In this document: one piece after another, positions 1-64,000 of the stretch
Layout of the letters: every line of letters starts with the position of its first letter
Numbering within the stretch: the stretch's first letter is position 1
IMG/VR virus record: IMGVR_UViG_3300035696_001272
Length of the DNA stretch: 64,000 bases
From: a virus
Taxonomy: Duplodnaviria > Heunggongvirae > Uroviricota > Caudoviricetes
Direction: 5' to 3' (one strand)
Position numbers and translations under genes: made by a program
The notes under the pieces: generated by a model
Databases searched by the model: none
Told to the model about the DNA's origin: nothing
The model's input: only the letters and a program-made list of their open reading frames with translations

Positions 1-4
1 AAGC

Positions 5-685
5 ATGGCAACCTATGTTGGTGCTTTGGCCACTACTTCTCAAGAGTCGGGTTTGACCAACGGAGATATGTACGCATTCAACATCACCACTACAGGTTTG
101 CTACGTATCGATGGTCATTATCCAACTGGCACCACGACCGCCAATGCCCCTGATATGGGTCAGGTCGGTGGTATCGTAACTACAGCTGCACCAACTTACA
201 CCACTGGACAAATCAATGCATTGTCTCTGACAACTGTTGGTCAGTTGCGTATCGACTCAGTTTATCCAACTGGTACAACGACAGCTAACGCTCCAGACGC
301 TACTGAAATGGGCGCTATCACCGTAGCTGGTCCTCCAACCTACACCGCTGGTCAGCTCAACGCTTTGACCACAGATGTTGGTGGTAACTTGCGTGTCGTA
401 ACTAACAAGGCAAGTACCGCCGCTGTTACTTCTGTTGCTGTAACGGCTTCTACACCTACTTCTTTGCTAGCTGCTAATACTTCTAGAGTATTTGCCTCTT
501 TGTACAACAACGGTTCCAAGGGAACTATGTACGTCTTACTAGGAGGTGGAACAGCCAGCGCATCTAACTTCAGCATTACCTTGCTACCTTCTTCTTATTG
601 GGAAATTCCAGTAGATTGGACTGGTGCTGTTAGCTGCTTCTCTACGAACGTATCTACTGTACTTGTAACTGAACTAACTCCATAA
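5..685 (+). CDS. Thr/Ala/Gly-rich repeat protein, probable virion fibre/decoration protein; probably 5'-truncated by the window edge
   Basis: Three copies of a G-x-x-(V/T)-T-x-x-P-T-Y-T-x-G-Q-x-N-A-L-x-x-T-T-x-G-x-L-R-I-D-like unit also found in the next ORF; frame is open to the window start. Confidence 0.6.
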   Translation: MATYVGALATTSQESGLTNGDMYAFNITTTGLLRIDGHYPTGTTTANAPDMGQVGGIVTTAAPTYTTGQINALSLTTVGQLRIDSVYPTGTTTANAPDATEMGAITVAGPPTYTAGQLNALTTDVGGNLRVVTNKASTAAVTSVAVTASTPTSLLAANTSRVFASLYNNGSKGTMYVLLGGGTASASNFSITLLPSSYWEIPVDWTGAVSCFSTNVSTVLVTELTP

Positions 686-710
686 TCTAGTTAGTTGAAA
701 AGATAAATAA

Positions 711-746
711 AAAGAGGCTTGCTAGAAATGGCAAGCCTTTTTCTTT
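711..746 (+). terminator. Rho-independent terminator (possibly bidirectional)
   Basis: Stem AAAGAGGCTTGCTA / TGGCAAGCCTTTTT around a GAAA loop, followed by a T tract and preceded by an A tract. Confidence 0.8.
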
Positions 747-751
747 GCGTA

Positions 752-762
752 TAATTCAGCAT
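752..762 (+). promoter_or_regulatory. Putative phage late-promoter motif TAWWT-N3-CAT
   Basis: TAATTcagCAT 16 nt upstream of ATG 779, just before the AAGGAG RBS; recurs before many structural genes. Confidence 0.55.
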
Positions 763-778
763 TTGAGTAAGGAGATAC

Positions 779-3700
779 ATGGGTACAGAGAGTCCAGTAG
801 CAGTTCTATATGATATGAATGGCAATGAAATGCCAGTTCAAAATGGATCCGCTATTCCAGCTAACACACCAATGCTATTAATGGGTGGTTCTGATGGAAC
901 CAACTCTAGATATATGACTGTTGATACTTCTGGCCGACCGGTATTTGTAGGCGCTGGTACAGCAGGTACTCCATCTGGTGGAATTATCACTATTCAAGGT
1001 GTTTCGGGTGGTACTGTAATTCCTATTTCCATAAACACGCCCGATACAACCGCTACAGGATCTTTGGGCGCTCTCAATGCTACAGTGCCAATTACTTTAG
1101 CGGGCACCAGTGGTGTTGCTATGCAGTTGGTGGCTGGTACATTAGTAGGCACCATAGTTCCCGAAATTTCTTTTGATGGTGGTACTACTTGGGTCTCTAC
1201 ATTTTTTGACGATCCATCTACCGGAAATAAAACAAGCAGTATTGTCTTTGCTTCCAACAACACTGCTACGACTAGAGTACTAGCTACTGCAGATGGTGCC
1301 TCTAACATGCGCGTTAGAGTGTCTGCTTATACTTCTGGCACTGCAACTTGTAATTTGAGAGGCAGCAGTCAAAACGAACCCTCTGTACTATATTCTGGTA
1401 CAGCTGGTGGCGTCTTGCCTCCAACCATTGCTCAGATAGGCGGAACTGATGGTTCTAACCTAAGAGCTATGTCTACTGATACATCTGGACATCCAGTAAT
1501 AGTTGGTCCAGGTACAGCCGGCACACCTTCTGGTGGAGTAATTACTATTCAAGGAGTTTCGGGGGGCACAGTAGTTCCTGTAAGCGGAACTGTGGCAGTT
1601 ACACAAAGCACATCTCCTTGGGTAGATAACATTACTCAATTTGGTGGAACTAATATTTCTACTGGAACTGGTGCAAGCGGAGCTGGTATTCCAAGGGTAA
1701 CAGTTTCCAATGACTCTAACATTCTTGCTACACAATCTGGCACTTGGACAGTTCAACCTGGCAACACGGCCAATACAACTCCATGGTTGATTACCATCAA
1801 CCAAGGCGGTAACTCAGCTACCGTTACCGCTTCCAATGCTTTAAAGGTAGATGGTTCCGCCGTTACACAACCAGTGAGTGGAACAGTTACGTCTAATCAG
1901 GGTACTGCAAATACATTGGCCAATGCTTGGCCAGAAAAAATTACTGACGGTACCAATGGTCCTGTGGCTGTCAAACCGGCTTCAACTGCCGCTGTTGCTA
2001 CAGATCCGGCTCTTGTAGTTGCAATCAGTCCAAATAACAGTTTTTCTATCTCAACTCAAGACGTAACTAACACAGGCGCACTTGGCGCACTAAATGCCAC
2101 AGTTGCAGTTACACACCCAGGATTACAGACAGTAGGTATGCAACTCGCTGCCGGTACACTTATTGGTACAATCGTTCCTGAAATTTCATTTGACGGTGGT
2201 ACCACTTGGAATCAAACATTCTTCGATAGTCCGTCTACTAGCAATATTGTTTCTAGCATCGTGTTTGCCTCATCTAATACGGCAACCGCCGAAAGTATCG
2301 TAGGGGCTGGTGGTGCTGGCATGACTCGTGTTAGAGTCTCAGCTTATACATCTGGTACTGCTAACGTTACTGTAAGAGCCTCAGATATTCATGATCCATC
2401 GCTCTTATTTGGTGGTGCTGCCGGTTCGGCCCTCCCTCCTGTTATAGCACAAATGGGTGGTTCTGTAACCACAGCAGCTCCAGCATATACGAATGCTACA
2501 ATAAATGCATTATCTCTAACAACTGCTGGCGCTTTGAGAATAGATGGTAGTGCCGTTACACAGCCAGTTTCAGGAACCGTTACTGCAAATGCTGGTACTG
2601 GTAATTTCAACAACGCTTCTGTTGGGGCTACTGCTGCTACTCCACCAGCAGATGCTACCTATATGGGCGGATCTGTTACCACATCAGCTCCAACTTATAC
2701 TACTGGACAGATGGACCCGTTGTCTTTGACAACTGCTGGTTTGCTACGTATTGATGGCGTTTATCCTGTCAATGCCACTACTCCTACTACAGATATTACT
2801 TTTGTCGGTGGTGCTGTTACCACTGCTGCCCCGACTTATACTACAGGTCAGCTAAGTGCTTTGTCACTAAATACATCTGGCGGTCTCAGAGTAGACGGAA
2901 GCGGAGTAACGCAACCTGTTAGTGGAACTGTTACAGCTAACCAGGGAACCGCTAATACCCTAGCGAATGCCTGGCCAGAAAAACTTACAGACGGTACTAA
3001 CGGACCTGTCGCTGTCAAAGCCGCATCTACCGCCGCTGTTGCAACCGATCCAGCTTTGGTTGTTACTATCGGTCCAAATACCCCGCTTCCAGCAGGCACG
3101 AACATCATTGGAGCCCTTTCGGCTAACCAAAGCGTCAACCTTGCCCAAGTAGCAGGTGCTACAACTGCAACATCTGCCTCAGGCGTTCAGAAAGTTGGTA
3201 TTGTTGGTAATGCTGGGGCCACACTTGATGCTACGTTGGTCGCAGGTACTGCCCCAACAGATGGTTTGGGTACTCTAGCTCAATACAACACAACGCAGCC
3301 TGCACCGACTAATACTCAGACGCTTAGCCTACAATCCGACCAATCGGGCAATCTACTCACCTTCCCAGGCGTTCAGACTAAGACTGGTGCAGCTTGGAGT
3401 TCCGGTACAGCTATCAATACGCTGCAATATCCAACTGGAACTACGACTGTTGGTGCTTCTCTTGGGGCACAAGCCCTCCTCGTTCAACTTGATCAAACCA
3501 CCACACTAACGGGTGGCGCTGTAACATTTCAAGGAACGTACGATGGAACTAACTGGGTTACCATTCCAGTAGCCCAAGTTCTGAATCCACAGACTTTTGC
3601 TCAACTAACTAACCCATACACATTCGTAGCTTCGACCAATCAACCATTTTTGATTGTGTTGCAAGGTTTTCAACAAATTAGAGCTAACCTTACGACAGTG

Positions 3701-4585
3701 ATTACTGGTACGGGTTCAGTCACTCCATATTGGACTGCTATTGCCACTTTTAATCAAGACACCTATATTACAGATGGAACTAATGGTCCTGTTGCTGTTA
3801 AACCAGCTTCTACAGCTCCATTAGCCACTGATCCGGCACTTGTTGTCGTCCTGAGTCCTAATCAAGCAGCCATTCCGGTTACCACATCACCTACTAATTC
3901 CACCCCTAACCTAGCCTTTGGAGATTTGACTACAGCATCAACAACTGTACAAGCTATCCGCAGAACGGCTTACACTGAACAATCGGCTAACTTTACTGGA
4001 TCTATTGTCTCATCTAGCACAAGCGATACCTCGGCTGGAACTGGAGCTAGAACTGTTACTATTTATTGGATGAACTCAGCCGGAACAACGACTGGTAGCG
4101 AAACTGCGACACTAAATGGTACGACAGCAGTAAACCTTGTAACCACAACCAAATGCTTCATAGAAAAAATTGTTGTAGCAACTGTTGGTAGCGGCGGCTC
4201 AAACGCAGGTACTATTACGCTTTATACTGGAACAGGTGGAACTGGTACTGTTGTCGGCACTATTGGAGTTGGTGATAATAAGACTTTCTGGACTCATCAC
4301 TATGTTGTGTCTGGTAAAACTTGTTATATTACAGATTTTATGCTTGGCAACAATGATGCGGCTGGTGGAGGCGTGGGGTATATTAAAGCTACCAGTATAG
4401 GAACTTCTGCCCCTGAAATTCAAATTGGAGACTCTATTACATGTGCTGCTGTTTCGAATGCTATTACACGTAACTATGGATCTCCTATTAAAATGGCTGG
4501 TCCCAGCAGAATAACAGCATACATTGTGCCAAATTCAACTGCCAGCTACAATTATCGTGGCTCTTTCGGCTCTTATGACATGTAA
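779..4585 (+). CDS. Large modular repeat-rich structural protein (fibre/appendage), 1268 aa
   Basis: AAGGAG RBS; very T/A/G/S/V-rich; internal repeats: 2x ~110-aa module (GALNATV...EISFDGGTTW...RVRVSAYTSGTA), 3x TDGTNGPVAVKxASTAxxATDPALVV, 3x GGxVTTxAPxYT...LRxDG. Confidence 0.65.
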   Translation: MGTESPVAVLYDMNGNEMPVQNGSAIPANTPMLLMGGSDGTNSRYMTVDTSGRPVFVGAGTAGTPSGGIITIQGVSGGTVIPISINTPDTTATGSLGALNATVPITLAGTSGVAMQLVAGTLVGTIVPEISFDGGTTWVSTFFDDPSTGNKTSSIVFASNNTATTRVLATADGASNMRVRVSAYTSGTATCNLRGSSQNEPSVLYSGTAGGVLPPTIAQIGGTDGSNLRAMSTDTSGHPVIVGPGTAGTPSGGVITIQGVSGGTVVPVSGTVAVTQSTSPWVDNITQFGGTNISTGTGASGAGIPRVTVSNDSNILATQSGTWTVQPGNTANTTPWLITINQGGNSATVTASNALKVDGSAVTQPVSGTVTSNQGTANTLANAWPEKITDGTNGPVAVKPASTAAVATDPALVVAISPNNSFSISTQDVTNTGALGALNATVAVTHPGLQTVGMQLAAGTLIGTIVPEISFDGGTTWNQTFFDSPSTSNIVSSIVFASSNTATAESIVGAGGAGMTRVRVSAYTSGTANVTVRASDIHDPSLLFGGAAGSALPPVIAQMGGSVTTAAPAYTNATINALSLTTAGALRIDGSAVTQPVSGTVTANAGTGNFNNASVGATAATPPADATYMGGSVTTSAPTYTTGQMDPLSLTTAGLLRIDGVYPVNATTPTTDITFVGGAVTTAAPTYTTGQLSALSLNTSGGLRVDGSGVTQPVSGTVTANQGTANTLANAWPEKLTDGTNGPVAVKAASTAAVATDPALVVTIGPNTPLPAGTNIIGALSANQSVNLAQVAGATTATSASGVQKVGIVGNAGATLDATLVAGTAPTDGLGTLAQYNTTQPAPTNTQTLSLQSDQSGNLLTFPGVQTKTGAAWSSGTAINTLQYPTGTTTVGASLGAQALLVQLDQTTTLTGGAVTFQGTYDGTNWVTIPVAQVLNPQTFAQLTNPYTFVASTNQPFLIVLQGFQQIRANLTTVITGTGSVTPYWTAIATFNQDTYITDGTNGPVAVKPASTAPLATDPALVVVLSPNQAAIPVTTSPTNSTPNLAFGDLTTASTTVQAIRRTAYTEQSANFTGSIVSSSTSDTSAGTGARTVTIYWMNSAGTTTGSETATLNGTTAVNLVTTTKCFIEKIVVATVGSGGSNAGTITLYTGTGGTGTVVGTIGVGDNKTFWTHHYVVSGKTCYITDFMLGNNDAAGGGVGYIKATSIGTSAPEIQIGDSITCAAVSNAITRNYGSPIKMAGPSRITAYIVPNSTASYNYRGSFGSYDM

Positions 4586-4594
4586 AGGCAAATA

Positions 4595-6304
4595 ATGTCC
4601 CTATCTATCGCCCCTCAATTTACACAGAAAAACTATAGCTGGACTAATTGGAAATCTATATATGCTATCAAAGGAGGACCATATCAATATTATGATGATG
4701 GTACGATAACTACTGTCTATTTTTACGACCCGCCAGAAGTTTACATAGCTACTATGTGGGACGGAACTGTTCCTGATGGCATCATTGCTGGAGGATATTC
4801 TCAGTCACAAAATAATTCCGATTTGTCTGATTTTAATACTAATTGGGTGGCGGGAGCAAATCAGCGTATTACTCCAAGCGCCAATGGACAAGTAATTATG
4901 TCCAATTCCACTGTAACAGTGGGTGGCAGCCAAACTTTCGCTGGTTTCGGTAATCGACAAATTAATCTCTTCATCAACGTCAAAAATGCTCCAACCGGAA
5001 CCGCACCAGGCTTACAATTCACCCTTCAAGAAGTAGATCCTGGCGATTTGACAACAGTGGTTGGAACGACCGTTACTGGTTTGTCTATTACGGCAGCAGG
5101 TACACAGGAAATTACACTTAATTTAACCACTTCTAGCGTAATTAAAGTTTCATGGATTATTGTAGGAACGACCCCATCCTTTACTGGTGTCTATGCTACA
5201 TTAACTACCAAACCAACTACAGTATTTAGCGGCATAGATGCTACTGGTGTTGAAAGAGTTTTCCAGCCTGATACCTCTGGACGTCTTTTAGTATCAGGTT
5301 CTAACGCAGTGGGCGCAGCTGCCACAGTTAATCCAATCCTAGTAGGAGGAGTAAACCCTGCTGGTGTGGCCGGTTATGCTCAATTAGCATCCGACGACTC
5401 GATGCTAGTTGCCGATGCGCCTAATACTCAACCAGTTTTCATTAATGGTACCATTACATCGAATAACATTTCAAACCTAGTGGATATCGGAGATACATCA
5501 GTTTATCTCTTCATCAACGTCAAAAATGCTCCAACTGGAACCAGTCCTACTTTGACATTTTCACTGACCGAAGTAGACCCTGGTGACAAAGCTACCGCTG
5601 TTAGAAGCACTGTGACGGGTGCAGCTATCAAAGCGGCAGGCACACAGGTACTAACACTTCCAACTGTTACTTCTGGCGTGGTGCAAGTTTCTTGGACTGT
5701 TGGTGGTACGACTCCCTCTTTTACTGGTGTATACGTTACAGCTATTTGTAAGGATGGCGTTTCGCAAGATGATCTCTACGGAGATTTTTACCTTCCATCT
5801 ATTAACTCCACCATGTATGAGGCGTCCACTGCAACTTCTGGTGTAGCGCCTGGAACCACCATTGGAACAACTGGAGCCTTCACATTATACAACCCAAAAA
5901 CTTCTACTAGAAACCTGGTGGTACAAGAAATCAATATGGCTTATGTTTCTGGAACATTGGGTTCTGGGGCTGTCTATCTTTGCGCTAATACTAACCCAGC
6001 CGCTTCTGCTCCAACTGGAACCAGTATTACACCAGTTTGTACTTATATTGGTAGCACTATTACGGCACAAGCACAAGCATTTACTACATCTACTTTACCA
6101 GCTTCACCAACAATGATTCGAGGATTGTGGACGCTAACTCCAATGTTAGCTACCTCTGTTTTCCAGCCTTTCGTTTTGGAAGAAACGACACAAGGAAGAT
6201 ATGTAATTCAGCCAGGTTGTGCACTTAGCCTTGAGGCTGTAGCTGGTTCTGGTAGCTCACCCAAAGTTGTATTTAGTATGAGTTGGATTGAAGTTCCATT
6301 CTAA
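4595..6304 (+). CDS. Probable virion structural protein with duplicated beta-sandwich module, 569 aa
   Basis: Two copies of LFINVKNAPTGTxPxLxFxLxEVDPGD...VSWxxxGTTPSFTGVYxT; tightly coupled to upstream fibre gene. Confidence 0.55.
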   Translation: MSLSIAPQFTQKNYSWTNWKSIYAIKGGPYQYYDDGTITTVYFYDPPEVYIATMWDGTVPDGIIAGGYSQSQNNSDLSDFNTNWVAGANQRITPSANGQVIMSNSTVTVGGSQTFAGFGNRQINLFINVKNAPTGTAPGLQFTLQEVDPGDLTTVVGTTVTGLSITAAGTQEITLNLTTSSVIKVSWIIVGTTPSFTGVYATLTTKPTTVFSGIDATGVERVFQPDTSGRLLVSGSNAVGAAATVNPILVGGVNPAGVAGYAQLASDDSMLVADAPNTQPVFINGTITSNNISNLVDIGDTSVYLFINVKNAPTGTSPTLTFSLTEVDPGDKATAVRSTVTGAAIKAAGTQVLTLPTVTSGVVQVSWTVGGTTPSFTGVYVTAICKDGVSQDDLYGDFYLPSINSTMYEASTATSGVAPGTTIGTTGAFTLYNPKTSTRNLVVQEINMAYVSGTLGSGAVYLCANTNPAASAPTGTSITPVCTYIGSTITAQAQAFTTSTLPASPTMIRGLWTLTPMLATSVFQPFVLEETTQGRYVIQPGCALSLEAVAGSGSSPKVVFSMSWIEVPF

Positions 6305-6324
6305 TCTCCTCGTCCGACACTGCA

Positions 6325-6335
6325 TAATTTTACAT
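6325..6335 (+). promoter_or_regulatory. Putative late-promoter motif TAWWT-N3-CAT
   Basis: TAATTttaCAT in the intergenic region before the 7-bp repeat tract. Confidence 0.45.
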
Positions 6336-6341
6336 GTAGTT

Positions 6342-6376
6342 GTAAGTTGTAAGTTGTAAGTCGTAAGTTTCAAGTT
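6342..6376. repeat. 7-bp tandem repeat (GTAAGTT)x~5
   Basis: gtaagtt gtaagtt gtaagtc gtaagtt tcaagtt, preceded by partial gtagtt. Confidence 0.9.
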
Positions 6377-6405
6377 TCACCGGAAACTTTACAATGAGGA
6401 AACAT

Positions 6406-7554
6406 ATGCCTTGTACTAATTTACTCGCTTGTGATGGAAGCTCTTCAGCACCATCCATTGCGTTCAACAGCGATCAGAAGTTGGGATTCTATAGAATCGG
6501 TACCGATCAAATGTCTTTGGTCGATTCTAGCGGAGCCGTAATCAACTTCGGTAATTTTACCACCAACAATATTGTACCGCCTCCATACGGTCCTGACCAA
6601 GTTCGTTATTCTATGAACATGTTCACACAGCCAATCGGCTCTTCTGCCGAAAGTACTGCTGTTTACATGAAGATGAATCACAGCTCTAGTCAAATGGTTT
6701 ATGGTATTTACGGAGAGATTGATTCTAGTCAGGATGGTACTGGCGGATCTTTCACCAAAGTAAACCATCTAGGCGCAGGGGATGCTCACTATGTAGCTCA
6801 CTTCGGAACTGGTGGCATCGGTTACGAATCTGCTTCTTGGGCTAATAACACCACTGGATTCTTGGCTGACGTTCAGATTGCCGGACTATCTAACGCAATC
6901 ATGTTTAATGCTTTGTGGGAGCAAGCTACTATTCCAAACTACGGTTTGTTCGTAGCAACTGCAACTCCAGCTAATGCACTAACCATTTCCAAGTACGACG
7001 ATACCCATGAAGGTAACGTTCAAATCCGCATTACCGAGCCAAACTACGGTTATGATCGTTTTGAAGTGTTCAACAGCGGTCAAGTTAACCAAATTGGTGT
7101 TAACGCCAATTCCACTGTAACTTTGAGCAATGCTCCTGAGCATCGTTTGGTTGCGTCTTACTGGAATGGTACTGCTCCAGTTGCACGGCACGCTGTCATT
7201 GGTCATGCTATGGACAGCACTGCTCCTTCTTCTCACATCTACTTCAAAGTAGGCCCTTACGGTAGTGAACAGTACGCCGCTTTGATGTCACCTGGTTTGC
7301 TTGACCTACAAGGAGCCACCATTGCTAACTGCAATAGTATCCAAAGCACGTCCGCAACAACCATGGTAGCTAACGGTACTGTAGTAGCTCAATTTAGCTA
7401 TGATAGTGTAGATTCTACTGGAGCCTTGGCTCTAAACATTGTATCTACTAACGTAGCTAGCTCTGGTTCAGCTACCTTGCCAGCCAACCCAGTTGGATTC
7501 ATGGTAGTAGACCTAAATGGAACTAACGTTAAGATTCCATACTACGCAGTCTAA
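6406..7554 (+). CDS. Probable tail/neck fibre protein
   Basis: N-terminal DGSSSAPSIAFNSDxxxGFYR and C-terminal SATLPANPVGFMVVDLNGTNVKIPYY resemble motifs common in phage fibres; start moved to ATG 6406 behind GAGGA RBS. Confidence 0.55.
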   Translation: MPCTNLLACDGSSSAPSIAFNSDQKLGFYRIGTDQMSLVDSSGAVINFGNFTTNNIVPPPYGPDQVRYSMNMFTQPIGSSAESTAVYMKMNHSSSQMVYGIYGEIDSSQDGTGGSFTKVNHLGAGDAHYVAHFGTGGIGYESASWANNTTGFLADVQIAGLSNAIMFNALWEQATIPNYGLFVATATPANALTISKYDDTHEGNVQIRITEPNYGYDRFEVFNSGQVNQIGVNANSTVTLSNAPEHRLVASYWNGTAPVARHAVIGHAMDSTAPSSHIYFKVGPYGSEQYAALMSPGLLDLQGATIANCNSIQSTSATTMVANGTVVAQFSYDSVDSTGALALNIVSTNVASSGSATLPANPVGFMVVDLNGTNVKIPYYAV

Positions 7555-7574
7555 TTTACAGAACGATAAAATAT

Positions 7575-7613
7575 TGATGCCCAGTGGAGTAATTCGCTGG
7601 GCATTAGTTTTTT
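7575..7613 (+). terminator. Rho-independent terminator
   Basis: Stem ATGCCCAGTGGA / TTCGCTGGGCAT with GTAA loop, followed by a T tract. Confidence 0.8.
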
Positions 7614-7666
7614 AGGCACTATTCTGATATATCTTTCATAGACCCTATAAACGGGAAGAGGTAGGG

Positions 7667-8527
7667 ATGAAAGCATTAGTTCACAGTGGTGGAGCTGCCA
7701 AAGGAGCCTGGGCTTGTGGCATCATTCAATATTTGCTAGGCGACCTTGAAATACATTACGATATCTTAACAGGCACCAGTGTTGGGGCTATTAATACCTC
7801 CTTCCTAGCTATGTTCAAAGAGGGTGAAGAAAAGGAAGCCGCTAAACTCTTGAAGGATTGGTGGCTAAAACTAGATAATTCTAAGATATACAGGCGTTGG
7901 CCATTTTGGGGCCGAATTGCAGCAGCTTGGCGCAAATCTTTCTACGATAGTACACCATTGCAAACTCTCATTAGGAATGAAGTTGACCTGGAAAAGATAA
8001 GAACGTCTGGCAAGAAGATTGCTGTGGGGGCTCTTAATCTACATACTGGAAAATATGTGGTTTTCGATCAAGATGATGACAATTTTATTGATGCAGTATT
8101 AGCTTCATCAGCTTTTCCAGCTACACTAACTCCGGTTAAGATAAATAATGACCTCTTCATAGATGGTGGAATGAAGATGTTGAGCCCAATCAAAGTAGCT
8201 ATTGAGATGGGAGCTGATGAAATAGATGTTATTACTACTTCACCAGATATAAGGGATAAGAAATTTATAGAAGATCCAAATATAATTGATATTGTTAGAA
8301 GAGCATTCGATGTAGCTACTGATAAAATCTTATCTAATGACATAGAACTGGCCATGATGTATAATAAATTGGCTGAGGCTGGCCTGAGCAACAAAAAACC
8401 TGTTAAATTGCGTATTTTGAGACCTCATTACAACCTTTTGGACAACGTTTTGGACTTTAATCCCGACAAAATACGGGAAATGATGGAAAAAGGCTACAAC
8501 GACGCCAAGACCAATTACATAATGTAA
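7667..8527 (+). CDS. Patatin-like phospholipase
   Basis: Gly-rich SGGAAKG oxyanion loop, GTSVG nucleophile (GxSxG), ASSAFP and catalytic DGG in canonical order. Confidence 0.92.
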   Translation: MKALVHSGGAAKGAWACGIIQYLLGDLEIHYDILTGTSVGAINTSFLAMFKEGEEKEAAKLLKDWWLKLDNSKIYRRWPFWGRIAAAWRKSFYDSTPLQTLIRNEVDLEKIRTSGKKIAVGALNLHTGKYVVFDQDDDNFIDAVLASSAFPATLTPVKINNDLFIDGGMKMLSPIKVAIEMGADEIDVITTSPDIRDKKFIEDPNIIDIVRRAFDVATDKILSNDIELAMMYNKLAEAGLSNKKPVKLRILRPHYNLLDNVLDFNPDKIREMMEKGYNDAKTNYIM

Positions 8528-8538
8528 TATTTCTACAT
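8528..8538 (+). promoter_or_regulatory. Putative late-promoter motif TAWWT-N3-CAT
   Basis: TATTTctaCAT 16 nt upstream of ATG 8555, before GAGGAG RBS. Confidence 0.5.
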
Positions 8539-8554
8539 ACTAAGAGGAGATATC

Positions 8555-8923
8555 ATGGGTGCTTATCCAAACGACAGATCGAACGATCCAAAAGCGGCCA
8601 TCACTTATGGCTTTGATTACAATTTTTTCAAACAGGTGACCCCAGGTTCATCTGGAGCTGGCGTTTTTGGTACAGACTGTGATGTCGTCATCAATATAAT
8701 AGTTCCAACCTACACTGTAACTTTTTGGTTACCGCCTTCTGGTGGCAACTCTGGCACCGTGCAATATTCTTTCAATGGTAACACTATTCATGGGACTCTT
8801 GATGGTGCTGGCTTGACTGCGCCTCAGTTCTTGCAGTTCGACAACAGAGTTATCTCCAAGATTTGGTTTAGCACACAGGCTGGCTCTCCCGTTGTTCGTG
8901 TAGAAGCCTGGGGCGTTAGATAA
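8555..8923 (+). CDS. Small beta-rich hypothetical protein, possibly virion-associated
   Basis: Strong GAGGAG RBS; carries the same upstream motif as structural genes. Confidence 0.6.
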   Translation: MGAYPNDRSNDPKAAITYGFDYNFFKQVTPGSSGAGVFGTDCDVVINIIVPTYTVTFWLPPSGGNSGTVQYSFNGNTIHGTLDGAGLTAPQFLQFDNRVISKIWFSTQAGSPVVRVEAWGVR

Positions 8924-8944
8924 GTCTGCGATATAGTTAAGTAC

Positions 8945-9268
8945 ATGAGTAAGTTAATTAAGAATAAGTGCGAAATCGAGTCTTGTGAGGTGGTTGACCC
9001 CAAGCTGCTAGAATTGCACCATATCATTGAAAGAACAGAAATTAACACTACCAATCATGATTTCAATTTAGCTATTCTATGTGCCAATTGTCACGCATTA
9101 ACTCATACCGGCCGTCTTAAAATCATTGGAGTTTTTCCTTCTACTAAATTGCCAAATAAGCGTACCTTAGTATACGAGTTGGATGGAAAGCGCAACATCG
9201 AAGATTTAGATACGCCCTATGTAGAGTTTAAAAATAAGTCTTTCAAAATTGGGATAAAGCATGAGTAA
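8945..9268 (+). CDS. HNH endonuclease
   Basis: CxxxxC...LELHHII...N..NLAILCANCHALTH pattern. Confidence 0.85.
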   Translation: MSKLIKNKCEIESCEVVDPKLLELHHIIERTEINTTNHDFNLAILCANCHALTHTGRLKIIGVFPSTKLPNKRTLVYELDGKRNIEDLDTPYVEFKNKSFKIGIKHE

Positions 9269-9599
9269 AGTAATAATGGATAGCACCAATCCAGATGATT
9301 TAAGTAACAAAGTTACCAGTGAGGCAGAAACACGCAAGAAGTTTCTCACAGTTGCTCGTTGGGCGGGACGCGAAAGAGATATGCTTTTGATTTTTGCCAA
9401 ATACGATAAGTTACTTCGTAACTGTGAAGATGAAGCTAAGAGAAAAGATATTGGTAAAATTGGGGCAATAGAAACATATAAACTACTAGGAGAATGTTTC
9501 GCATCTCTTAAAGCTGGTGGAGCACTTTCTATTCCGGGGTTAGACTCTAATATGGGTGAACTTTGGGTAGATGGCGAACTAGTATATAAAGGAAAGTAA
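9261..9599 (+). CDS. Hypothetical protein
   Basis: 112-aa ORF overlapping the HNH stop and abutting the cold-shock gene. Confidence 0.7.
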   Translation: MSKVIMDSTNPDDLSNKVTSEAETRKKFLTVARWAGRERDMLLIFAKYDKLLRNCEDEAKRKDIGKIGAIETYKLLGECFASLKAGGALSIPGLDSNMGELWVDGELVYKGK

Positions 9600-9833
9600 A
9601 TGACTGACGCAAAGTATTACGGAGAAGTATTGTGGTTCGATCCGAAGAGAGGCTTCGGATTCATTGGTTGGGAAAAAGATGGTGTCAAACAAAAAGATAT
9701 GTTTGTCCATTTCTCTGATGTTGCTTGCGAAGGCTTTAAAACCCTTTACAAACACCAAAAGGTTTCTTTCGATCTTGGTACCAACAAGCGTGGTGATCCA
9801 AAAGCTACCAATGTCGAAATTATGAAGAACTGA
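9600..9833 (+). CDS. Cold-shock domain protein (CspA family)
   Basis: GEVLWFDPKRGFGFI (RNP1), DMFVHFS (RNP2), GFKTL...VSF...KATNV. Confidence 0.93.
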   Translation: MTDAKYYGEVLWFDPKRGFGFIGWEKDGVKQKDMFVHFSDVACEGFKTLYKHQKVSFDLGTNKRGDPKATNVEIMKN

Positions 9834-10142
9834 TTACTTCTTAAGAAAAATTTGCACAATCTGTGCCACTAGGGTCAATAGCCCAGTGATAAATAGTACT
9901 TGGATTTTGAACAAATCTCTAGATTGCTTCTCTGATTTTTCTAGAAGTTTATCTATTTTAATATCCATTGCTTCTTGATTGCTTCGTGTATTATTAAGCA
10001 ATGCAATGATCTCTTCATTTTGTCCAGCCACTTCTGTCTCAATTTCAACAGCTTTCTTATTGACTTCTAAAATGATATCAAGATCTCTCCTATTAACTTG
10101 ATCGAGAGGTATTATTTTGTCTTTGTCTTTGTCAGACATCAC
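9834..10142 (-). CDS. Coiled-coil protein with C-terminal transmembrane helix
   Basis: Heptad-like central region, then hydrophobic IQVLFITGLLTLVAQIVQIFL followed by KK. Confidence 0.65.
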   Translation of the reverse strand: MMSDKDKDKIIPLDQVNRRDLDIILEVNKKAVEIETEVAGQNEEIIALLNNTRSNQEAMDIKIDKLLEKSEKQSRDLFKIQVLFITGLLTLVAQIVQIFLKK

Positions 10143-10324
10143 TCACCTATTTGATTAGACTTTTTACTTTTTCTTTCTCGAATTTTTTCAATAACAGCAT
10201 CACATTTATCGTTGAGTTTTCTATACTCATCAACAGTGGATTGATTAATGCAATCGCAGTCAATTTCTATTTCTGACGTGAGAATTTCAGCAATTACATT
10301 AGCTAATTGTTTACGTGAATGCAT
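10139..10324 (-). CDS. Hypothetical protein
   Basis: 61 aa, coupled to both neighbours on the minus strand. Confidence 0.55.
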   Translation of the reverse strand: MHSRKQLANVIAEILTSEIEIDCDCINQSTVDEYRKLNDKCDAVIEKIRERKSKKSNQIGE

Positions 10325-10325
10325 A

Positions 10326-10748
10326 TTATACCTTCTTGTTGGCTATAGCCCTTTGGATGTCTATTTCAGCTAGATCAGCGTTTTCTTTGGCGTAAAGCTC
10401 ATCTTGCTTCTGCTGATCTTCTTCACTTACTTTCAACTCATCGTATTCCTTCTCTTCAATAACGAGAACGGATCTTTCTCTGGAAGGAATAGCCGCCTCT
10501 CTATAAATTAGAGAATCTTGCTTAACTTGTTCTGGTGGCAAATCACGAACTTTTATTTTATCTCTTTTAGCGAAAATGGATCCTGAATCTCTAGATTTTA
10601 TTAATTGTTCTAGTGTATAACTGTAATGTCTACTATCCAATAGATTAACTGTGGTAAATGCTTTGATATTCAAAGCCAAATCTGCCAAAGTTACATTTCT
10701 TGGACTTCCATTAGTGACCCAAAAAGCTGGTTTTGGAGGAGTTTTCAT
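10326..10748 (-). CDS. Hypothetical protein
   Basis: 140-aa ORF heading a three-gene minus-strand unit. Confidence 0.7.
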   Translation of the reverse strand: MKTPPKPAFWVTNGSPRNVTLADLALNIKAFTTVNLLDSRHYSYTLEQLIKSRDSGSIFAKRDKIKVRDLPPEQVKQDSLIYREAAIPSRERSVLVIEEKEYDELKVSEEDQQKQDELYAKENADLAEIDIQRAIANKKV

Positions 10749-10754
10749 ACTATA

Positions 10755-10780
10755 ATGTAAGTATATTCATAATTCGTCAT
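10755..10780. promoter_or_regulatory. Divergent promoter region with two motif copies
   Basis: Plus strand TAATTcgtCAT at 10770-10780 (16 nt before ATG 10797); minus-strand variant TATACttaCAT at 10755-10765 (6 nt before start at 10748). Confidence 0.5.
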
Positions 10781-10796
10781 AATAGCGAGGACTCTA

Positions 10797-11777
10797 ATGG
10801 GCGACAGCGACATCTTAAGTTATACACCAGGTCAACTGGTTACCTTCTACAAGGAAGTCAAAGACGGCTATGATCAACGTACTGATGATGGTTACATCCC
10901 AGTTGTTGCTAGAGTCATTTATCCTGGTCTTACTTTGGCTCCAGGCTATCCACTCAACATGGTTCGTGTGGATGTTGGTCTTTATTATTTCCAATTAACT
11001 CTGCCCTCAGGTGCGTCAGCCATAGGAACTTATTTCGTTGATATCATATTCCTTGATCCGAATACTGGACAGTTATCCAACGATTCTCGACAAATTGTTG
11101 TGACGGCACCATATGGTAACTATGCGGCCTCTTCGTCCAGCGGTAGTCCTACTCCGGTTCCTCCAACTCCTCCACCAAGTGGTGCAACTGGTGTAGCTGG
11201 TGGTGATTTGGCCGGAATGTATCCAAATCCTATCGTTGCTCAAATTCAAGGCATTCCTGTTTCGCCACTCATCCCAACACTTAACCAGTTCTTGCAATGG
11301 AACGGTACGGCTTGGACACCAACTAATTTTCCAGCAGTTCCACCTGTTTTGGATTTGTCATTTCTCTTTGCAAATAATATCGCTACACAAACTATTGCTC
11401 CTGGTGGGGCACAAGTTCAATTTGGTGGAGCATTTGGTTCAATTGAAAATGTTGGAGATCTAATTGCGGTTGAAGGAAACACAACGTTCACGCTTCAGGG
11501 AGGTCACACTTATCGTTTCAGAGGTAACCCAGCCCTCGTAAGTGTAGCTTGTTCTTGGCAGTGGTGGAATGAAACTTTTAATACTGGATTTGGTACAATT
11601 GGCGCCAATATAAGTCCTGCTTTGAGTACAGATGCTGTGGCTTATGCAACGGTTCCTGAAGGAACTGTATACACCATATCATTTAGAATTATTTATGCGC
11701 CTAGTGGTGTTACCGTGGGAGGTAGCACAGTAGGCGGTTTCGTTGGACCATTTATACAAATTGAATCATTGGGTTAA
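10797..11777 (+). CDS. Probable structural protein: N-terminal Ig-like domain, Pro linker, fibre-shaft repeat, C-terminal beta domain
   Basis: N-domain paralogous to 11818 ORF; contains GGDLAGMYPNPIVAQIQG...NGTAWTP unit shared with 17166 ORF; 2 DGY motifs. Confidence 0.6.
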   Translation: MGDSDILSYTPGQLVTFYKEVKDGYDQRTDDGYIPVVARVIYPGLTLAPGYPLNMVRVDVGLYYFQLTLPSGASAIGTYFVDIIFLDPNTGQLSNDSRQIVVTAPYGNYAASSSSGSPTPVPPTPPPSGATGVAGGDLAGMYPNPIVAQIQGIPVSPLIPTLNQFLQWNGTAWTPTNFPAVPPVLDLSFLFANNIATQTIAPGGAQVQFGGAFGSIENVGDLIAVEGNTTFTLQGGHTYRFRGNPALVSVACSWQWWNETFNTGFGTIGANISPALSTDAVAYATVPEGTVYTISFRIIYAPSGVTVGGSTVGGFVGPFIQIESLG

Positions 11778-11792
11778 AAAGAACTCTATTCA

Positions 11793-11803
11793 TAATTTAA
11801 CAT
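11793..11803 (+). promoter_or_regulatory. Putative late-promoter motif TAWWT-N3-CAT
   Basis: TAATTtaaCAT 14 nt upstream of ATG 11818, before GAGG RBS. Confidence 0.55.
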
Positions 11804-11817
11804 GATATTGAGGACTA

Positions 11818-12342
11818 ATGAGCGGTAATTTGTACTATACGCCAGGACAAACAGTTACTTTCTTTCAGGAAGTGCTGGACGGATATCGTCAACGTGTTGA
11901 CGATGGCTATACTCCAGTTATTACTCAAATACTAAATCCAGCTTTCGTACAACTCTCAGGTTATCCTCAAAATATGATTCGATATGATGTTGGTCTGTGG
12001 TATTTCCAATTTAAACTTCCTAGATTGGATAGACATGATCGTGGTCATGATCATTACAGACATTTTGAACATCAAAGACCTGATCTTAAATGTGTAGGTA
12101 GAGATTTTAGAGATGATAGAGATTTCGTGTTCAGGACGCCCAACACACAAGGAACGAGTGAAAGTTTTGGCAATTGTGACGGATATGTGATAGGCACCTA
12201 TCTTGTTGACATTGCCTATCAGAATCCAGATACTGGGCTTATTGTTAATGATAAAAGACAAATAATAGTCTCCGCTCCATTTGGTATGTTCAATGTTTTG
12301 AGCGGCAAAAGATTTGGTTGTTTTCCGGGGAGGGCATGGTGA
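11818..12342 (+). CDS. Paralogue of the 10797 N-terminal domain with an Arg/His/Asp-rich insertion
   Basis: YTPGQxVTF..EV.DGY.QR.DDGY.PV...IGTY.VDI....P.TG...ND.RQI.V.AP.G aligns with 10797 ORF. Confidence 0.7.
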   Translation: MSGNLYYTPGQTVTFFQEVLDGYRQRVDDGYTPVITQILNPAFVQLSGYPQNMIRYDVGLWYFQFKLPRLDRHDRGHDHYRHFEHQRPDLKCVGRDFRDDRDFVFRTPNTQGTSESFGNCDGYVIGTYLVDIAYQNPDTGLIVNDKRQIIVSAPFGMFNVLSGKRFGCFPGRAW

Positions 12343-13238
12343 GTATCAAAGCACGAGGTGAGTTAATCGACGTAACAGATCAGGTTAACTTAACTGTACA
12401 ATTTAAAGACGCAATGGGTAACCCCGTCAACACGGATTCCTTCCCAACAATTTCTATTGTTCAACCAAGCGGCTTGGTGGCCCTAACTCCAACATCAGCG
12501 GGAGTGCAGCAACTAGGCGAGGGTCTCTATTCCTACGTTTATAGTGTTCCTATCAACGGCCCTTATGGTGTTTTCAACGATATTTGGACTGGTTTCATCA
12601 ACGGATTCAGAGTAGAGACTACTTTCAGCTTCGTAGTTACTCACACACAAGTTCCAGCCATTAACACCGATGGTTTTGCCCACTTGGGAGATGATGTTGG
12701 CTTTCATTACTCTCAGTGTGCCATAATCAATGTTAACAAACTTATCAAGTCTCTTAGAGCCAGACTCAACAGTGCTGGTAAAGCCAAGTCAGTCGATGCC
12801 TATGGTAATACGGTCTACGTTGACTGTGATATTTTCTCAGTAGACATGCTAACTACATTTATTGCTACTGCACTATGGGATTTTAACCAAGTTCCTTACT
12901 TTACTTTCTTCCGATTCGAAGACGATGACTTCGTTGATCAGTTTGGAGAGATTTTGGTAGAAGGAGCCACTCTATACGCTCTAGCTTCCAAAGCTTTGAT
13001 AGAACGTGGTCGTGAATTTCAATTGACAGACAATGGCTTGAACTTCAATCCTCCAACTGTCAGCGAATTGATGCAAACGCAGGTAAGTTCGTTATTGACC
13101 GTATATTGGGACAAACTCAAATACATTAAGAATAGCTTGCGTCCAGCTCCAAGAGGATTGGGTGTCTTCAGCATGAACAGTGCCATCAATCCAGCCTTTG
13201 CTAGATTGCGTCATTTGAGAGCCAGAAGATTGATTTAA
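12336..13238 (+). CDS. Probable head-tail adaptor/neck protein with N-terminal Ig-like domain
   Basis: Start at ATG 12336 behind GGAGG; beta-rich N-domain plus helical C-domain; position upstream of tail genes; function inferred. Confidence 0.45.
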   Translation: MVSIKARGELIDVTDQVNLTVQFKDAMGNPVNTDSFPTISIVQPSGLVALTPTSAGVQQLGEGLYSYVYSVPINGPYGVFNDIWTGFINGFRVETTFSFVVTHTQVPAINTDGFAHLGDDVGFHYSQCAIINVNKLIKSLRARLNSAGKAKSVDAYGNTVYVDCDIFSVDMLTTFIATALWDFNQVPYFTFFRFEDDDFVDQFGEILVEGATLYALASKALIERGREFQLTDNGLNFNPPTVSELMQTQVSSLLTVYWDKLKYIKNSLRPAPRGLGVFSMNSAINPAFARLRHLRARRLI

Positions 13239-13612
13239 TCAGCAGAAGATTTGTAAGTTTTGGTACCAGTTACGGATTCACACTCTGCTTCAACACCTTC
13301 GGAAATAACCCACTCATCAGTCATGTAAGATACGCTAATTCCTGAGAACCAAACATTGGTTGCTCGAATAGTTTCTACTTTATCTTCCACAATAATAATA
13401 TGTACTGGGTATATTTGGGAGTCTACGTGGAATTTGCCATCCTTGAATGTTTCATTCAATCTTTCACGAGAGAGGCGCATTCTGGTTATTTCTAATTTAG
13501 CATTAACAGATGCTGGTTCATTCTCTTGAACAAACTCTTTAATAGTAAGAGATTCAATTGCACCAAGTGCTTGTTTATCACTGGTAAAGATAAGTATATT
13601 TGTAGAAGTCAT
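13235..13612 (-). CDS. Truncated paralogue of the tail tube protein
   Basis: Aligns with 29061 ORF: TNILI/TNILI, GAIESLTIKE/GAVQSMAISE, QIYPVHIII/QVYPFDIII, NVWFSGI..Y...WVI/NVWISGI..Y...WVI. Confidence 0.8.
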   Translation of the reverse strand: MTSTNILIFTSDKQALGAIESLTIKEFVQENEPASVNAKLEITRMRLSRERLNETFKDGKFHVDSQIYPVHIIIVEDKVETIRATNVWFSGISVSYMTDEWVISEGVEAECESVTGTKTYKSSAD

Positions 13613-13626
13613 ATACTACAAATATA

Positions 13627-14244
13627 TCATCTTTCTGTTTTTCTGCGTTCGTAAGTATGAGTTAAGACTTCTTGCAATGGATTGCCGGCAATCTTCTCGA
13701 ATATTTCTGCTTTCTGTATCAGCAAAGCATTTTTATCAAAAGCAGGCCCAGCTAATGGGAAGGTAACGAAGATTCTATCGTCGCCATGATCGCCTCCCCA
13801 CAATACAAGTTCTGCAATTGAGAACTCCAATGGATGAAACTCAGTCTCCTTGGGCTCTTCCTCAGAGTATGATAAGGTAACATGTGGTTTGAAATCTTTA
13901 TGGACCTTGGAGAATTCGATTTTCTGGTCATCAAACTCTTTTGCTAACTTATCACGTAGCTCATGTAGTTTTTCAGACTCAATTCTAGTAATGACTGGTA
14001 CTTTACCTTCTGGATTTTTAGGGAAACAAGTCACTTTGCTCATCTTAGCTATGAATGGATGAAATTTAGAGACCACTTTGTAGGTAGCTTCCAAAGATTT
14101 AGAGATTTCAGAGATAGGCCATTCGTCGCCAAAATATAGGAGGGTAATGTGTAGTTCCGATAGGCTACTTTTTTCACCGGGAACCTCAATTTGCGACAAT
14201 AAACGACCTGTTTCGTGTGGGATACGTATTCCTAGAAATGCCAT
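13627..14244 (-). CDS. 2H phosphoesterase (LigT/ThpR 2'-5' RNA ligase-like; possible Acb1-type cyclic nucleotide phosphodiesterase)
   Basis: Two HxT motifs, LHITLLYFG and FKPHVTLSY, about 90 aa apart. Confidence 0.88.
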   Translation of the reverse strand: MAFLGIRIPHETGRLLSQIEVPGEKSSLSELHITLLYFGDEWPISEISKSLEATYKVVSKFHPFIAKMSKVTCFPKNPEGKVPVITRIESEKLHELRDKLAKEFDDQKIEFSKVHKDFKPHVTLSYSEEEPKETEFHPLEFSIAELVLWGGDHGDDRIFVTFPLAGPAFDKNALLIQKAEIFEKIAGNPLQEVLTHTYERRKTER

Positions 14245-14258
14245 GTTAACCTTCTAAT

Positions 14259-14274
14259 ATGACTATTTAACCAT
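14259..14274. promoter_or_regulatory. Overlapping back-to-back TAWWT-N3-CAT motifs
   Basis: Minus strand TAAATagtCAT (14259-14269, 14 nt before start 14244) and plus strand TATTTaacCAT (14264-14274, 6 nt before ATG 14281). Confidence 0.5.
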
Positions 14275-14280
14275 ACTTGT

Positions 14281-15171
14281 ATGGCCGAGCAAAAAGAAAA
14301 GAAAATTCCGCTCCCTGCGGTCAAAAAATTACCTTATCAGTCACTAAATCGCATGATTAGAAAAATGCGAGAGTATCTAAAGCAAAATGATGTGGTGAAA
14401 AAGGTATTTGACGAGTATGACGTGGACATCAGTGAAATTGATGAAATACCAATGAGGTTTGGTGAGCTAGACGTATCAGCCAAGACTGATCATGGTGTCA
14501 TTATCTTCAATTACAAACTTTTGACTGATGCAGATTTTTTCAAAGACTTTTCATATGGCGTTCATGAAATGACTCACTGGCTTCAACAAACTACTGGTAA
14601 CAAAGCCACCAAGAGTTCTGACGATGGAAGCTATCTTGATAATCCATATGAGCAAGAAGGATTTCAAAACCAAGTCGAATATATTGCCGAGCAATTTGGT
14701 GAAGATGAAGCGGAGCAATACGTAGACGATTTGTTAGAGCATCATGAAGTGGAATCCAAAAAGGAAATCGAGGAAAAGAAAGATACCTTGATGTCAAAGA
14801 TAGCAAAAAAGAAATTAGTTACCTTTGACTTTGATGCCACTCTATGGGATTACAATGCAAGACAATTTATGGAACCCACTATTAATCTTTTGAAACGTTA
14901 TTTGTCTGAGGGCTATAAAGTGGCTGTAGTCACACATAGAAATAGTCAAGAAGCAAAGCAGGCAAGGCATATGCTGAATAAAATTGGCATTAATGTTCCC
15001 GTTTTATCATGTCCTAGTACTGACATAACATCTCACCATTTGAACAAGAGTGAGGCACTTCTGGCTTTGAAGCCGATTATCCATTATGATGATCGTCCTC
15101 AAGATTTGAAGGAAGCCATATTGGGCGGAATTAAAGTTGTCAAGCCACCTGCACACATACGTAATCAATAA
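14281..15171 (+). CDS. Fusion of HExxH zinc-metallopeptidase-like domain and HAD-family phosphatase
   Basis: GVHEMTHWLQ...YLDNPYEQEGF in N-half; VTFDFDATL (motif I), VVTHR (II), K (III), HYDD (IV) in C-half. Confidence 0.75.
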   Translation: MAEQKEKKIPLPAVKKLPYQSLNRMIRKMREYLKQNDVVKKVFDEYDVDISEIDEIPMRFGELDVSAKTDHGVIIFNYKLLTDADFFKDFSYGVHEMTHWLQQTTGNKATKSSDDGSYLDNPYEQEGFQNQVEYIAEQFGEDEAEQYVDDLLEHHEVESKKEIEEKKDTLMSKIAKKKLVTFDFDATLWDYNARQFMEPTINLLKRYLSEGYKVAVVTHRNSQEAKQARHMLNKIGINVPVLSCPSTDITSHHLNKSEALLALKPIIHYDDRPQDLKEAILGGIKVVKPPAHIRNQ

Positions 15172-15185
15172 AATAGAATTATAGT

Positions 15186-17135
15186 ATGGTCCACTACGCT
15201 AATCCCATATTAAGTGGTTTAAATAACGCTTTATCACTGGGTGACGGATATTCTGTCACCTTGCAGTGGTTTATTGCCTATCCCGTTAATCCGAACAACA
15301 AAATAGCGTACCATATTTACTACTCCACAGCACAAGATACCGTGTTTGATGAAGGCGTCAAATTTGTGGTCATCGATGGCTCGGTAACAGCCAACATTGT
15401 TGATCTGACGCCAGGTCAAGACTATTGGTTTTCGATGAGACCGGTCGAATATGACCCAACTGTCATTACTTTCCTTCAAAATTTGCCGATCGCACATGAT
15501 AACTTGAGATTTTATCCAAGCAGTATGTTGCGAAGGGATATGACTGCCACAGATTTGATCGTTCCTCTTCTTGATGTAGCCGGATTTCCAAGTTCTGGTA
15601 TTGTCCAAGTCGGAATTGAACTAATTCAGTACCTAGCCGTCGATCCAATCAACCAAAATTTGATTGTACCACCTGGCACTAATGGTACGCCTGCACATTT
15701 GGCCCTACAATCCAATAATCAATACTATTTACCAGGCCCGGACAACGTTGGACAAGGAAGTTTGGCTGGTATAACACTAACCAGTACCAACGCGCCAAAT
15801 GAAACATTCAAAATCCTTTGCTGCGCTGTTGATACAGATGGTTACGGCAATGTTACCACCAAATTCGAAGCTATCGGCACTGTTACTGGCAGTATTCGTG
15901 ATCAATACTCCAATGTAATCACTTGGGAAGCCAATGGCCCATCAATACCAAACGACACTCTGGAATTTTCAGTTGTAGAGACTGCGCAATTCCAGGTTGG
16001 CGATTATTTCACCGTACAAACAATTGGTGCCACTATGGGACTTGGTGGAGGTCGAGGTTTCAACTTTACTCCGATTACTATGCACACAGTTTCGGGTTAT
16101 GACGGCTATCACACTTATAGTCCAATTGTTAGCATGATTGCTATCGAAGAAGATCTGCGTTGGGATAATATTTATGCCTGTCAAGTACGTTTTGAGTATC
16201 CTAACTTTCCATTTACTGTCGTAGATGGCTACCGTCAAGTTCCGATAGACTATTTGTCCACAGATGACTCTGCTGCTGATGCTGCTAACGTTACATTCCC
16301 AATGTACGACTATGCAGGCTATCACAGAACTGATCCTGTGCAACTCTTGGACGGCACTTGTGTCGGAAGCTATATCGGAGGAGAAATGGGATGTATTGAT
16401 GCCTATGGCAACTACAACATCTATCGTGGATTCTCTCTACAAGATCAAAACACGCAGAGAGAAGATGTTCTCTTATCTGTCACTGGACAACCAGCCGTTC
16501 TTATCAAGAGAGTTCAAACGGGCATCACTTGTTCTTGTTATCTAGCATCTAGTGAGTATCCAGACGATCGTTGTCCATTCTGTTATGGTACCAAGTTCGT
16601 GTTTGGTTATGAACAATACTTTAACCCACGTCAATCAGACGGTCGTATCCAAATTAGACTTGGACCAACTGCTGAAAATCTTAAAATGCACGAAGCTGGT
16701 TTGGAATCTGAGTTCCCTCTAGATATTTGGACATTGACTGTGCCAACTATCAAAACCAGAGATGTATTAGTTGTATTCGATCAAGATGACAACGAATCAT
16801 TCCGATACGAAGTTTCAGACGTTATCCGTAACCAAACTATTCTAGGTTTGGATGGCGGTCAGCATCTTAGAACTTTTAGAGTTAGAAAGACCGATCCGAT
16901 CTATCAGATTCGTATCTTTAGAAATACTGCTGACTTCCCAAGTACACTAAATACCAGTTTGGCATTCGTACCAGGAATTCCGCCTCATAGCCACACAGTT
17001 GTCGTAAATGAAAAAGTTTTGTCGGTAAGCCAAATCAATCAAACCACTGGACTTACGCAGGGACATAACCATCCAATTGTAAATGGTGTTGTTCAGACGG
17101 TTTTGGGCCATACTCATCAAATAATCTTGCCATAA
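15186..17135 (+). CDS. Multidomain probable neck/head-closure protein
   Basis: N-terminal FN3-like segment, a domain paralogous to the sheath outer domain, CSC-x11-CPFCYG Cys cluster reminiscent of large-myovirus neck proteins, C-terminal HxH x3; 4 DGY. Confidence 0.5.
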   Translation: MVHYANPILSGLNNALSLGDGYSVTLQWFIAYPVNPNNKIAYHIYYSTAQDTVFDEGVKFVVIDGSVTANIVDLTPGQDYWFSMRPVEYDPTVITFLQNLPIAHDNLRFYPSSMLRRDMTATDLIVPLLDVAGFPSSGIVQVGIELIQYLAVDPINQNLIVPPGTNGTPAHLALQSNNQYYLPGPDNVGQGSLAGITLTSTNAPNETFKILCCAVDTDGYGNVTTKFEAIGTVTGSIRDQYSNVITWEANGPSIPNDTLEFSVVETAQFQVGDYFTVQTIGATMGLGGGRGFNFTPITMHTVSGYDGYHTYSPIVSMIAIEEDLRWDNIYACQVRFEYPNFPFTVVDGYRQVPIDYLSTDDSAADAANVTFPMYDYAGYHRTDPVQLLDGTCVGSYIGGEMGCIDAYGNYNIYRGFSLQDQNTQREDVLLSVTGQPAVLIKRVQTGITCSCYLASSEYPDDRCPFCYGTKFVFGYEQYFNPRQSDGRIQIRLGPTAENLKMHEAGLESEFPLDIWTLTVPTIKTRDVLVVFDQDDNESFRYEVSDVIRNQTILGLDGGQHLRTFRVRKTDPIYQIRIFRNTADFPSTLNTSLAFVPGIPPHSHTVVVNEKVLSVSQINQTTGLTQGHNHPIVNGVVQTVLGHTHQIILP

Positions 17136-17143
17136 ATCTGCAT
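17133..17143 (+). promoter_or_regulatory. Putative late-promoter motif TAWWT-N3-CAT
   Basis: TAAATctgCAT 22 nt upstream of ATG 17166. Confidence 0.45.
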
Positions 17144-17165
17144 ACTAGCGTAAAAGAGAAAAATA

Positions 17166-18788
17166 ATGCCTGATAGCCAAAACCCACAAGTTCCAAATTT
17201 CGTTCCAGGTGTCGGTAGACTGGTCACCGATCGTTTCGACTTTGAAGCGCATGTAGATGGTCAGTCATTTAGACACAATGCCACTATGATTGACCTGTTT
17301 CCAACATTGGTCATCAATAGTACTACTGTTACGACTGTGCAGCAAGCATTACAGGCTTTGGTTGGCATTTTAACTGTACCTACCGTACCTCAAGCAACTA
17401 TAGGAACGGGTACTGGCAACTTGGGTATTGTCACTTTGGGTGGAGATTTTGCTGGCACTGGTTCCAGTGCCCTATCTCCAAAAGTAGGAGGCATTCAAGG
17501 AATTCCAATCCAAAATGCTATTCCAACTCTCGGACAAGTATTGGCCTTCAATGGAAGTGCTTGGGCTCCTGCTACAGCCCCTCCTCCAGGCGGATCTGCT
17601 GGTGGTGACTTATCTGGATCTTATCCAAACCCAACCGTGGCAAAATTGCAAGGTACTTCTGTTTCTTCTGCTGTACCAACTCTTAATCAGTTGCTACAGT
17701 TCAACGGAACTTCTTGGACACCGACCACAATATCTTCATTGCCTCCAAGTGGTGCAGCCGGTGGCGATCTTTCTGGAACCTATCCAAATCCAACTGTAGC
17801 AAAATTGCAAGGAACTTCTGTTTCTTCCGCTCCTCCATCTGCATCTCAAGCCTTGGTTTATAATGGAACTGCATGGGCTCCTTCAAGCGCTCTTACGGGT
17901 AAAGCCTACTACGGAACTCACGCTGATGGTAATGCAACATTCGATGGTACTTCTACCGTTTTAGGTCTAGTGCCAAACGCTGCCCAAACTTATTTTATGA
18001 CGGCCAATATTGAGTGCTCAAACATGACAATCAATCCTGGTGTTACTGTTGTCACTCAGGGATTTATCATCATGTGTACCGGTCTATTGACAGTTAACGG
18101 TATAATAGATAACTCTGGTACTGCTGCTAGTGGTACCACACAAGGTACTGGAGCTTTCTGGACTTTCATGGGTGGTGGTTCTGATGGCGGTTCTGGTTCA
18201 CATTTTAGCGCACAACAGTCTGGTGTAAGTTTTACTACTGTTGGTACAAATAACAACGTAGCTTTGGGTGGTCAGGGTGGAATGGGTGGTAATATCTCTA
18301 ATTTGGGTGGAGCAACCAACAACCCAATCGGTGCCAGCACACTTGTTTGGAGAGCGGATCATCTAGATTTGGGTAGCATACTCATGTCATCAAGAATATT
18401 CAATGCTGGTTTGGCTGGTGCCGGATCAACTGGTGCTGCTAGCCTAATTTCTTTTGGTGGTGGTACTGGCGGCGGTGGTGGAGCTTCACCTGGCGGTGGT
18501 CCACCAGTTGACGGAGGTGGTGGTGGCGGTGGTGGAGGTATTATTTTGATCTTTGCCAGCGCAATTACTGGAACCGGTACAATTCAAGCAAATGGTGGCA
18601 ATGGAGCTAATGCTACAGCCGTACAATGGGCTGGTGGTGGAGGCGGTGGCGGTGGTGTTATTATAATTGTTTCTGGAACTTATTCTTTCACCGGACTAGT
18701 TGTCCCAGCACCAGGAATGGGTGGCACCGGTCCAATGGGAGCAGGAATGATGGGATTTCCAGGGTTTGTTGCTTTGATTCAAGGATAA
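17166..18788 (+). CDS. Fibre protein with shaft repeats and glycine-rich C-terminal domain
   Basis: Three ~53-aa GGDxxG...V..xQG...NGxxWxP repeats starting 17439, 17601 and 17760; poly-Gly C-terminal half. Confidence 0.7.
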   Translation: MPDSQNPQVPNFVPGVGRLVTDRFDFEAHVDGQSFRHNATMIDLFPTLVINSTTVTTVQQALQALVGILTVPTVPQATIGTGTGNLGIVTLGGDFAGTGSSALSPKVGGIQGIPIQNAIPTLGQVLAFNGSAWAPATAPPPGGSAGGDLSGSYPNPTVAKLQGTSVSSAVPTLNQLLQFNGTSWTPTTISSLPPSGAAGGDLSGTYPNPTVAKLQGTSVSSAPPSASQALVYNGTAWAPSSALTGKAYYGTHADGNATFDGTSTVLGLVPNAAQTYFMTANIECSNMTINPGVTVVTQGFIIMCTGLLTVNGIIDNSGTAASGTTQGTGAFWTFMGGGSDGGSGSHFSAQQSGVSFTTVGTNNNVALGGQGGMGGNISNLGGATNNPIGASTLVWRADHLDLGSILMSSRIFNAGLAGAGSTGAASLISFGGGTGGGGGASPGGGPPVDGGGGGGGGGIILIFASAITGTGTIQANGGNGANATAVQWAGGGGGGGGVIIIVSGTYSFTGLVVPAPGMGGTGPMGAGMMGFPGFVALIQG

Positions 18789-18832
18789 TTCTGCTTATAT
18801 TACTTGTTTCGCATTAGTAATAAGGAGTTTTT

Positions 18833-19294
18833 ATGGATCCAATTCTGCAAGTTTTGCTGAGCTGGCAGTTTGTCCTCTTTGGATTAGCTGTTGCCGCAGT
18901 AATGTATGTTATTCGATTGATTGTTGAATATATAGCTTCGGTTCTCAAGAAAGATCTTTCAACATCTAATCTTTGGAATAATCTACTTCTACCAATTCTG
19001 CCCGTCTTTTTTGGTGTTGCTGCAGCGATCGTACTCAAAAAGTTCCCATATCCTGGATTTACTCCAGATATCCATGGTGTAGTTGCTAGAGGTGATAGAA
19101 TTATTTTCGGATTAGTAGCCGGATTATTCTCTACAGTGATGTATCGTGTAATTAAGTCTTTACTTTATCAGAAACTAACGTCTGCAGTTCAAAATCTTAC
19201 TCCAACAGTTGTTGCACCAGGTACTACAACTACAATTACAACAACTACTGGACAAATACCACTAAATCAATTGCCTCCAAGAGGTCAGGTCTGA
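18833..19294 (+). CDS. Small multi-pass membrane protein (holin-like candidate)
   Basis: Three hydrophobic segments; AAGGAG RBS. Confidence 0.55.
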   Translation: MDPILQVLLSWQFVLFGLAVAAVMYVIRLIVEYIASVLKKDLSTSNLWNNLLLPILPVFFGVAAAIVLKKFPYPGFTPDIHGVVARGDRIIFGLVAGLFSTVMYRVIKSLLYQKLTSAVQNLTPTVVAPGTTTTITTTTGQIPLNQLPPRGQV

Positions 19295-19310
19295 TACTTT
19301 TTAGTTATAT

Positions 19311-22300
19311 ATGGTGAATATGAGCAATTATCCAAATGCTTTTGATGACGACAGCACACTTCCAGCTGTAAATGACAATATCGATCAGATTGGTGGCGAT
19401 GCCATTAATGCGCTGAGAGATGCTGTTATGCAAATTGAGATGACTCTTGGAATTAATGTCCAAGGTACGACTCCAAATTTGGCAACTCGTCTACTCACCC
19501 TAATTAACCTAGATGGCAGCCCAAATATTGCTACCTTCACCAGCCTAGGTCTAGTAACCCTTCCAATCTTTAACTTTCAAGTTGCTGATAATGCTGGTAT
19601 CGTAGAATCTAAGCTCACTCTAGACTATCCAACACAAACTCTTTATAACTACATTAGAGACCTATCCAGAGATGTCAATTTGGCACTTGGCTGGATCTCA
19701 GTTACTGGTGTTAAACTAGAGCCTCATCTTATTGGTGTTATCTATCGCCACAATCTATTACAAATTGATGTTGGAGAAAGTCCAGCCCAATTTTTGAATA
19801 ACGTCTTTAGAGTTGCTAGAAATAATACAGACGCTTATACTTTAATCAGTGATATCAACAATGAACTATTGGCTCACCAATGGGCAGATGGTTCGCCATT
19901 CGGCACTATTCAGAATATTACAACCAACAACGGTTCAACATATCCATCCAATTATGCTCACGTAGCTAGCGGTATCTATGTTAACACTAGCAGATTTGCA
20001 GTAATTCCTCAAACGGACACTGATGCACAATCAATATTTGAATACTTTGACAGCAACAGTCTCTTCCTCTTGGGTACTAGAATCCAGAACCTTTACGGTA
20101 ATGGCATCTCCAAGCACTCCACCTCTTCTAGCTTAACAACTGATGGCTATGGACAGCCACTAGTTCCAGTTACTGCGGCCATTGCGTTCTTGAGAGGCAT
20201 GGGTAATAACAGTATTCCAATCGATGATATCGCTATCGGTGATGATATCATTCAATTCCTGCCATCTTCTTCAGTAACCAGCAATAACTCATTCGATGAG
20301 CAATTCGCTCTCGTTAAAGTTGGTGACATTATCAGAGTTAACTATGCTGGTGATGGATACAATATAGAAGTTCCGTTCGTCATCTCTGAGAAAAAATACA
20401 TTCAAGGTGGTGGCAACAAGATTTTCATTGTCAGAATTGCTGGCAAGAATATCATGTATTCTCCAAATGCTACAGCTCGCATCGATAGAGATCTGTACAA
20501 CATCAACAAGTATGGTGTATTGGCTGTTGCTTCAGGTGCAGCTGCCAACTCTTCTGGAACTTCTCTAACAGGACTTATCCCAAGCTTGATTGTAGCTGCT
20601 CCAAGAGGAGCCCAAGCTCTAGGCGTCAATTTTAGTCCGGATCAATTCAACGAATCGCACTATCTGTTGTATCTAGCTTTGTTCACTGACGGTAATCCTC
20701 TAGATGGATACACCATACTACCAGGAATCGACGTCACTGGAAACCGAGGTACTACACCAGGTTCCTATACACTAGATTCTATCGTCACCGCCACTAACAA
20801 TGCTTTTAGACAGCCTGGCTTCAACTATCGATTCATTGCCTTCGAATATCAAGGCGAATTCGGTATCATGTTGGCCGATTCCATAAACAATGCTTCGTTC
20901 TCAATAATTAGCGCTGTGGTCAATGGAAGTGGTTATGATCAGGCCAATACACAACTAAACTTCCCTAACAACGTTATCGATGTCTTTCCAGTTACTGGTA
21001 CTGTGGCGTTGGATCCATTGGGTTTTGGTCCTGCCAACGCGGGTATCGCAAGCCCACCATTCCAGATGTCATACATCACGGCTGAACAAGCTCAGTTCCC
21101 AACTATCTTGTTGCCACCACTTAGACGTAATAACTACTATGTTGATGGAACCGAACGTGAATTGCTCAACTTAGACGTTGGCCAGGTGTTGGACACCTAC
21201 GGTGATGGTTATTGGGTTGCTACTGTTGATGGTTATTCAAACAACCCAGGTCCACCAGGACATACTACGGTTACTTACAATATCCCACTAGATTTGTCAG
21301 CTTCCGGATTGAAGATAGGCAAGACTTTAATTGTCCAGCAATTAGGAAACAATCTAGGATTGGTCAACTACGGTCGTTTCATTATCCAGAATGTTACATT
21401 CAGCTGCTGTCCACCAATTGAAACTCAAATCACTGTATATGACGGTGTTCATGCCACCGGCGTTTCACCATCCATAGTCGCTCCAATCGGATCCCAAGTA
21501 GCTATCTACTTCAGTTCATCTTCTGTATCTTTCAATGCTGAGACTGCCACGGATTTCTCTCCAGTTAGCGCTCCATTCAAGAGACACTTCGAACTTTACG
21601 TTGATGATAATGGCAACACTTACACTCACGAAAGAGGCAGACTCAGTATTACTGGTAATGTCGTTGTTAACGGAGTAACTCTATACAACAGTTTGCCACA
21701 GTTGGGACAACTTGATATGGTTAGCATCTCTCCAAAGTTGAGAGGATATCAATTTGGTTCTGTTAACAAAATTACGCTACAAATATCCAGCTTCAACTCC
21801 ACTACCGGTATCCTTACTGCTAATTTGGCTGAGTTTAATGGAGGCCCATTCTCAAGACCGGGCCCAGTCACTTCTGGTAAGGTCGGTGAAGTAATCAAGT
21901 TCTACGATGAAACGAACATCGATTATATCGAAGTCATCTTTGAGTTTGGTAATACTATTCCAACTTTCTCTAACCAATATATTGATTTCCAGTTGTTCCC
22001 AAGCCTAGCCTTGGATGGCGAGATCATGATACTCGCTTCTTGTCAAGAGCGTACCGATACGAATATCGTTGACCACATTGTAGATCTACGACAGTTCGGA
22101 AATATTACTGAAAACGAACTAAGCACTTCTGCTCTCAATTTGATATCGGCATCTGACAGACTGTTACATTTCAATGGTGTAATCAGAGGATTTGATGCTA
22201 CAGTGGCAGGGGGTTATGCAACCAGCGGATTACTTACTCTAACAGGTGGATTGGCTCTGGCCAATGGTGATTTGCTGTCCATTAACGATCAAATATTCAC

Positions 22301-25229
22301 TGTACCACCACTTCAAGAAACATATCTCTCCGTTATGTACCCGATCAACTACGCTTTGTGCGTTAATTCGGGTGGTGAGCTAGTTACTATCGTACTCACA
22401 GACTATGACCCTGTTTTGGGAACACCAAATGCTCCAACCAGAGTGGTCACTGTCACTAACGTAGTTTCTTCTACCTCATACGAAGTCGATTCCAACACTT
22501 TCTCTTACATCCTCAACAATAGAAAGGATTTGACAGTCCTTTACATTGTCTCGTCAGTAGTAACTGGAACTGGAAGTTCAGCAACTACTGCGCTCACTAT
22601 CCGTGATGTTAGAAGATTCGTTAACGACTCTGATTCCAGCGTTCCTGCCGTTTTGACTAGCGACAACTCGCAAGGTAACTTCAAGACACTCGCTGCCGCT
22701 CTAAATTGGCTCAAATTTAACGCTGCTTTCCAAGACCAGCTACAGGTTAAGGGCGCATTCGCAATATCTACCGATCCTGGTTTGAATTTCCCGCTGTACA
22801 TCAGTGGTGGTGGTTCAACAGCAAGCTTAACATTCAATACTACCATGAATATGTCAAACGTTACATTCAACAATGTAACTGTAGTATTCAACGGAGCACT
22901 AACTGCAACTAACGTCACCTTCAATAACTGCAATATCACTTTCAATGCAGCAACTACACTAACTAATGTCATTATCGACCCGTCTGTAGTTAATGTCGCC
23001 GGTTTGGTGACCGTTTCACAAACATCAATCCTAAATTCGACTGTCAATGTCAGCGTTACACAAGGATTTGCCCTTGGTTCAACCAACACTTTCGCTGGCT
23101 CGACTTTCAACTACACTGCCAACCCAGTAGGTGGCGGCGGTTACAGCACTTCTGATTTGGTCAATGCCGGATCAGGTATGATGTATGCCAACGTTACTAC
23201 TTCACTTGGTGGATTGACCGTTAGAAAGTGTACTTTCAACAACACTCTAGCCGATCACTTTCCATTCATTAGCTTGCAGCTCGGTGGAGCCATGGCCCCA
23301 TTTGCTTACAGCGCAATTGTTCGTGGAATAGATATCGACGACAACCAATTCAACAACCTGTTCGTTGGTAATGATCGCAGAGCCGTAATCGCTATTACAT
23401 CTACTATCACCGCAGCTCCTCCAGCCAGCAGTTACCCGGCGTTTCCAAAATTGGTGGATGTCAGCATTACTGACAACGTTTGCAACTATGATCAGATGAT
23501 CCTATTGTCCACCGTTAGAATTGCCGGTTCGCCAATCACTGGCTCTATGTTGACCTGTGTGGACTGTACCATTCAAGACAACGTTTGCGGTGTAATTGGT
23601 TACATGACTGCTTCCGATGTAATTTCCAGCGGAGACAACTCGGAGACTGCCAATCTTGGAGCTATCCGAGACAAGATTGACCAGCTGGTTATCCAACACA
23701 ACACCTGTAAACTGATTACCAACTTGGATTCAGTAGGACAGTACATCGCCTTCAATACTTCTGAACAAGCAACTCCTGTAGATTGGGTCAAGGTCGGAAC
23801 TGGTGCTGTTACCATAGAGAAAAATGCAAGCAGCTGGATTCTAGTCGGAGCTTCAAATTGGAGCCAAAACACTGCAGTCTATACAAATCTTAATGGTGAG
23901 GGAGCAATCATTTCCAAGAACAGGCTCTCAGCATACAACTCTGCCTTCTTGAATGCTTATCAAGACGTCAACAACAGCGGACTCGTACCTCCAAATATTG
24001 CTATCCATCTAAGATACGATGCTTATCAGCAATCTGATTTTAACATTACCCAAAGCGTCATCAATGATAATATCATTGATTCTAGAACTTGGTTAGAGTC
24101 GGTAGGTTTCGTTTACAACACCTTTAACTATGCTATCGGTATCAAGTGTGAAAATAGCGCTAATATAATCAACAACACCATAGATCGTCCAGGACGTTCT
24201 TCTACTATGATTCTATTGGGCGGCACTGCCTCCGGTGGACCAATTATCAGATGCAATGGAAACATACTGAGCCGTGGAAGCACCATCATAGCAGCTTATT
24301 TCCAGGGCATCAACAATACCGCTATTAACAATGTTAATATCACCGGCAACACTCTTGATAGTCCAACTATCGATGGAAGCACTACCACTGTAGGCATTAA
24401 CATCTCTCCTTACTGGACATTCCACACCAACGTCAATCAAACAGCTTACCTATCTATTTCTGCAACTGATTACCAGAATTACGCATCAAGTCTTGGTCTG
24501 TCAAATGAAAATACAGCTAGCGGTGCAGTTGGAGCAGGTGGTGGACAAGGTACTTTTGGAACTGACTATAACGGAGCTTTCTATATAGATTCTAGCAACG
24601 GATTCCAAGTTGCCAGGGTAGTTGGATCTCTTAGCTTTGGTCTTGGAACAAGCTATGGTCCAGCCGCCGAGTACATGATTGTTTCTGATTACACTTACGT
24701 GCCAGCTGCTGGTGAAAGAAACTACAGCTTTACTGTTCCACTAGATCACGGCTTGCCAATGGGCGCCAAGATCATTTCTGTCACCATGGGTATTTATTTG
24801 ACACAGAACGGAGCAACCTTGGATATTTCTGCCGGTACAAATAACCAGTACACGCTGAGCTTGATACCTTATCTCCCAACCGCAACTGCCAACTCTGCAA
24901 ACGGAGTAGCAGATGTCAAGAGTAACATAAGGCTACTTGGCGGTATAACTGACGAAGCTTTGAATATCTTCGGACTTCTACAAAGTACTTTCTTTGTCGG
25001 TAGCTCTACCACATCAAATCAAAGACAAATATCAGATTTGACCAGCGCAACTCAATACATGACTATTACAGCTGCGCAGACTTCCGCAAACCAACAATGG
25101 TATACCGTGGATGGTCTCCACAGAATTGCAGCAACCTTTGATTTCAACTATAAGAGAATGGGTGGTACCACAGCCGCGCATTTCGTAACCTGGTACCTAT
25201 CTCCAATAGTTGTACAATACAGATGGTAA
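19311..25229 (+). CDS. Very large structural protein with right-handed beta-helix region (tailspike/appendage-like), 1972 aa
   Basis: N-terminal YP..DD...INALRDAVMQIE anchor-like helix; Asn/Thr/Val ladder repeats (NVTFNNVTVVFNG, NVTFNNCNITFN, IxxN) from about 22.8 kb; 5 DGY in N-terminal third; start could be 19320. Confidence 0.65.
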   Translation: MVNMSNYPNAFDDDSTLPAVNDNIDQIGGDAINALRDAVMQIEMTLGINVQGTTPNLATRLLTLINLDGSPNIATFTSLGLVTLPIFNFQVADNAGIVESKLTLDYPTQTLYNYIRDLSRDVNLALGWISVTGVKLEPHLIGVIYRHNLLQIDVGESPAQFLNNVFRVARNNTDAYTLISDINNELLAHQWADGSPFGTIQNITTNNGSTYPSNYAHVASGIYVNTSRFAVIPQTDTDAQSIFEYFDSNSLFLLGTRIQNLYGNGISKHSTSSSLTTDGYGQPLVPVTAAIAFLRGMGNNSIPIDDIAIGDDIIQFLPSSSVTSNNSFDEQFALVKVGDIIRVNYAGDGYNIEVPFVISEKKYIQGGGNKIFIVRIAGKNIMYSPNATARIDRDLYNINKYGVLAVASGAAANSSGTSLTGLIPSLIVAAPRGAQALGVNFSPDQFNESHYLLYLALFTDGNPLDGYTILPGIDVTGNRGTTPGSYTLDSIVTATNNAFRQPGFNYRFIAFEYQGEFGIMLADSINNASFSIISAVVNGSGYDQANTQLNFPNNVIDVFPVTGTVALDPLGFGPANAGIASPPFQMSYITAEQAQFPTILLPPLRRNNYYVDGTERELLNLDVGQVLDTYGDGYWVATVDGYSNNPGPPGHTTVTYNIPLDLSASGLKIGKTLIVQQLGNNLGLVNYGRFIIQNVTFSCCPPIETQITVYDGVHATGVSPSIVAPIGSQVAIYFSSSSVSFNAETATDFSPVSAPFKRHFELYVDDNGNTYTHERGRLSITGNVVVNGVTLYNSLPQLGQLDMVSISPKLRGYQFGSVNKITLQISSFNSTTGILTANLAEFNGGPFSRPGPVTSGKVGEVIKFYDETNIDYIEVIFEFGNTIPTFSNQYIDFQLFPSLALDGEIMILASCQERTDTNIVDHIVDLRQFGNITENELSTSALNLISASDRLLHFNGVIRGFDATVAGGYATSGLLTLTGGLALANGDLLSINDQIFTVPPLQETYLSVMYPINYALCVNSGGELVTIVLTDYDPVLGTPNAPTRVVTVTNVVSSTSYEVDSNTFSYILNNRKDLTVLYIVSSVVTGTGSSATTALTIRDVRRFVNDSDSSVPAVLTSDNSQGNFKTLAAALNWLKFNAAFQDQLQVKGAFAISTDPGLNFPLYISGGGSTASLTFNTTMNMSNVTFNNVTVVFNGALTATNVTFNNCNITFNAATTLTNVIIDPSVVNVAGLVTVSQTSILNSTVNVSVTQGFALGSTNTFAGSTFNYTANPVGGGGYSTSDLVNAGSGMMYANVTTSLGGLTVRKCTFNNTLADHFPFISLQLGGAMAPFAYSAIVRGIDIDDNQFNNLFVGNDRRAVIAITSTITAAPPASSYPAFPKLVDVSITDNVCNYDQMILLSTVRIAGSPITGSMLTCVDCTIQDNVCGVIGYMTASDVISSGDNSETANLGAIRDKIDQLVIQHNTCKLITNLDSVGQYIAFNTSEQATPVDWVKVGTGAVTIEKNASSWILVGASNWSQNTAVYTNLNGEGAIISKNRLSAYNSAFLNAYQDVNNSGLVPPNIAIHLRYDAYQQSDFNITQSVINDNIIDSRTWLESVGFVYNTFNYAIGIKCENSANIINNTIDRPGRSSTMILLGGTASGGPIIRCNGNILSRGSTIIAAYFQGINNTAINNVNITGNTLDSPTIDGSTTTVGINISPYWTFHTNVNQTAYLSISATDYQNYASSLGLSNENTASGAVGAGGGQGTFGTDYNGAFYIDSSNGFQVARVVGSLSFGLGTSYGPAAEYMIVSDYTYVPAAGERNYSFTVPLDHGLPMGAKIISVTMGIYLTQNGATLDISAGTNNQYTLSLIPYLPTATANSANGVADVKSNIRLLGGITDEALNIFGLLQSTFFVGSSTTSNQRQISDLTSATQYMTITAAQTSANQQWYTVDGLHRIAATFDFNYKRMGGTTAAHFVTWYLSPIVVQYRW

Positions 25230-25232
25230 ATA

Positions 25233-26060
25233 ATGGGTACTAATAATTTCTCTAAAACAGACCTGAATAATATCTACAATATCGTTCAATCTTCGATGAT
25301 AGTGTATCCAAAGGAAATCATTATTGCTACATTACGTGATTTCTTTTCACAGGATAGTTATTACCATTTTTCTAAGGATCAATGGGGATTTGCAAACACA
25401 ACAGATCACACCGATCTGCCACCCGGAGCCGACTTGCCTAGAGGGCCGGGTGCTAACCCACAATTGAACCCGAGCCCAATTCTGCCCACTCGTATCTTCA
25501 TTGGTGAAAACTGGAGATACGATGCTATTTTTTATCCTGCTATCCTGGTTAAGAGTGGCGGCACTAGATATGTACCAATTTCTATCAATCGTAACCAAGG
25601 CGGCATTGAGTTTAGTAAAATTCTCTTTGCGGATGGGTATGGTAATGAAACAGCTATCTACAGACCTGTGGCCGTCGTAACAAATGGTGCTTGGGAAGGG
25701 TCAATTTTGATAGATGTTATGAGCAGGAGTTTAAGAGCTAGAGATGATTTGGTAGAGCTAATTGGAATGTGTTTCACAGAAATACATTTCGACACACTAC
25801 ACGACATAGGCATTATAGTCAAGCCAATTACAGTCAGTGGCACAACCGAGACAGACGACCGAAACGACAAGCTATTTAGGCAAACTCTAACATTAGATAT
25901 AAGAACTGAGTGGAAGAGAGTGATACCAATAGAGAATACTATTGACTCTATTTTCTTTACAGCCACCTTTTCAGATTTGTCGCAGCCAAACAGCCCAATA
26001 GCAGCCAATCTAACTATCAATACAGAAGTTGGTATGGTGGATATGCTACTAAATATGTAA
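25233..26060 (+). CDS. Probable tail terminator/completion protein
   Basis: Directly upstream of sheath; YPAILVK...GSILIDVMSRSLRARDDLVELI...LFRQTLTLDIRTEW pattern fits tail-completion proteins; mostly synteny. Confidence 0.55.
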   Translation: MGTNNFSKTDLNNIYNIVQSSMIVYPKEIIIATLRDFFSQDSYYHFSKDQWGFANTTDHTDLPPGADLPRGPGANPQLNPSPILPTRIFIGENWRYDAIFYPAILVKSGGTRYVPISINRNQGGIEFSKILFADGYGNETAIYRPVAVVTNGAWEGSILIDVMSRSLRARDDLVELIGMCFTEIHFDTLHDIGIIVKPITVSGTTETDDRNDKLFRQTLTLDIRTEWKRVIPIENTIDSIFFTATFSDLSQPNSPIAANLTINTEVGMVDMLLNM

Positions 26061-26197
26061 AATAGGGTGGGTAGATTTAGGCATAATTATAAAGTTTAAG
26101 ACCGGCAAGCCACAAAATGTGTGAATATGACTTCAAGGATAGCAATATTACTACATTTTAGTGATGCAGTCCACAAACCGAGTGAGAAGGATTTAAC

Positions 26198-29029
26198 ATG
26201 GCAAATATACCAGGCGCAACAAATGCCTTACCAGGAGTATTTACAAACGTAATAACACAGTCAAGTGGTGTTGCGATTCCTGGAGGTTCACGTGTTACAG
26301 CCATGATTGGCCAAGGTTCTACCAATGAGACCTTAGTTGCCCAGGCTTTAGGTGGTGGTCAAGACGGACTAAACCCAGAATACACAAGTAGCACAGGCTC
26401 TGACGGCAGACACTTTGCTACAGCAAATTTTCCCCTAGTTTCTAACCGTACTACTATATTCAAGAATGGTATTCCACTAGTTGGATTTGAATTAGGTCCA
26501 ATTACACCAACTACAACTTTTAGTGATATTTACGATTATCAACTCGATCCTACTACCGGACATATTTTGTTACAGTCTGCCCATCTACAAGATCAGGGCG
26601 GAACTTTTTATGTACCACTCAGCACCAACGTTGGTTTGGGTACTTTAAACAACCTGACACTAGAAGATCCAAATGCTCCACCAGAGACTTGGACCATTCG
26701 TTGTGTTGGCGTTCAAAGAAATGCCATGAACCAACCAATTGCCGGAACTGCAGATTTCCAAGCTTTCGGAACTGTCTCTGGCTCTCCACTAGATGCAAAT
26801 GGTAATCCAATTATCTGGATTGCAAATGGCGAGACCGTTACTAACGGAATTCTAAGCTTCAGCATTACCGAAACACAAGTAGGCGGTATGGCTGTTTCTC
26901 CATTCCGTCAAGGTGACGCATTTACTATCATCGTCGCTAGCGGCGTTCTAGTGCGTGGTGACTCTTTGACTACAAATGAGATTCCAGTAAACAACATCAA
27001 CTTGCCAACTGTTCTCACAGGAATTTCCGATGCAACCAATTTCTGCGGACCAGCAAGTTTGACAAACAACTTGAGCTTAGGCGCTCAAATGTTCTTCGCA
27101 AACGGAGCTTCTTCCTTGCTCGCTCTACAAGCGGCCCCACCATTGCCAAGAAGAACATCTTATGTTTTGGATCCAAGCGTAAATGCTCTATCCACAAATC
27201 CAGATGACTTTACCTTCCCTTTCCCAATTGGTGTTGTTCCAGATTTCAACTCTGACATCCATGTCTTCGTAACCAATCCAGCCACTCAAGTAGAAACTCA
27301 GGTACTACCTAACAAGTTTACCTATTACACCCTGAATACTGCTGGCCAGCCAACTACTCAAGAATTCGTCTTCAGTAACCTTCAGCCTCCAGCAGGATAC
27401 TCCTTCGATTATACTGTCGTCAACAGCTTCGAAACCGTGGTTAGCGAATTTGACGGTTACATTGGTAGACTACCAGCTTTCGGAACGACAGCAGTCTTCA
27501 ACTCACCAAGTGTTGAATTTGATTTAAGCTATGTCGGACAGTTACTAAAGGTTATCGACTCTAACAACAGAGCCAACGTTGGTATCTTCAACATCACTGG
27601 TGTTTCCAGCGGTCAATTGACTATCCAGACCATCACAACTGGTGAGCCTGGTGATCCAATTCCATATCCAACTCCAAGCGGCTTCCCCGATTTCGTTCAG
27701 GATCCTCTTCCACAAACATTTGAACTCATCTATGTCCCAACTGGTTTGCCAGTGGTGGGCGGATCTGGTACAGATGGTACATTGGTTGGTTTCACAAACA
27801 CCGCACAAGCTACGCTACACAGCACCGCTGTTAACTTCAGTACCTTCCCTAACTTGATAGCAGATTACAGACTGCAAATCAATGGATCAACTGTTGGAAA
27901 CAATGGTCTATACGATATCATTGGCTACAACTCTCTAACCAACACTTTGACAATACAAATGGCCTTTGTTAGCGAGAGCGGTCTGAGATATGAAGTCCTA
28001 GATCCAGATCTCACCAGCACTTACTTGGTTTTGAACCACAACGTTGTTCCAAACGGCAACCAACTTAGAGTTACTATCGTTGACGCCAGAGACGCAGCTT
28101 TCTATGATGCTGGCTGGGTCAATGCTCTCGAAGTTCTAACAACTGTCGAATGCGATATCTTGGTTCCACTACCAAATCAAACCATCACAGTTATTTTCCA
28201 GAACTGCTTGAGTCATTGTATCACAATGAGCAATATTGCGAACAGAAAAGAAAGAGTGTTGTTCATCGGAGCTATCCAAGGTTTGACACCAGCCAACTTG
28301 ACTGGCGCACAACTGGCCGCAGTTGAAGATTTGGGTATCCTGGAAGGAATTCCTAACAACGATATTACTAGCACTTTGGCTGGTAACATCCAGGACATTG
28401 CTAACTACTCTGTACCAGATGCTTATGGCGAGACATTCAGAGCCGTTTATTTCTATCCTGACCAGATCGTGGTACAGGCTGGCAGTGAAAACGTGCTCAT
28501 CGATGGATTCTATATCGCAGCTGCTGCCGCAGGTTATGCTAACGCGGACCTCAACTTGGCAAATCCATTCACCAACAAGGTGTTCAGCGGATTTACCATC
28601 CTCAGAAACAAGACCTTCTCTACTATGGTCTTGGAGCAATTGGCTCAAGCAGGCGTCACTACTCTACAACCAGTCGCTGGTGGTGGAAGAGTGGTCTGGG
28701 GTATTACCACTTCACAAAGTGGATTCCCAGAGGAACAAGAAATCTCTATCGTCTTCATCAGAGACAGAGTTGCTAAGGTATTGCGTTCTGGATTCGCAGG
28801 CTTCATTGGAACTCCACAAACCGCCAATACACCAATCGCTTTGAATACAGAAGCTGTGCTCTTGCTCAACTCTCTAGTTACCCAAGGATTGATTGCTGGT
28901 TACAAGGGATTGACAGTAACACAAGATCAAGTAGACCCACGTCAATTCGATATTGCTGTTAGTGTTCAGCCAATTTATCCACTCAACTGGATCTATATCG
29001 TAGTGAATGTTGGTAATTTGGGAATATGA
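26198..29029 (+). CDS. Contractile tail sheath protein with inserted outer domains, 943 aa
   Basis: N-terminal LPGVFT; C-terminal LAQAGVTTLQ...RVVWGITT...EISIVFIRDRV...VSVQPIYPLNWIYIVV typical of sheath C-termini. Confidence 0.9.
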   Translation: MANIPGATNALPGVFTNVITQSSGVAIPGGSRVTAMIGQGSTNETLVAQALGGGQDGLNPEYTSSTGSDGRHFATANFPLVSNRTTIFKNGIPLVGFELGPITPTTTFSDIYDYQLDPTTGHILLQSAHLQDQGGTFYVPLSTNVGLGTLNNLTLEDPNAPPETWTIRCVGVQRNAMNQPIAGTADFQAFGTVSGSPLDANGNPIIWIANGETVTNGILSFSITETQVGGMAVSPFRQGDAFTIIVASGVLVRGDSLTTNEIPVNNINLPTVLTGISDATNFCGPASLTNNLSLGAQMFFANGASSLLALQAAPPLPRRTSYVLDPSVNALSTNPDDFTFPFPIGVVPDFNSDIHVFVTNPATQVETQVLPNKFTYYTLNTAGQPTTQEFVFSNLQPPAGYSFDYTVVNSFETVVSEFDGYIGRLPAFGTTAVFNSPSVEFDLSYVGQLLKVIDSNNRANVGIFNITGVSSGQLTIQTITTGEPGDPIPYPTPSGFPDFVQDPLPQTFELIYVPTGLPVVGGSGTDGTLVGFTNTAQATLHSTAVNFSTFPNLIADYRLQINGSTVGNNGLYDIIGYNSLTNTLTIQMAFVSESGLRYEVLDPDLTSTYLVLNHNVVPNGNQLRVTIVDARDAAFYDAGWVNALEVLTTVECDILVPLPNQTITVIFQNCLSHCITMSNIANRKERVLFIGAIQGLTPANLTGAQLAAVEDLGILEGIPNNDITSTLAGNIQDIANYSVPDAYGETFRAVYFYPDQIVVQAGSENVLIDGFYIAAAAAGYANADLNLANPFTNKVFSGFTILRNKTFSTMVLEQLAQAGVTTLQPVAGGGRVVWGITTSQSGFPEEQEISIVFIRDRVAKVLRSGFAGFIGTPQTANTPIALNTEAVLLLNSLVTQGLIAGYKGLTVTQDQVDPRQFDIAVSVQPIYPLNWIYIVVNVGNLGI

Positions 29030-29060
29030 AAGATATATACCCTTTAGGGAGTAATAACTT

Positions 29061-29774
29061 ATGACTTCGAGTTCAACTTATCCACAAACAGGTTCAACCT
29101 TATACGTACCAGGCGGAAGTACTACAGTTGGTGCAATTAACGTAACTGCTACATCAATTGCTACTAACATATTGATTACAGTTAGAAATCCAAATGCTCC
29201 AGGTGGTTATGTACCAGTAGGTGCAGTTCAGTCGATGGCTATTTCCGAAAGACGTCCACTTAAGATGATTGATGAAGTTGGAACAGATGGTCATATTGAC
29301 TCTACTCCAAATCAATCTACAAACATCACTGGAACTTGCCAGAGAGTAAGATTCGATCAATTAAGAGTTGCTGAAGCTTTTGATAGAAGCTTTTTGCATG
29401 CATCAGCTCAAGTTTATCCTTTTGATATTATCATTTTCGATAAACAAAAATTTGTTACAGGTAGCCAAATTCAAACGGTTATTAAGAACGTTTGGATCTC
29501 TGGTATTGATTATACTTACCAAGTTACTGACTGGGTTATCACAGACAGCATGACCTGGGAAGCAGAAACAATCTTTAGCATGACCCTTGGTGGCAACCCA
29601 GCTGCTCAAGGTGGATACAACCAGATTCAGTCCTTCCAGCAAGGCAATCCAGCTTGGATTGAAGTTGCAACTGATATGGGTCTCAATGGTAGAAGAGGTT
29701 CTTTGGATGCTGCCGGACTTATCGATATTGGTTCTGCCAACTACGGTACTGTCAATACAACCAACATCTTCTAA
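29061..29774 (+). CDS. Tail tube protein
   Basis: Immediately after sheath; VGAVQSMAISE...IDEVG hairpin and beta-rich core consistent with tube fold. Confidence 0.8.
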   Translation: MTSSSTYPQTGSTLYVPGGSTTVGAINVTATSIATNILITVRNPNAPGGYVPVGAVQSMAISERRPLKMIDEVGTDGHIDSTPNQSTNITGTCQRVRFDQLRVAEAFDRSFLHASAQVYPFDIIIFDKQKFVTGSQIQTVIKNVWISGIDYTYQVTDWVITDSMTWEAETIFSMTLGGNPAAQGGYNQIQSFQQGNPAWIEVATDMGLNGRRGSLDAAGLIDIGSANYGTVNTTNIF

Positions 29775-29806
29775 TTCAATAGAATAACATCCATAAATAG
29801 TTCTTA

Positions 29807-29850
29807 AAGTACCCTGTAATGATATATAATCTTTGCAGGGTATTTATTTT
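29807..29850 (+). terminator. Terminator-like hairpin after the tube gene
   Basis: AAGTACCCTGTAA pairs with TTGCAGGGTATTT (2 G-U), followed by ATTTT; loop contains TGATATATAAT. Confidence 0.65.
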
Positions 29851-29863
29851 GTGGAGTTAAACA

Positions 29864-30526
29864 ATGCCAAAATTTGAAAGTCCATTAGGTAGTAGAGAGT
29901 TTCGTAATCCAGGAATGAGAGAGATCAATGTTCCTGATGAAAGTGGACAAGCACCTTTACCAGCACGTCCTCATCAATCACCACCTGTTCTTGACCAGGC
30001 AGCATTCCAAGAGTTTCAATCTCGTATGCAACCACCTCCTCCTCAAATGAGAGAGATGTCGCCAGCAGAACAAGATATTCTAGCAGCTAAAAGAGCTAGA
30101 AGAGAAGGTAAAGAAAGATTGACAGATGGTGCCAAGCGTCGTATTGAGATGCTAATTGGTATGACCAGATCAAGCAAGGATTTAGATATTGCTGGACAAC
30201 ATTATAGATTGCAGACACTAACATCACAGGAATTACGTGATGCTATTACTGGAGCAGCCGAATATGATGGTACTGTTCAGTTTATTTTTGAAACTAGAAA
30301 ACAACTACTGGCTCGTTCACTTGTAATAGTGGCTGGAGTGGAAGTTGATCAGTTCTTAAATTCTACTGAAATGGAAGCTCGTTTAGAGTTCATCGAGTTG
30401 ATGGATCACGCCCTATTACAAAGATTATACAATGAATATGTAGCCTTGGCACAGGAAGCTCAGGATAAATACGCTATGAAGACTGAGGCCCAGGTTAAGG
30501 AGGTACTGGAAGATCTAAAAAAATAA
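29864..30526 (+). CDS. Tail assembly chaperone (gpG equivalent)
   Basis: Between tube and tape measure; ends at slippery A7 immediately before its stop. Confidence 0.8.
   Translation: MPKFESPLGSREFRNPGMREINVPDESGQAPLPARPHQSPPVLDQAAFQEFQSRMQPPPPQMREMSPAEQDILAAKRARREGKERLTDGAKRRIEMLIGMTRSSKDLDIAGQHYRLQTLTSQELRDAITGAAEYDGTVQFIFETRKQLLARSLVIVAGVEVDQFLNSTEMEARLEFIELMDHALLQRLYNEYVALAQEAQDKYAMKTEAQVKEVLEDLKK
30517..30523 (+). other. Programmed -1 ribosomal frameshift site (A AAA AAA)
   Basis: CTA AAA AAA TAA; the -1 frame is open (I-I-N-E-P-E-H-R-F-I-W-H-L-C-K) into the 30559-30873 ORF. Confidence 0.8.
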
Positions 30527-30873
30527 TAAATGAACCGGAACACCGTTTCATTTGGCATTTGTGTAAGATGTACCAGAAATTGCCAATTGATCCATTTATT
30601 ACTGAAATGGATCCGGTTCTAAAGATGTGGCTGTATGAACAATGGCTAGGCGATCATCGAGATGATGCAGAACTAGCTAAAAATCACGCATATCTATTAG
30701 GCTCCTTCTTTAACTCTGAAGCGGTACAACAACTACTAAATGATAATGTTCACGAATCCTCCGATGAGGATTATGAAGAGTCTCTGAGAATGGTTAGAGA
30801 CACCAATCTCAAGCTACTACAAGCTGAGAAAGCCCCGAAAAGAAGAAAGCGTAAGGCAACCCTAAAGGAATGA
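30523..30873 (+). CDS. C-terminal extension of tail chaperone (gpGT equivalent) made by frameshifting
   Basis: No convincing own RBS/start; in -1 frame relative to the upstream gene; ends 3 nt before tape measure ATG. Confidence 0.75.
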   Translation: MINEPEHRFIWHLCKMYQKLPIDPFITEMDPVLKMWLYEQWLGDHRDDAELAKNHAYLLGSFFNSEAVQQLLNDNVHESSDEDYEESLRMVRDTNLKLLQAEKAPKRRKRKATLKE

Positions 30874-30876
30874 TAA

Positions 30877-33294
30877 ATGGCCAACGGAACTGACCCAACG
30901 ACAACAGCAACTACCGACATAGTGACGCCTAGTGCTGATGATCAGCAACAGTGGCAACAGTTTAATACACTTATCGATAGTACTGGCACCAGCCTAACCA
31001 ATGTCGGTAATATTGGCCATACAATCACCAACGTTTTCAATAGCCTTGGTGGCCAAATATCAACCTTAGGTAATTCATTCAATTCGCTAAGTGGTATGAC
31101 AGACGATACCGCTGCTAAATTTGGTTTGATTACAACATCTGTTATTGGTGCCACAGAAGCATTCAAAAATCTGGCTGGTGTAGATACCACTCGTCTAGTT
31201 ACTTTCAAAGGCCAACTGAAAGACCTTCTTGACATCGTTAGAGAAGGTCCCGGAACTCAATTAGCAGCTAGAGCCATCTCTGACATAATTGGCGAAATGA
31301 CATCCCTAGGCGCATCATCGGATATAACCAAAAAAGCCTTTGCAGAACTTAAGACTGGTGTTACAACAATGGCCGCAGCATTTCTAAACAGCGCCGATAA
31401 CATTGTTAGACTTCAAAATTCTTTCATGCAAATGACCATTCAAGGAAGTGGTTCAAATGCCCTCTTTAGAAACATCTCTGAAACCATTAAGGGAGTAGGA
31501 ACAGATTTCAACAATATAAACGATGTTACATCACGTTACACCGCAGTTTTGAACAATGCTACTAGGGCTTTAGGTGGCAATCAAGAATTAGCATCACAGT
31601 ACATGGCAGAAATCAATAGAATGCCTGGTGGTCTAAAAGCACTACTGACACAAACGGAACTGGCTGGCAACAAAACTGATCTCCTGACTGCTAGCATGCA
31701 TTATGCTGTAGGGGCTGGCCGAGATCAAAAATCTGTCTTCGATGACATGAACAAGGCCATGACAGAATATAGTTTGACTGGTGGTGACGCCCTTAGGTTC
31801 TCTGCCAGAATGACTGAAGTAGCTGATACGTTAGGCGCTCAAGTTAGAGATGTGCAGGGTGCTTTGACAGAATCAGCTGACGCTTTTAAGATGTTTGTTT
31901 CTGATGGCGCTAACGCTGCCAACATGACGCAGGGCATGGCCGATGCGATGAGAAACTATGTTGGTGAACTAACTTCAGTTGGTATTCCGGCACAAAATGC
32001 TATCCAAATGTTTAGAAACTATACCAGCGTTATGAAAGATATGAATCTTGGTCAACAGGCATTCGTATCTACCATGACTGGTGGACCGGGCGGACTTCGT
32101 GGCGCTTTTCAAATGGACCAGCTAGTTAGACAGGGCAATTTCGAAGAGATTCGACGCAAAGTTGAGCAAACAATTAGAAGAATGACTGGCCCCCTCGTTT
32201 CCTTGGATGAAGCTTCCAAAAGTGAAGGCGCTGCAGCCCAATACACTCGTCAAATTCAATTGCTACAAAGTGGACCATTGGGTGGTTTGGCTAAAACCAG
32301 ACCAGAAGCTGAAGCTCTCTTGCAAGCTATGAAAGAAGGTAAGAAAATTCCTACTACCGGAAAGACTGCCGAACAATCTTTGAATGAGACCGTAGCACGT
32401 GGTACCAAGTGGCAAGAAGGAACTTATACGGAAGTATCTAAAGCTGTAGGTATTCTAAGGGAAAGGCAAGTACAAGCTGGTACAATTAACTTAAGAACTG
32501 TCAGAGGACTGACTGGAGCTACTGGAATGTTGGGTGGCGGTATGGGTGGAGCTGGGGCTGGAATTTCTCCCGCTATACAAGAAAGAATAAGGGCCGCTCA
32601 GAGAGTTGCTACAACAGGTGGAACTGGCGCAGATGTATTCAAAGAATTGGGTGAGTCAATCGGTAATTTGCCGGCCTCAGTAAAAGAAGCTATGAATACA
32701 CTCAGAGATGCAGTTTCATCTGGTAAACGAGAAACTATTACCCAGGCCAACCAACGTGTAACTGAGGCCGTACAGGGCGCTGTAAGTCGTCAAAATGTAT
32801 CACTCGGTGCTTTCAGTCAAATTGAAGACTATGCCCCAGCTGGAAGACAACTTGGTCGTAACGTGACAACTGGAGGTGGCGGCGGAACTGATGCAGTTTC
32901 ATCTGGTAAACGAGAAACTATTACCCAGGCCAACCAACGTGTAACTGAGGCCGTACAGGGCGCTGTAAGTCGTCAAAATGTATCACTCGGTGCTTTCAGT
33001 CAAATTGAAGACTATGCCCCAGCTGGAAGACAACTTGGTCGTAACGTGACAACTGGAGGTGGCGGCGGAACTACAACAGGTGGTCACACAGCAGGTAAGA
33101 CTGCACTGACACCAACTCAATTAGGTGGTGGACAGTCCAGTGGTCAACCAATACCAGTAGTATTGGCTAGTGGTTCCGCAATCAGCGTTAACTTTACAGG
33201 CGTCTGTCCTCATTGTGGAAAAGGCGTTCACACTACCGAAGTGGCACACACTGTTGCACCGCAAGCTTTGGGTGGTTTTGGAGCAGGATTTTAA
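30877..33294 (+). CDS. Tape measure protein, 805 aa
   Basis: Follows chaperone pair; Ala/Gly/Met/Gln-rich, helical character. Confidence 0.8.
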   Translation: MANGTDPTTTATTDIVTPSADDQQQWQQFNTLIDSTGTSLTNVGNIGHTITNVFNSLGGQISTLGNSFNSLSGMTDDTAAKFGLITTSVIGATEAFKNLAGVDTTRLVTFKGQLKDLLDIVREGPGTQLAARAISDIIGEMTSLGASSDITKKAFAELKTGVTTMAAAFLNSADNIVRLQNSFMQMTIQGSGSNALFRNISETIKGVGTDFNNINDVTSRYTAVLNNATRALGGNQELASQYMAEINRMPGGLKALLTQTELAGNKTDLLTASMHYAVGAGRDQKSVFDDMNKAMTEYSLTGGDALRFSARMTEVADTLGAQVRDVQGALTESADAFKMFVSDGANAANMTQGMADAMRNYVGELTSVGIPAQNAIQMFRNYTSVMKDMNLGQQAFVSTMTGGPGGLRGAFQMDQLVRQGNFEEIRRKVEQTIRRMTGPLVSLDEASKSEGAAAQYTRQIQLLQSGPLGGLAKTRPEAEALLQAMKEGKKIPTTGKTAEQSLNETVARGTKWQEGTYTEVSKAVGILRERQVQAGTINLRTVRGLTGATGMLGGGMGGAGAGISPAIQERIRAAQRVATTGGTGADVFKELGESIGNLPASVKEAMNTLRDAVSSGKRETITQANQRVTEAVQGAVSRQNVSLGAFSQIEDYAPAGRQLGRNVTTGGGGGTDAVSSGKRETITQANQRVTEAVQGAVSRQNVSLGAFSQIEDYAPAGRQLGRNVTTGGGGGTTTGGHTAGKTALTPTQLGGGQSSGQPIPVVLASGSAISVNFTGVCPHCGKGVHTTEVAHTVAPQALGGFGAGF
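32707..33072 (+). repeat. Exact 183-bp in-frame tandem duplication (61 aa)
   Basis: 32707-32889 is identical to 32890-33072 (DAVSSGKRETITQ...NVTTGGGGGT x2). Confidence 0.97.
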
Positions 33295-33313
33295 CTGATA
33301 ACAAGGAAATAAT

Positions 33314-34249
33314 ATGGCTACCTTTTCATTAGACTCATCAATAAGCGGTGTAAATAATTTAGCCGCTACCATAAATGGTCTGAACCCAGTTACACAACAG
33401 CAATTGGGCTTGGCTCAGCAAAGTGGATTCCTGGTTGGAGCTACTCCAGCAGATGATGGCAACGGATTACCATTTACCCAAATTAGCCCAAATGTTAATG
33501 CTTCAATTAACAGAAATATTATTACTTGGTTCGTTCCACAGTATGGAACAGTGCGTATGTTTATCAACCCGCAGAATATTTCCTATGTTCACAAAAAACT
33601 AATTAATAAGGACAGAACTAAGGGTGGATTTACTTTGCAATACTGGGGAGAAGAATTAAGCCAACTCAATATTGGTGGTACGACTGGTAGTTCTGGTATC
33701 GAAGGCATTAATATGTTGTACGAGATTTATCGTGCTGAGCAATATGCTTTTGACGCTATTGGCCTCACCTTAGCTGCAAATAATGCTTCAGCTGACGTGG
33801 CTAACAACTTAAATCAGGGTATTGGTGGCGCTATAGGGCAGACAATTGGTACCAACAATTTCGTACAAGCTTCCAACGGAGCTGGTCTTCTAGGTGGTAT
33901 ATTAGGATTAGATTCCCCTAGCAATCTCTTATCGGCTAGAAATATTCCATCTTTGGCATCTTTGGCCTTCGCAGTGGAAATGTATTATGATGGCTGGGTT
34001 TATAGAGGATACTTTGAGAATATGACTATTAATGAGCGAGCTGACAATTTTCTATTGGAATACAGCATGCTATTTACTGTTACTCAGAGAAGAGGTTACA
34101 GAACCAATTACTTCCCATGGAGTAACAGCCCAATTAATGGTCCAAGCAGTTACAACACTCCACCGTCTTTCAGTGGTTTTACTCAAGTAAATGCAACTGC
34201 AGCTTCTCAAGGAGCAACTATTAATGCTAATACTTTGGTGAACCTGTAA
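33314..34249 (+). CDS. Probable tail tube initiator/baseplate-tube junction protein
   Basis: After tape measure; MFINPQNI...RTKGG...YWGEEL..LNIGGTTG and YRGYFENMTINE...YSMLFTV pattern of tube-fold initiators. Confidence 0.65.
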   Translation: MATFSLDSSISGVNNLAATINGLNPVTQQQLGLAQQSGFLVGATPADDGNGLPFTQISPNVNASINRNIITWFVPQYGTVRMFINPQNISYVHKKLINKDRTKGGFTLQYWGEELSQLNIGGTTGSSGIEGINMLYEIYRAEQYAFDAIGLTLAANNASADVANNLNQGIGGAIGQTIGTNNFVQASNGAGLLGGILGLDSPSNLLSARNIPSLASLAFAVEMYYDGWVYRGYFENMTINERADNFLLEYSMLFTVTQRRGYRTNYFPWSNSPINGPSSYNTPPSFSGFTQVNATAASQGATINANTLVNL

Positions 34250-34256
34250 GGATTTT

Positions 34257-37200
34257 ATGAGTTTTTTGGGTGATTTATCAGATCAGATCAGTAGTCAGTA
34301 TAGTCTGGGTGAAAACACTACTACTTCATTAAATTCTATTGTAGATGGTCAACAAACACAATATGGAAATTTGGGATCTTTTCCCTTCGATCATTCTGCT
34401 GAAAGAAGATATGTGGAAGAGGGATATTTAAGAAGAGATCCTTACAGTACACTTCCAAAATCGAATGATATTCTATGGCAAGAGCCTAATGCTACAGTTT
34501 TAATTAAGAAGAGAATGTATTCTTCTGTAGCTGAGAATTATCGTCCTGATTTTATGGATGCTGATGATAAGCTGTATTACAAGGCCATGAGCATATTGTT
34601 TCAGAACAAATGCAATCAAATATCAGCCCTTGAAAAATTAAGTAAAATAGCACACGTTACCGCTGCTGTTGGAAATGTTAATGAGCAGCTTCTTCCAGTA
34701 ATCGTTACCCTAGCAGACATTGCTAACAACGCATACGCCACTGGTGGAGCCATTAATAACACTGGTAACGTTTTCGGATCATATCCTGGTGGCACTAATC
34801 CATTTACAACTCAGGATGGAACTAGCTTTATTAAAACGGTAGATAGATTAAGAGTCCTATTAGCTTTTAATCATACTAATCCGTACACTACTTGGATTAC
34901 GGACGCCACTAATTTGTATCAGTCCACTTTAGGAGCCGGCACCGGTGTAATTGAAATAACTAACTTCACCACTATCAATACGACTACTACTACAACTTTA
35001 GATGGTGGACGTTTCAGTCTCAGTATCGTTGATCCATATGAATCAATGTTAATTTCTGACTATGATATTGAAGTGGCCCTTAGCGATGCAACTAATCTAT
35101 TCTACAATAACAAAGCATTTCAATTTGGCGTTCAAAGCTCTAACCAAGTAATTGCTGATCAACAGAATCAACTAAGCTCTCTTCGCAGCAGTAGAAATGC
35201 TAGCCCTCTCGATTTTCAAATTGACACGAATACATTAGCAGGCCCAAGAGTAACTGTTATTATCGAACGTTCTGGTATAGAGATTCCGTTCACCTATAAT
35301 GCTTTAGGCATCATTCCTGGATTGGGGGGATCTGGCGGTAGCGTAACTGTTCCAGATGATTACCTCGAAGGTGGAGCTGTTGCTGGTTATGATGGTTTGA
35401 GCACTGCACCGAGTCCATTAGGTATTGGTCAGAATGTCGCAAGACTCTTCAATCAGAATGAATTGAGTCTATTTCAAAGCATCATCACGGCCATCTTTCA
35501 ACAACTAGATTTGTTAGCCAGTACAGCCGGAACTTTTTCCAACAATAACCAACTAACCAACTATGCTCGTCGTAAACTTCGTTTTAACTTTTCAGGAAAA
35601 CTGATCATTCAACCGATGGATGTTGCCCACATCTATATGAGTTCCAAAACTCAGATGGACAACAAAATAATGACAGGTCTTACGCAAATGTTTAGCGGAT
35701 TGGGTATTTTGCAAAACATTGCCAACATGCAAAATTCGATAACCAACGCCACTGATATTTTGTTCAACCCATCAGCTAACATATCGCTTCAAGCTGAAAA
35801 ATCCATGTATGTGGGTCCAGATTTTCCTAATTACCTTTGGGCTTTGGTCAGAACACAGTTCGTAACGGAAAAAGAAGGCACGCACGTTTTTGGTGGAGTT
35901 GTTGAAAGCGCCATAGATACATGGCAAAGTGGAAAGTTCACCATTGATGTAAGTGGTATGGACAATAGCTACTATTTTAAGCAGGGAAAAATCAATTTTA
36001 AGCCAGGAGCTGATGCATTCAATGGATTAATTTTTGATCCTCTTACTCCGTTTAAATCCAATTTTGACAGCATTATTGTTAACAATGTTCCTGGTACACT
36101 GGAACTGTTAGACGAGAACAAAGCTATCCTTTCCGAAACTGGTGCTGGCTCCATGGTTAAGTTCAAGCAGGGGGCTTTAGCTGGAGAAAAGGCTACTCAA
36201 GGAAACTACATTCAAGATCAAAGCATCGATCAAACAACTGGTAGACTCACACGAGTTCTTTATGCTCCAGATGGTTTGGTTTACAAATGGAAACAAGGAA
36301 TTGGCGTCTTCACGCAGGCAGGCTCTTCCAGCACTATCAACGATCCAAGTTTGGTAGGAACTCCAAACATCTATAAAGAACCATTTGCTGGTTTGGATGT
36401 TATGAACGTAATTTCTCTGTTAATCACTGGAACACCGTATAACTTCGCTACTTACTACAAAGCTACGCAGGATTTATTTGGTTTCAGTGGAGATCCACAG
36501 AGCAAGCAATCTTCTTCATACTCATTTATCAATTCTCTAAGAACCAGTTTGACCAAGAGCAATACACTATGGGGAAATTTCATTCCATATAAGAATCTGG
36601 TCATGAATGAACAGGCTATTGCCCAGGCCATGCAGGCTCAATTGACAGTGACCAATGCCAATGCAGATCTTGACAGCAAGCTCAAGAAGTTTAACGATTT
36701 GCAAAAAGCTTTGACTGGATTAGGTGCCATCAACGCTTTATCTACAAACCTACCAGCAAACATTAGTCAGAGTGTCGCGTCCCAGATCAAAGACCTCCAA
36801 GGTCAAGTATCTAACTTAACCAATAACATCAATAATTCAATCTTAGCTGTTCAATCTGCTACTAAGACTTTCTTTAATCAAGTAAACAATAGTCCAACCT
36901 ATGATAGTAATTATCTCATTGATGGTCAAAACAATCCATCGGATAGCGTAGCAAGGAAACAATTACGCAGACAGACTAACTATTTGACTAGACGTATGTC
37001 ATACGATGTTCGCGCCAATCAGGATAAGAATCTATTCATTGTGGATGATTACTATGATGTCGATTACGATATTGCCGCTTTCAATAAAGCTCTGGCTAAT
37101 GGTATCGATTTGTATAGCACAGAGTATAGCAACGTAGTAGATAAAATTAGACAGGCAGCGGATTTGCTTAACTTGGAAGTCTTTTGCGATTCCCAAGGAC

Positions 37201-39365
37201 ACATAAGAGCAAGATCTCCTCAGTACAATAGAATGCCAAGCTCTGTATTTTACAGAATGCTTTACTTGAAACAAGCGCTGAATATACAAATTTTCCCACA
37301 ATTCCTCAATAGTTTGTTTACAGATCAGTTACAAACTTTGAGACAAAATATAGAAATTCTAGAAGACCAAATCAGGTTGGATTGTGCTATCTTGGGACAA
37401 TATCCTAGCATCGATGCTACCGGAGACGCTACTGCATCAAGCTTTCTCACTAGCCAACAGGTAACACAGGGCATGGGCGGAACTTTCAATTTCATCTCGG
37501 ATTCTACGGATACTATTACGGATATCCAAAATCTAGTGGCTCAGGCCAATCCAGAAGTTACAGATGGTGCTATACCCCAAAGCAACTCGGACTACAGCAA
37601 ATTGGTTGCCTCCGGAACATCCACCAAACAACTGTTCGGTAATGCTGAGCAGTATGTTATTTTATTTCAGGCGTTGCAAGCACAAAATCAAGTACAACAG
37701 GGACAGAACACAGGTAGCGGAACCAGTACTTCTATTTTCCAGAACACCGTGGTACAACAACTTATCACACGCATCCAAACCAAATCTGGACAAACTATTA
37801 ACAGCAAAGACTATTTAACTTCTGCTGGACCAAACCAAGCAATCGAAGTAGATACTGGTCAAGTCGTTGATTTGTTCAAAGTAACCAATGAACTCACTCA
37901 ATACATGCAGCAATGGCAAAATGCTGTAAAATTATTCTACCACACTGTTAAGAATGCGGCTGAATACAAATCTCTTGATGATAACAGCACGATAGCTAGC
38001 AGTCTAACTAACCCAGGACTTTTCGGTAATCAAAACATTCCCGAAGTGTATGAACATATGATTGAGGACGAATCGTATGATGATTACGGCCCAGGCTCAG
38101 GTTCTAGATATGTTATCAAACAAGTGCAAATAAGAAGTATTAGAATTGGCGAAAATGCACCACCTTATACAGCCGTTGAAGTTCATGGAACCTTTCCATT
38201 CTTCTCAGAAACACAAGGCGGTGGTGGTCCAAATGGATTGCAATCATTCCCAGGTGGTGGTAACGCTCTAGTAACTGCCTACGCCATAGATTATGATATG
38301 TGGCGTAATTATGGTTTCAAAGAACCATACATCGTCAACGTACCATTTTTGCAAGATCCGGTCTCCCAACTGGGACCATATGCAAGTATGATATTGAGCC
38401 GTAACCGCTATAATATTTTAAGAGGAACACTGACTATATCTGGCAACGAGTATATGCAACCTGGAGAGGTAATATACTTAGAAAATCGTAATCTACTATT
38501 TTACGTTACTTCAGTTAGCCACTCTCTAACACAAGGTGCTGGCTTTACTACCACCCTAGAGCTATCATATGGACATAGTATTGGAGAATATATTCCAACT
38601 GTTTTGGATACTATTGGTAAATTAATTTATAAGAACCAAGAAGTAACCAACACAATTATTCACAGACAAGATTCTTCAGCCACAGAAGAAAACTTGGGCG
38701 TTCTTCAGATAGACGGTAATAATCCTACCGTTCCAGTCACTGGAAACTCAAGTGATAACGCAAGCAACGTTAGCCCATATGCTGCTACCAATCAGACAGT
38801 TATTAACAACATATTGTATACTGCGGCTTACGTAATTAACGCTAACAATACTGTTGGTAATAACGTAAAGGCCGCTGTTGAATTAAGAATTTTTTACGAC
38901 AAAAACAATCCAGTAAATTCACAACTTATGACTCAAGCCACTGCGGCTATGCAAAGTTTGACTGGCGGATCGCAGAGTATCAATAATGCAGCCGTTCAAA
39001 ATCAACCAGTACAAAATATTACATTACCAGCTGATGCAGTAACTATAGCAACAATAAGTATGGATGATGAAACAGATAGAAGGTCACCTTCTCAAAAAGC
39101 TCTTGATGCTGCTAGAAATCAAATGAATAATGTAAGTACTAATACTGGTACACCAAATCCTTCAAATCCAAGTCCTAATCCAGGAACCAATTCAAGTGGC
39201 AGCAATACTGGAACAAATGCATCAGCAATTACAGCAAACAACAATCAACTAAGAATTTCACTGTTTAGTTATATTATTGACTGTTGGGTAACCTTCACTC
39301 AGGTTTCAGACTCAATGGCTAACCCAACCAGCACTACAACAGGTAATTTTGGGCCTGGGTTTTAA
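34257..39365 (+). CDS. Probable baseplate hub protein (gp27/late-control D-like) with large insertions, 1702 aa
   Basis: LEVFCDSQGHIRAR and GTLTISGNEYMQPGEVIY...FYVTSVSHSL...FTTTLELSYG signatures; synteny. Confidence 0.75.
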   Translation: MSFLGDLSDQISSQYSLGENTTTSLNSIVDGQQTQYGNLGSFPFDHSAERRYVEEGYLRRDPYSTLPKSNDILWQEPNATVLIKKRMYSSVAENYRPDFMDADDKLYYKAMSILFQNKCNQISALEKLSKIAHVTAAVGNVNEQLLPVIVTLADIANNAYATGGAINNTGNVFGSYPGGTNPFTTQDGTSFIKTVDRLRVLLAFNHTNPYTTWITDATNLYQSTLGAGTGVIEITNFTTINTTTTTTLDGGRFSLSIVDPYESMLISDYDIEVALSDATNLFYNNKAFQFGVQSSNQVIADQQNQLSSLRSSRNASPLDFQIDTNTLAGPRVTVIIERSGIEIPFTYNALGIIPGLGGSGGSVTVPDDYLEGGAVAGYDGLSTAPSPLGIGQNVARLFNQNELSLFQSIITAIFQQLDLLASTAGTFSNNNQLTNYARRKLRFNFSGKLIIQPMDVAHIYMSSKTQMDNKIMTGLTQMFSGLGILQNIANMQNSITNATDILFNPSANISLQAEKSMYVGPDFPNYLWALVRTQFVTEKEGTHVFGGVVESAIDTWQSGKFTIDVSGMDNSYYFKQGKINFKPGADAFNGLIFDPLTPFKSNFDSIIVNNVPGTLELLDENKAILSETGAGSMVKFKQGALAGEKATQGNYIQDQSIDQTTGRLTRVLYAPDGLVYKWKQGIGVFTQAGSSSTINDPSLVGTPNIYKEPFAGLDVMNVISLLITGTPYNFATYYKATQDLFGFSGDPQSKQSSSYSFINSLRTSLTKSNTLWGNFIPYKNLVMNEQAIAQAMQAQLTVTNANADLDSKLKKFNDLQKALTGLGAINALSTNLPANISQSVASQIKDLQGQVSNLTNNINNSILAVQSATKTFFNQVNNSPTYDSNYLIDGQNNPSDSVARKQLRRQTNYLTRRMSYDVRANQDKNLFIVDDYYDVDYDIAAFNKALANGIDLYSTEYSNVVDKIRQAADLLNLEVFCDSQGHIRARSPQYNRMPSSVFYRMLYLKQALNIQIFPQFLNSLFTDQLQTLRQNIEILEDQIRLDCAILGQYPSIDATGDATASSFLTSQQVTQGMGGTFNFISDSTDTITDIQNLVAQANPEVTDGAIPQSNSDYSKLVASGTSTKQLFGNAEQYVILFQALQAQNQVQQGQNTGSGTSTSIFQNTVVQQLITRIQTKSGQTINSKDYLTSAGPNQAIEVDTGQVVDLFKVTNELTQYMQQWQNAVKLFYHTVKNAAEYKSLDDNSTIASSLTNPGLFGNQNIPEVYEHMIEDESYDDYGPGSGSRYVIKQVQIRSIRIGENAPPYTAVEVHGTFPFFSETQGGGGPNGLQSFPGGGNALVTAYAIDYDMWRNYGFKEPYIVNVPFLQDPVSQLGPYASMILSRNRYNILRGTLTISGNEYMQPGEVIYLENRNLLFYVTSVSHSLTQGAGFTTTLELSYGHSIGEYIPTVLDTIGKLIYKNQEVTNTIIHRQDSSATEENLGVLQIDGNNPTVPVTGNSSDNASNVSPYAATNQTVINNILYTAAYVINANNTVGNNVKAAVELRIFYDKNNPVNSQLMTQATAAMQSLTGGSQSINNAAVQNQPVQNITLPADAVTIATISMDDETDRRSPSQKALDAARNQMNNVSTNTGTPNPSNPSPNPGTNSSGSNTGTNASAITANNNQLRISLFSYIIDCWVTFTQVSDSMANPTSTTTGNFGPGF

Positions 39366-39373
39366 GGGGTCTA

Positions 39374-41479
39374 ATGGCTACTGATAGACGCGGGGTAAAT
39401 ATATTCGATCCACCACCAGGTATGTTAAGATCTGGTTCAATAGTGGACTCTTCTGGCTCGAACTTTCGAGTCCAGTTAACGGAGGTATCTGCCTCTAGAG
39501 GAAAGCCCCTTGCTGTATCGGTACCACAAGCATTCCCACTAATAGATAGTACAGGCATGTTTATTGGTGCCTTACCAGCCAAGAATACGCCAGTTACTGT
39601 GGCTCAGAGTTTAGGAGGCCAATATCATTTGGTCAATTATGAGCCAGAAAATGATCAAATCATTCCGAATCTATTACCTGGACAGATGTTGATTCAATCG
39701 ACAGATACATCACGTATTTTATTCGATTCAGACAGTAACATCAATATAGGTTCTGACGCCAATTATATTCATGTCTTTGCCGGTAGTCAAAGATATCCTA
39801 AGATGAATTTGATTACTTTCAATTTCGAGAATGAGAATCATTTTAATCAATCATTTCGTGAAATAGGTGGATTAGTTAAAAGAGATTTGCGCCCCAATCC
39901 ACAAGCGGCTTCCTATAGTGGAAGTACTAAGTTAGAAGATGACAGTTATGACCCTATCTTTTCAATTATAGGATTGGATCCCTCCGCTACAGCTAACGAT
40001 TTAGTAACGGGTTCTACAAAGAATCCTCCGTTCACAGAGCATCGTGAAATGCTATATGAATTTCAGTATCAGTCCAATGTAGATGATGATAAAACTGAAT
40101 CTAATAAGTATACAACCACCGCTCAAAATCTGACTATCTACACTACACCAAATCGTCGCAGCAGTCGTGCCGATACAATGAGTCTAAGCTTGGTCGCTCC
40201 TAACTTCTTGATTGAAGAGGTTAAGGGTACATCTGTTGATATTTTCGGCAACATTCTAGATATTAACAGATTACCAATACCTGTTGGTCTGAGCCCTACT
40301 ACAACTTTACGTACCAACGGTACTGTTGCTACTACCAATGCTCAACAATCATTTCTAAATATCAAGGCGCTAGAGCGAAAGAGTATTGCTTTCCACTGGG
40401 AGCTAAACGCTAGAAAAGATCCAAATCCAACTAATCAAGGCACTGCCCTAAGTATCAATGATGATAACTACAACGCTAAATTACAACGTAGTAGGTTCTT
40501 TATTGATGTGGATAAAGAAGGCCAATTCAAGTTAAACGTTCCAGCTTCCAGTGAAGTTGGTAACGTGCCACTACTGGTCCGCCCTGAGAACTATTCTACT
40601 TTCGCAACCACCGATAATAGCAACCCAAATCAACTTTGGTTCTTGCAGAGTGGCCAACCAACTAGCCAAGACGTTTATGTAGATTCCTTTGCTGCGGCTA
40701 TGACTAGTCCAAGTGGTGCTGCCGTTGGATTCAATACAACATTCCCACACGGCTCCATTACACTAATGGATGCAAACACCAATGCAAATGCTGGACCAAT
40801 TGATCGTATTAGTCAGTTCGTGAATAATAGTCCTTACAACATCAAACATGGAACAGCTTATCACGACGTTTTACAAACAAACCAAGTACAGAGAAGCCCA
40901 GCCACTTTAGGCTATCCAACTGGCACAGTTTCCAACGTAGACCCCAGCTATATTGCCAGCGATCCAGCAACCAATGCTGCTGTAGCCGTTTCTACTATCA
41001 ATGTCTCTGGACCTGGCGCCAATGCAGGCGGTCGTAGCGGCTCTATTAACATGGATGGCTCTTTGGATTTGAACATTGGCGCAAATACTTCAGATAGACA
41101 ATCCTTATGGTTAGATACTGCGGGTGGTGTGGTGGCCAATTTAGGCAGGGATCTAAATCAACGTAGTTTAATGTTGAGTATGAATGGACACGCCTTTATT
41201 CAAATAGGAGGATTTGGTGTAGCTGGAGATGCCAGATTTACATCACTGGGCCAGGATGGAGCGCTTAATGGTATTCTTGATATTAGAATTGTAAACTCTG
41301 GATTCGTTCATTTGATAAGAGTTGACGACCAAGGTTTATTGATTATGACGCCAGGGCGCATCGGCATTCATTCTGGACAGGGCACAACTCTTTCATCCGA
41401 TGGTGATATTGTAATTGATTGTGAAACATTGACTATGCAAGAAAGAGCGCACAAGAAGATATTTGGTGGTTCTAGCTAA
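39374..41479 (+). CDS. Probable baseplate central spike (gp5/gpV-like)
   Basis: N-terminal OB-fold-like segment and C-terminal short beta-strand repeats (LIRVDDQGLLIMTPGRIGIHSGQGTTLSSDGDIVID); follows hub. Confidence 0.6.
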   Translation: MATDRRGVNIFDPPPGMLRSGSIVDSSGSNFRVQLTEVSASRGKPLAVSVPQAFPLIDSTGMFIGALPAKNTPVTVAQSLGGQYHLVNYEPENDQIIPNLLPGQMLIQSTDTSRILFDSDSNINIGSDANYIHVFAGSQRYPKMNLITFNFENENHFNQSFREIGGLVKRDLRPNPQAASYSGSTKLEDDSYDPIFSIIGLDPSATANDLVTGSTKNPPFTEHREMLYEFQYQSNVDDDKTESNKYTTTAQNLTIYTTPNRRSSRADTMSLSLVAPNFLIEEVKGTSVDIFGNILDINRLPIPVGLSPTTTLRTNGTVATTNAQQSFLNIKALERKSIAFHWELNARKDPNPTNQGTALSINDDNYNAKLQRSRFFIDVDKEGQFKLNVPASSEVGNVPLLVRPENYSTFATTDNSNPNQLWFLQSGQPTSQDVYVDSFAAAMTSPSGAAVGFNTTFPHGSITLMDANTNANAGPIDRISQFVNNSPYNIKHGTAYHDVLQTNQVQRSPATLGYPTGTVSNVDPSYIASDPATNAAVAVSTINVSGPGANAGGRSGSINMDGSLDLNIGANTSDRQSLWLDTAGGVVANLGRDLNQRSLMLSMNGHAFIQIGGFGVAGDARFTSLGQDGALNGILDIRIVNSGFVHLIRVDDQGLLIMTPGRIGIHSGQGTTLSSDGDIVIDCETLTMQERAHKKIFGGSS

Positions 41480-41536
41480 AATAAAATGAAACAATTGAAT
41501 AAGGGGATCCTAATAACTTGGATATATAAATAAACA

Positions 41537-43666
41537 ATGTCACCATGTTCAGCGAATGACGTATCATTCCCATCACCTTCAGGTCCATCAGGTCCAGCAA
41601 TTCCACCATTTGGTGTGCCATTTGCTACGCCACCCATTTCTACGCTACCATTCCCAGCTGGATTCCCTGAAGACTTATTAGCTATTCTTAATGAATTACA
41701 ATTAATAATTCCTCCTGGTACATTAAACCCCGCCCTTAATCCAAATTTCGGGAAAGATATTTTCGATGGTATCATGAAATTGCTTGATCAATTCATGCCA
41801 TTCTTGATGCTCTATAAATTCTTCTTGCCAGTTCTAAATCTTATCATATGTATTATCGAAGTTTTATGCGCTTTAATGAATCCATTCGCACTCATCAGCG
41901 CTATCGATAGATTATTTACACAATGCATTCCAGAGTTCCTTAATTTGTTCCCGCAGTTTGCATTGATTGTAATGATTATCTCTATTTTAATCTTATTGTT
42001 ACAACTGATTTTATACATCATTGATCAAATTGTACTATTTGTTAACGCTCTTCTAAAGAACATCAACGCTCTTGTTTTGGCTTTCCAAACGGCTAACGCT
42101 ACCAGCGTAGCTTCCACGGCTAAGAAGCTATCTTCGCTTCTATGTGTTTTCCAAAACATGTTTACTATCTTATCTTTCTTCGATGTTATCATCTCTGTCT
42201 TTAAAGATATTTTAGGCTTACTCTTCTCTATTCCGCCGTGTGAAAGCGGCAGCAATAGCAACTGTTGTTCACCTACAACTTGCCCAGCAATTGTACAGAC
42301 TCAATACACGAATACAACGGGAACGTTCCAGTACCTACCGGAAGCTGGTTTCTTAACTTCATTGCCTGGCGGATTTAACATAGACATAAGAAGTGAGAGT
42401 TGGCAACTTTTCGATGCCGATCAAACTATTCCTCAACAGTTTTGGAACATTGTTGATGGATATGATGTTACAACTACACCAAAGCCTATCTTCTTCCCAA
42501 CTGATGCAAGCTATTCGGCTCAAACTTCTCCAATGCAAGCCGCATACACGCTTGATTTAAGATTATTCTATAATCCAGTACAATGGGGTAGAACCGGGAC
42601 TGCTCAATACATTAGATTCAAAGACTGTATAATGCAGAAGGTCCCAACTCAAGATCTTCAAAATTATAATAACAGTAACGTATCGGAGCCAACTGGTGTT
42701 GTTTACTTAGTTGGAGGTTTGGGTTATTTGGATGATGGTGTCACAGAACTAACTGGTTTCGCATCAGACGGTGTAACTCCAATTACAGATCAGGCAACAC
42801 TGGAAAACTTCGTTCATATGCCAGGACAATTCTCATTGATTCCTACATTGAATCCAACAGATGGTTATACTTTCCAGGATATGACTTATACATTCAAGCC
42901 AAACCTACCAGTCTTGCTTCAAAAGAACTTGGTAACTTTAGGTTGTCAGCCAGCCGTTGCACTTAGCAAGGCTTTCGTGAACAACGTTTTGTTTGCGAAC
43001 GTCGCTACACAAACTGCTAATTTGCAAGCTATAACGTTCCCAGATCCAGCAGCAGCTCAACAGTGTTTGTTAGCTGCCGTATCTGGTCTACGTGCCAATA
43101 TGACAACGACTGGTGTGGCTGATTTCCAGGCATCTTCAACTGTCTGTCTGAATAAGTTACAAACTGATACTGTAAATGCTCTTGGTGCAGTTATTAGTGC
43201 AGGCTTCAATCCTTGTGAAAGCAACTTCACATTAACTCCATCAACACAATTCACTACCAAATCAATCCTCGTTACCGTTAACCTGAACGAAAATAATGGA
43301 TTGCCAATTACGTCAAATATTCCGGCCGCTACAGGACAGATATTGGCTAATCAAATAAAGGCGTATCCAACATTTGGTAATGTAACTAACTTCTCATACG
43401 ACGGCTATCAAGCATTTACGGCTCAAATTACTAGCACCGAAGCAGGCAGTGGTACCATAATGGTTTCTTTCCAGAATCAGATATTGTGCACTAATACAAT
43501 ACCAACAGATGGTTCTTCTCCAACTCATACACTACAAGAACTACCATATACATTCGTCTTCGCTCCATCTATCCTACCACCAACTGGTGAGGGTGATACT
43601 CCAGGTGCACCAAGAAGAGATGCTGGTGATTTGGCTAGGGACAGCTCAAATAATGGTGGTGATTAA
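41537..43666 (+). CDS. Baseplate-region protein with long hydrophobic helical segment, 709 aa
   Basis: Pro-rich N-terminus, about 150-aa Leu/Ile/Phe-rich region, Cys-rich linker, beta-rich C-half; 3 DGY. Confidence 0.6.
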   Translation: MSPCSANDVSFPSPSGPSGPAIPPFGVPFATPPISTLPFPAGFPEDLLAILNELQLIIPPGTLNPALNPNFGKDIFDGIMKLLDQFMPFLMLYKFFLPVLNLIICIIEVLCALMNPFALISAIDRLFTQCIPEFLNLFPQFALIVMIISILILLLQLILYIIDQIVLFVNALLKNINALVLAFQTANATSVASTAKKLSSLLCVFQNMFTILSFFDVIISVFKDILGLLFSIPPCESGSNSNCCSPTTCPAIVQTQYTNTTGTFQYLPEAGFLTSLPGGFNIDIRSESWQLFDADQTIPQQFWNIVDGYDVTTTPKPIFFPTDASYSAQTSPMQAAYTLDLRLFYNPVQWGRTGTAQYIRFKDCIMQKVPTQDLQNYNNSNVSEPTGVVYLVGGLGYLDDGVTELTGFASDGVTPITDQATLENFVHMPGQFSLIPTLNPTDGYTFQDMTYTFKPNLPVLLQKNLVTLGCQPAVALSKAFVNNVLFANVATQTANLQAITFPDPAAAQQCLLAAVSGLRANMTTTGVADFQASSTVCLNKLQTDTVNALGAVISAGFNPCESNFTLTPSTQFTTKSILVTVNLNENNGLPITSNIPAATGQILANQIKAYPTFGNVTNFSYDGYQAFTAQITSTEAGSGTIMVSFQNQILCTNTIPTDGSSPTHTLQELPYTFVFAPSILPPTGEGDTPGAPRRDAGDLARDSSNNGGD

Positions 43667-45492
43667 TGGCTACTGATACACCACAGACAAATTTCCAAAG
43701 TAATCAAAACTTTGACCCTGACGTAAGACAAATGTACAAACATTTCGTAACTGGTGGTGCCACTGTTGGTGACAACGAACAGGGCCAGAATGTTGGTATC
43801 GATGATTTACGAGGACAAATTAGCGTCAGCGTAACCAGTCAAAATACCAAAAACCTACTCGCCGCTCTAAATATCAGTCCCACATCAGAAACTCCAGCTC
43901 CCACCACTAACACTTCAACTCCTGTGCAATCAGTGCAGGAAAGTAGATGTCATACTTTCTACAGGATTATAGGTTTTCCAGTGGTCTCTCAGGATCAGGC
44001 TACCTTTTATAATCCAGGATTTGATAGTATCAAGGGAGTTAATATCACTCGTAAGATTACTCTTGCTACAAAGATTATGATTGCTGGTAACGTTGGCTCA
44101 GCCTTTGAGGCTATTTCGCAGGCCCGTGAGACTTATGCGGCCGGTACCTCGCAGATATTTTCTGTACCAGAATCAGTGGAGGCTGGTGTTTTGGCATTAA
44201 CTTCCGGCACATATGGTAGTAATGGTAACGTTAACATTCGTAAATTTGCTCAACCATTTTTACAGAGTACGTATGCGTTCGATTTCAATGTAAACAATCA
44301 ATCATATGCTGCTCCTGGTGATATTCTATCTACCACAAGTTTGGTAGGGGACAAAGAAATTACATTAGCAGATTATCAGGATGCTACCGGCGTTAAACCA
44401 AATCCTGGTGCTGGTGGATACAAAATATTGCTCCAACATAGACACATTATCAAACCATTCATGGTGGATCCAAGAATTGACTTCAGTGTCTGGACTGCTG
44501 AATCCAAGACTGCTCCCGGAATAGCCAAGAGAATAGCAGTTCCCTTCGTACCAAACGCCAGTTATTTGAAAACCAGCGATACTGGTACTGCCGAGAGACC
44601 ATTGCTAGAAAAAGTTATTACGGAAAGATTCTCTAGCTTTAACACCGCTACAGATGCTGGTATGGCAACAGCTGATTTGATAAGTTATGTTCAAAACTTC
44701 AAAACCATTCAAAGCATCAATATAGGTAGCACACCAATCAGTAACATTTTCACCAATAGCGCGTTCAAAGTATCTCAGCAACAATCATTTGCACAATATC
44801 TATCAACTATACAAGCGCTGATGTTTAAACTGGTAGATTCTATGCGTATTATACATGCTAGACAGGGCAGCTATTACTGGCTACCAATCCCATCCATTAG
44901 TGGTCCAGAGGGTGGTTCAACCGTAAGAAGTGTGCCACTTAATTCAAATGTCTCCACAGACCTGATGACCATTAATGATTTTGATATTATTAACAATCAG
45001 GCACAAGTAATATTGTCCAGCCTAACACCCACTATTGCAACATCCACATCTACTCCAGATGCGGGCGGGTACGCCTTCTCCAACTACAAGCTGACTTTTG
45101 ACACAAGCACTTCAGATTCAGTGGGTGACTTGAGCACCAGAACGCAAAACAATCTAAATACACAAAGAAATCGACTACTAAGTCAGGCAAGTGATGCTCT
45201 CCAAATTGTGGAAATGATTATGGGCGAGTTTAGTGGTTTGGGACTGGCTGATATTGTAGCTGTTATGGGCGCCCTTTATGTTATGCCAGCTACAGACCTT
45301 TTAGGATTTTTAGACGATGATGCCATCGTTCGTGCAGAAACAGTTTTGGGGCAGCAATCAGGCTCTTTGCAGTCACAAAGACCGAACATTGCAGATGCTA
45401 TGGCTTCCTTGGCCAATACGGTCAATGCTTTTTATCAGATTATGGACCAGGTATTTCAGGATTATCTGAACAATAACGCCCTGAACCTTTAA
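43666..45492 (+). CDS. Hypothetical baseplate-region protein, 608 aa
   Basis: TAATG overlap with upstream gene; no motif recognised. Confidence 0.65.
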   Translation: MATDTPQTNFQSNQNFDPDVRQMYKHFVTGGATVGDNEQGQNVGIDDLRGQISVSVTSQNTKNLLAALNISPTSETPAPTTNTSTPVQSVQESRCHTFYRIIGFPVVSQDQATFYNPGFDSIKGVNITRKITLATKIMIAGNVGSAFEAISQARETYAAGTSQIFSVPESVEAGVLALTSGTYGSNGNVNIRKFAQPFLQSTYAFDFNVNNQSYAAPGDILSTTSLVGDKEITLADYQDATGVKPNPGAGGYKILLQHRHIIKPFMVDPRIDFSVWTAESKTAPGIAKRIAVPFVPNASYLKTSDTGTAERPLLEKVITERFSSFNTATDAGMATADLISYVQNFKTIQSINIGSTPISNIFTNSAFKVSQQQSFAQYLSTIQALMFKLVDSMRIIHARQGSYYWLPIPSISGPEGGSTVRSVPLNSNVSTDLMTINDFDIINNQAQVILSSLTPTIATSTSTPDAGGYAFSNYKLTFDTSTSDSVGDLSTRTQNNLNTQRNRLLSQASDALQIVEMIMGEFSGLGLADIVAVMGALYVMPATDLLGFLDDDAIVRAETVLGQQSGSLQSQRPNIADAMASLANTVNAFYQIMDQVFQDYLNNNALNL

Positions 45493-45509
45493 TCTGATGA
45501 TTTACCTAA

Positions 45510-45520
45510 TAATTTTGCAT
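45510..45520 (+). promoter_or_regulatory. Putative late-promoter motif TAWWT-N3-CAT
   Basis: TAATTttgCAT 15 nt upstream of ATG 45536, before GGAG RBS. Confidence 0.55.
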
Positions 45521-45535
45521 TAAGGTGGAGTCGGT

Positions 45536-45967
45536 ATGTCTTTTGACTTAAAAATTATAAATGGAGACCTTGTTATCAACCAGGGCGATCTTCAGACGGT
45601 AAAAGATAGCGAAAAGCTTATCCAGGACATCCTTAAAATTTGTTTAACGGATGTTGGAAGCAACCCTTTGCATCCATCTTACGGTTCATATTTGTCGAGA
45701 TCAGTTATCGGAAATCCACAAAGTACTAGTGTAATAGTCCAAGTTGCCACTTCTCAGTTAAATACTTGTTTAACAAATCTACAGTATTTGCAGCAATTAC
45801 AGATAAAATCTTTTCAAAAAGTAAGTGCTGATGAACAACTTGCAGCTATTTTAGGTATATCTGTAGTAAGGAGTTCTTTTGATCCGAGACTTTTCAACGT
45901 GAAGGTCAAATGTATTACTAAGGGCTTCCAACCAGTTTCAACTGCTTTTAGCATATCAACAATCTAA
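45536..45967 (+). CDS. Baseplate wedge/sheath initiator (gp25/gpW-like)
   Basis: DLKIINGDLVI...KLIQDILKICLTDVGSNPLHPSYGS; directly upstream of baseplate J-like gene. Confidence 0.82.
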   Translation: MSFDLKIINGDLVINQGDLQTVKDSEKLIQDILKICLTDVGSNPLHPSYGSYLSRSVIGNPQSTSVIVQVATSQLNTCLTNLQYLQQLQIKSFQKVSADEQLAAILGISVVRSSFDPRLFNVKVKCITKGFQPVSTAFSISTI

Positions 45968-45976
45968 GGATAGCTC

Positions 45977-48900
45977 ATGGTTACGATTCGTTCGGTAAAT
46001 GAAATCATCTCTAACCTGATAGATTTTTTCAGGATGGCTCAGCCTGATTTGGACACCAAACCAGGAACAGTAGCTAGAGATTTATTCATTGAAGGACCAT
46101 CTTCCCAATTATCACTTCTGTATGATGAATTGCAGGGAGTCTCAAATAAGCAATCCCTTAGACTAGTTGTTGGTACCGACTTGGATAAGTTGGGTAAAAA
46201 CTTTGGTTTGATTAGAAAGCAAGCCACACCATCTACAGGTGTAGCACTACTCACATTTTCTTCCCTTAGTGCTGCCGTCAACGTTAATGCTGGAGCACCA
46301 GTTTACACAGATGGTGGCTTGAGCTTCACTGTATCTAGTGGACTTTCTCTGGTACCTTCCAACATTAATTTTTATCGTTCGGTTGCTACTAAATTTGCGG
46401 CTCAATTAGCTTTCGTAGGAATCACAGATCAATATGCTGTGGAAGTAACGGTTACAGCGTCATCTCCAGGATCTTCCGGTAATATTGGCCAGTATACTTT
46501 AACAAAGGTCAATATTCCAGGTATAAGTAACGTAACTAACGTGGCTAACTTTGCAGGTGGTACAGACCAGGAAACTGATGCCGCTTTCAGAAATCGTATC
46601 CTATCGACTTTTAGCGGTTCCAGTGTTGGAACCAGCTTGGGCTATCTGAACGCAGCCCTGAGCGTAACTGGAGTCCAGGACGCAGTGGTTATTGGCCCAG
46701 GTAACCCATTGATGACGCGTGACGGAACTGTCACTGAGGTTATTAACGGAACACTAACTATTGTTTCCGAAGGTTCTGGTGGAAAGGTAGACGTTGTTAT
46801 TCTGGGAGCAAATGATGTTTCCAATACAGACACCTTTATTTACCAAGACAAAAGCAACGATAACGATCCAACCAGCCCAAAGAACAATTTCGTACTTGGA
46901 CAGTTAGCATCAAATGCCAACCTAACAATTAACCAGCGAAGAATAACTGATATTCAAAACGGCCAATTGCCAAGTCAACCTGTTGATTCTATAATTCAAG
47001 TCACTGGTTCACAGAGCGGATCTAACTTCGTAGAATTCAGTGTAGATGGTTATGGACGTGGTTCTGGTAACTATGAATTAGTCAAGGATACAGGCGTATA
47101 TGGTGGAAGTCCGTTTGGCTTTGATACATTTGTTTGGAAGAGCAATCAAATAGACTTTCAGGAAGACCTGATCAAAGGTCAGACAAACGGTCAAGACGCT
47201 ACAACTTTCACGCAGGTTTTACAGATTACCGACGCCCAGCAACAATTGGGTATCACAAACGAAAACAGTACAGTTACCAGCGATCGATCGATCATTCAAT
47301 TGCTGCACACTCCAGCCACTAACGTTACCAGAGTATTTAATACAAATACAGGTGAAAGATACATTATCACCAACCAAAACTTGGATGCCACTACACCTTA
47401 CAATAACACTGGCAGAATCCAAATCTCAGGAAATACCCTGCCTTCTCCAAGTAATGTATTACAGGTAGATTATACTTGGATAGTGGATTACGATAGATAT
47501 TCTGATTTTGACGGCCTGGTCGATACTCAAAATCCAAGACCAGTTACCGATAGCGTTGACTGGGGATATCCTTCTGCTATTCGAAATGAAGTAGTAGAAT
47601 TTACTGTCAGCCCAGGCAATAATTTCTTCATTGGAACTACTAGCCATCCGGTAGATACTATTATTTCTGCCAACACTTTCTTGGAAGTTGATGGGTACGT
47701 TCAGACGGTGCCTTCTGGTATTTATGTCAACCGTATGTCCGTGGTAATTAGTAATTTGGCCATACCAACCAACACCGTTAATTCTGTTACTTGGAATAAC
47801 TCCAATGTTGAATTATACGATACGGCCCAAAACAATGGAATCTTCTCCAGTGTGGCAGAGGTTGTTGGTATCGAGGTGCTTTACAATACAACTATCATTT
47901 TGCCAACAGATACTGTAGCTCAAAATGGAGATAAGGTTACCGCATATCTAAATGTTACCAACGTGTTCCAGTCCACTACAGCTCAGGGAAGCAGCAACGG
48001 TACACAAGTTACTATTCCAGCTTCATTGATTGACACGACTGCTGATAGGCTCAATTTGGAGGTTATCTATATAGCTAATGTTAACGATCTGTTTTCAGCA
48101 GTCACACCATCTTTGCCAGCAAGTCGTATCGGAAATGGTTATGTGCTCAATGATAACAATGGATTCAATAACTTTAGCATTGTAAACACTTTTAGACGCG
48201 AGAATCAAGTTGTTCAGCTGAATCTGAGCAACCAATTTTATGTGGAACTTAATCTTTCTACGTCTGATTATATGTTATCCGCAGATCAGGTACTATCAGT
48301 TATCAGACTATCAGATGGTAAAGAATTATGGAACCCAGATAATGAAGGCCAAGTAGTCAATGGTATAGATGGCAACTTTCAGTTAATTTTTACTGGATTT
48401 AATACCCCAGCTACTGCTGATAGAGTTTTGGTTATTTATCAAGCCACAGATATAAGAAGATTTCAGCCTTTCAGCTTTAGTAATCAAGTTATCAAGACCT
48501 ATATTAATCAGCTGGGATTTGATTCTGCCACTAACAGCTTCACTATTCCATTAGTCACCTTCACCTCTCAAGCTAGTGGACTTAATTTTGAAGTAGTAGA
48601 TGAAAACAGTGATACAGTTTATTTCAGCGTAACTGATGGCTACCTAACACCTATCAGCCCTACGCAGGCTACTTTGAACAGTCTAAAGGTAGTTTTCTCT
48701 TCTCTTCCAGATTTAACCAATAAGAAAGTCAAAATTACTGGAGCTACTACTCCTAACAATGATGGTTACTATGATATTACGGGCTACAACGTTAATACCA
48801 ACAACATCACCATTACTCTTACCTTGAATCATATCACGGCCGATCAGATTTCAGTAATTAGATTGTTGGATGGACAAGAGGTATGGAACTACACTGGAAC

Positions 48901-50071
48901 TATTGATCAGACCAATGATAGGTTATTGATACCCAAGACGCCTAATGCAGCAACTGGTGACACGGTATTCGTCATGTACTTTAACTTCAACAATTTACGT
49001 GAAGCACCAACTCGTATCATCGGTACCACTTTGGATCAAGTCATCAATACTGGAGTCATTTCAATAGCTGGAACCACCATGGCATTGGCCGAAAACGTAA
49101 TTTTCACAGCCACTTCCACGGGCCTTCAACAAGATTTGCAACAGGCTTTGCGTACAGCTTTGAATCTCAACTCCACGGCTAGCCTACCAACCAATGTTAG
49201 AATAGCCAAAATTGTTTCAATGGAGAAGGTAGCTACTTATAGCCCAGGTAGCAGTATTGTATTAGAAACTCTAGCTACTTACGACACAATTGGAACAACT
49301 ATCGCCAACAACTTGTATTTTTCAAACACGATGTTGTCCAATCCTAGTTTGTCAGCCACTGAATTCATTTTGCCAAGCACCACCAACAATACTATGGTTG
49401 TGCCTACAAATAATCTACCAACACTGGGAGATCAAATTCAAATAACCTTCTATTATACAACTGATAATGATTCTGAAAATCTATCATATACTAGAATTGG
49501 TTCGTTATATACTGATAAGAAGTTTGCCCTTATTAACCAAATTTATGTAAGCAGTGGTTTCCAAACTTCCACCTCAACTAAGTTTACTGCAACTTCGTTT
49601 ACAAAACCAAGTGTGGGCGCTAGGTATACAGTTTTCTATGACTATCTAGCTCCAAAACAAAACGAAAGAATTCTAATACAGTACAACTACAATCAATTGA
49701 TATCAACCGCTACTTTTACTGTAGAAAATAGCCGCCCAATCAATGCCGATGTACTTGTTAGAGCAGCCAAGCTAGTTCAACTCAATCTGACCATGAACGT
49801 GGTTATCGATCAGAGCTTCTTGAGTACCCAAACAACTGTGCTTCAGAATTTGCGTAATCAATTGGTGTCGGCTTTAACCAGCACTACTTTGGGCCAAACT
49901 ATAGACCAAATTACACTTATCAATATAGCACAAGGTGTTCAGGGTATAGATAGAGCAAGAATACTAGCTTTCAATGTTGCGGGTGAGTCCGGACAGGTTC
50001 TCAGCATCACTGCCAATGAAGACCAGTACTTCCAGCCACTTACCATAACCATCAACACCGAATCCATATGA
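45977..50071 (+). CDS. Baseplate J-like (gp6-like) wedge protein with large insertion, 1364 aa
   Basis: GTVARDL, LDKLGKNFGLIRKQAT, GSSGNI, VTN..NFAGGTDQETDAAFRNRI signatures; 4 DGY. Confidence 0.88.
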   Translation: MVTIRSVNEIISNLIDFFRMAQPDLDTKPGTVARDLFIEGPSSQLSLLYDELQGVSNKQSLRLVVGTDLDKLGKNFGLIRKQATPSTGVALLTFSSLSAAVNVNAGAPVYTDGGLSFTVSSGLSLVPSNINFYRSVATKFAAQLAFVGITDQYAVEVTVTASSPGSSGNIGQYTLTKVNIPGISNVTNVANFAGGTDQETDAAFRNRILSTFSGSSVGTSLGYLNAALSVTGVQDAVVIGPGNPLMTRDGTVTEVINGTLTIVSEGSGGKVDVVILGANDVSNTDTFIYQDKSNDNDPTSPKNNFVLGQLASNANLTINQRRITDIQNGQLPSQPVDSIIQVTGSQSGSNFVEFSVDGYGRGSGNYELVKDTGVYGGSPFGFDTFVWKSNQIDFQEDLIKGQTNGQDATTFTQVLQITDAQQQLGITNENSTVTSDRSIIQLLHTPATNVTRVFNTNTGERYIITNQNLDATTPYNNTGRIQISGNTLPSPSNVLQVDYTWIVDYDRYSDFDGLVDTQNPRPVTDSVDWGYPSAIRNEVVEFTVSPGNNFFIGTTSHPVDTIISANTFLEVDGYVQTVPSGIYVNRMSVVISNLAIPTNTVNSVTWNNSNVELYDTAQNNGIFSSVAEVVGIEVLYNTTIILPTDTVAQNGDKVTAYLNVTNVFQSTTAQGSSNGTQVTIPASLIDTTADRLNLEVIYIANVNDLFSAVTPSLPASRIGNGYVLNDNNGFNNFSIVNTFRRENQVVQLNLSNQFYVELNLSTSDYMLSADQVLSVIRLSDGKELWNPDNEGQVVNGIDGNFQLIFTGFNTPATADRVLVIYQATDIRRFQPFSFSNQVIKTYINQLGFDSATNSFTIPLVTFTSQASGLNFEVVDENSDTVYFSVTDGYLTPISPTQATLNSLKVVFSSLPDLTNKKVKITGATTPNNDGYYDITGYNVNTNNITITLTLNHITADQISVIRLLDGQEVWNYTGTIDQTNDRLLIPKTPNAATGDTVFVMYFNFNNLREAPTRIIGTTLDQVINTGVISIAGTTMALAENVIFTATSTGLQQDLQQALRTALNLNSTASLPTNVRIAKIVSMEKVATYSPGSSIVLETLATYDTIGTTIANNLYFSNTMLSNPSLSATEFILPSTTNNTMVVPTNNLPTLGDQIQITFYYTTDNDSENLSYTRIGSLYTDKKFALINQIYVSSGFQTSTSTKFTATSFTKPSVGARYTVFYDYLAPKQNERILIQYNYNQLISTATFTVENSRPINADVLVRAAKLVQLNLTMNVVIDQSFLSTQTTVLQNLRNQLVSALTSTTLGQTIDQITLINIAQGVQGIDRARILAFNVAGESGQVLSITANEDQYFQPLTITINTESI

Positions 50072-53000
50072 CAGCTATCCTTAGAATCGTTAACGTAATA
50101 ATCAATAGTAGCTCTAGTATCGACGTATTTTTTACGGAAGATCTAACTCAAAATTTGGTTCCAGCTAACGTTTCCATACTTTCACAAACTGCTAATGTGC
50201 CTGATTCACAGGTTTTACAGGTTACTGTAAGTACCAATGTCTTATCTATTACCTGTCAACCGTTGATTCCATACGCAGCCTACTATTTACAATTTCAGTC
50301 AACACCCAACAATCCGTTCATCTCAGTTAATGGCGATGCCAAAATTTCTCAAGATGGAGTTTCTAACAAATTCCTAATCACTGGTCCATTACAGTCAGAT
50401 AATCCAGTCATGGATTACTTGCAATCCTTTTATCAGAATAACATTTATAATGCCAGTGATACCACTACTATAATCAATGGATATCTACAATCTATCGCTG
50501 TCAACTTTTCCAGAGCCCTTTATGATATTAGACAGAGTAAAAATGAAAACTATCTGTCATTCACAGTAATTGATGAATTACACACCAGAGGAGAAGGTGC
50601 TTTTGACAGATTGTATGAAGAGGCTGCCTATGATATTTTTAGAGTTGGTTATGCGCCAACCAATGCAGCCGTAAATACATCTTTCGTCTTTACTGACTTT
50701 CCATACTTTCCAGTTACATTGCAGAGACAAATAGTTACAGAAGCCAGTGTGCCAAGCTCCAATAATGAAAATGGCACTTTCAATATAAACACGCTAACTT
50801 TCAACCTAAAGAATAATCCAGTCACTAAAGTTGATAGCATAGTGTTTACTCTAACTACTGCAAATCCTGTCTATACCTACAACATTCAAGATCTAGGATA
50901 TCAACTCTTAGACTCTACATTCGACCAGGCTTATGCGTCTAGCTATTTATTGTTGGAACCTAATCAAGTTAGGTTGAATAGCGCTATTTTGCAGGACCCA
51001 AATTTTTCACTGGATCAAATTTTCAGCATTACTATTCAATACGAGTATAAAGAACTTGGTATTGAAGTGGACGAAACCACGGTAGAGGTTTTTACTACAC
51101 TACAATCTGTAAGAGAAGTTCTGCCACCAATTATCAACATCTTCAGTTTGCAGCACGCTCCAATAACGGACGCCAGTAACAATATTCCGACACTTGGTGG
51201 AGTGGTATTCACAGATCCAAACTCTAATACCGGCGCACCACATCCAGCTTTTATAACTGAAATTCCATTCAGTTTGAGTGCATTACCATCTGTACCAGGA
51301 ATCTATTCTATAGATTATCCTACAGCAACAGTTTATGTATACGGCGCAAGCTCAACCAATGATGGTACAGGCCCATCTCCCCCACTAGCTACCTATTACT
51401 ATAGATTTACCTATGTTTCGCAGGTCGATTATGTATACGATCCCGATTCATTGGAGCTTGTAGCGTTGCCACTTGGTAACTTACTAAACTCCCCTGGCAC
51501 CATCAATTTCAACTACGAACAGGTTCTAGTTCCTGGCGTCGATTATGTAGCCGATTCCCACATTGAATCCATCAATGAAAGAATTCTAAATAATCTAAAT
51601 GCGCTCAATGAACTAACTACCCAAAACTCTCCAATCACTAATGTGTTTCAAATTTATAATGAAACTTCTGGAGAAATTTATCTATTGGATAGATGGAACG
51701 ACAATAAAGTCTACTTCAAGTTCAATAAGCCGCCCCGTGTTTTGCAGGAAGTTGGGGAAAGAGCTACTTTTGCAACCGTTTCAAATGAATTGCTAGGAAT
51801 CAATGCTACATCAACTAACGGTGGTGGCGTTAGGATTTTTACTATCTTCTTAGCCAATAACACAATCATCAACTCTTCACAGGACGGCATTGCCGCTTCC
51901 TTTAATACCAGTTTGATCTTCACTGACGGTAATGTATTCGTTACTGAAATTTGGTATGATAGAGAGTTCGACGCTGCCTTCAATATAAACAAATTATCTG
52001 TTGGTCAATATACTGTTGACTATGAGAATGGCATCATCTACGTAGCCGTTTCTAATACACAAGACAATGACATAGGCACTGCTACATATAAAATGGATAG
52101 CATTGTACCTGACTTCCCACATATTATTAGCGTAGACGATATTTACTATCAAATCAGTGTTCTCAATCCAAAGAACAAACAGTTTTCTTACATATCATTT
52201 ACAGATGGCGCCATAGTTCCAGCTAATTTAGATGTTTCGGACGAAGCTTACCTCAACAATGTTACATCATCTCCATTTCAATTAATCAATGGAATGGTGG
52301 GAGCTTTCGTAGATGGCACATTTGTACCTGGTGTAACTTACGCCGTCAAATTTGTACGTAGCGTGTACGAGTTTAATGATCTAACTCACAACACTAACCC
52401 TATCAACTTTGCTTTCGTCAGTACTAGCAATAATTTTAACATCACAGTTGGTTCTATTAACAAACAATCTTTTGAGAGCGTGCAGTTTGATGGAACTAAT
52501 TATTTCATTACACTAAATGAAAATATTCCTTACTTATCTCCGGACATTCAGTACACATTTAGTGTGGTCAGAGTTTCAGACTCTCAACAACTTTGGAATG
52601 GTTCTGGAACTATAGTTCCTGGTAACCCGCTCAAGTTGATTTTGCCTGGAATAGGATCTCCACATCTTGGCGATCTAGTTGATGTTACCTATTCTTTTAC
52701 CATTAGCCAAGCTGCCAGAGTAATTGTGGATTATAACAAGGGAGATTTCTTTGTTGATTACACCTATTTGGCTGATGAAATTTTGGTTAGCTACGAATAC
52801 GGTGATAACGTACTAGATTTCAGTCAGAACACCAATCTACCTACTGGAACACAGTATTATGTTTCCTACAAAGCTGGTGCTCTACGTGATGCCTTGCTAC
52901 AAAACTTTGGAACACTCGTTAACGTACCTGACTTGTCAACCTTTGATTTGAGCCTAAATAGAGAGCGTTATCGTGAAGCCCTGCAAGCCGCACTATCCTC

Positions 53001-56000
53001 CTTTATTCAAGGACCAACAGTTGCTGCTATTAAGAATTTGGTACAGATAATTACCCACATAGAACCTCAACTAATTGAATCAGCATTTGAGGCTTGGTCA
53101 CTGGGTAGTGGATTACTATTCCCGGCCGGTATACAAACAACTGGAAGTTTTCAATTATTGTCGGCACATTTTGGTAATGGTGTTTTGATTGATCAGCCCG
53201 ATCAAACCATAACCATGCCAATCAATTCAAATATTAGATTGGAAGAGGGCACCTTTGAAACTTGGGTTTTGCCACAGTGGAATGGTTTGGATAATGATGC
53301 CGCTCTCACGTTCACCATTACTAGAAACAATTTACCTATTGACGCATTCAGAGTATTTATTGGTGGTTCGGAATATCACCCAACCATTACTAATGGCTCT
53401 TTTACAATTACTAAACAGTCTAACGTAACCGGAAATCCAAATACGAATAAAGACGGCATCTTCATTTATTATGCTAATGACATGTCTGGAAATTTCCAGC
53501 GTTGGTACCTAGAGGTCATCGATGGCTATGTGTCTCCTAACAATAATACTTACAAATTCACAATTGCCTCCAGTGGTAAATTCTATGATGTTAAACCTCT
53601 TAGTGTCGTTAAGCCAGCTAACATGACTACCTTTACCGGTACCAACAAAGTCACCATGACAATTACACCGCTCATGGATGGCTATGGTATCGATGAAGGA
53701 TTAACTTTCATATCAGATCTAGAACATTACATCTTAGATTTTGGTTTGGAACAGGATAGAAGCAGATTCTCTATTTACAAAGATCCTAGTGGATATTTGA
53801 ACTTCCGAGTTTATGGAAGAGATCGCAAAATGTATATGGTCAGTGCCGATGTTTCATCTTGGAAAGTCAACCAAGCACACATGGTTGGTGCATCGTGGAA
53901 ACTCAATACTAGAAATAACCGTGATGAGATGCACCTCTTCGTAGACGGCCTAGAAGTACCAAACATTATAAAATACGGTCAAAAGCTACAACCGTATCTG
54001 CATGAGAAGTTCAGGACTGTCGATCCAGAAGAGGTTGTGGGATTGGCTACCCGAGACATTGTTGGTTCCGACGATTTAGTTACTACAGCTGGCAGTCCGG
54101 TTGTAACTTCTAGTATAAACTTTAGCGCATTCCATATCTTCGTGGGCGATCCTATTTTCATCAATGAAACTGGATTTTCTACAACGGGCTACACGATTGA
54201 ATCTATCAACGGACAGACGCTATCTCTTAATGCTCCTATGCCATTGAGTTTAACCAATGGTAAGTTCTCTGTCAATCAAACTCAATATTTTATCACTTCA
54301 GAAATTAACATCGTACCAAATATTGCCGTTTCCACTATTCACACATTCATAGAAGGTAGTGATTTATCAGGAACAGCAGGTAGCCCTAATGTTTCCTCTG
54401 GAACTAATTTTACAACCAGTGGTGTTGAACCTGGGTACTCAATTAGAATCGTAGATGGATACTCATCACCAGTTGTCTATACAATTGTACAGGTAGCTGG
54501 CAATACTCTTACCATTACAGATTCTTTACCAGTTAATCTGTTGAATGCGACATACTATATCTATTCTAATACTGAAAATGAAATACCTGGCGTCCGTGCC
54601 CTTGATCCTGCCTATAGTATTAGTCAAGATGCTAACTTCGATAACGTACTAACTATTTTCAATGATGTATTCGCTAATGATTTAATTCTTGTTAGAACTT
54701 TGGGCCTTAACTTCCGTGATATCAGCAAACAGTATTATGTTTGGAGCAACCAGGTGGAAAATGTTTTAATGACTCAACTACCTCCTCCAATTGATTTGGA
54801 TCAGGCGGACATCACTAGGATCATTTTACCATCTGTAGCTATTGGACCGGCCAATTCTACTTTGATTAGTGGAGTATTCGTTTCCAACCAACTGCCGACT
54901 GCACAGCCTTCCAATTCACAAACTGGTAGAAGCATTCAAGCCACAATTAGTGGAACTAATGTTGACTTTACCACCCCAGTTGAAGTTACTATTCATGGTG
55001 TGACTGGTATCACCACAATTACTGAAACTATTACATTTACCGATTATGGCACTTTAAATTTTGCTAACCTATATGTTCAAGTCGACTACATACAAGTAAA
55101 TGCCAAACCACTCAATTCATCTAAAAATGTTTTAGCTATTGTTGTTGAAGAAAGATATCCTATCACCTACAGTGAATTCGATGAATTGGTTCCAGTGGTT
55201 AGATATAGCTATCCAATTAATGCTGGTTACAATTTACAAACAGATGGTTATGATGGTTACAGTTTCGTTAGAGACGGATACAACTTCTTTAGCGGACTTG
55301 ATATTGGTAATTATTTGGTTATCAATTCACCAGCTTCGGTGGCAGGTTATTACATAATCACCGGATTGTCAACTGATAGACATGGTATCAGTATACAGTC
55401 AACTGTTGCATCTGTCCCAACTCCTTTGCCGCAATTTACAAATGGAGTTTATCAAGTACTTAATGTGACTGCGTACCGCAGTGGATTGCAAAACGGATTC
55501 TTTACTTTGGAAATGTCTGATTTGCCTGGCCAGCCTTATTTCTTAGATCAGGGAACGTATGAATTAGATTATTCGACTTATGCTAGCATAAAGTTTGATC
55601 ATCTCAATGGCAACATCTACTTTGGTAGTGATTTCATGGGCAACAATCAAGCTAATTCAATTTTGAACCAGGCAATTAGCTATTCTATCATGTTGACTGA
55701 TACACGAATTGGAGAAGTAGTAATGGCTAATAGTTTATCTATTACCAAAGACTATAACTCACTAACTCCTATTCAGCCGAATGCCAATATTTTGTTCCTG
55801 ATTAGCTTTAATAATTTTCCGTTCACTAACAGTGCTAGCTTTTATTCTAACACGAACGATGACCATATGCACTTCCAATCTGATTGGGTTGTTAACGATA
55901 ATTTCGGACAGAGCATAGTAATACTGGACGAACCTATTTTAGTTCCTAATACCGGAATACTTGATACTAGAAAACAAGGCACCATTGAATTCTGGATGAG

Positions 56001-57222
56001 CCCAATATTTGATACTGCTAATGATCCTAATGTTAGATACTATTTCGATGCCTACGGGGCTGTTGTAGAAGAGGTTACCAGTGTCAGTAACGTAGCTGTC
56101 AAAGTATCAACACCGGCCAGCCAAATTTTGAAAGTCACTCTAACCAACGGTAACCAGAAGATTGATTATTTTGCTGGTGGTAAGCTAGAAATAGATACTC
56201 AAAATGCTATTCAAGAAGATAGCGTCAGTATTGGTACCAGCACAGTTATCGTGTCGGAACCAATTCTACAAGTGATTACAGTAAAAATAGCTGGAGACTT
56301 TACAGGAACAGACTATTTCGATGGTGGATCAATTGGTACTGATATGAAAACAATCTACTTGGGTAAAGTGTTACCAGTCCCAAATTTGAATTTGATTGTG
56401 ACATATCAGAGTACTCTTAACCAGAATACACATTTTAATACGCAAGTCATTAGACTCAATAGAGCACTACCGGCACAAAATTCTCAAGTAACAGTCACTT
56501 ACATACCAAGCGGTTTGCAGGGAGACAGAATATCTATATTTAAAGATGAATACGGTTACATAAACTTCGGGATTATAGCTTCTGGTACCGATTTCGTAAT
56601 CCGAGCACCAACTCGTTGGGCAAGAAATACCTGGCATAGGGTCAAAGCTAGCTACATGATAAATGGTGGTATGGGCAATGACGAAATGAGACTGTTCCTC
56701 GATGGATATCAATATACTGATGTCCTGTTCGGTTCAGGTCTAATCTTTGGAAAGTTTCCATTTGTCATGGGTCAAGTTAACGTTGGTGATGGTTATGCTT
56801 TGATTAGTAGTATTACCTTCAAGGACCCAATTAATGATTTGTTTATTGGAACTGATTATACACAATCAAATCCAATCTTCACTTTACTGGATAATTTCCG
56901 AATCAGCAACATCTCTCGTCCAATTTATGCACCTTATGGTGAGCCAATTGATGTCAACTACAGCAACAACTTGAGTACTGTCTTCCCAGTGACAGCAGAC
57001 TTGTATACTACGTACCTGATGAATTTCGATACAATGATCGCTCTAAATACCAATTTTGCTACGTTAGTTGATAGAGAAACTGGTGCTTTTGATTTTACCC
57101 TTAATATCTTCGATTCTTTTGGTATAGTTAGTAGTAGTGCCCAAGTACAACAAGTATTGGAAAACCTTATTAATATCCTGAAACCAGCAACCAGTCAGGT
57201 GTTTATTAAGTATATTACCTGA
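50068..57222 (+). CDS. Giant baseplate wedge protein (gpI/gp7-like) with LamG/ConA-like domains, 2384 aa
   Basis: ERYREAL...QGPTVAAIKNLV and terminal LINILKPATSQVFIKY; LamG-like GTFETWV/GTIEFWM, WHRVKASY...MRLFLDG, LDNFRISN; ATGA overlap with J; 8 DGY. Confidence 0.72.
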   Translation: MTAILRIVNVIINSSSSIDVFFTEDLTQNLVPANVSILSQTANVPDSQVLQVTVSTNVLSITCQPLIPYAAYYLQFQSTPNNPFISVNGDAKISQDGVSNKFLITGPLQSDNPVMDYLQSFYQNNIYNASDTTTIINGYLQSIAVNFSRALYDIRQSKNENYLSFTVIDELHTRGEGAFDRLYEEAAYDIFRVGYAPTNAAVNTSFVFTDFPYFPVTLQRQIVTEASVPSSNNENGTFNINTLTFNLKNNPVTKVDSIVFTLTTANPVYTYNIQDLGYQLLDSTFDQAYASSYLLLEPNQVRLNSAILQDPNFSLDQIFSITIQYEYKELGIEVDETTVEVFTTLQSVREVLPPIINIFSLQHAPITDASNNIPTLGGVVFTDPNSNTGAPHPAFITEIPFSLSALPSVPGIYSIDYPTATVYVYGASSTNDGTGPSPPLATYYYRFTYVSQVDYVYDPDSLELVALPLGNLLNSPGTINFNYEQVLVPGVDYVADSHIESINERILNNLNALNELTTQNSPITNVFQIYNETSGEIYLLDRWNDNKVYFKFNKPPRVLQEVGERATFATVSNELLGINATSTNGGGVRIFTIFLANNTIINSSQDGIAASFNTSLIFTDGNVFVTEIWYDREFDAAFNINKLSVGQYTVDYENGIIYVAVSNTQDNDIGTATYKMDSIVPDFPHIISVDDIYYQISVLNPKNKQFSYISFTDGAIVPANLDVSDEAYLNNVTSSPFQLINGMVGAFVDGTFVPGVTYAVKFVRSVYEFNDLTHNTNPINFAFVSTSNNFNITVGSINKQSFESVQFDGTNYFITLNENIPYLSPDIQYTFSVVRVSDSQQLWNGSGTIVPGNPLKLILPGIGSPHLGDLVDVTYSFTISQAARVIVDYNKGDFFVDYTYLADEILVSYEYGDNVLDFSQNTNLPTGTQYYVSYKAGALRDALLQNFGTLVNVPDLSTFDLSLNRERYREALQAALSSFIQGPTVAAIKNLVQIITHIEPQLIESAFEAWSLGSGLLFPAGIQTTGSFQLLSAHFGNGVLIDQPDQTITMPINSNIRLEEGTFETWVLPQWNGLDNDAALTFTITRNNLPIDAFRVFIGGSEYHPTITNGSFTITKQSNVTGNPNTNKDGIFIYYANDMSGNFQRWYLEVIDGYVSPNNNTYKFTIASSGKFYDVKPLSVVKPANMTTFTGTNKVTMTITPLMDGYGIDEGLTFISDLEHYILDFGLEQDRSRFSIYKDPSGYLNFRVYGRDRKMYMVSADVSSWKVNQAHMVGASWKLNTRNNRDEMHLFVDGLEVPNIIKYGQKLQPYLHEKFRTVDPEEVVGLATRDIVGSDDLVTTAGSPVVTSSINFSAFHIFVGDPIFINETGFSTTGYTIESINGQTLSLNAPMPLSLTNGKFSVNQTQYFITSEINIVPNIAVSTIHTFIEGSDLSGTAGSPNVSSGTNFTTSGVEPGYSIRIVDGYSSPVVYTIVQVAGNTLTITDSLPVNLLNATYYIYSNTENEIPGVRALDPAYSISQDANFDNVLTIFNDVFANDLILVRTLGLNFRDISKQYYVWSNQVENVLMTQLPPPIDLDQADITRIILPSVAIGPANSTLISGVFVSNQLPTAQPSNSQTGRSIQATISGTNVDFTTPVEVTIHGVTGITTITETITFTDYGTLNFANLYVQVDYIQVNAKPLNSSKNVLAIVVEERYPITYSEFDELVPVVRYSYPINAGYNLQTDGYDGYSFVRDGYNFFSGLDIGNYLVINSPASVAGYYIITGLSTDRHGISIQSTVASVPTPLPQFTNGVYQVLNVTAYRSGLQNGFFTLEMSDLPGQPYFLDQGTYELDYSTYASIKFDHLNGNIYFGSDFMGNNQANSILNQAISYSIMLTDTRIGEVVMANSLSITKDYNSLTPIQPNANILFLISFNNFPFTNSASFYSNTNDDHMHFQSDWVVNDNFGQSIVILDEPILVPNTGILDTRKQGTIEFWMSPIFDTANDPNVRYYFDAYGAVVEEVTSVSNVAVKVSTPASQILKVTLTNGNQKIDYFAGGKLEIDTQNAIQEDSVSIGTSTVIVSEPILQVITVKIAGDFTGTDYFDGGSIGTDMKTIYLGKVLPVPNLNLIVTYQSTLNQNTHFNTQVIRLNRALPAQNSQVTVTYIPSGLQGDRISIFKDEYGYINFGIIASGTDFVIRAPTRWARNTWHRVKASYMINGGMGNDEMRLFLDGYQYTDVLFGSGLIFGKFPFVMGQVNVGDGYALISSITFKDPINDLFIGTDYTQSNPIFTLLDNFRISNISRPIYAPYGEPIDVNYSNNLSTVFPVTADLYTTYLMNFDTMIALNTNFATLVDRETGAFDFTLNIFDSFGIVSSSAQVQQVLENLINILKPATSQVFIKYIT

Positions 57223-57230
57223 GAGAAGCA

Positions 57231-60200
57231 ATGACAAAACGCGCCCCAGTATCAGTACAAAGACCAATTTGGTATGATTCACAGCAGGTGGATGAAACAG
57301 ATATGAATTCTGAGCAGACCGCCAATGTTACCATTGAGTCTTCTACTATCGATAATCATGTTGGTAACGGCGTTTTGCCAGAAGACCTGGTAAATCATGT
57401 ACTTTTCGATTCCTCTCTGGCCGTAGGATTCTTGGACGGTTTGGCTATCCAAACACAAAGTCAGCCTTCTGATAACAACTTTGGTAACCAGCTAGCCATC
57501 ACTCTGAGCAATTCAACGGCTTCGGGTAAACGTCAAGTCAAGGTATGCGTCATTGGATTGGATTTTAACAGCGCTCTCCAATATGAAGAGTTTTACTTTG
57601 AGACCAATGAGACACAGGTAAGTAGACGTCACTTTACTGAAATTTTGGTTCTTCTATTTAATGACTTCATTGGCGATCCTGATCTGTCTTTTAATTTAGG
57701 TGGTCGAATTGTTATTTCTGAAGCTAGTCCAATGACTCTTTCTAGAGATGTCATTATGATCGCTCAAGATCAACAGCCTAATCTATTTTTTAGAGACTTC
57801 TTCCTAGATCCTTCCATTAGCCAACTAACATTACAGGCAATGTTGCAAGCTGCAATGCCACTGTATAACGTAACCGATTTGAATATTTACACCGAGCCAT
57901 TGGATAACTTGGTTTTGTCAAGTGGAGATGTGACTACACAAATTGGCCAAAAGTTTCAAGCTACGACTAACAATATTGAGAAAGTAACTCTATTACTATC
58001 GGTCAGAAACCTTAGTGCAGGTCAACAAAATAATTTAGTCTGGACTGGCGATATCATAGTCAGCATTTATCCATTGCAGACAACAATAGATTGTCCAACT
58101 GATTTAGTACCAAATCAAGCAATTCAATTTTCGCCATCCAATATCCCAATTGCCCAAATCAGCTACAACTATAATAGTTTGCTAGCTGCTGGTACATTGT
58201 TGGATTCAGTTCCACAACCAGTAGATTTCGTATTCAGCAATAGCTCGGTAGCTGGCGGTAACGTAATGACCGTTGGACAGTATTACGCCGTTGCTATGAA
58301 GCGTTCTGGTGCGGCTAATCAGTGTGATATCCTATTGGCTGTAGGTCAGGACTTAGTTCCAAATTCTGAAATTACGACGTTCTCAGGTAATCTATGGGTT
58401 GATATTCCAGATGAAGACTTATGGTTCAGAATTTGGACAGATGCTGCTAAGGTATCTGATGGTCAAGCTTATGACCAGGGTAATGGAGTAATTATCCCAA
58501 AAACCACAACCGATCCAACCACACAAGCTACGATCGATTATATTTTCGGACAACAAGAATTCGTTGGCGGTGATGTTTTTAGTGCAGTACTGGCAGCCGT
58601 TACACAAGATTCTGATCCAGTACCCGATCAAAGAACTGGTAATCCGGTCGATTCTCGTCAACAGTTTGTTCCTCAAGTTACTTTATTGAATACCATTGAC
58701 GTTACTAATCTAGAAAATTCTTCCGAGCCACTTATTTTGGGAGCAATATCTGACAGGAACATCAAATTCTTCGATCCAAGTCAGGCTACAAGCAACGCTC
58801 CATTATTCAGTGCGACTATGGCTAAGGATGAGTTGCTCATTAGAATTGTAGAAGATCCTACTGATGCAGTCAGATTCAATACACAAGTCAATGCTTTGGT
58901 TACAAGTTTATTAAACGGTAACTTAGTTGGAGCAGAAATTATTCCAGATGCTAGCAAGCCAACCGCTTTCTATAGAATAGCTGGTGCCAGACTATGTTCC
59001 ATGATTGTGGGAGATGTTGATGGTAATGGTATTATCGATGATAACGATTTAAACTTACTCAATAGCTTTTTAGGTTACAACCTCAATGTTGGTTTGCCAG
59101 CCCACACAGTAATTACAACTGATGGTTACACCACAACTTTCACAAACGGTTACCAAACCCTAACTCAACCATTTTCTAACTTATTCAATATTAGTTTCCA
59201 ATTGATTGATCCAAACGATGGTTACGTGGTAGCTCATGGTAGTGATGGTGTATTGGTAGCCAATCCAACTGATCCAACATTAGCTCAATTTACTAGTGCC
59301 AGTGTATCATTCGTTGACATCATCGGTCTAAGCTCTTATAACTTAGTTATCCTAAGCAATGGGGCGAATGAAGCTGATTGGGGTGGTTGGGTAATTACTG
59401 CTTTAGATTCAACTGCAGACGTATTGACTCTTCAAAAGATCTACCTAACCGGTGACACTATTGCTCAAATGTTGAGAGCTGATATTGATGGTGATTTTGC
59501 TATTACTTTCTCTGATGGTTATCTGTTGGATAGCTACATCGAAAGAGTTCAAAATCCAGTTATTCCTCCTCCATTATATCCTGCTCCAACAACTAATCCG
59601 TATAATAAGATTGGTACTAGATTTAATGTAATTAGACTGAGACTAGAAGAATTTGTTGACAGAGCAGACGATTACGCTTCAGATCCAAATACACGTGCCC
59701 AATCCGTGCATCCAATACAAGACATCTTTGATGGTGATGGATATTTCGCCAGCCACAATTTCTATACTGGTCCATCCCAAATGATATTTATGCAGCAATT
59801 AATTTGGGATCCTACTTTGGTAGTAGCTAGCGCTCTGCCTAGACTTGTGCCAGCTGTATTTACTTCAGAGACTGGATTCGTGCAAAACTCTTGTACCATC
59901 GAGGGTGTTCAGTGCAACGTTTATCCAGTGGTACAGCCATTTGATCCAGGACGAGTTGACTTCTTCGTGCCAAATAATCTGATAATTGGAGAGGGTGGAG
60001 AACTTCAAAGACCAGATGGTGATTTCTATAAGGTAGACTTTGAAGTTGGAAGCATTGTTCTAGAGATTCCAGATGGATTATTTGGAACTGAAAGAACCAT
60101 CGATATTATGACAGACTTCATAGTTGACTATACTGGAAATGGTGCAACACGTCTAGGATTCCCTTCAATGAGATTCGCAGACTGTTCTTTCGTCACCGCC

Positions 60201-60788
60201 AATGCTTTGGCCGATGATCAAATTAGATTCTCTGTTGCCGTTCAGTCCTTCTCTCCTAATATAAACGGTGAAAGTTCTGACGGATATTTCGGAGCTATCG
60301 TTGATGGTAAGATGGGCGTCAGTATGGATTTCGATACTGGATTGCTAACTCTAAACTTCAGCAATTTGTATCAAGATCAAGTACTACAGACTTTGAGTAC
60401 CAAAGTACAAGTTAACGTCTTCCTAAAGAAGGGCGGATTCAATAACCAAACTCTATTTGTGGATTCTACACAAGTAGGTAACATATTGAATTTGATCAGC
60501 ATCTTTAGCGGAGCCAATGTCGGCGGTCCATCAGCTTTGGTAGATTTGCAGAACGATATAGCTCCAGATAGTATTCTACCAATTTTGAATGGTGGTACTG
60601 GACTGGATAACGTAGGTGCTTTTGGTACTGTATTAACGAGTACCGGTAGTGGCGTCAGTTATCAATTCGTAACAGCTGCTAGTGTGGAGTATAATCCGGC
60701 TAGCTCAGCAAATTGGAATAATAATCCTCCAACAACTATTCAAGCGGCACTGGATCGTATTGCGGCTATGATAGGTCCAATTACATAA
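57231..60788 (+). CDS. Baseplate/fibre-attachment protein with dockerin-like Ca-binding loops, 1185 aa
   Basis: N-terminal WYDSQQVDETDMNSEQ resembles baseplate-anchoring starts; GDVDGNGIIDDNDLNLLNSFL and ADIDGDFAITFSDGYLLDSYI; 5 DGY. Confidence 0.6.
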   Translation: MTKRAPVSVQRPIWYDSQQVDETDMNSEQTANVTIESSTIDNHVGNGVLPEDLVNHVLFDSSLAVGFLDGLAIQTQSQPSDNNFGNQLAITLSNSTASGKRQVKVCVIGLDFNSALQYEEFYFETNETQVSRRHFTEILVLLFNDFIGDPDLSFNLGGRIVISEASPMTLSRDVIMIAQDQQPNLFFRDFFLDPSISQLTLQAMLQAAMPLYNVTDLNIYTEPLDNLVLSSGDVTTQIGQKFQATTNNIEKVTLLLSVRNLSAGQQNNLVWTGDIIVSIYPLQTTIDCPTDLVPNQAIQFSPSNIPIAQISYNYNSLLAAGTLLDSVPQPVDFVFSNSSVAGGNVMTVGQYYAVAMKRSGAANQCDILLAVGQDLVPNSEITTFSGNLWVDIPDEDLWFRIWTDAAKVSDGQAYDQGNGVIIPKTTTDPTTQATIDYIFGQQEFVGGDVFSAVLAAVTQDSDPVPDQRTGNPVDSRQQFVPQVTLLNTIDVTNLENSSEPLILGAISDRNIKFFDPSQATSNAPLFSATMAKDELLIRIVEDPTDAVRFNTQVNALVTSLLNGNLVGAEIIPDASKPTAFYRIAGARLCSMIVGDVDGNGIIDDNDLNLLNSFLGYNLNVGLPAHTVITTDGYTTTFTNGYQTLTQPFSNLFNISFQLIDPNDGYVVAHGSDGVLVANPTDPTLAQFTSASVSFVDIIGLSSYNLVILSNGANEADWGGWVITALDSTADVLTLQKIYLTGDTIAQMLRADIDGDFAITFSDGYLLDSYIERVQNPVIPPPLYPAPTTNPYNKIGTRFNVIRLRLEEFVDRADDYASDPNTRAQSVHPIQDIFDGDGYFASHNFYTGPSQMIFMQQLIWDPTLVVASALPRLVPAVFTSETGFVQNSCTIEGVQCNVYPVVQPFDPGRVDFFVPNNLIIGEGGELQRPDGDFYKVDFEVGSIVLEIPDGLFGTERTIDIMTDFIVDYTGNGATRLGFPSMRFADCSFVTANALADDQIRFSVAVQSFSPNINGESSDGYFGAIVDGKMGVSMDFDTGLLTLNFSNLYQDQVLQTLSTKVQVNVFLKKGGFNNQTLFVDSTQVGNILNLISIFSGANVGGPSALVDLQNDIAPDSILPILNGGTGLDNVGAFGTVLTSTGSGVSYQFVTAASVEYNPASSANWNNNPPTTIQAALDRIAAMIGPIT

Positions 60789-60800
60789 TAATTTCGGACC

Positions 60801-60829
60801 TTGACAGATAATTTTTAAAGTTATACTAT
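60801..60829 (+). promoter_or_regulatory. Sigma70-type promoter
   Basis: Perfect TTGACA (60801-60806), 17-nt spacer, TACTAT (60824-60829), upstream of glycosyltransferases. Confidence 0.6.
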
Positions 60830-60875
60830 TACGCACGGGCCAGAGTCCAAATTTATTCCTGATATAGAAGCCTCT

Positions 60876-62012
60876 ATGAAGATTTGTTGGTTTGGATTTC
60901 TTGGTAGAAATCATAGTTGGTCTATTGTTGCGCAAAACCTATCCAGAGAATTTATTAGGATGGGGCATCATGTTGATCTTTTTTCCACTAATGGTACTGA
61001 CCATTTCCCCGAAGACTTAAAACCATATCTCAAGGGAGTCGCTGAAGAAGACTTCGTCATTACCCCCGAAAATTATCACAAATTAGTTGGCTCTAAATTA
61101 GATCCACAATATGATATGCAGATGTCATACACGGCACTTCGTAATTTTTGTCATTTTTTCGTACGTGGTGAAAAGAATAGATTTGGTATTTGGAACTACG
61201 AAACGACAATTCTGCCAAAAGCCTTTGCTAAGTATTATCGTTGTGTAGATAAGGTGTTACCTTCTTCACAGTTTTCTAAAAAGATTTTCACCGATAATGG
61301 AATGCCGGCTGACCATCAAGTGGTGGTACCTCACGGTATTTATCTAGAGCGATTTATGAATCTCGGCAAATATCCTTTGAAGACTAAAAAGAAGTACAAG
61401 ATACTAGCCAATATTGCACAGCCTCATTTAAGAAAGAATATACCTGGTTTATTAAGGGCGTACGGTAAGGCATTTACCAGTCAAGACGATGTTTGTTTAG
61501 TCTTGAAGGTATCTCGTAAAAGTCCACAACCAGGATTCGATGTACCGTTCAATGACATTTTCAATCAATGGAAGAAGACTTTTCCAAAACATGCAGAAGT
61601 TGAGATCATTGATAAATTCATAACTGATATTGAGCCACTGTATAACGCATGCGATGTAGTCTTTACCATGTCCCACGCTGAATGTTTTTGGATGCCAGGA
61701 CTGGAAGGATTCGCTGCCAATAAGATTGTAGTTTCCCCTCGTTATGGTGGTCAATTGGATTTTATGAATGATGATAACTCTATTCTGATAGATGGTAAAG
61801 AAATGAGAGCCGATTTAAGGATGCAATATTGGGAACCATCATCATTCGCTAAGGTATTTAATCCTGATGTTGATCAGGCTGCTACTAAGTTGAGAGATGT
61901 TATCAAAAACTATGATGACTATCTCAAAAAGTTTTCGCCTAGTATGCAAGAGTTGGTACAAAAATATACTTGGGAGAACGCAGCTAAACAAATAATAGGA
62001 TTGTGCAAATGA
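60876..62012 (+). CDS. GT-B fold glycosyltransferase (GT4-like)
   Basis: RKNIPGLLRAY, LYNACDVVFTMSHAECFWMPGLEGFAANKIVV (E-x7-E motif). Confidence 0.9.
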   Translation: MKICWFGFLGRNHSWSIVAQNLSREFIRMGHHVDLFSTNGTDHFPEDLKPYLKGVAEEDFVITPENYHKLVGSKLDPQYDMQMSYTALRNFCHFFVRGEKNRFGIWNYETTILPKAFAKYYRCVDKVLPSSQFSKKIFTDNGMPADHQVVVPHGIYLERFMNLGKYPLKTKKKYKILANIAQPHLRKNIPGLLRAYGKAFTSQDDVCLVLKVSRKSPQPGFDVPFNDIFNQWKKTFPKHAEVEIIDKFITDIEPLYNACDVVFTMSHAECFWMPGLEGFAANKIVVSPRYGGQLDFMNDDNSILIDGKEMRADLRMQYWEPSSFAKVFNPDVDQAATKLRDVIKNYDDYLKKFSPSMQELVQKYTWENAAKQIIGLCK

Positions 62013-62779
62013 CATTTACAGTAAAAGAAAAGATTGGTCAAGCCATCGTTAATCCACGCGGCATTTGGAGAAAACTTAGTATTGTTATTCCAATTTTCAA
62101 TAAATGGAATTTTACCAAGTCTTGTCTAAAGGACCTAATTAGACTGCCAGATGATCATGAGGTTATTATCATAGATAATGGTAGTAGTGACGAAACCAAT
62201 AAAGAACTTGTTCCGTTCTGCAATGAATTACTTGGGCAGAATCCAAATCAATGTTGGATTAGGTGTGTCCAAAATACTGAAAATACTTTCCATTCCAAAG
62301 CCTGTAATCAAGGTTACAAAATGGCAAATGGTGACAACATTTTGTTCCTAAACAACGACGTTAAAGTAAGGCAAAACCACACAGATTGGACCAAGGTTAT
62401 CACAGACGCTTGCGCATCCACCAACGGCTTAGTCGGTCCAACTATGGGTCAACTGGATAAGGATTTGAATTTCGTTAAAGAAGCAAATGAACAGCTTACT
62501 GGTAATTCTTACTTAGGTGGATGGTGTATTGCTGCCAAAAAAGATGTTTGGAAACAACTTGATGTAGACGGAACTGACCAAATTTGGAATGAAGAGTTTC
62601 CATTCTATTTCAACGATACAGATTTAAGCTTTCGAGCCCGTAAGAAACAAATTCCTCTAACCGTCGTTTCTTTGCCAGACATTGTTCATTTTGGTAAGAT
62701 ATCAGCCGCCCAAATAAATATTCCTAAATTATACAAAGAAGGAAGACAAGTCTTCGTTAAAAAATGGGGTAATCGATAA
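62009..62779 (+). CDS. GT-A fold glycosyltransferase (GT2-like)
   Basis: LSIVIPIFN, IIIDNGSSDET, ACNQG, ILFLNND, YFNDTDLSFRA; start at ATG 62009 (ATGA overlap, AGGA RBS). Confidence 0.9.
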   Translation: MTFTVKEKIGQAIVNPRGIWRKLSIVIPIFNKWNFTKSCLKDLIRLPDDHEVIIIDNGSSDETNKELVPFCNELLGQNPNQCWIRCVQNTENTFHSKACNQGYKMANGDNILFLNNDVKVRQNHTDWTKVITDACASTNGLVGPTMGQLDKDLNFVKEANEQLTGNSYLGGWCIAAKKDVWKQLDVDGTDQIWNEEFPFYFNDTDLSFRARKKQIPLTVVSLPDIVHFGKISAAQINIPKLYKEGRQVFVKKWGNR

Positions 62780-62785
62780 TCGATC

Positions 62786-63142
62786 ATGGAAGAGATTGTA
62801 GTCGGAAAACTAAAATTCACCAAATGGTATTTGTACCAAACCAGTATTACCAAAGATGAATGGAGACGCGATTGTCGTATTGATGCTGAAGAGGCGGTAA
62901 AGTATCCTGATAACCATGTGATTCTGATACGAGAAAAGGATATGAAGCCAGGAGCGAGTCTTGAAAGCATCGCCAGGGCACCATTCTTTTATAGGGTTAA
63001 TTTTCATGGCAGCGAGGCACGTAAGTTTGCCCCTTATTTTGACAAATTTGAGATTAGAGAAGACTTTAGCGATGTCGAGAGTGCCAAGAATTGTGTAGAT
63101 AATGCTTTGCTTAGACTCAATAAGTTGATGATATTCACGTGA
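62786..63142 (+). CDS. Hypothetical protein
   Basis: 118-aa ORF filling the gap in a co-directional operon. Confidence 0.6.
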   Translation: MEEIVVGKLKFTKWYLYQTSITKDEWRRDCRIDAEEAVKYPDNHVILIREKDMKPGASLESIARAPFFYRVNFHGSEARKFAPYFDKFEIREDFSDVESAKNCVDNALLRLNKLMIFT

Positions 63143-63152
63143 GGTAAATATT

Positions 63153-63986
63153 ATGCCAGAAGGCCCCGAAGTTAAATTGAGTGCGGATTTGATTAGACCA
63201 TTGGTAGTAAATAAAACATTAAAGAGCGCCCACTCTACGGCAAATAGTAGATACGGCGATAGTAGAAATGGGTATTCCAGCGAATTGGGGGAATTTGGAA
63301 GATTTCAAGATTTTACTATGGACACTAAAGTACTGAGTGTCGATGTTCGTGGTAAGTTTATGTACTGGACTTTTACTGATAACTGGTACATGTCTTGTAC
63401 CTTCGGTATGACTGGTCAATGGTCACCTCAAGAAGGTAAACATCCCTGTTTCATTTTTGAATTCACTGACGGCTCAAAAATGTGCTTCAATGATCACAGA
63501 CATTTTGGTACGATTAAGTTTACCAACAATCCGCAAGCTATTATGGATAAACTGGATGAGCTGGGTTGGGATCCTTTGTCGATGCATTTGGTAGATAATA
63601 TTCCGTGGCTTAAGTCCAAGCTGTCGCGGACTGGGAAGCCAATTGCTGAAGTTTTGATGGATCAAAGCGTTTTTGCAGGAGTTGGGAACTACATCAGGGC
63701 CGAAGCGTTATATCTATCTAAGATTTCACCATGGCGACCTGCTAATTTGCTGACCCCTGATGAAATTCTTCGACTTGGCCAATCAGTTGTTGGTGTAATG
63801 AACGAATCTTATCAACATCAAGGCGCAACCATTAGCACCTATAAAACTGCTTACGGTGAAGATGGTAACTACTCTACTCTATTCAAAGTTTATGGACAGA
63901 AAAAAGATCCATTGGGCAATGCAATTATTAAACAGAAGACACCAGATAAAAGAATAATTCACTGGTGTCCAAGCGTGCAAGTATAA
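63153..63986 (+). CDS. Fpg/Nei family DNA glycosylase/AP lyase
   Basis: N-terminal MPEGPEV, RGKFM, FGMTG, H2TH motif LMDQSVFAGVGNYIRAEALY; GAGG RBS. Confidence 0.95.
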   Translation: MPEGPEVKLSADLIRPLVVNKTLKSAHSTANSRYGDSRNGYSSELGEFGRFQDFTMDTKVLSVDVRGKFMYWTFTDNWYMSCTFGMTGQWSPQEGKHPCFIFEFTDGSKMCFNDHRHFGTIKFTNNPQAIMDKLDELGWDPLSMHLVDNIPWLKSKLSRTGKPIAEVLMDQSVFAGVGNYIRAEALYLSKISPWRPANLLTPDEILRLGQSVVGVMNESYQHQGATISTYKTAYGEDGNYSTLFKVYGQKKDPLGNAIIKQKTPDKRIIHWCPSVQV

Positions 63987-64000
63987 AGGTGTTTCATGTC

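Follow-up and report, generated by a model that had tools for sequence, protein, structure and literature searches.

The 64,000-nucleotide stretch of DNA analysed here (the window; IMG/VR record IMGVR_UViG_3300035696_001272, Caudoviricetes) derives from an uncultured huge phage and carries a long block of tail genes on the plus strand, ten of which encode proteins that share the exact tripeptide Asp-Gly-Tyr (DGY). The ten begin with a 326-aa ORF of unknown family (10797..11777) with DGY at aa 23 and 31, these being the only DG dipeptides in the protein, and with a 174-aa ORF (11818..12342) whose three DG are likewise all DGY (aa 21, 29 and 121); the N-terminus of the former is paralogous to that of the latter. 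These are followed by a 649-aa neck or sheath-related protein (15186..17135; DGY at aa 20, 218, 306 and 347), a 1972-aa protein (19311..25229) whose five DGY at aa 278, 348, 465, 632 and 640 lie in its N-terminal third, a 275-aa protein encoded just upstream of the sheath gene (25233..26060; DGY at aa 134, kept in 9 of 10 aligned sequences, window included), and the tail sheath itself (26198..29029; Pfam sheath domains at aa 757-938), whose single DGY at aa 419 lies outside the conserved C-terminal core and is kept in 11 of 13 aligned sequences. Seven ORFs then separate the sheath from ORF 41537 (29061..41479) and contain no DGY. By gene order these are the tube, chaperone, tape measure, hub and spike equivalents, although the labels tube, tape measure, hub and spike rest on gene order only, as searches with Pfam and PHROGs found nothing for them.

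Beyond this interval lie a 709-aa protein with long hydrophobic N-terminal helices and an Ig-like (invasin/intimin-like) domain (41537..43666; DGY at aa 307, 442 and 622), a baseplate J-like protein (45977..50071; Pfam E 2.6e-28 at aa 67-280) whose four DGY at aa 357, 572, 887 and 929 are all beyond the J domain, and a 2384-aa protein (50068..57222) in which 8 of 18 DG are DGY (aa 1152, 1204, 1463, 1726, 1729, 1736, 2212 and 2241). The last of the ten is a 1185-aa peripheral baseplate protein (57231..60788) with dockerin-like loops, whose AF2 model matches baseplate chains of phage phi812. Its five DGY at aa 631, 663, 762, 836 and 1017 are all at or beyond the end of the conserved N-terminal part (about aa 1-637), in the C-terminal half that the more distant orthologues do not match. 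Directly after the tail genes is a gene for a GT4-family glycosyltransferase with an invariant E269-X7-E277 (60876..62012, plus strand) and, next to it, one for a GT2-family glycosyltransferase that forms part of a variable sugar cassette (62003..62779, plus strand), and a DNA glycosylase gene lies beside them. At the other end of the window, three large plus-strand ORFs of unknown family (779..7554) have 20 DG and no DGY, ORF 779 alone accounting for 14 of these DG, and their orthologues in the relative designated G001 have 24 DG and no DGY.

An initial sequence-only reading had counted 36 DGY in ten structural ORFs and none elsewhere, and each of its counts was reproduced: the ten ORFs (9,981 aa) have 36 in-frame DGY and the other 10,703 aa have none. 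Per-protein composition predicts 3.2 (an approximately eleven-fold excess), the DG counts predict 5.0, and a first-order Markov model that already contains the motif predicts 8.7; in 400 shuffles the mean was 3.26 and the maximum 9. DGY is by far the strongest outlier of all 8,000 tripeptides (Poisson p 2.5e-25; the next, GGG, is 7e-7). The split between the two protein sets is also significant (36/81 against 0/54 DG, Fisher p 2e-10), although the zero in the other proteins is compatible on its own with background (about 2 expected), and only the contrast between the sets is significant within this window. The signal resides at the protein level. The DNA pattern GAYGGNTAY occurs 37 times on the coding strand, 36 of them in frame 0, and 3 times on the other strand, and codons vary. 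Within the ten ORFs, DGx is Y in 36 of 81 cases, xGY is D in 36 of 66, and DxY is G in 36 of 56.

The comparisons of paralogous domains drawn by the same reading are also real. ORF 15186 aa 168-277 matches sheath aa 119-244 (38% identity over 126 aa, E 3e-17), with DTDGYGN opposite QRNAMNQ, and J aa 884-950 matches sheath aa 523-590 (46%, E 3e-8), with TDGYL opposite TDGTL and NNDGYYD opposite NN-GLYD. DGY is gained at non-homologous sites in paralogous domains, and the same was found for orthologous domains.

The enrichment holds in about 100 related IMG/VR contigs, including a collinear 480-kb genome, and across about 45 relatives it follows a fixed partition. Orthologues of ORF 41537 are enriched 28-fold (81 DGY against 2.9 expected), those of 57231 23-fold (178 against 7.7), those of 50068 14-fold (293 against 21), those of the sheath 14-fold and those of J 12-fold (98 against 8.0), while orthologues of 19311 have 18 against 1.6 expected. 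In contrast, the genes between the sheath and ORF 41537 sit at or below background: orthologues of ORF 34257 have 0 of 134 DG followed by Y (7.9 expected), 39374 has 3 against 5.4, and the tube, chaperone and tape-measure positions have 0. ORF 43666 is not enriched either (1 against 2.7). In the 480-kb relative, the structural blocks have 64 DGY against 5.4 expected and the other 566 ORFs have 11 against 15.1, whereas the major capsid protein has none. As controls, phage G (4 against 2.45 expected) and Eggerthella phage LE2-3 (4 against 4.0) show no enrichment, and T4 shows at most a weak one (6 in its annotated genes; 10 against 2.66 by crude ORF calling).

All three residues are required. 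Pooled over the rich orthogroups of the relatives, DGY occurs 729 times against 46 expected, whereas DGF (78/59), DGW (2/6), NGY (96/63), EGY (0/23) and DAY (30/39) are not enriched and SGY stands at 93/66. Neither F nor W substitutes for Y, which points to the hydroxyl, and N and E do not substitute for D; the flanks of 242 non-redundant sites carry no information. Additionally, sites turn over heavily while density is maintained. Orthologues of ORF 50068 carry 44 distinct DGY columns in 31 sequences, 33 of which are present in 10% of sequences or fewer, and the pattern is similar in J, 41537 and 57231. Nor do the sites correspond to one fold element. In AF2 models of the 41537 and 57231 proteins, the eight sites lie in different predicted secondary-structure settings: a three-residue hairpin connection (57231 aa 631), a loop ending at a strand start (57231 aa 663 and 41537 aa 442), coil (41537 aa 307 and 622), a helix N-terminus in a dockerin-like loop (57231 aa 762), a helix end (57231 aa 836) and a low-confidence loop (57231 aa 1017). 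In recognisable repeat types, Y replaces the usual residue after DG, as in Kelch blades (DGYIY.FGG) and dockerin-like calcium loops (DGDGY, SDGYLL).

The GT4 gene, with its invariant EX7E motif, follows the tail genes in 67 of 67 related loci; the 10 kb upstream of it holds 792 DGY against 47.6 expected, and the 10 kb downstream 21 against 30.3. Sugar-nucleotide enzymes accompany it. However, GT4 appears split in two DGY-rich records, and the neighbouring GT2 is absent from one DGY-rich relative and interrupted in two, such that GT2 is not required for the motif. We found no lineage that lacks GT4, and there is therefore no evidence of co-variation: the association rests on adjacency within one syntenic clade, and even a DGY-poor lineage (designated L019/L088; 6 against 1.2 expected) retains GT4 at 51% identity. 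The nearest GenBank phage glycosyltransferases are about 22% identical.

The sequence-only reading had proposed a virion-wide sequon for Tyr or Asp modification, cross-linking, cleavage or docking, selected on outward-facing proteins and absent from core or injected parts, and this interpretation is supported only in part. Selection at the protein level, repeated gain at non-homologous sites, confinement to a fixed subset of tail, neck and baseplate proteins across the clade, and the lack of such a signal in generic myovirus virion proteins are all borne out. The glycosyltransferase genes next to the tail genes in the window itself also fit the sequon idea. However, the motif is not virion-wide, as the capsid protein shows, and the 779-7554 ORFs, which that reading took for fibres, together with their orthologues have 0 of about 45 DG followed by Y. 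An outward-facing location is therefore not the whole rule, and these ORFs remain an unexplained exception if their products are exposed.

We tentatively favour a view in which DGY is a short linear recognition tag, or "sequon", selected again and again on presumably exposed loops and turns of the neck, sheath and outer baseplate proteins of one large clade of huge phages. In this view, the most likely reader would be an enzyme that modifies the tyrosine hydroxyl while the tail proteins fold or assemble in the cytoplasm, the best candidate being the GT4 enzyme. GT4 would start a glycan, and the variable neighbouring sugar genes (GT2 copies, an NDP-sugar dehydratase/epimerase and, in other lineages, Glyco_trans_1_2, PglD-like and DegT-like enzymes) would supply or extend it. 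The analysis itself establishes the enrichment, its strict residue specificity, its confinement to fixed orthogroups, its turnover and the conserved position of GT4; that anything reads the motif, that the reader is GT4 and that the chemistry is Tyr O-glycosylation are inferences from sequence, no modification having been observed and no cultured relative existing. Several considerations weigh against this view. Phage glycosyltransferases can instead glycosylate DNA, and a DNA glycosylase gene lies beside those of the window. A cytoplasmic enzyme reading a bare tripeptide should also hit chance DGY in other proteins, and yet the non-structural proteins of the 480-kb relative show no clear avoidance (p 0.18). 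The absence of the motif from the major capsid protein and the 779-7554 ORFs also counts against it. We found no published description of such a motif.

Other explanations appear less likely. The motif might need no reader if an exposed Tyr next to an Asp on a tight turn is itself a weak binding patch, for example for host capsule, EPS or cell-wall glycans or for particles, with many copies conferring multivalent, reversible adhesion of the tail and baseplate. The location of sites on peripheral baseplate, neck and sheath proteins, their frequent occurrence in close pairs 4-8 residues apart, the adhesin-like Ig and jelly-roll-type domains of ORFs 41537 and 57231, and a turnover resembling that of surface features would fit this unlikely but not negligible reading; however, a generic patch should tolerate Trp or Phe for Tyr and Asn or Glu for Asp, yet these variants are not enriched, and neither the requirement for Gly nor the absence from the 779-7554 ORFs is explained. 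Somewhat less likely still is a non-covalent docking motif through which a phage-encoded decoration, chaperone or assembly protein coats or helps assemble the outer tail. The strict specificity, the fixed set of carriers and the presence of several small DGY-rich ORFs of unknown function in the structural blocks are compatible with such a role, but three residues in at least six structural settings make a poor protein-protein epitope, high positional turnover is hard to reconcile with an ordered lattice, and no candidate binder was identified.

A structural preference, whereby a DG turn followed by Tyr stabilises beta-hairpins or loops in these very large beta-rich proteins and the clade has drifted towards it, also seems doubtful. 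Asp and Gly are often older than Tyr at a site, D and G being conserved more than Y at several sites and the outgroup keeping D at many of these columns; two of the eight modelled sites are classic hairpin connections, and T4 shows its weak excess. Yet NGY and DGF should serve equally well in a turn and are not enriched, the settings are heterogeneous, beta-rich inner proteins of the same phages have no DGY, sites are gained and lost rapidly rather than fold-conserved, and phage G and LE2-3 show no excess. Spontaneous or autocatalytic chemistry that would harden the virion (succinimide or isoaspartate formation, cleavage, or an Asp/Tyr cross-link) is very unlikely. Asp-Gly is the sequence most prone to succinimide formation, but the strict need for Tyr is not explained, cross-links need fixed partner positions whereas the sites turn over, and cleavage at 5-8 internal sites would fragment the proteins. 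Finally, chance, composition bias, a DNA repeat or a mis-called frame are effectively ruled out by the statistics within the window, the restriction to frame 0 with varying codons, and the recurrence of the signal in the related contigs; we found nothing in their favour.

Among known systems, virion glycosylation of mycobacteriophages by phage-encoded glycosyltransferases (Freeman et al. 2023) also involves genes that sit beside the structural genes and outer virion proteins as presumed targets. There, glycosylation was demonstrated and reportedly lies on Ser/Thr-rich C-terminal extensions of capsid and tail-tube subunits, whereas here it is only inferred, the candidate acceptor is Tyr in a strict tripeptide, the capsid and tube-position proteins lack the motif, and the phages are unrelated huge myoviruses. 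Three-residue glycosylation sequons such as N-X-S/T and the Bacteroidota O-glycosylation motif D-(S/T)-(A/I/L/V/M/T) are likewise minimal tripeptides with uninformative flanks, found on exposed loops and gained and lost quickly, with density rather than position maintained. These act on Asn or Ser/Thr and mostly outside the cytoplasm through lipid-linked donors, while DGY offers Tyr or Asp and phage tails assemble in the cytoplasm; one clade member is binned with a Chitinophagales (Bacteroidota) genome, but DGY does not fit the motif of that phylum. Tyrosine O-glycosylation of bacterial S-layer proteins (beta-Glc-Tyr and beta-Gal-Tyr in Paenibacillus alvei, Thermoanaerobacter and Thermoanaerobacterium; PMC2943079) shows that prokaryotic surface arrays can carry glycans on Tyr, although transfer there is by a membrane O-oligosaccharyltransferase during secretion, there are only a few sites per protein, and the text of that review contains neither "consensus" nor "sequon". 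In the glycosylation of the chlorovirus major capsid protein at atypical sequons (reviewed in PMC9614988), a virus brings its own cytoplasmic glycosylation machinery and uses a non-canonical short acceptor motif, but that is a eukaryotic giant virus with N-linked glycans on the capsid protein, whereas here the capsid protein is unmarked and the carriers are tail proteins.

We translated the 38 large ORFs of the window and counted 36 occurrences of the tripeptide Asp-Gly-Tyr (DGY), in exactly the ten ORFs named by the sequence-only reading and with exactly the counts it gave, while the remaining 10,703 aa have none; the observation therefore held in full. Per-protein composition predicts 3.2 occurrences, conditioning on the number of DG predicts 5.0, a first-order Markov model that already contains the motif's own DG and GY predicts 8.7, and 400 residue shuffles average 3.26 and never exceed 9. 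Of all 8,000 tripeptides DGY is the extreme outlier (Poisson 2.5e-25), the next being GGG at 7e-7. At the DNA level, the pattern GAYGGNTAY occurs 37 times on the coding strand, 36 of them in frame 0, and 3 times on the opposite strand, with codons that differ from site to site, so that the signal is in the protein and not in the DNA, and neither a DNA-level repeat nor a restriction or methylation site accounts for it. Within the ten ORFs the three residues are mutually dependent: DGx is Y in 36 of 81 cases, xGY is D in 36 of 66, and DxY is G in 36 of 56, whereas permutations such as YDG and GYD are at background. The paralogue comparisons made from the sequence alone are also correct. ORF 15186 (ORFs are named here by their start coordinates) and the sheath share a domain (38% identity, E 3e-17) in which DTDGYGN faces QRNAMNQ, and the baseplate J protein and the sheath share another (46%, E 3e-8) in which TDGYL faces TDGTL and NNDGYYD faces NN-GLYD.

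The window is the tail region of an uncultured huge phage. Pfam recognises the sheath (ORF 26198), a baseplate J protein (ORF 45977), a patatin-like phospholipase, a LigT/2'-5' RNA-ligase-like protein and a HAD-like hydrolase and, directly after the last large tail gene, a GT4 glycosyltransferase, a GT2 glycosyltransferase and an Fpg/Nei DNA glycosylase. The phospholipase (7667-8527, E 1e-29) is encoded among the structural genes and is conserved in a 480-kb relative (56% identity). The LigT / 2'-5' RNA ligase superfamily protein, 205 aa in length (13627-14244, - strand), lies on the opposite strand inside the virion gene block and has a sub-threshold match to the anti-CBASS Acb1 family (E 1.2e-5, 25.5 bits against a 27-bit cut-off); it may be a cyclic-nucleotide phosphodiesterase used against host defence. 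Most large ORFs matched no family in Pfam or PHROGs, and the labels tube, tape measure, hub and spike consequently rest on gene order only. Among the ORFs without the motif is one of 540 aa with 20% glycine (17166-18788), which sits between two DGY-bearing neck genes. Two AlphaFold models add some detail. The N-terminal third of ORF 41537 (41537-43666) is predicted to be a set of very long hydrophobic helices (aa 75-231) with several invariant Cys, followed by an invasin/intimin-like Ig domain, and this DGY-bearing protein looks like a membrane-active or membrane-inserting tail component. The model of ORF 57231 (57231-60788) resembles peripheral baseplate chains of phage phi812, and two dockerin-like calcium-loop repeats, GDVNGDGIID..DL and DIDGDF.IT..DGYLL, lie within the protein at about aa 590-615 and 750-775, the second of which contains a conserved DGY. 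A search of GenBank phages returned no DNA match and only remote sheath matches, whereas IMG/VR holds many relatives, among them a collinear record of 480,838 bp, here termed G001, which served for genome-wide comparisons.

In almost every related contig long enough to judge, the tail region is 6- to 21-fold enriched in DGY, and this holds down to about 43% identity of the J protein. When proteins were grouped by orthology over about 45 relatives, the partition was sharp. DGY was observed 81 times against 2.9 expected in orthologues of ORF 41537, 178 against 7.7 for 57231, 293 against 21 for 50068, 98 against 8.0 for the J protein, 19 against 1.4 for the sheath, 8 against 0.4 for 25233, and 18 against 1.6 for 19311. 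By contrast, orthologues of ORF 34257 have 0 (of 134 DG) against 7.9 expected, those of 39374 have 3 against 5.4, those of 43666 have 1 against 2.7, and the small ORFs after the sheath, together with the enzymes, have 0 against about 3 combined. G001 as a whole carries 81 DGY against 20.7 expected, of which the two structural blocks hold 64 against 5.4, and the other 566 ORFs hold 11 against 15.1, which is background. The remaining 6 belong to a Kelch-repeat beta-propeller next to a UvrD-like helicase, outside the structural blocks (G001 98306-99553; 3307-4554 in L022 numbering). All 6 of its DG are DGY; three sit in Kelch blades (DGYIY.FGG and a DGYNLYIFGG variant) and the other three in other contexts. 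At G001 351354-352193 and 352184-353587 (L023 3355-4194 and 4184-5587, - strand), a 279-aa ORF with 4 DGY among 5 DG lies next to an AMP-binding (adenylate-forming) enzyme, which is another possible modification enzyme. The major capsid protein of G001, missed by the Pfam Phage_capsid profile but identified with PHROGs (major head protein, E 2.9e-81), has no DGY, and orthologues of the window's 5-6304 ORFs have 0 of 24 DG. The sequence-only reading, which had proposed a virion-wide motif selected on outward-facing proteins as a candidate modification or docking sequon, was thus supported only in part: the motif is not virion-wide, and 'outward-facing' is not a sufficient rule.

The residue requirements are strict and the flanks carry no strong signal, as would be expected of a glycosylation sequon. 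Pooled over the rich orthogroups, DGY was observed 729 times against 46 expected, compared with 78 against 59 for DGF, 2 against 6 for DGW, 96 against 63 for NGY, 0 against 23 for EGY, 93 against 66 for SGY, and 30 against 39 for DAY. The absence of EGY is the opposite of the DGY excess and is unexplained. Across 242 non-redundant sites the flanks are essentially uninformative, with a weak Pro at +3 and slightly more hydrophobic residues upstream. A few sites are old and conserved, but most are young: the 31 orthologues of ORF 50068 carry 44 different DGY columns, 33 of which occur in 10% of sequences or fewer, and counts per protein range from 1 to 16. Asp and Gly are often older than Tyr at a site, and relatives show DQY, SGY, DGV or DNS at the same column. 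Sites often come in pairs 4-8 residues apart, and Tyr also replaces the usual residue after DG in recognisable repeat types, namely Kelch blades reading DGYIY.FGG and dockerin-like calcium loops reading DGDGY and SDGYLL.

The eight sites covered by the two predicted models are not one structural element. They comprise a three-residue hairpin connection (57231 aa 631), loops ending at the first residue of a strand (57231 aa 663 and 41537 aa 442), coil (41537 aa 307 and 622), the N-terminus of a helix in a dockerin-like repeat (57231 aa 762), a helix end (57231 aa 836) and a low-confidence loop (57231 aa 1017). Judged from secondary structure alone, without a measure of solvent exposure, all eight lie in loops, at turns or at the ends of helices or strands, and flanks of the window's sites are somewhat less conserved than the proteins overall (about 0.49 against 0.57 identity). 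The motif does not behave as a type I' beta-hairpin turn, which would always be a two-residue turn between paired strands with Asn-Gly interchangeable with Asp-Gly, since only 2 of the 8 modelled sites are hairpin connections and NGY is not enriched. We also asked whether generic virion proteins look the same, an outcome set beforehand as one that would count against selection on the motif, and for two of three controls they do not: the tail region of Bacillus phage G has 4 DGY against 2.45 expected and Eggerthella phage LE2-3 has 4 against 4.0. The T4 structural region has 6 in annotated genes, or 10 against 2.66 by crude ORF calling, which is at most a weak excess and far below the clade's 11- to 28-fold.

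The gene directly after the tail genes (60876-62012) encodes a GT4-family glycosyltransferase, as judged by a Pfam Glyco_transf_4 match at 1.4e-8 (35.4 bits, above its 28.5-bit cut-off), with Glycos_transf_1 at 3.7e-5 (23.8 bits, below its 26.4-bit cut-off), and by an EX7E motif whose E269 and E277 are invariant in seven orthologues at 53-82% identity. Its PDB relatives (E about 1e-3) are too distant to indicate whether the acceptor is a protein rather than a lipid, sugar or DNA, and a complex prediction of GT4 with the DGY-rich ORF 11818 returned no verdict, which is not evidence either way. GT4 follows the distal baseplate gene in all 67 loci recovered with it, where the 10 kb upstream holds 792 DGY against 47.6 expected and the 10 kb downstream holds 21 against 30.3. 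Around GT4 the cassette varies: GT2 copies occur in 57 of 67 loci, a 330-aa ORF that matched no recognisable family in 42, and an NDP-sugar dehydratase/epimerase in 44, while another sub-lineage instead has a Glyco_trans_1_2 enzyme, a PglD-like acetyltransferase and a DegT-type aminotransferase. This is what a conserved initiating enzyme with lineage-specific glycan extension would look like, but it is adjacency within one syntenic clade and not co-variation. A TubZ-like tubulin homologue (L111 16176-17531; in G001, about 6 kb downstream of GT4) is conserved in 43 of the 67 loci just after the sugar cassette, and a GH25 lysozyme lies further on.

GT4 is present in every record that covers the region, and we found no lineage without it, although it appears split in two DGY-rich records, which may be assembly error. 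GT2 is not required for the motif; it was considered as the reader and rejected, because it is absent from one DGY-rich relative (G012) and carries one in-frame stop (TGA or TAA) in each of two others (G006 72547-73299 and G015 69509-70204), which could reflect a pseudogene, an assembly error or recoding. The one lineage with low DGY density, L019, at first appeared to be a natural knock-out, with 1 DGY against 1.2 expected. On a longer scaffold of 225 kb, however, its distal baseplate protein has 4 DGY, for a total of 6 against 1.2 expected, compared with about 20 in the four matching window ORFs (41537, J, 50068 and 57231). This lineage keeps GT4 at 51% identity, has the corresponding ORF (333 aa) and an epimerase, and has no GT2 nearby, and it is therefore a low-density lineage and not a null. 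A search for longer relatives recovered only L019 itself, and three further contigs (L075, L081 and L086) are too short to judge. Phage glycosyltransferases can also glycosylate DNA. In three near-complete genomes, a search for Tet/JBP-type genes gave no hit, although with an uninformative control, and a thymidylate-synthase-like gene occurred in only one, so that a DNA hypermodification route is neither supported nor excluded. One clade member, L186 (JAIXLO010000160.1, 383 kb), is binned in a Chitinophagales metagenome-assembled genome, which is either a hint of a Bacteroidota host or a binning artefact; in a crude test for a host-wide system, that bin shows no excess of the DNA pattern (261 against 316 for the control).

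Taken together, the data show a strictly defined, position-independent, repeatedly gained tripeptide confined to a fixed set of outer tail proteins, which is how a sequon behaves, and the need for Tyr rather than Phe or Trp points to the hydroxyl group. That anything reads the motif, that a covalent glycan is carried on the acceptor residue, and that GT4 acts on protein are inferences from sequence and gene order. We regard it as somewhat more likely than not that something reads the motif; the most economical mechanism is enzymatic modification of Tyr, with the conserved GT4 as the best available candidate, but we hold this narrower proposal only tentatively. The alternatives are reader-free adhesion, a docking motif, a structural preference and spontaneous Asp-Gly chemistry. 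Each fails on at least one observation, mainly residue specificity, heterogeneity of structural settings or turnover of sites, yet none is excluded. In the most far-reaching view compatible with the evidence, which we consider unlikely on present data, a cytoplasmic glycosyltransferase encoded by the phage would read the bare tripeptide and coat the outside of the tail and baseplate of a whole clade of huge phages with lineage-variable glycans on tyrosine, a previously undescribed post-translational system that would constitute a new sequon, a new acceptor chemistry for phages and a new layer of virion surface diversity.

If DGY is a modification sequon, it would be the first tripeptide acceptor motif defined for phage virion proteins and a rare case of tyrosine-directed modification. 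It would mean that the surfaces of huge-phage tails are chemically different from what their sequences suggest, which bears on host recognition, stability, defence evasion and the interpretation of cryo-EM maps, and the motif would also give a simple sequence rule for predicting which proteins of uncharacterised huge phages are exposed. Even if no enzyme reads it, an 11- to 28-fold, clade-wide, position-independent enrichment of one tripeptide is an unusual mode of protein evolution that needs an explanation. Our literature search found no publication describing the motif. The closest known systems are phage virion glycosylation in mycobacteriophages, three-residue glycosylation sequons, the Tyr-linked glycans of S-layers (PMC2943079), and virus-encoded capsid glycosylation in chloroviruses.
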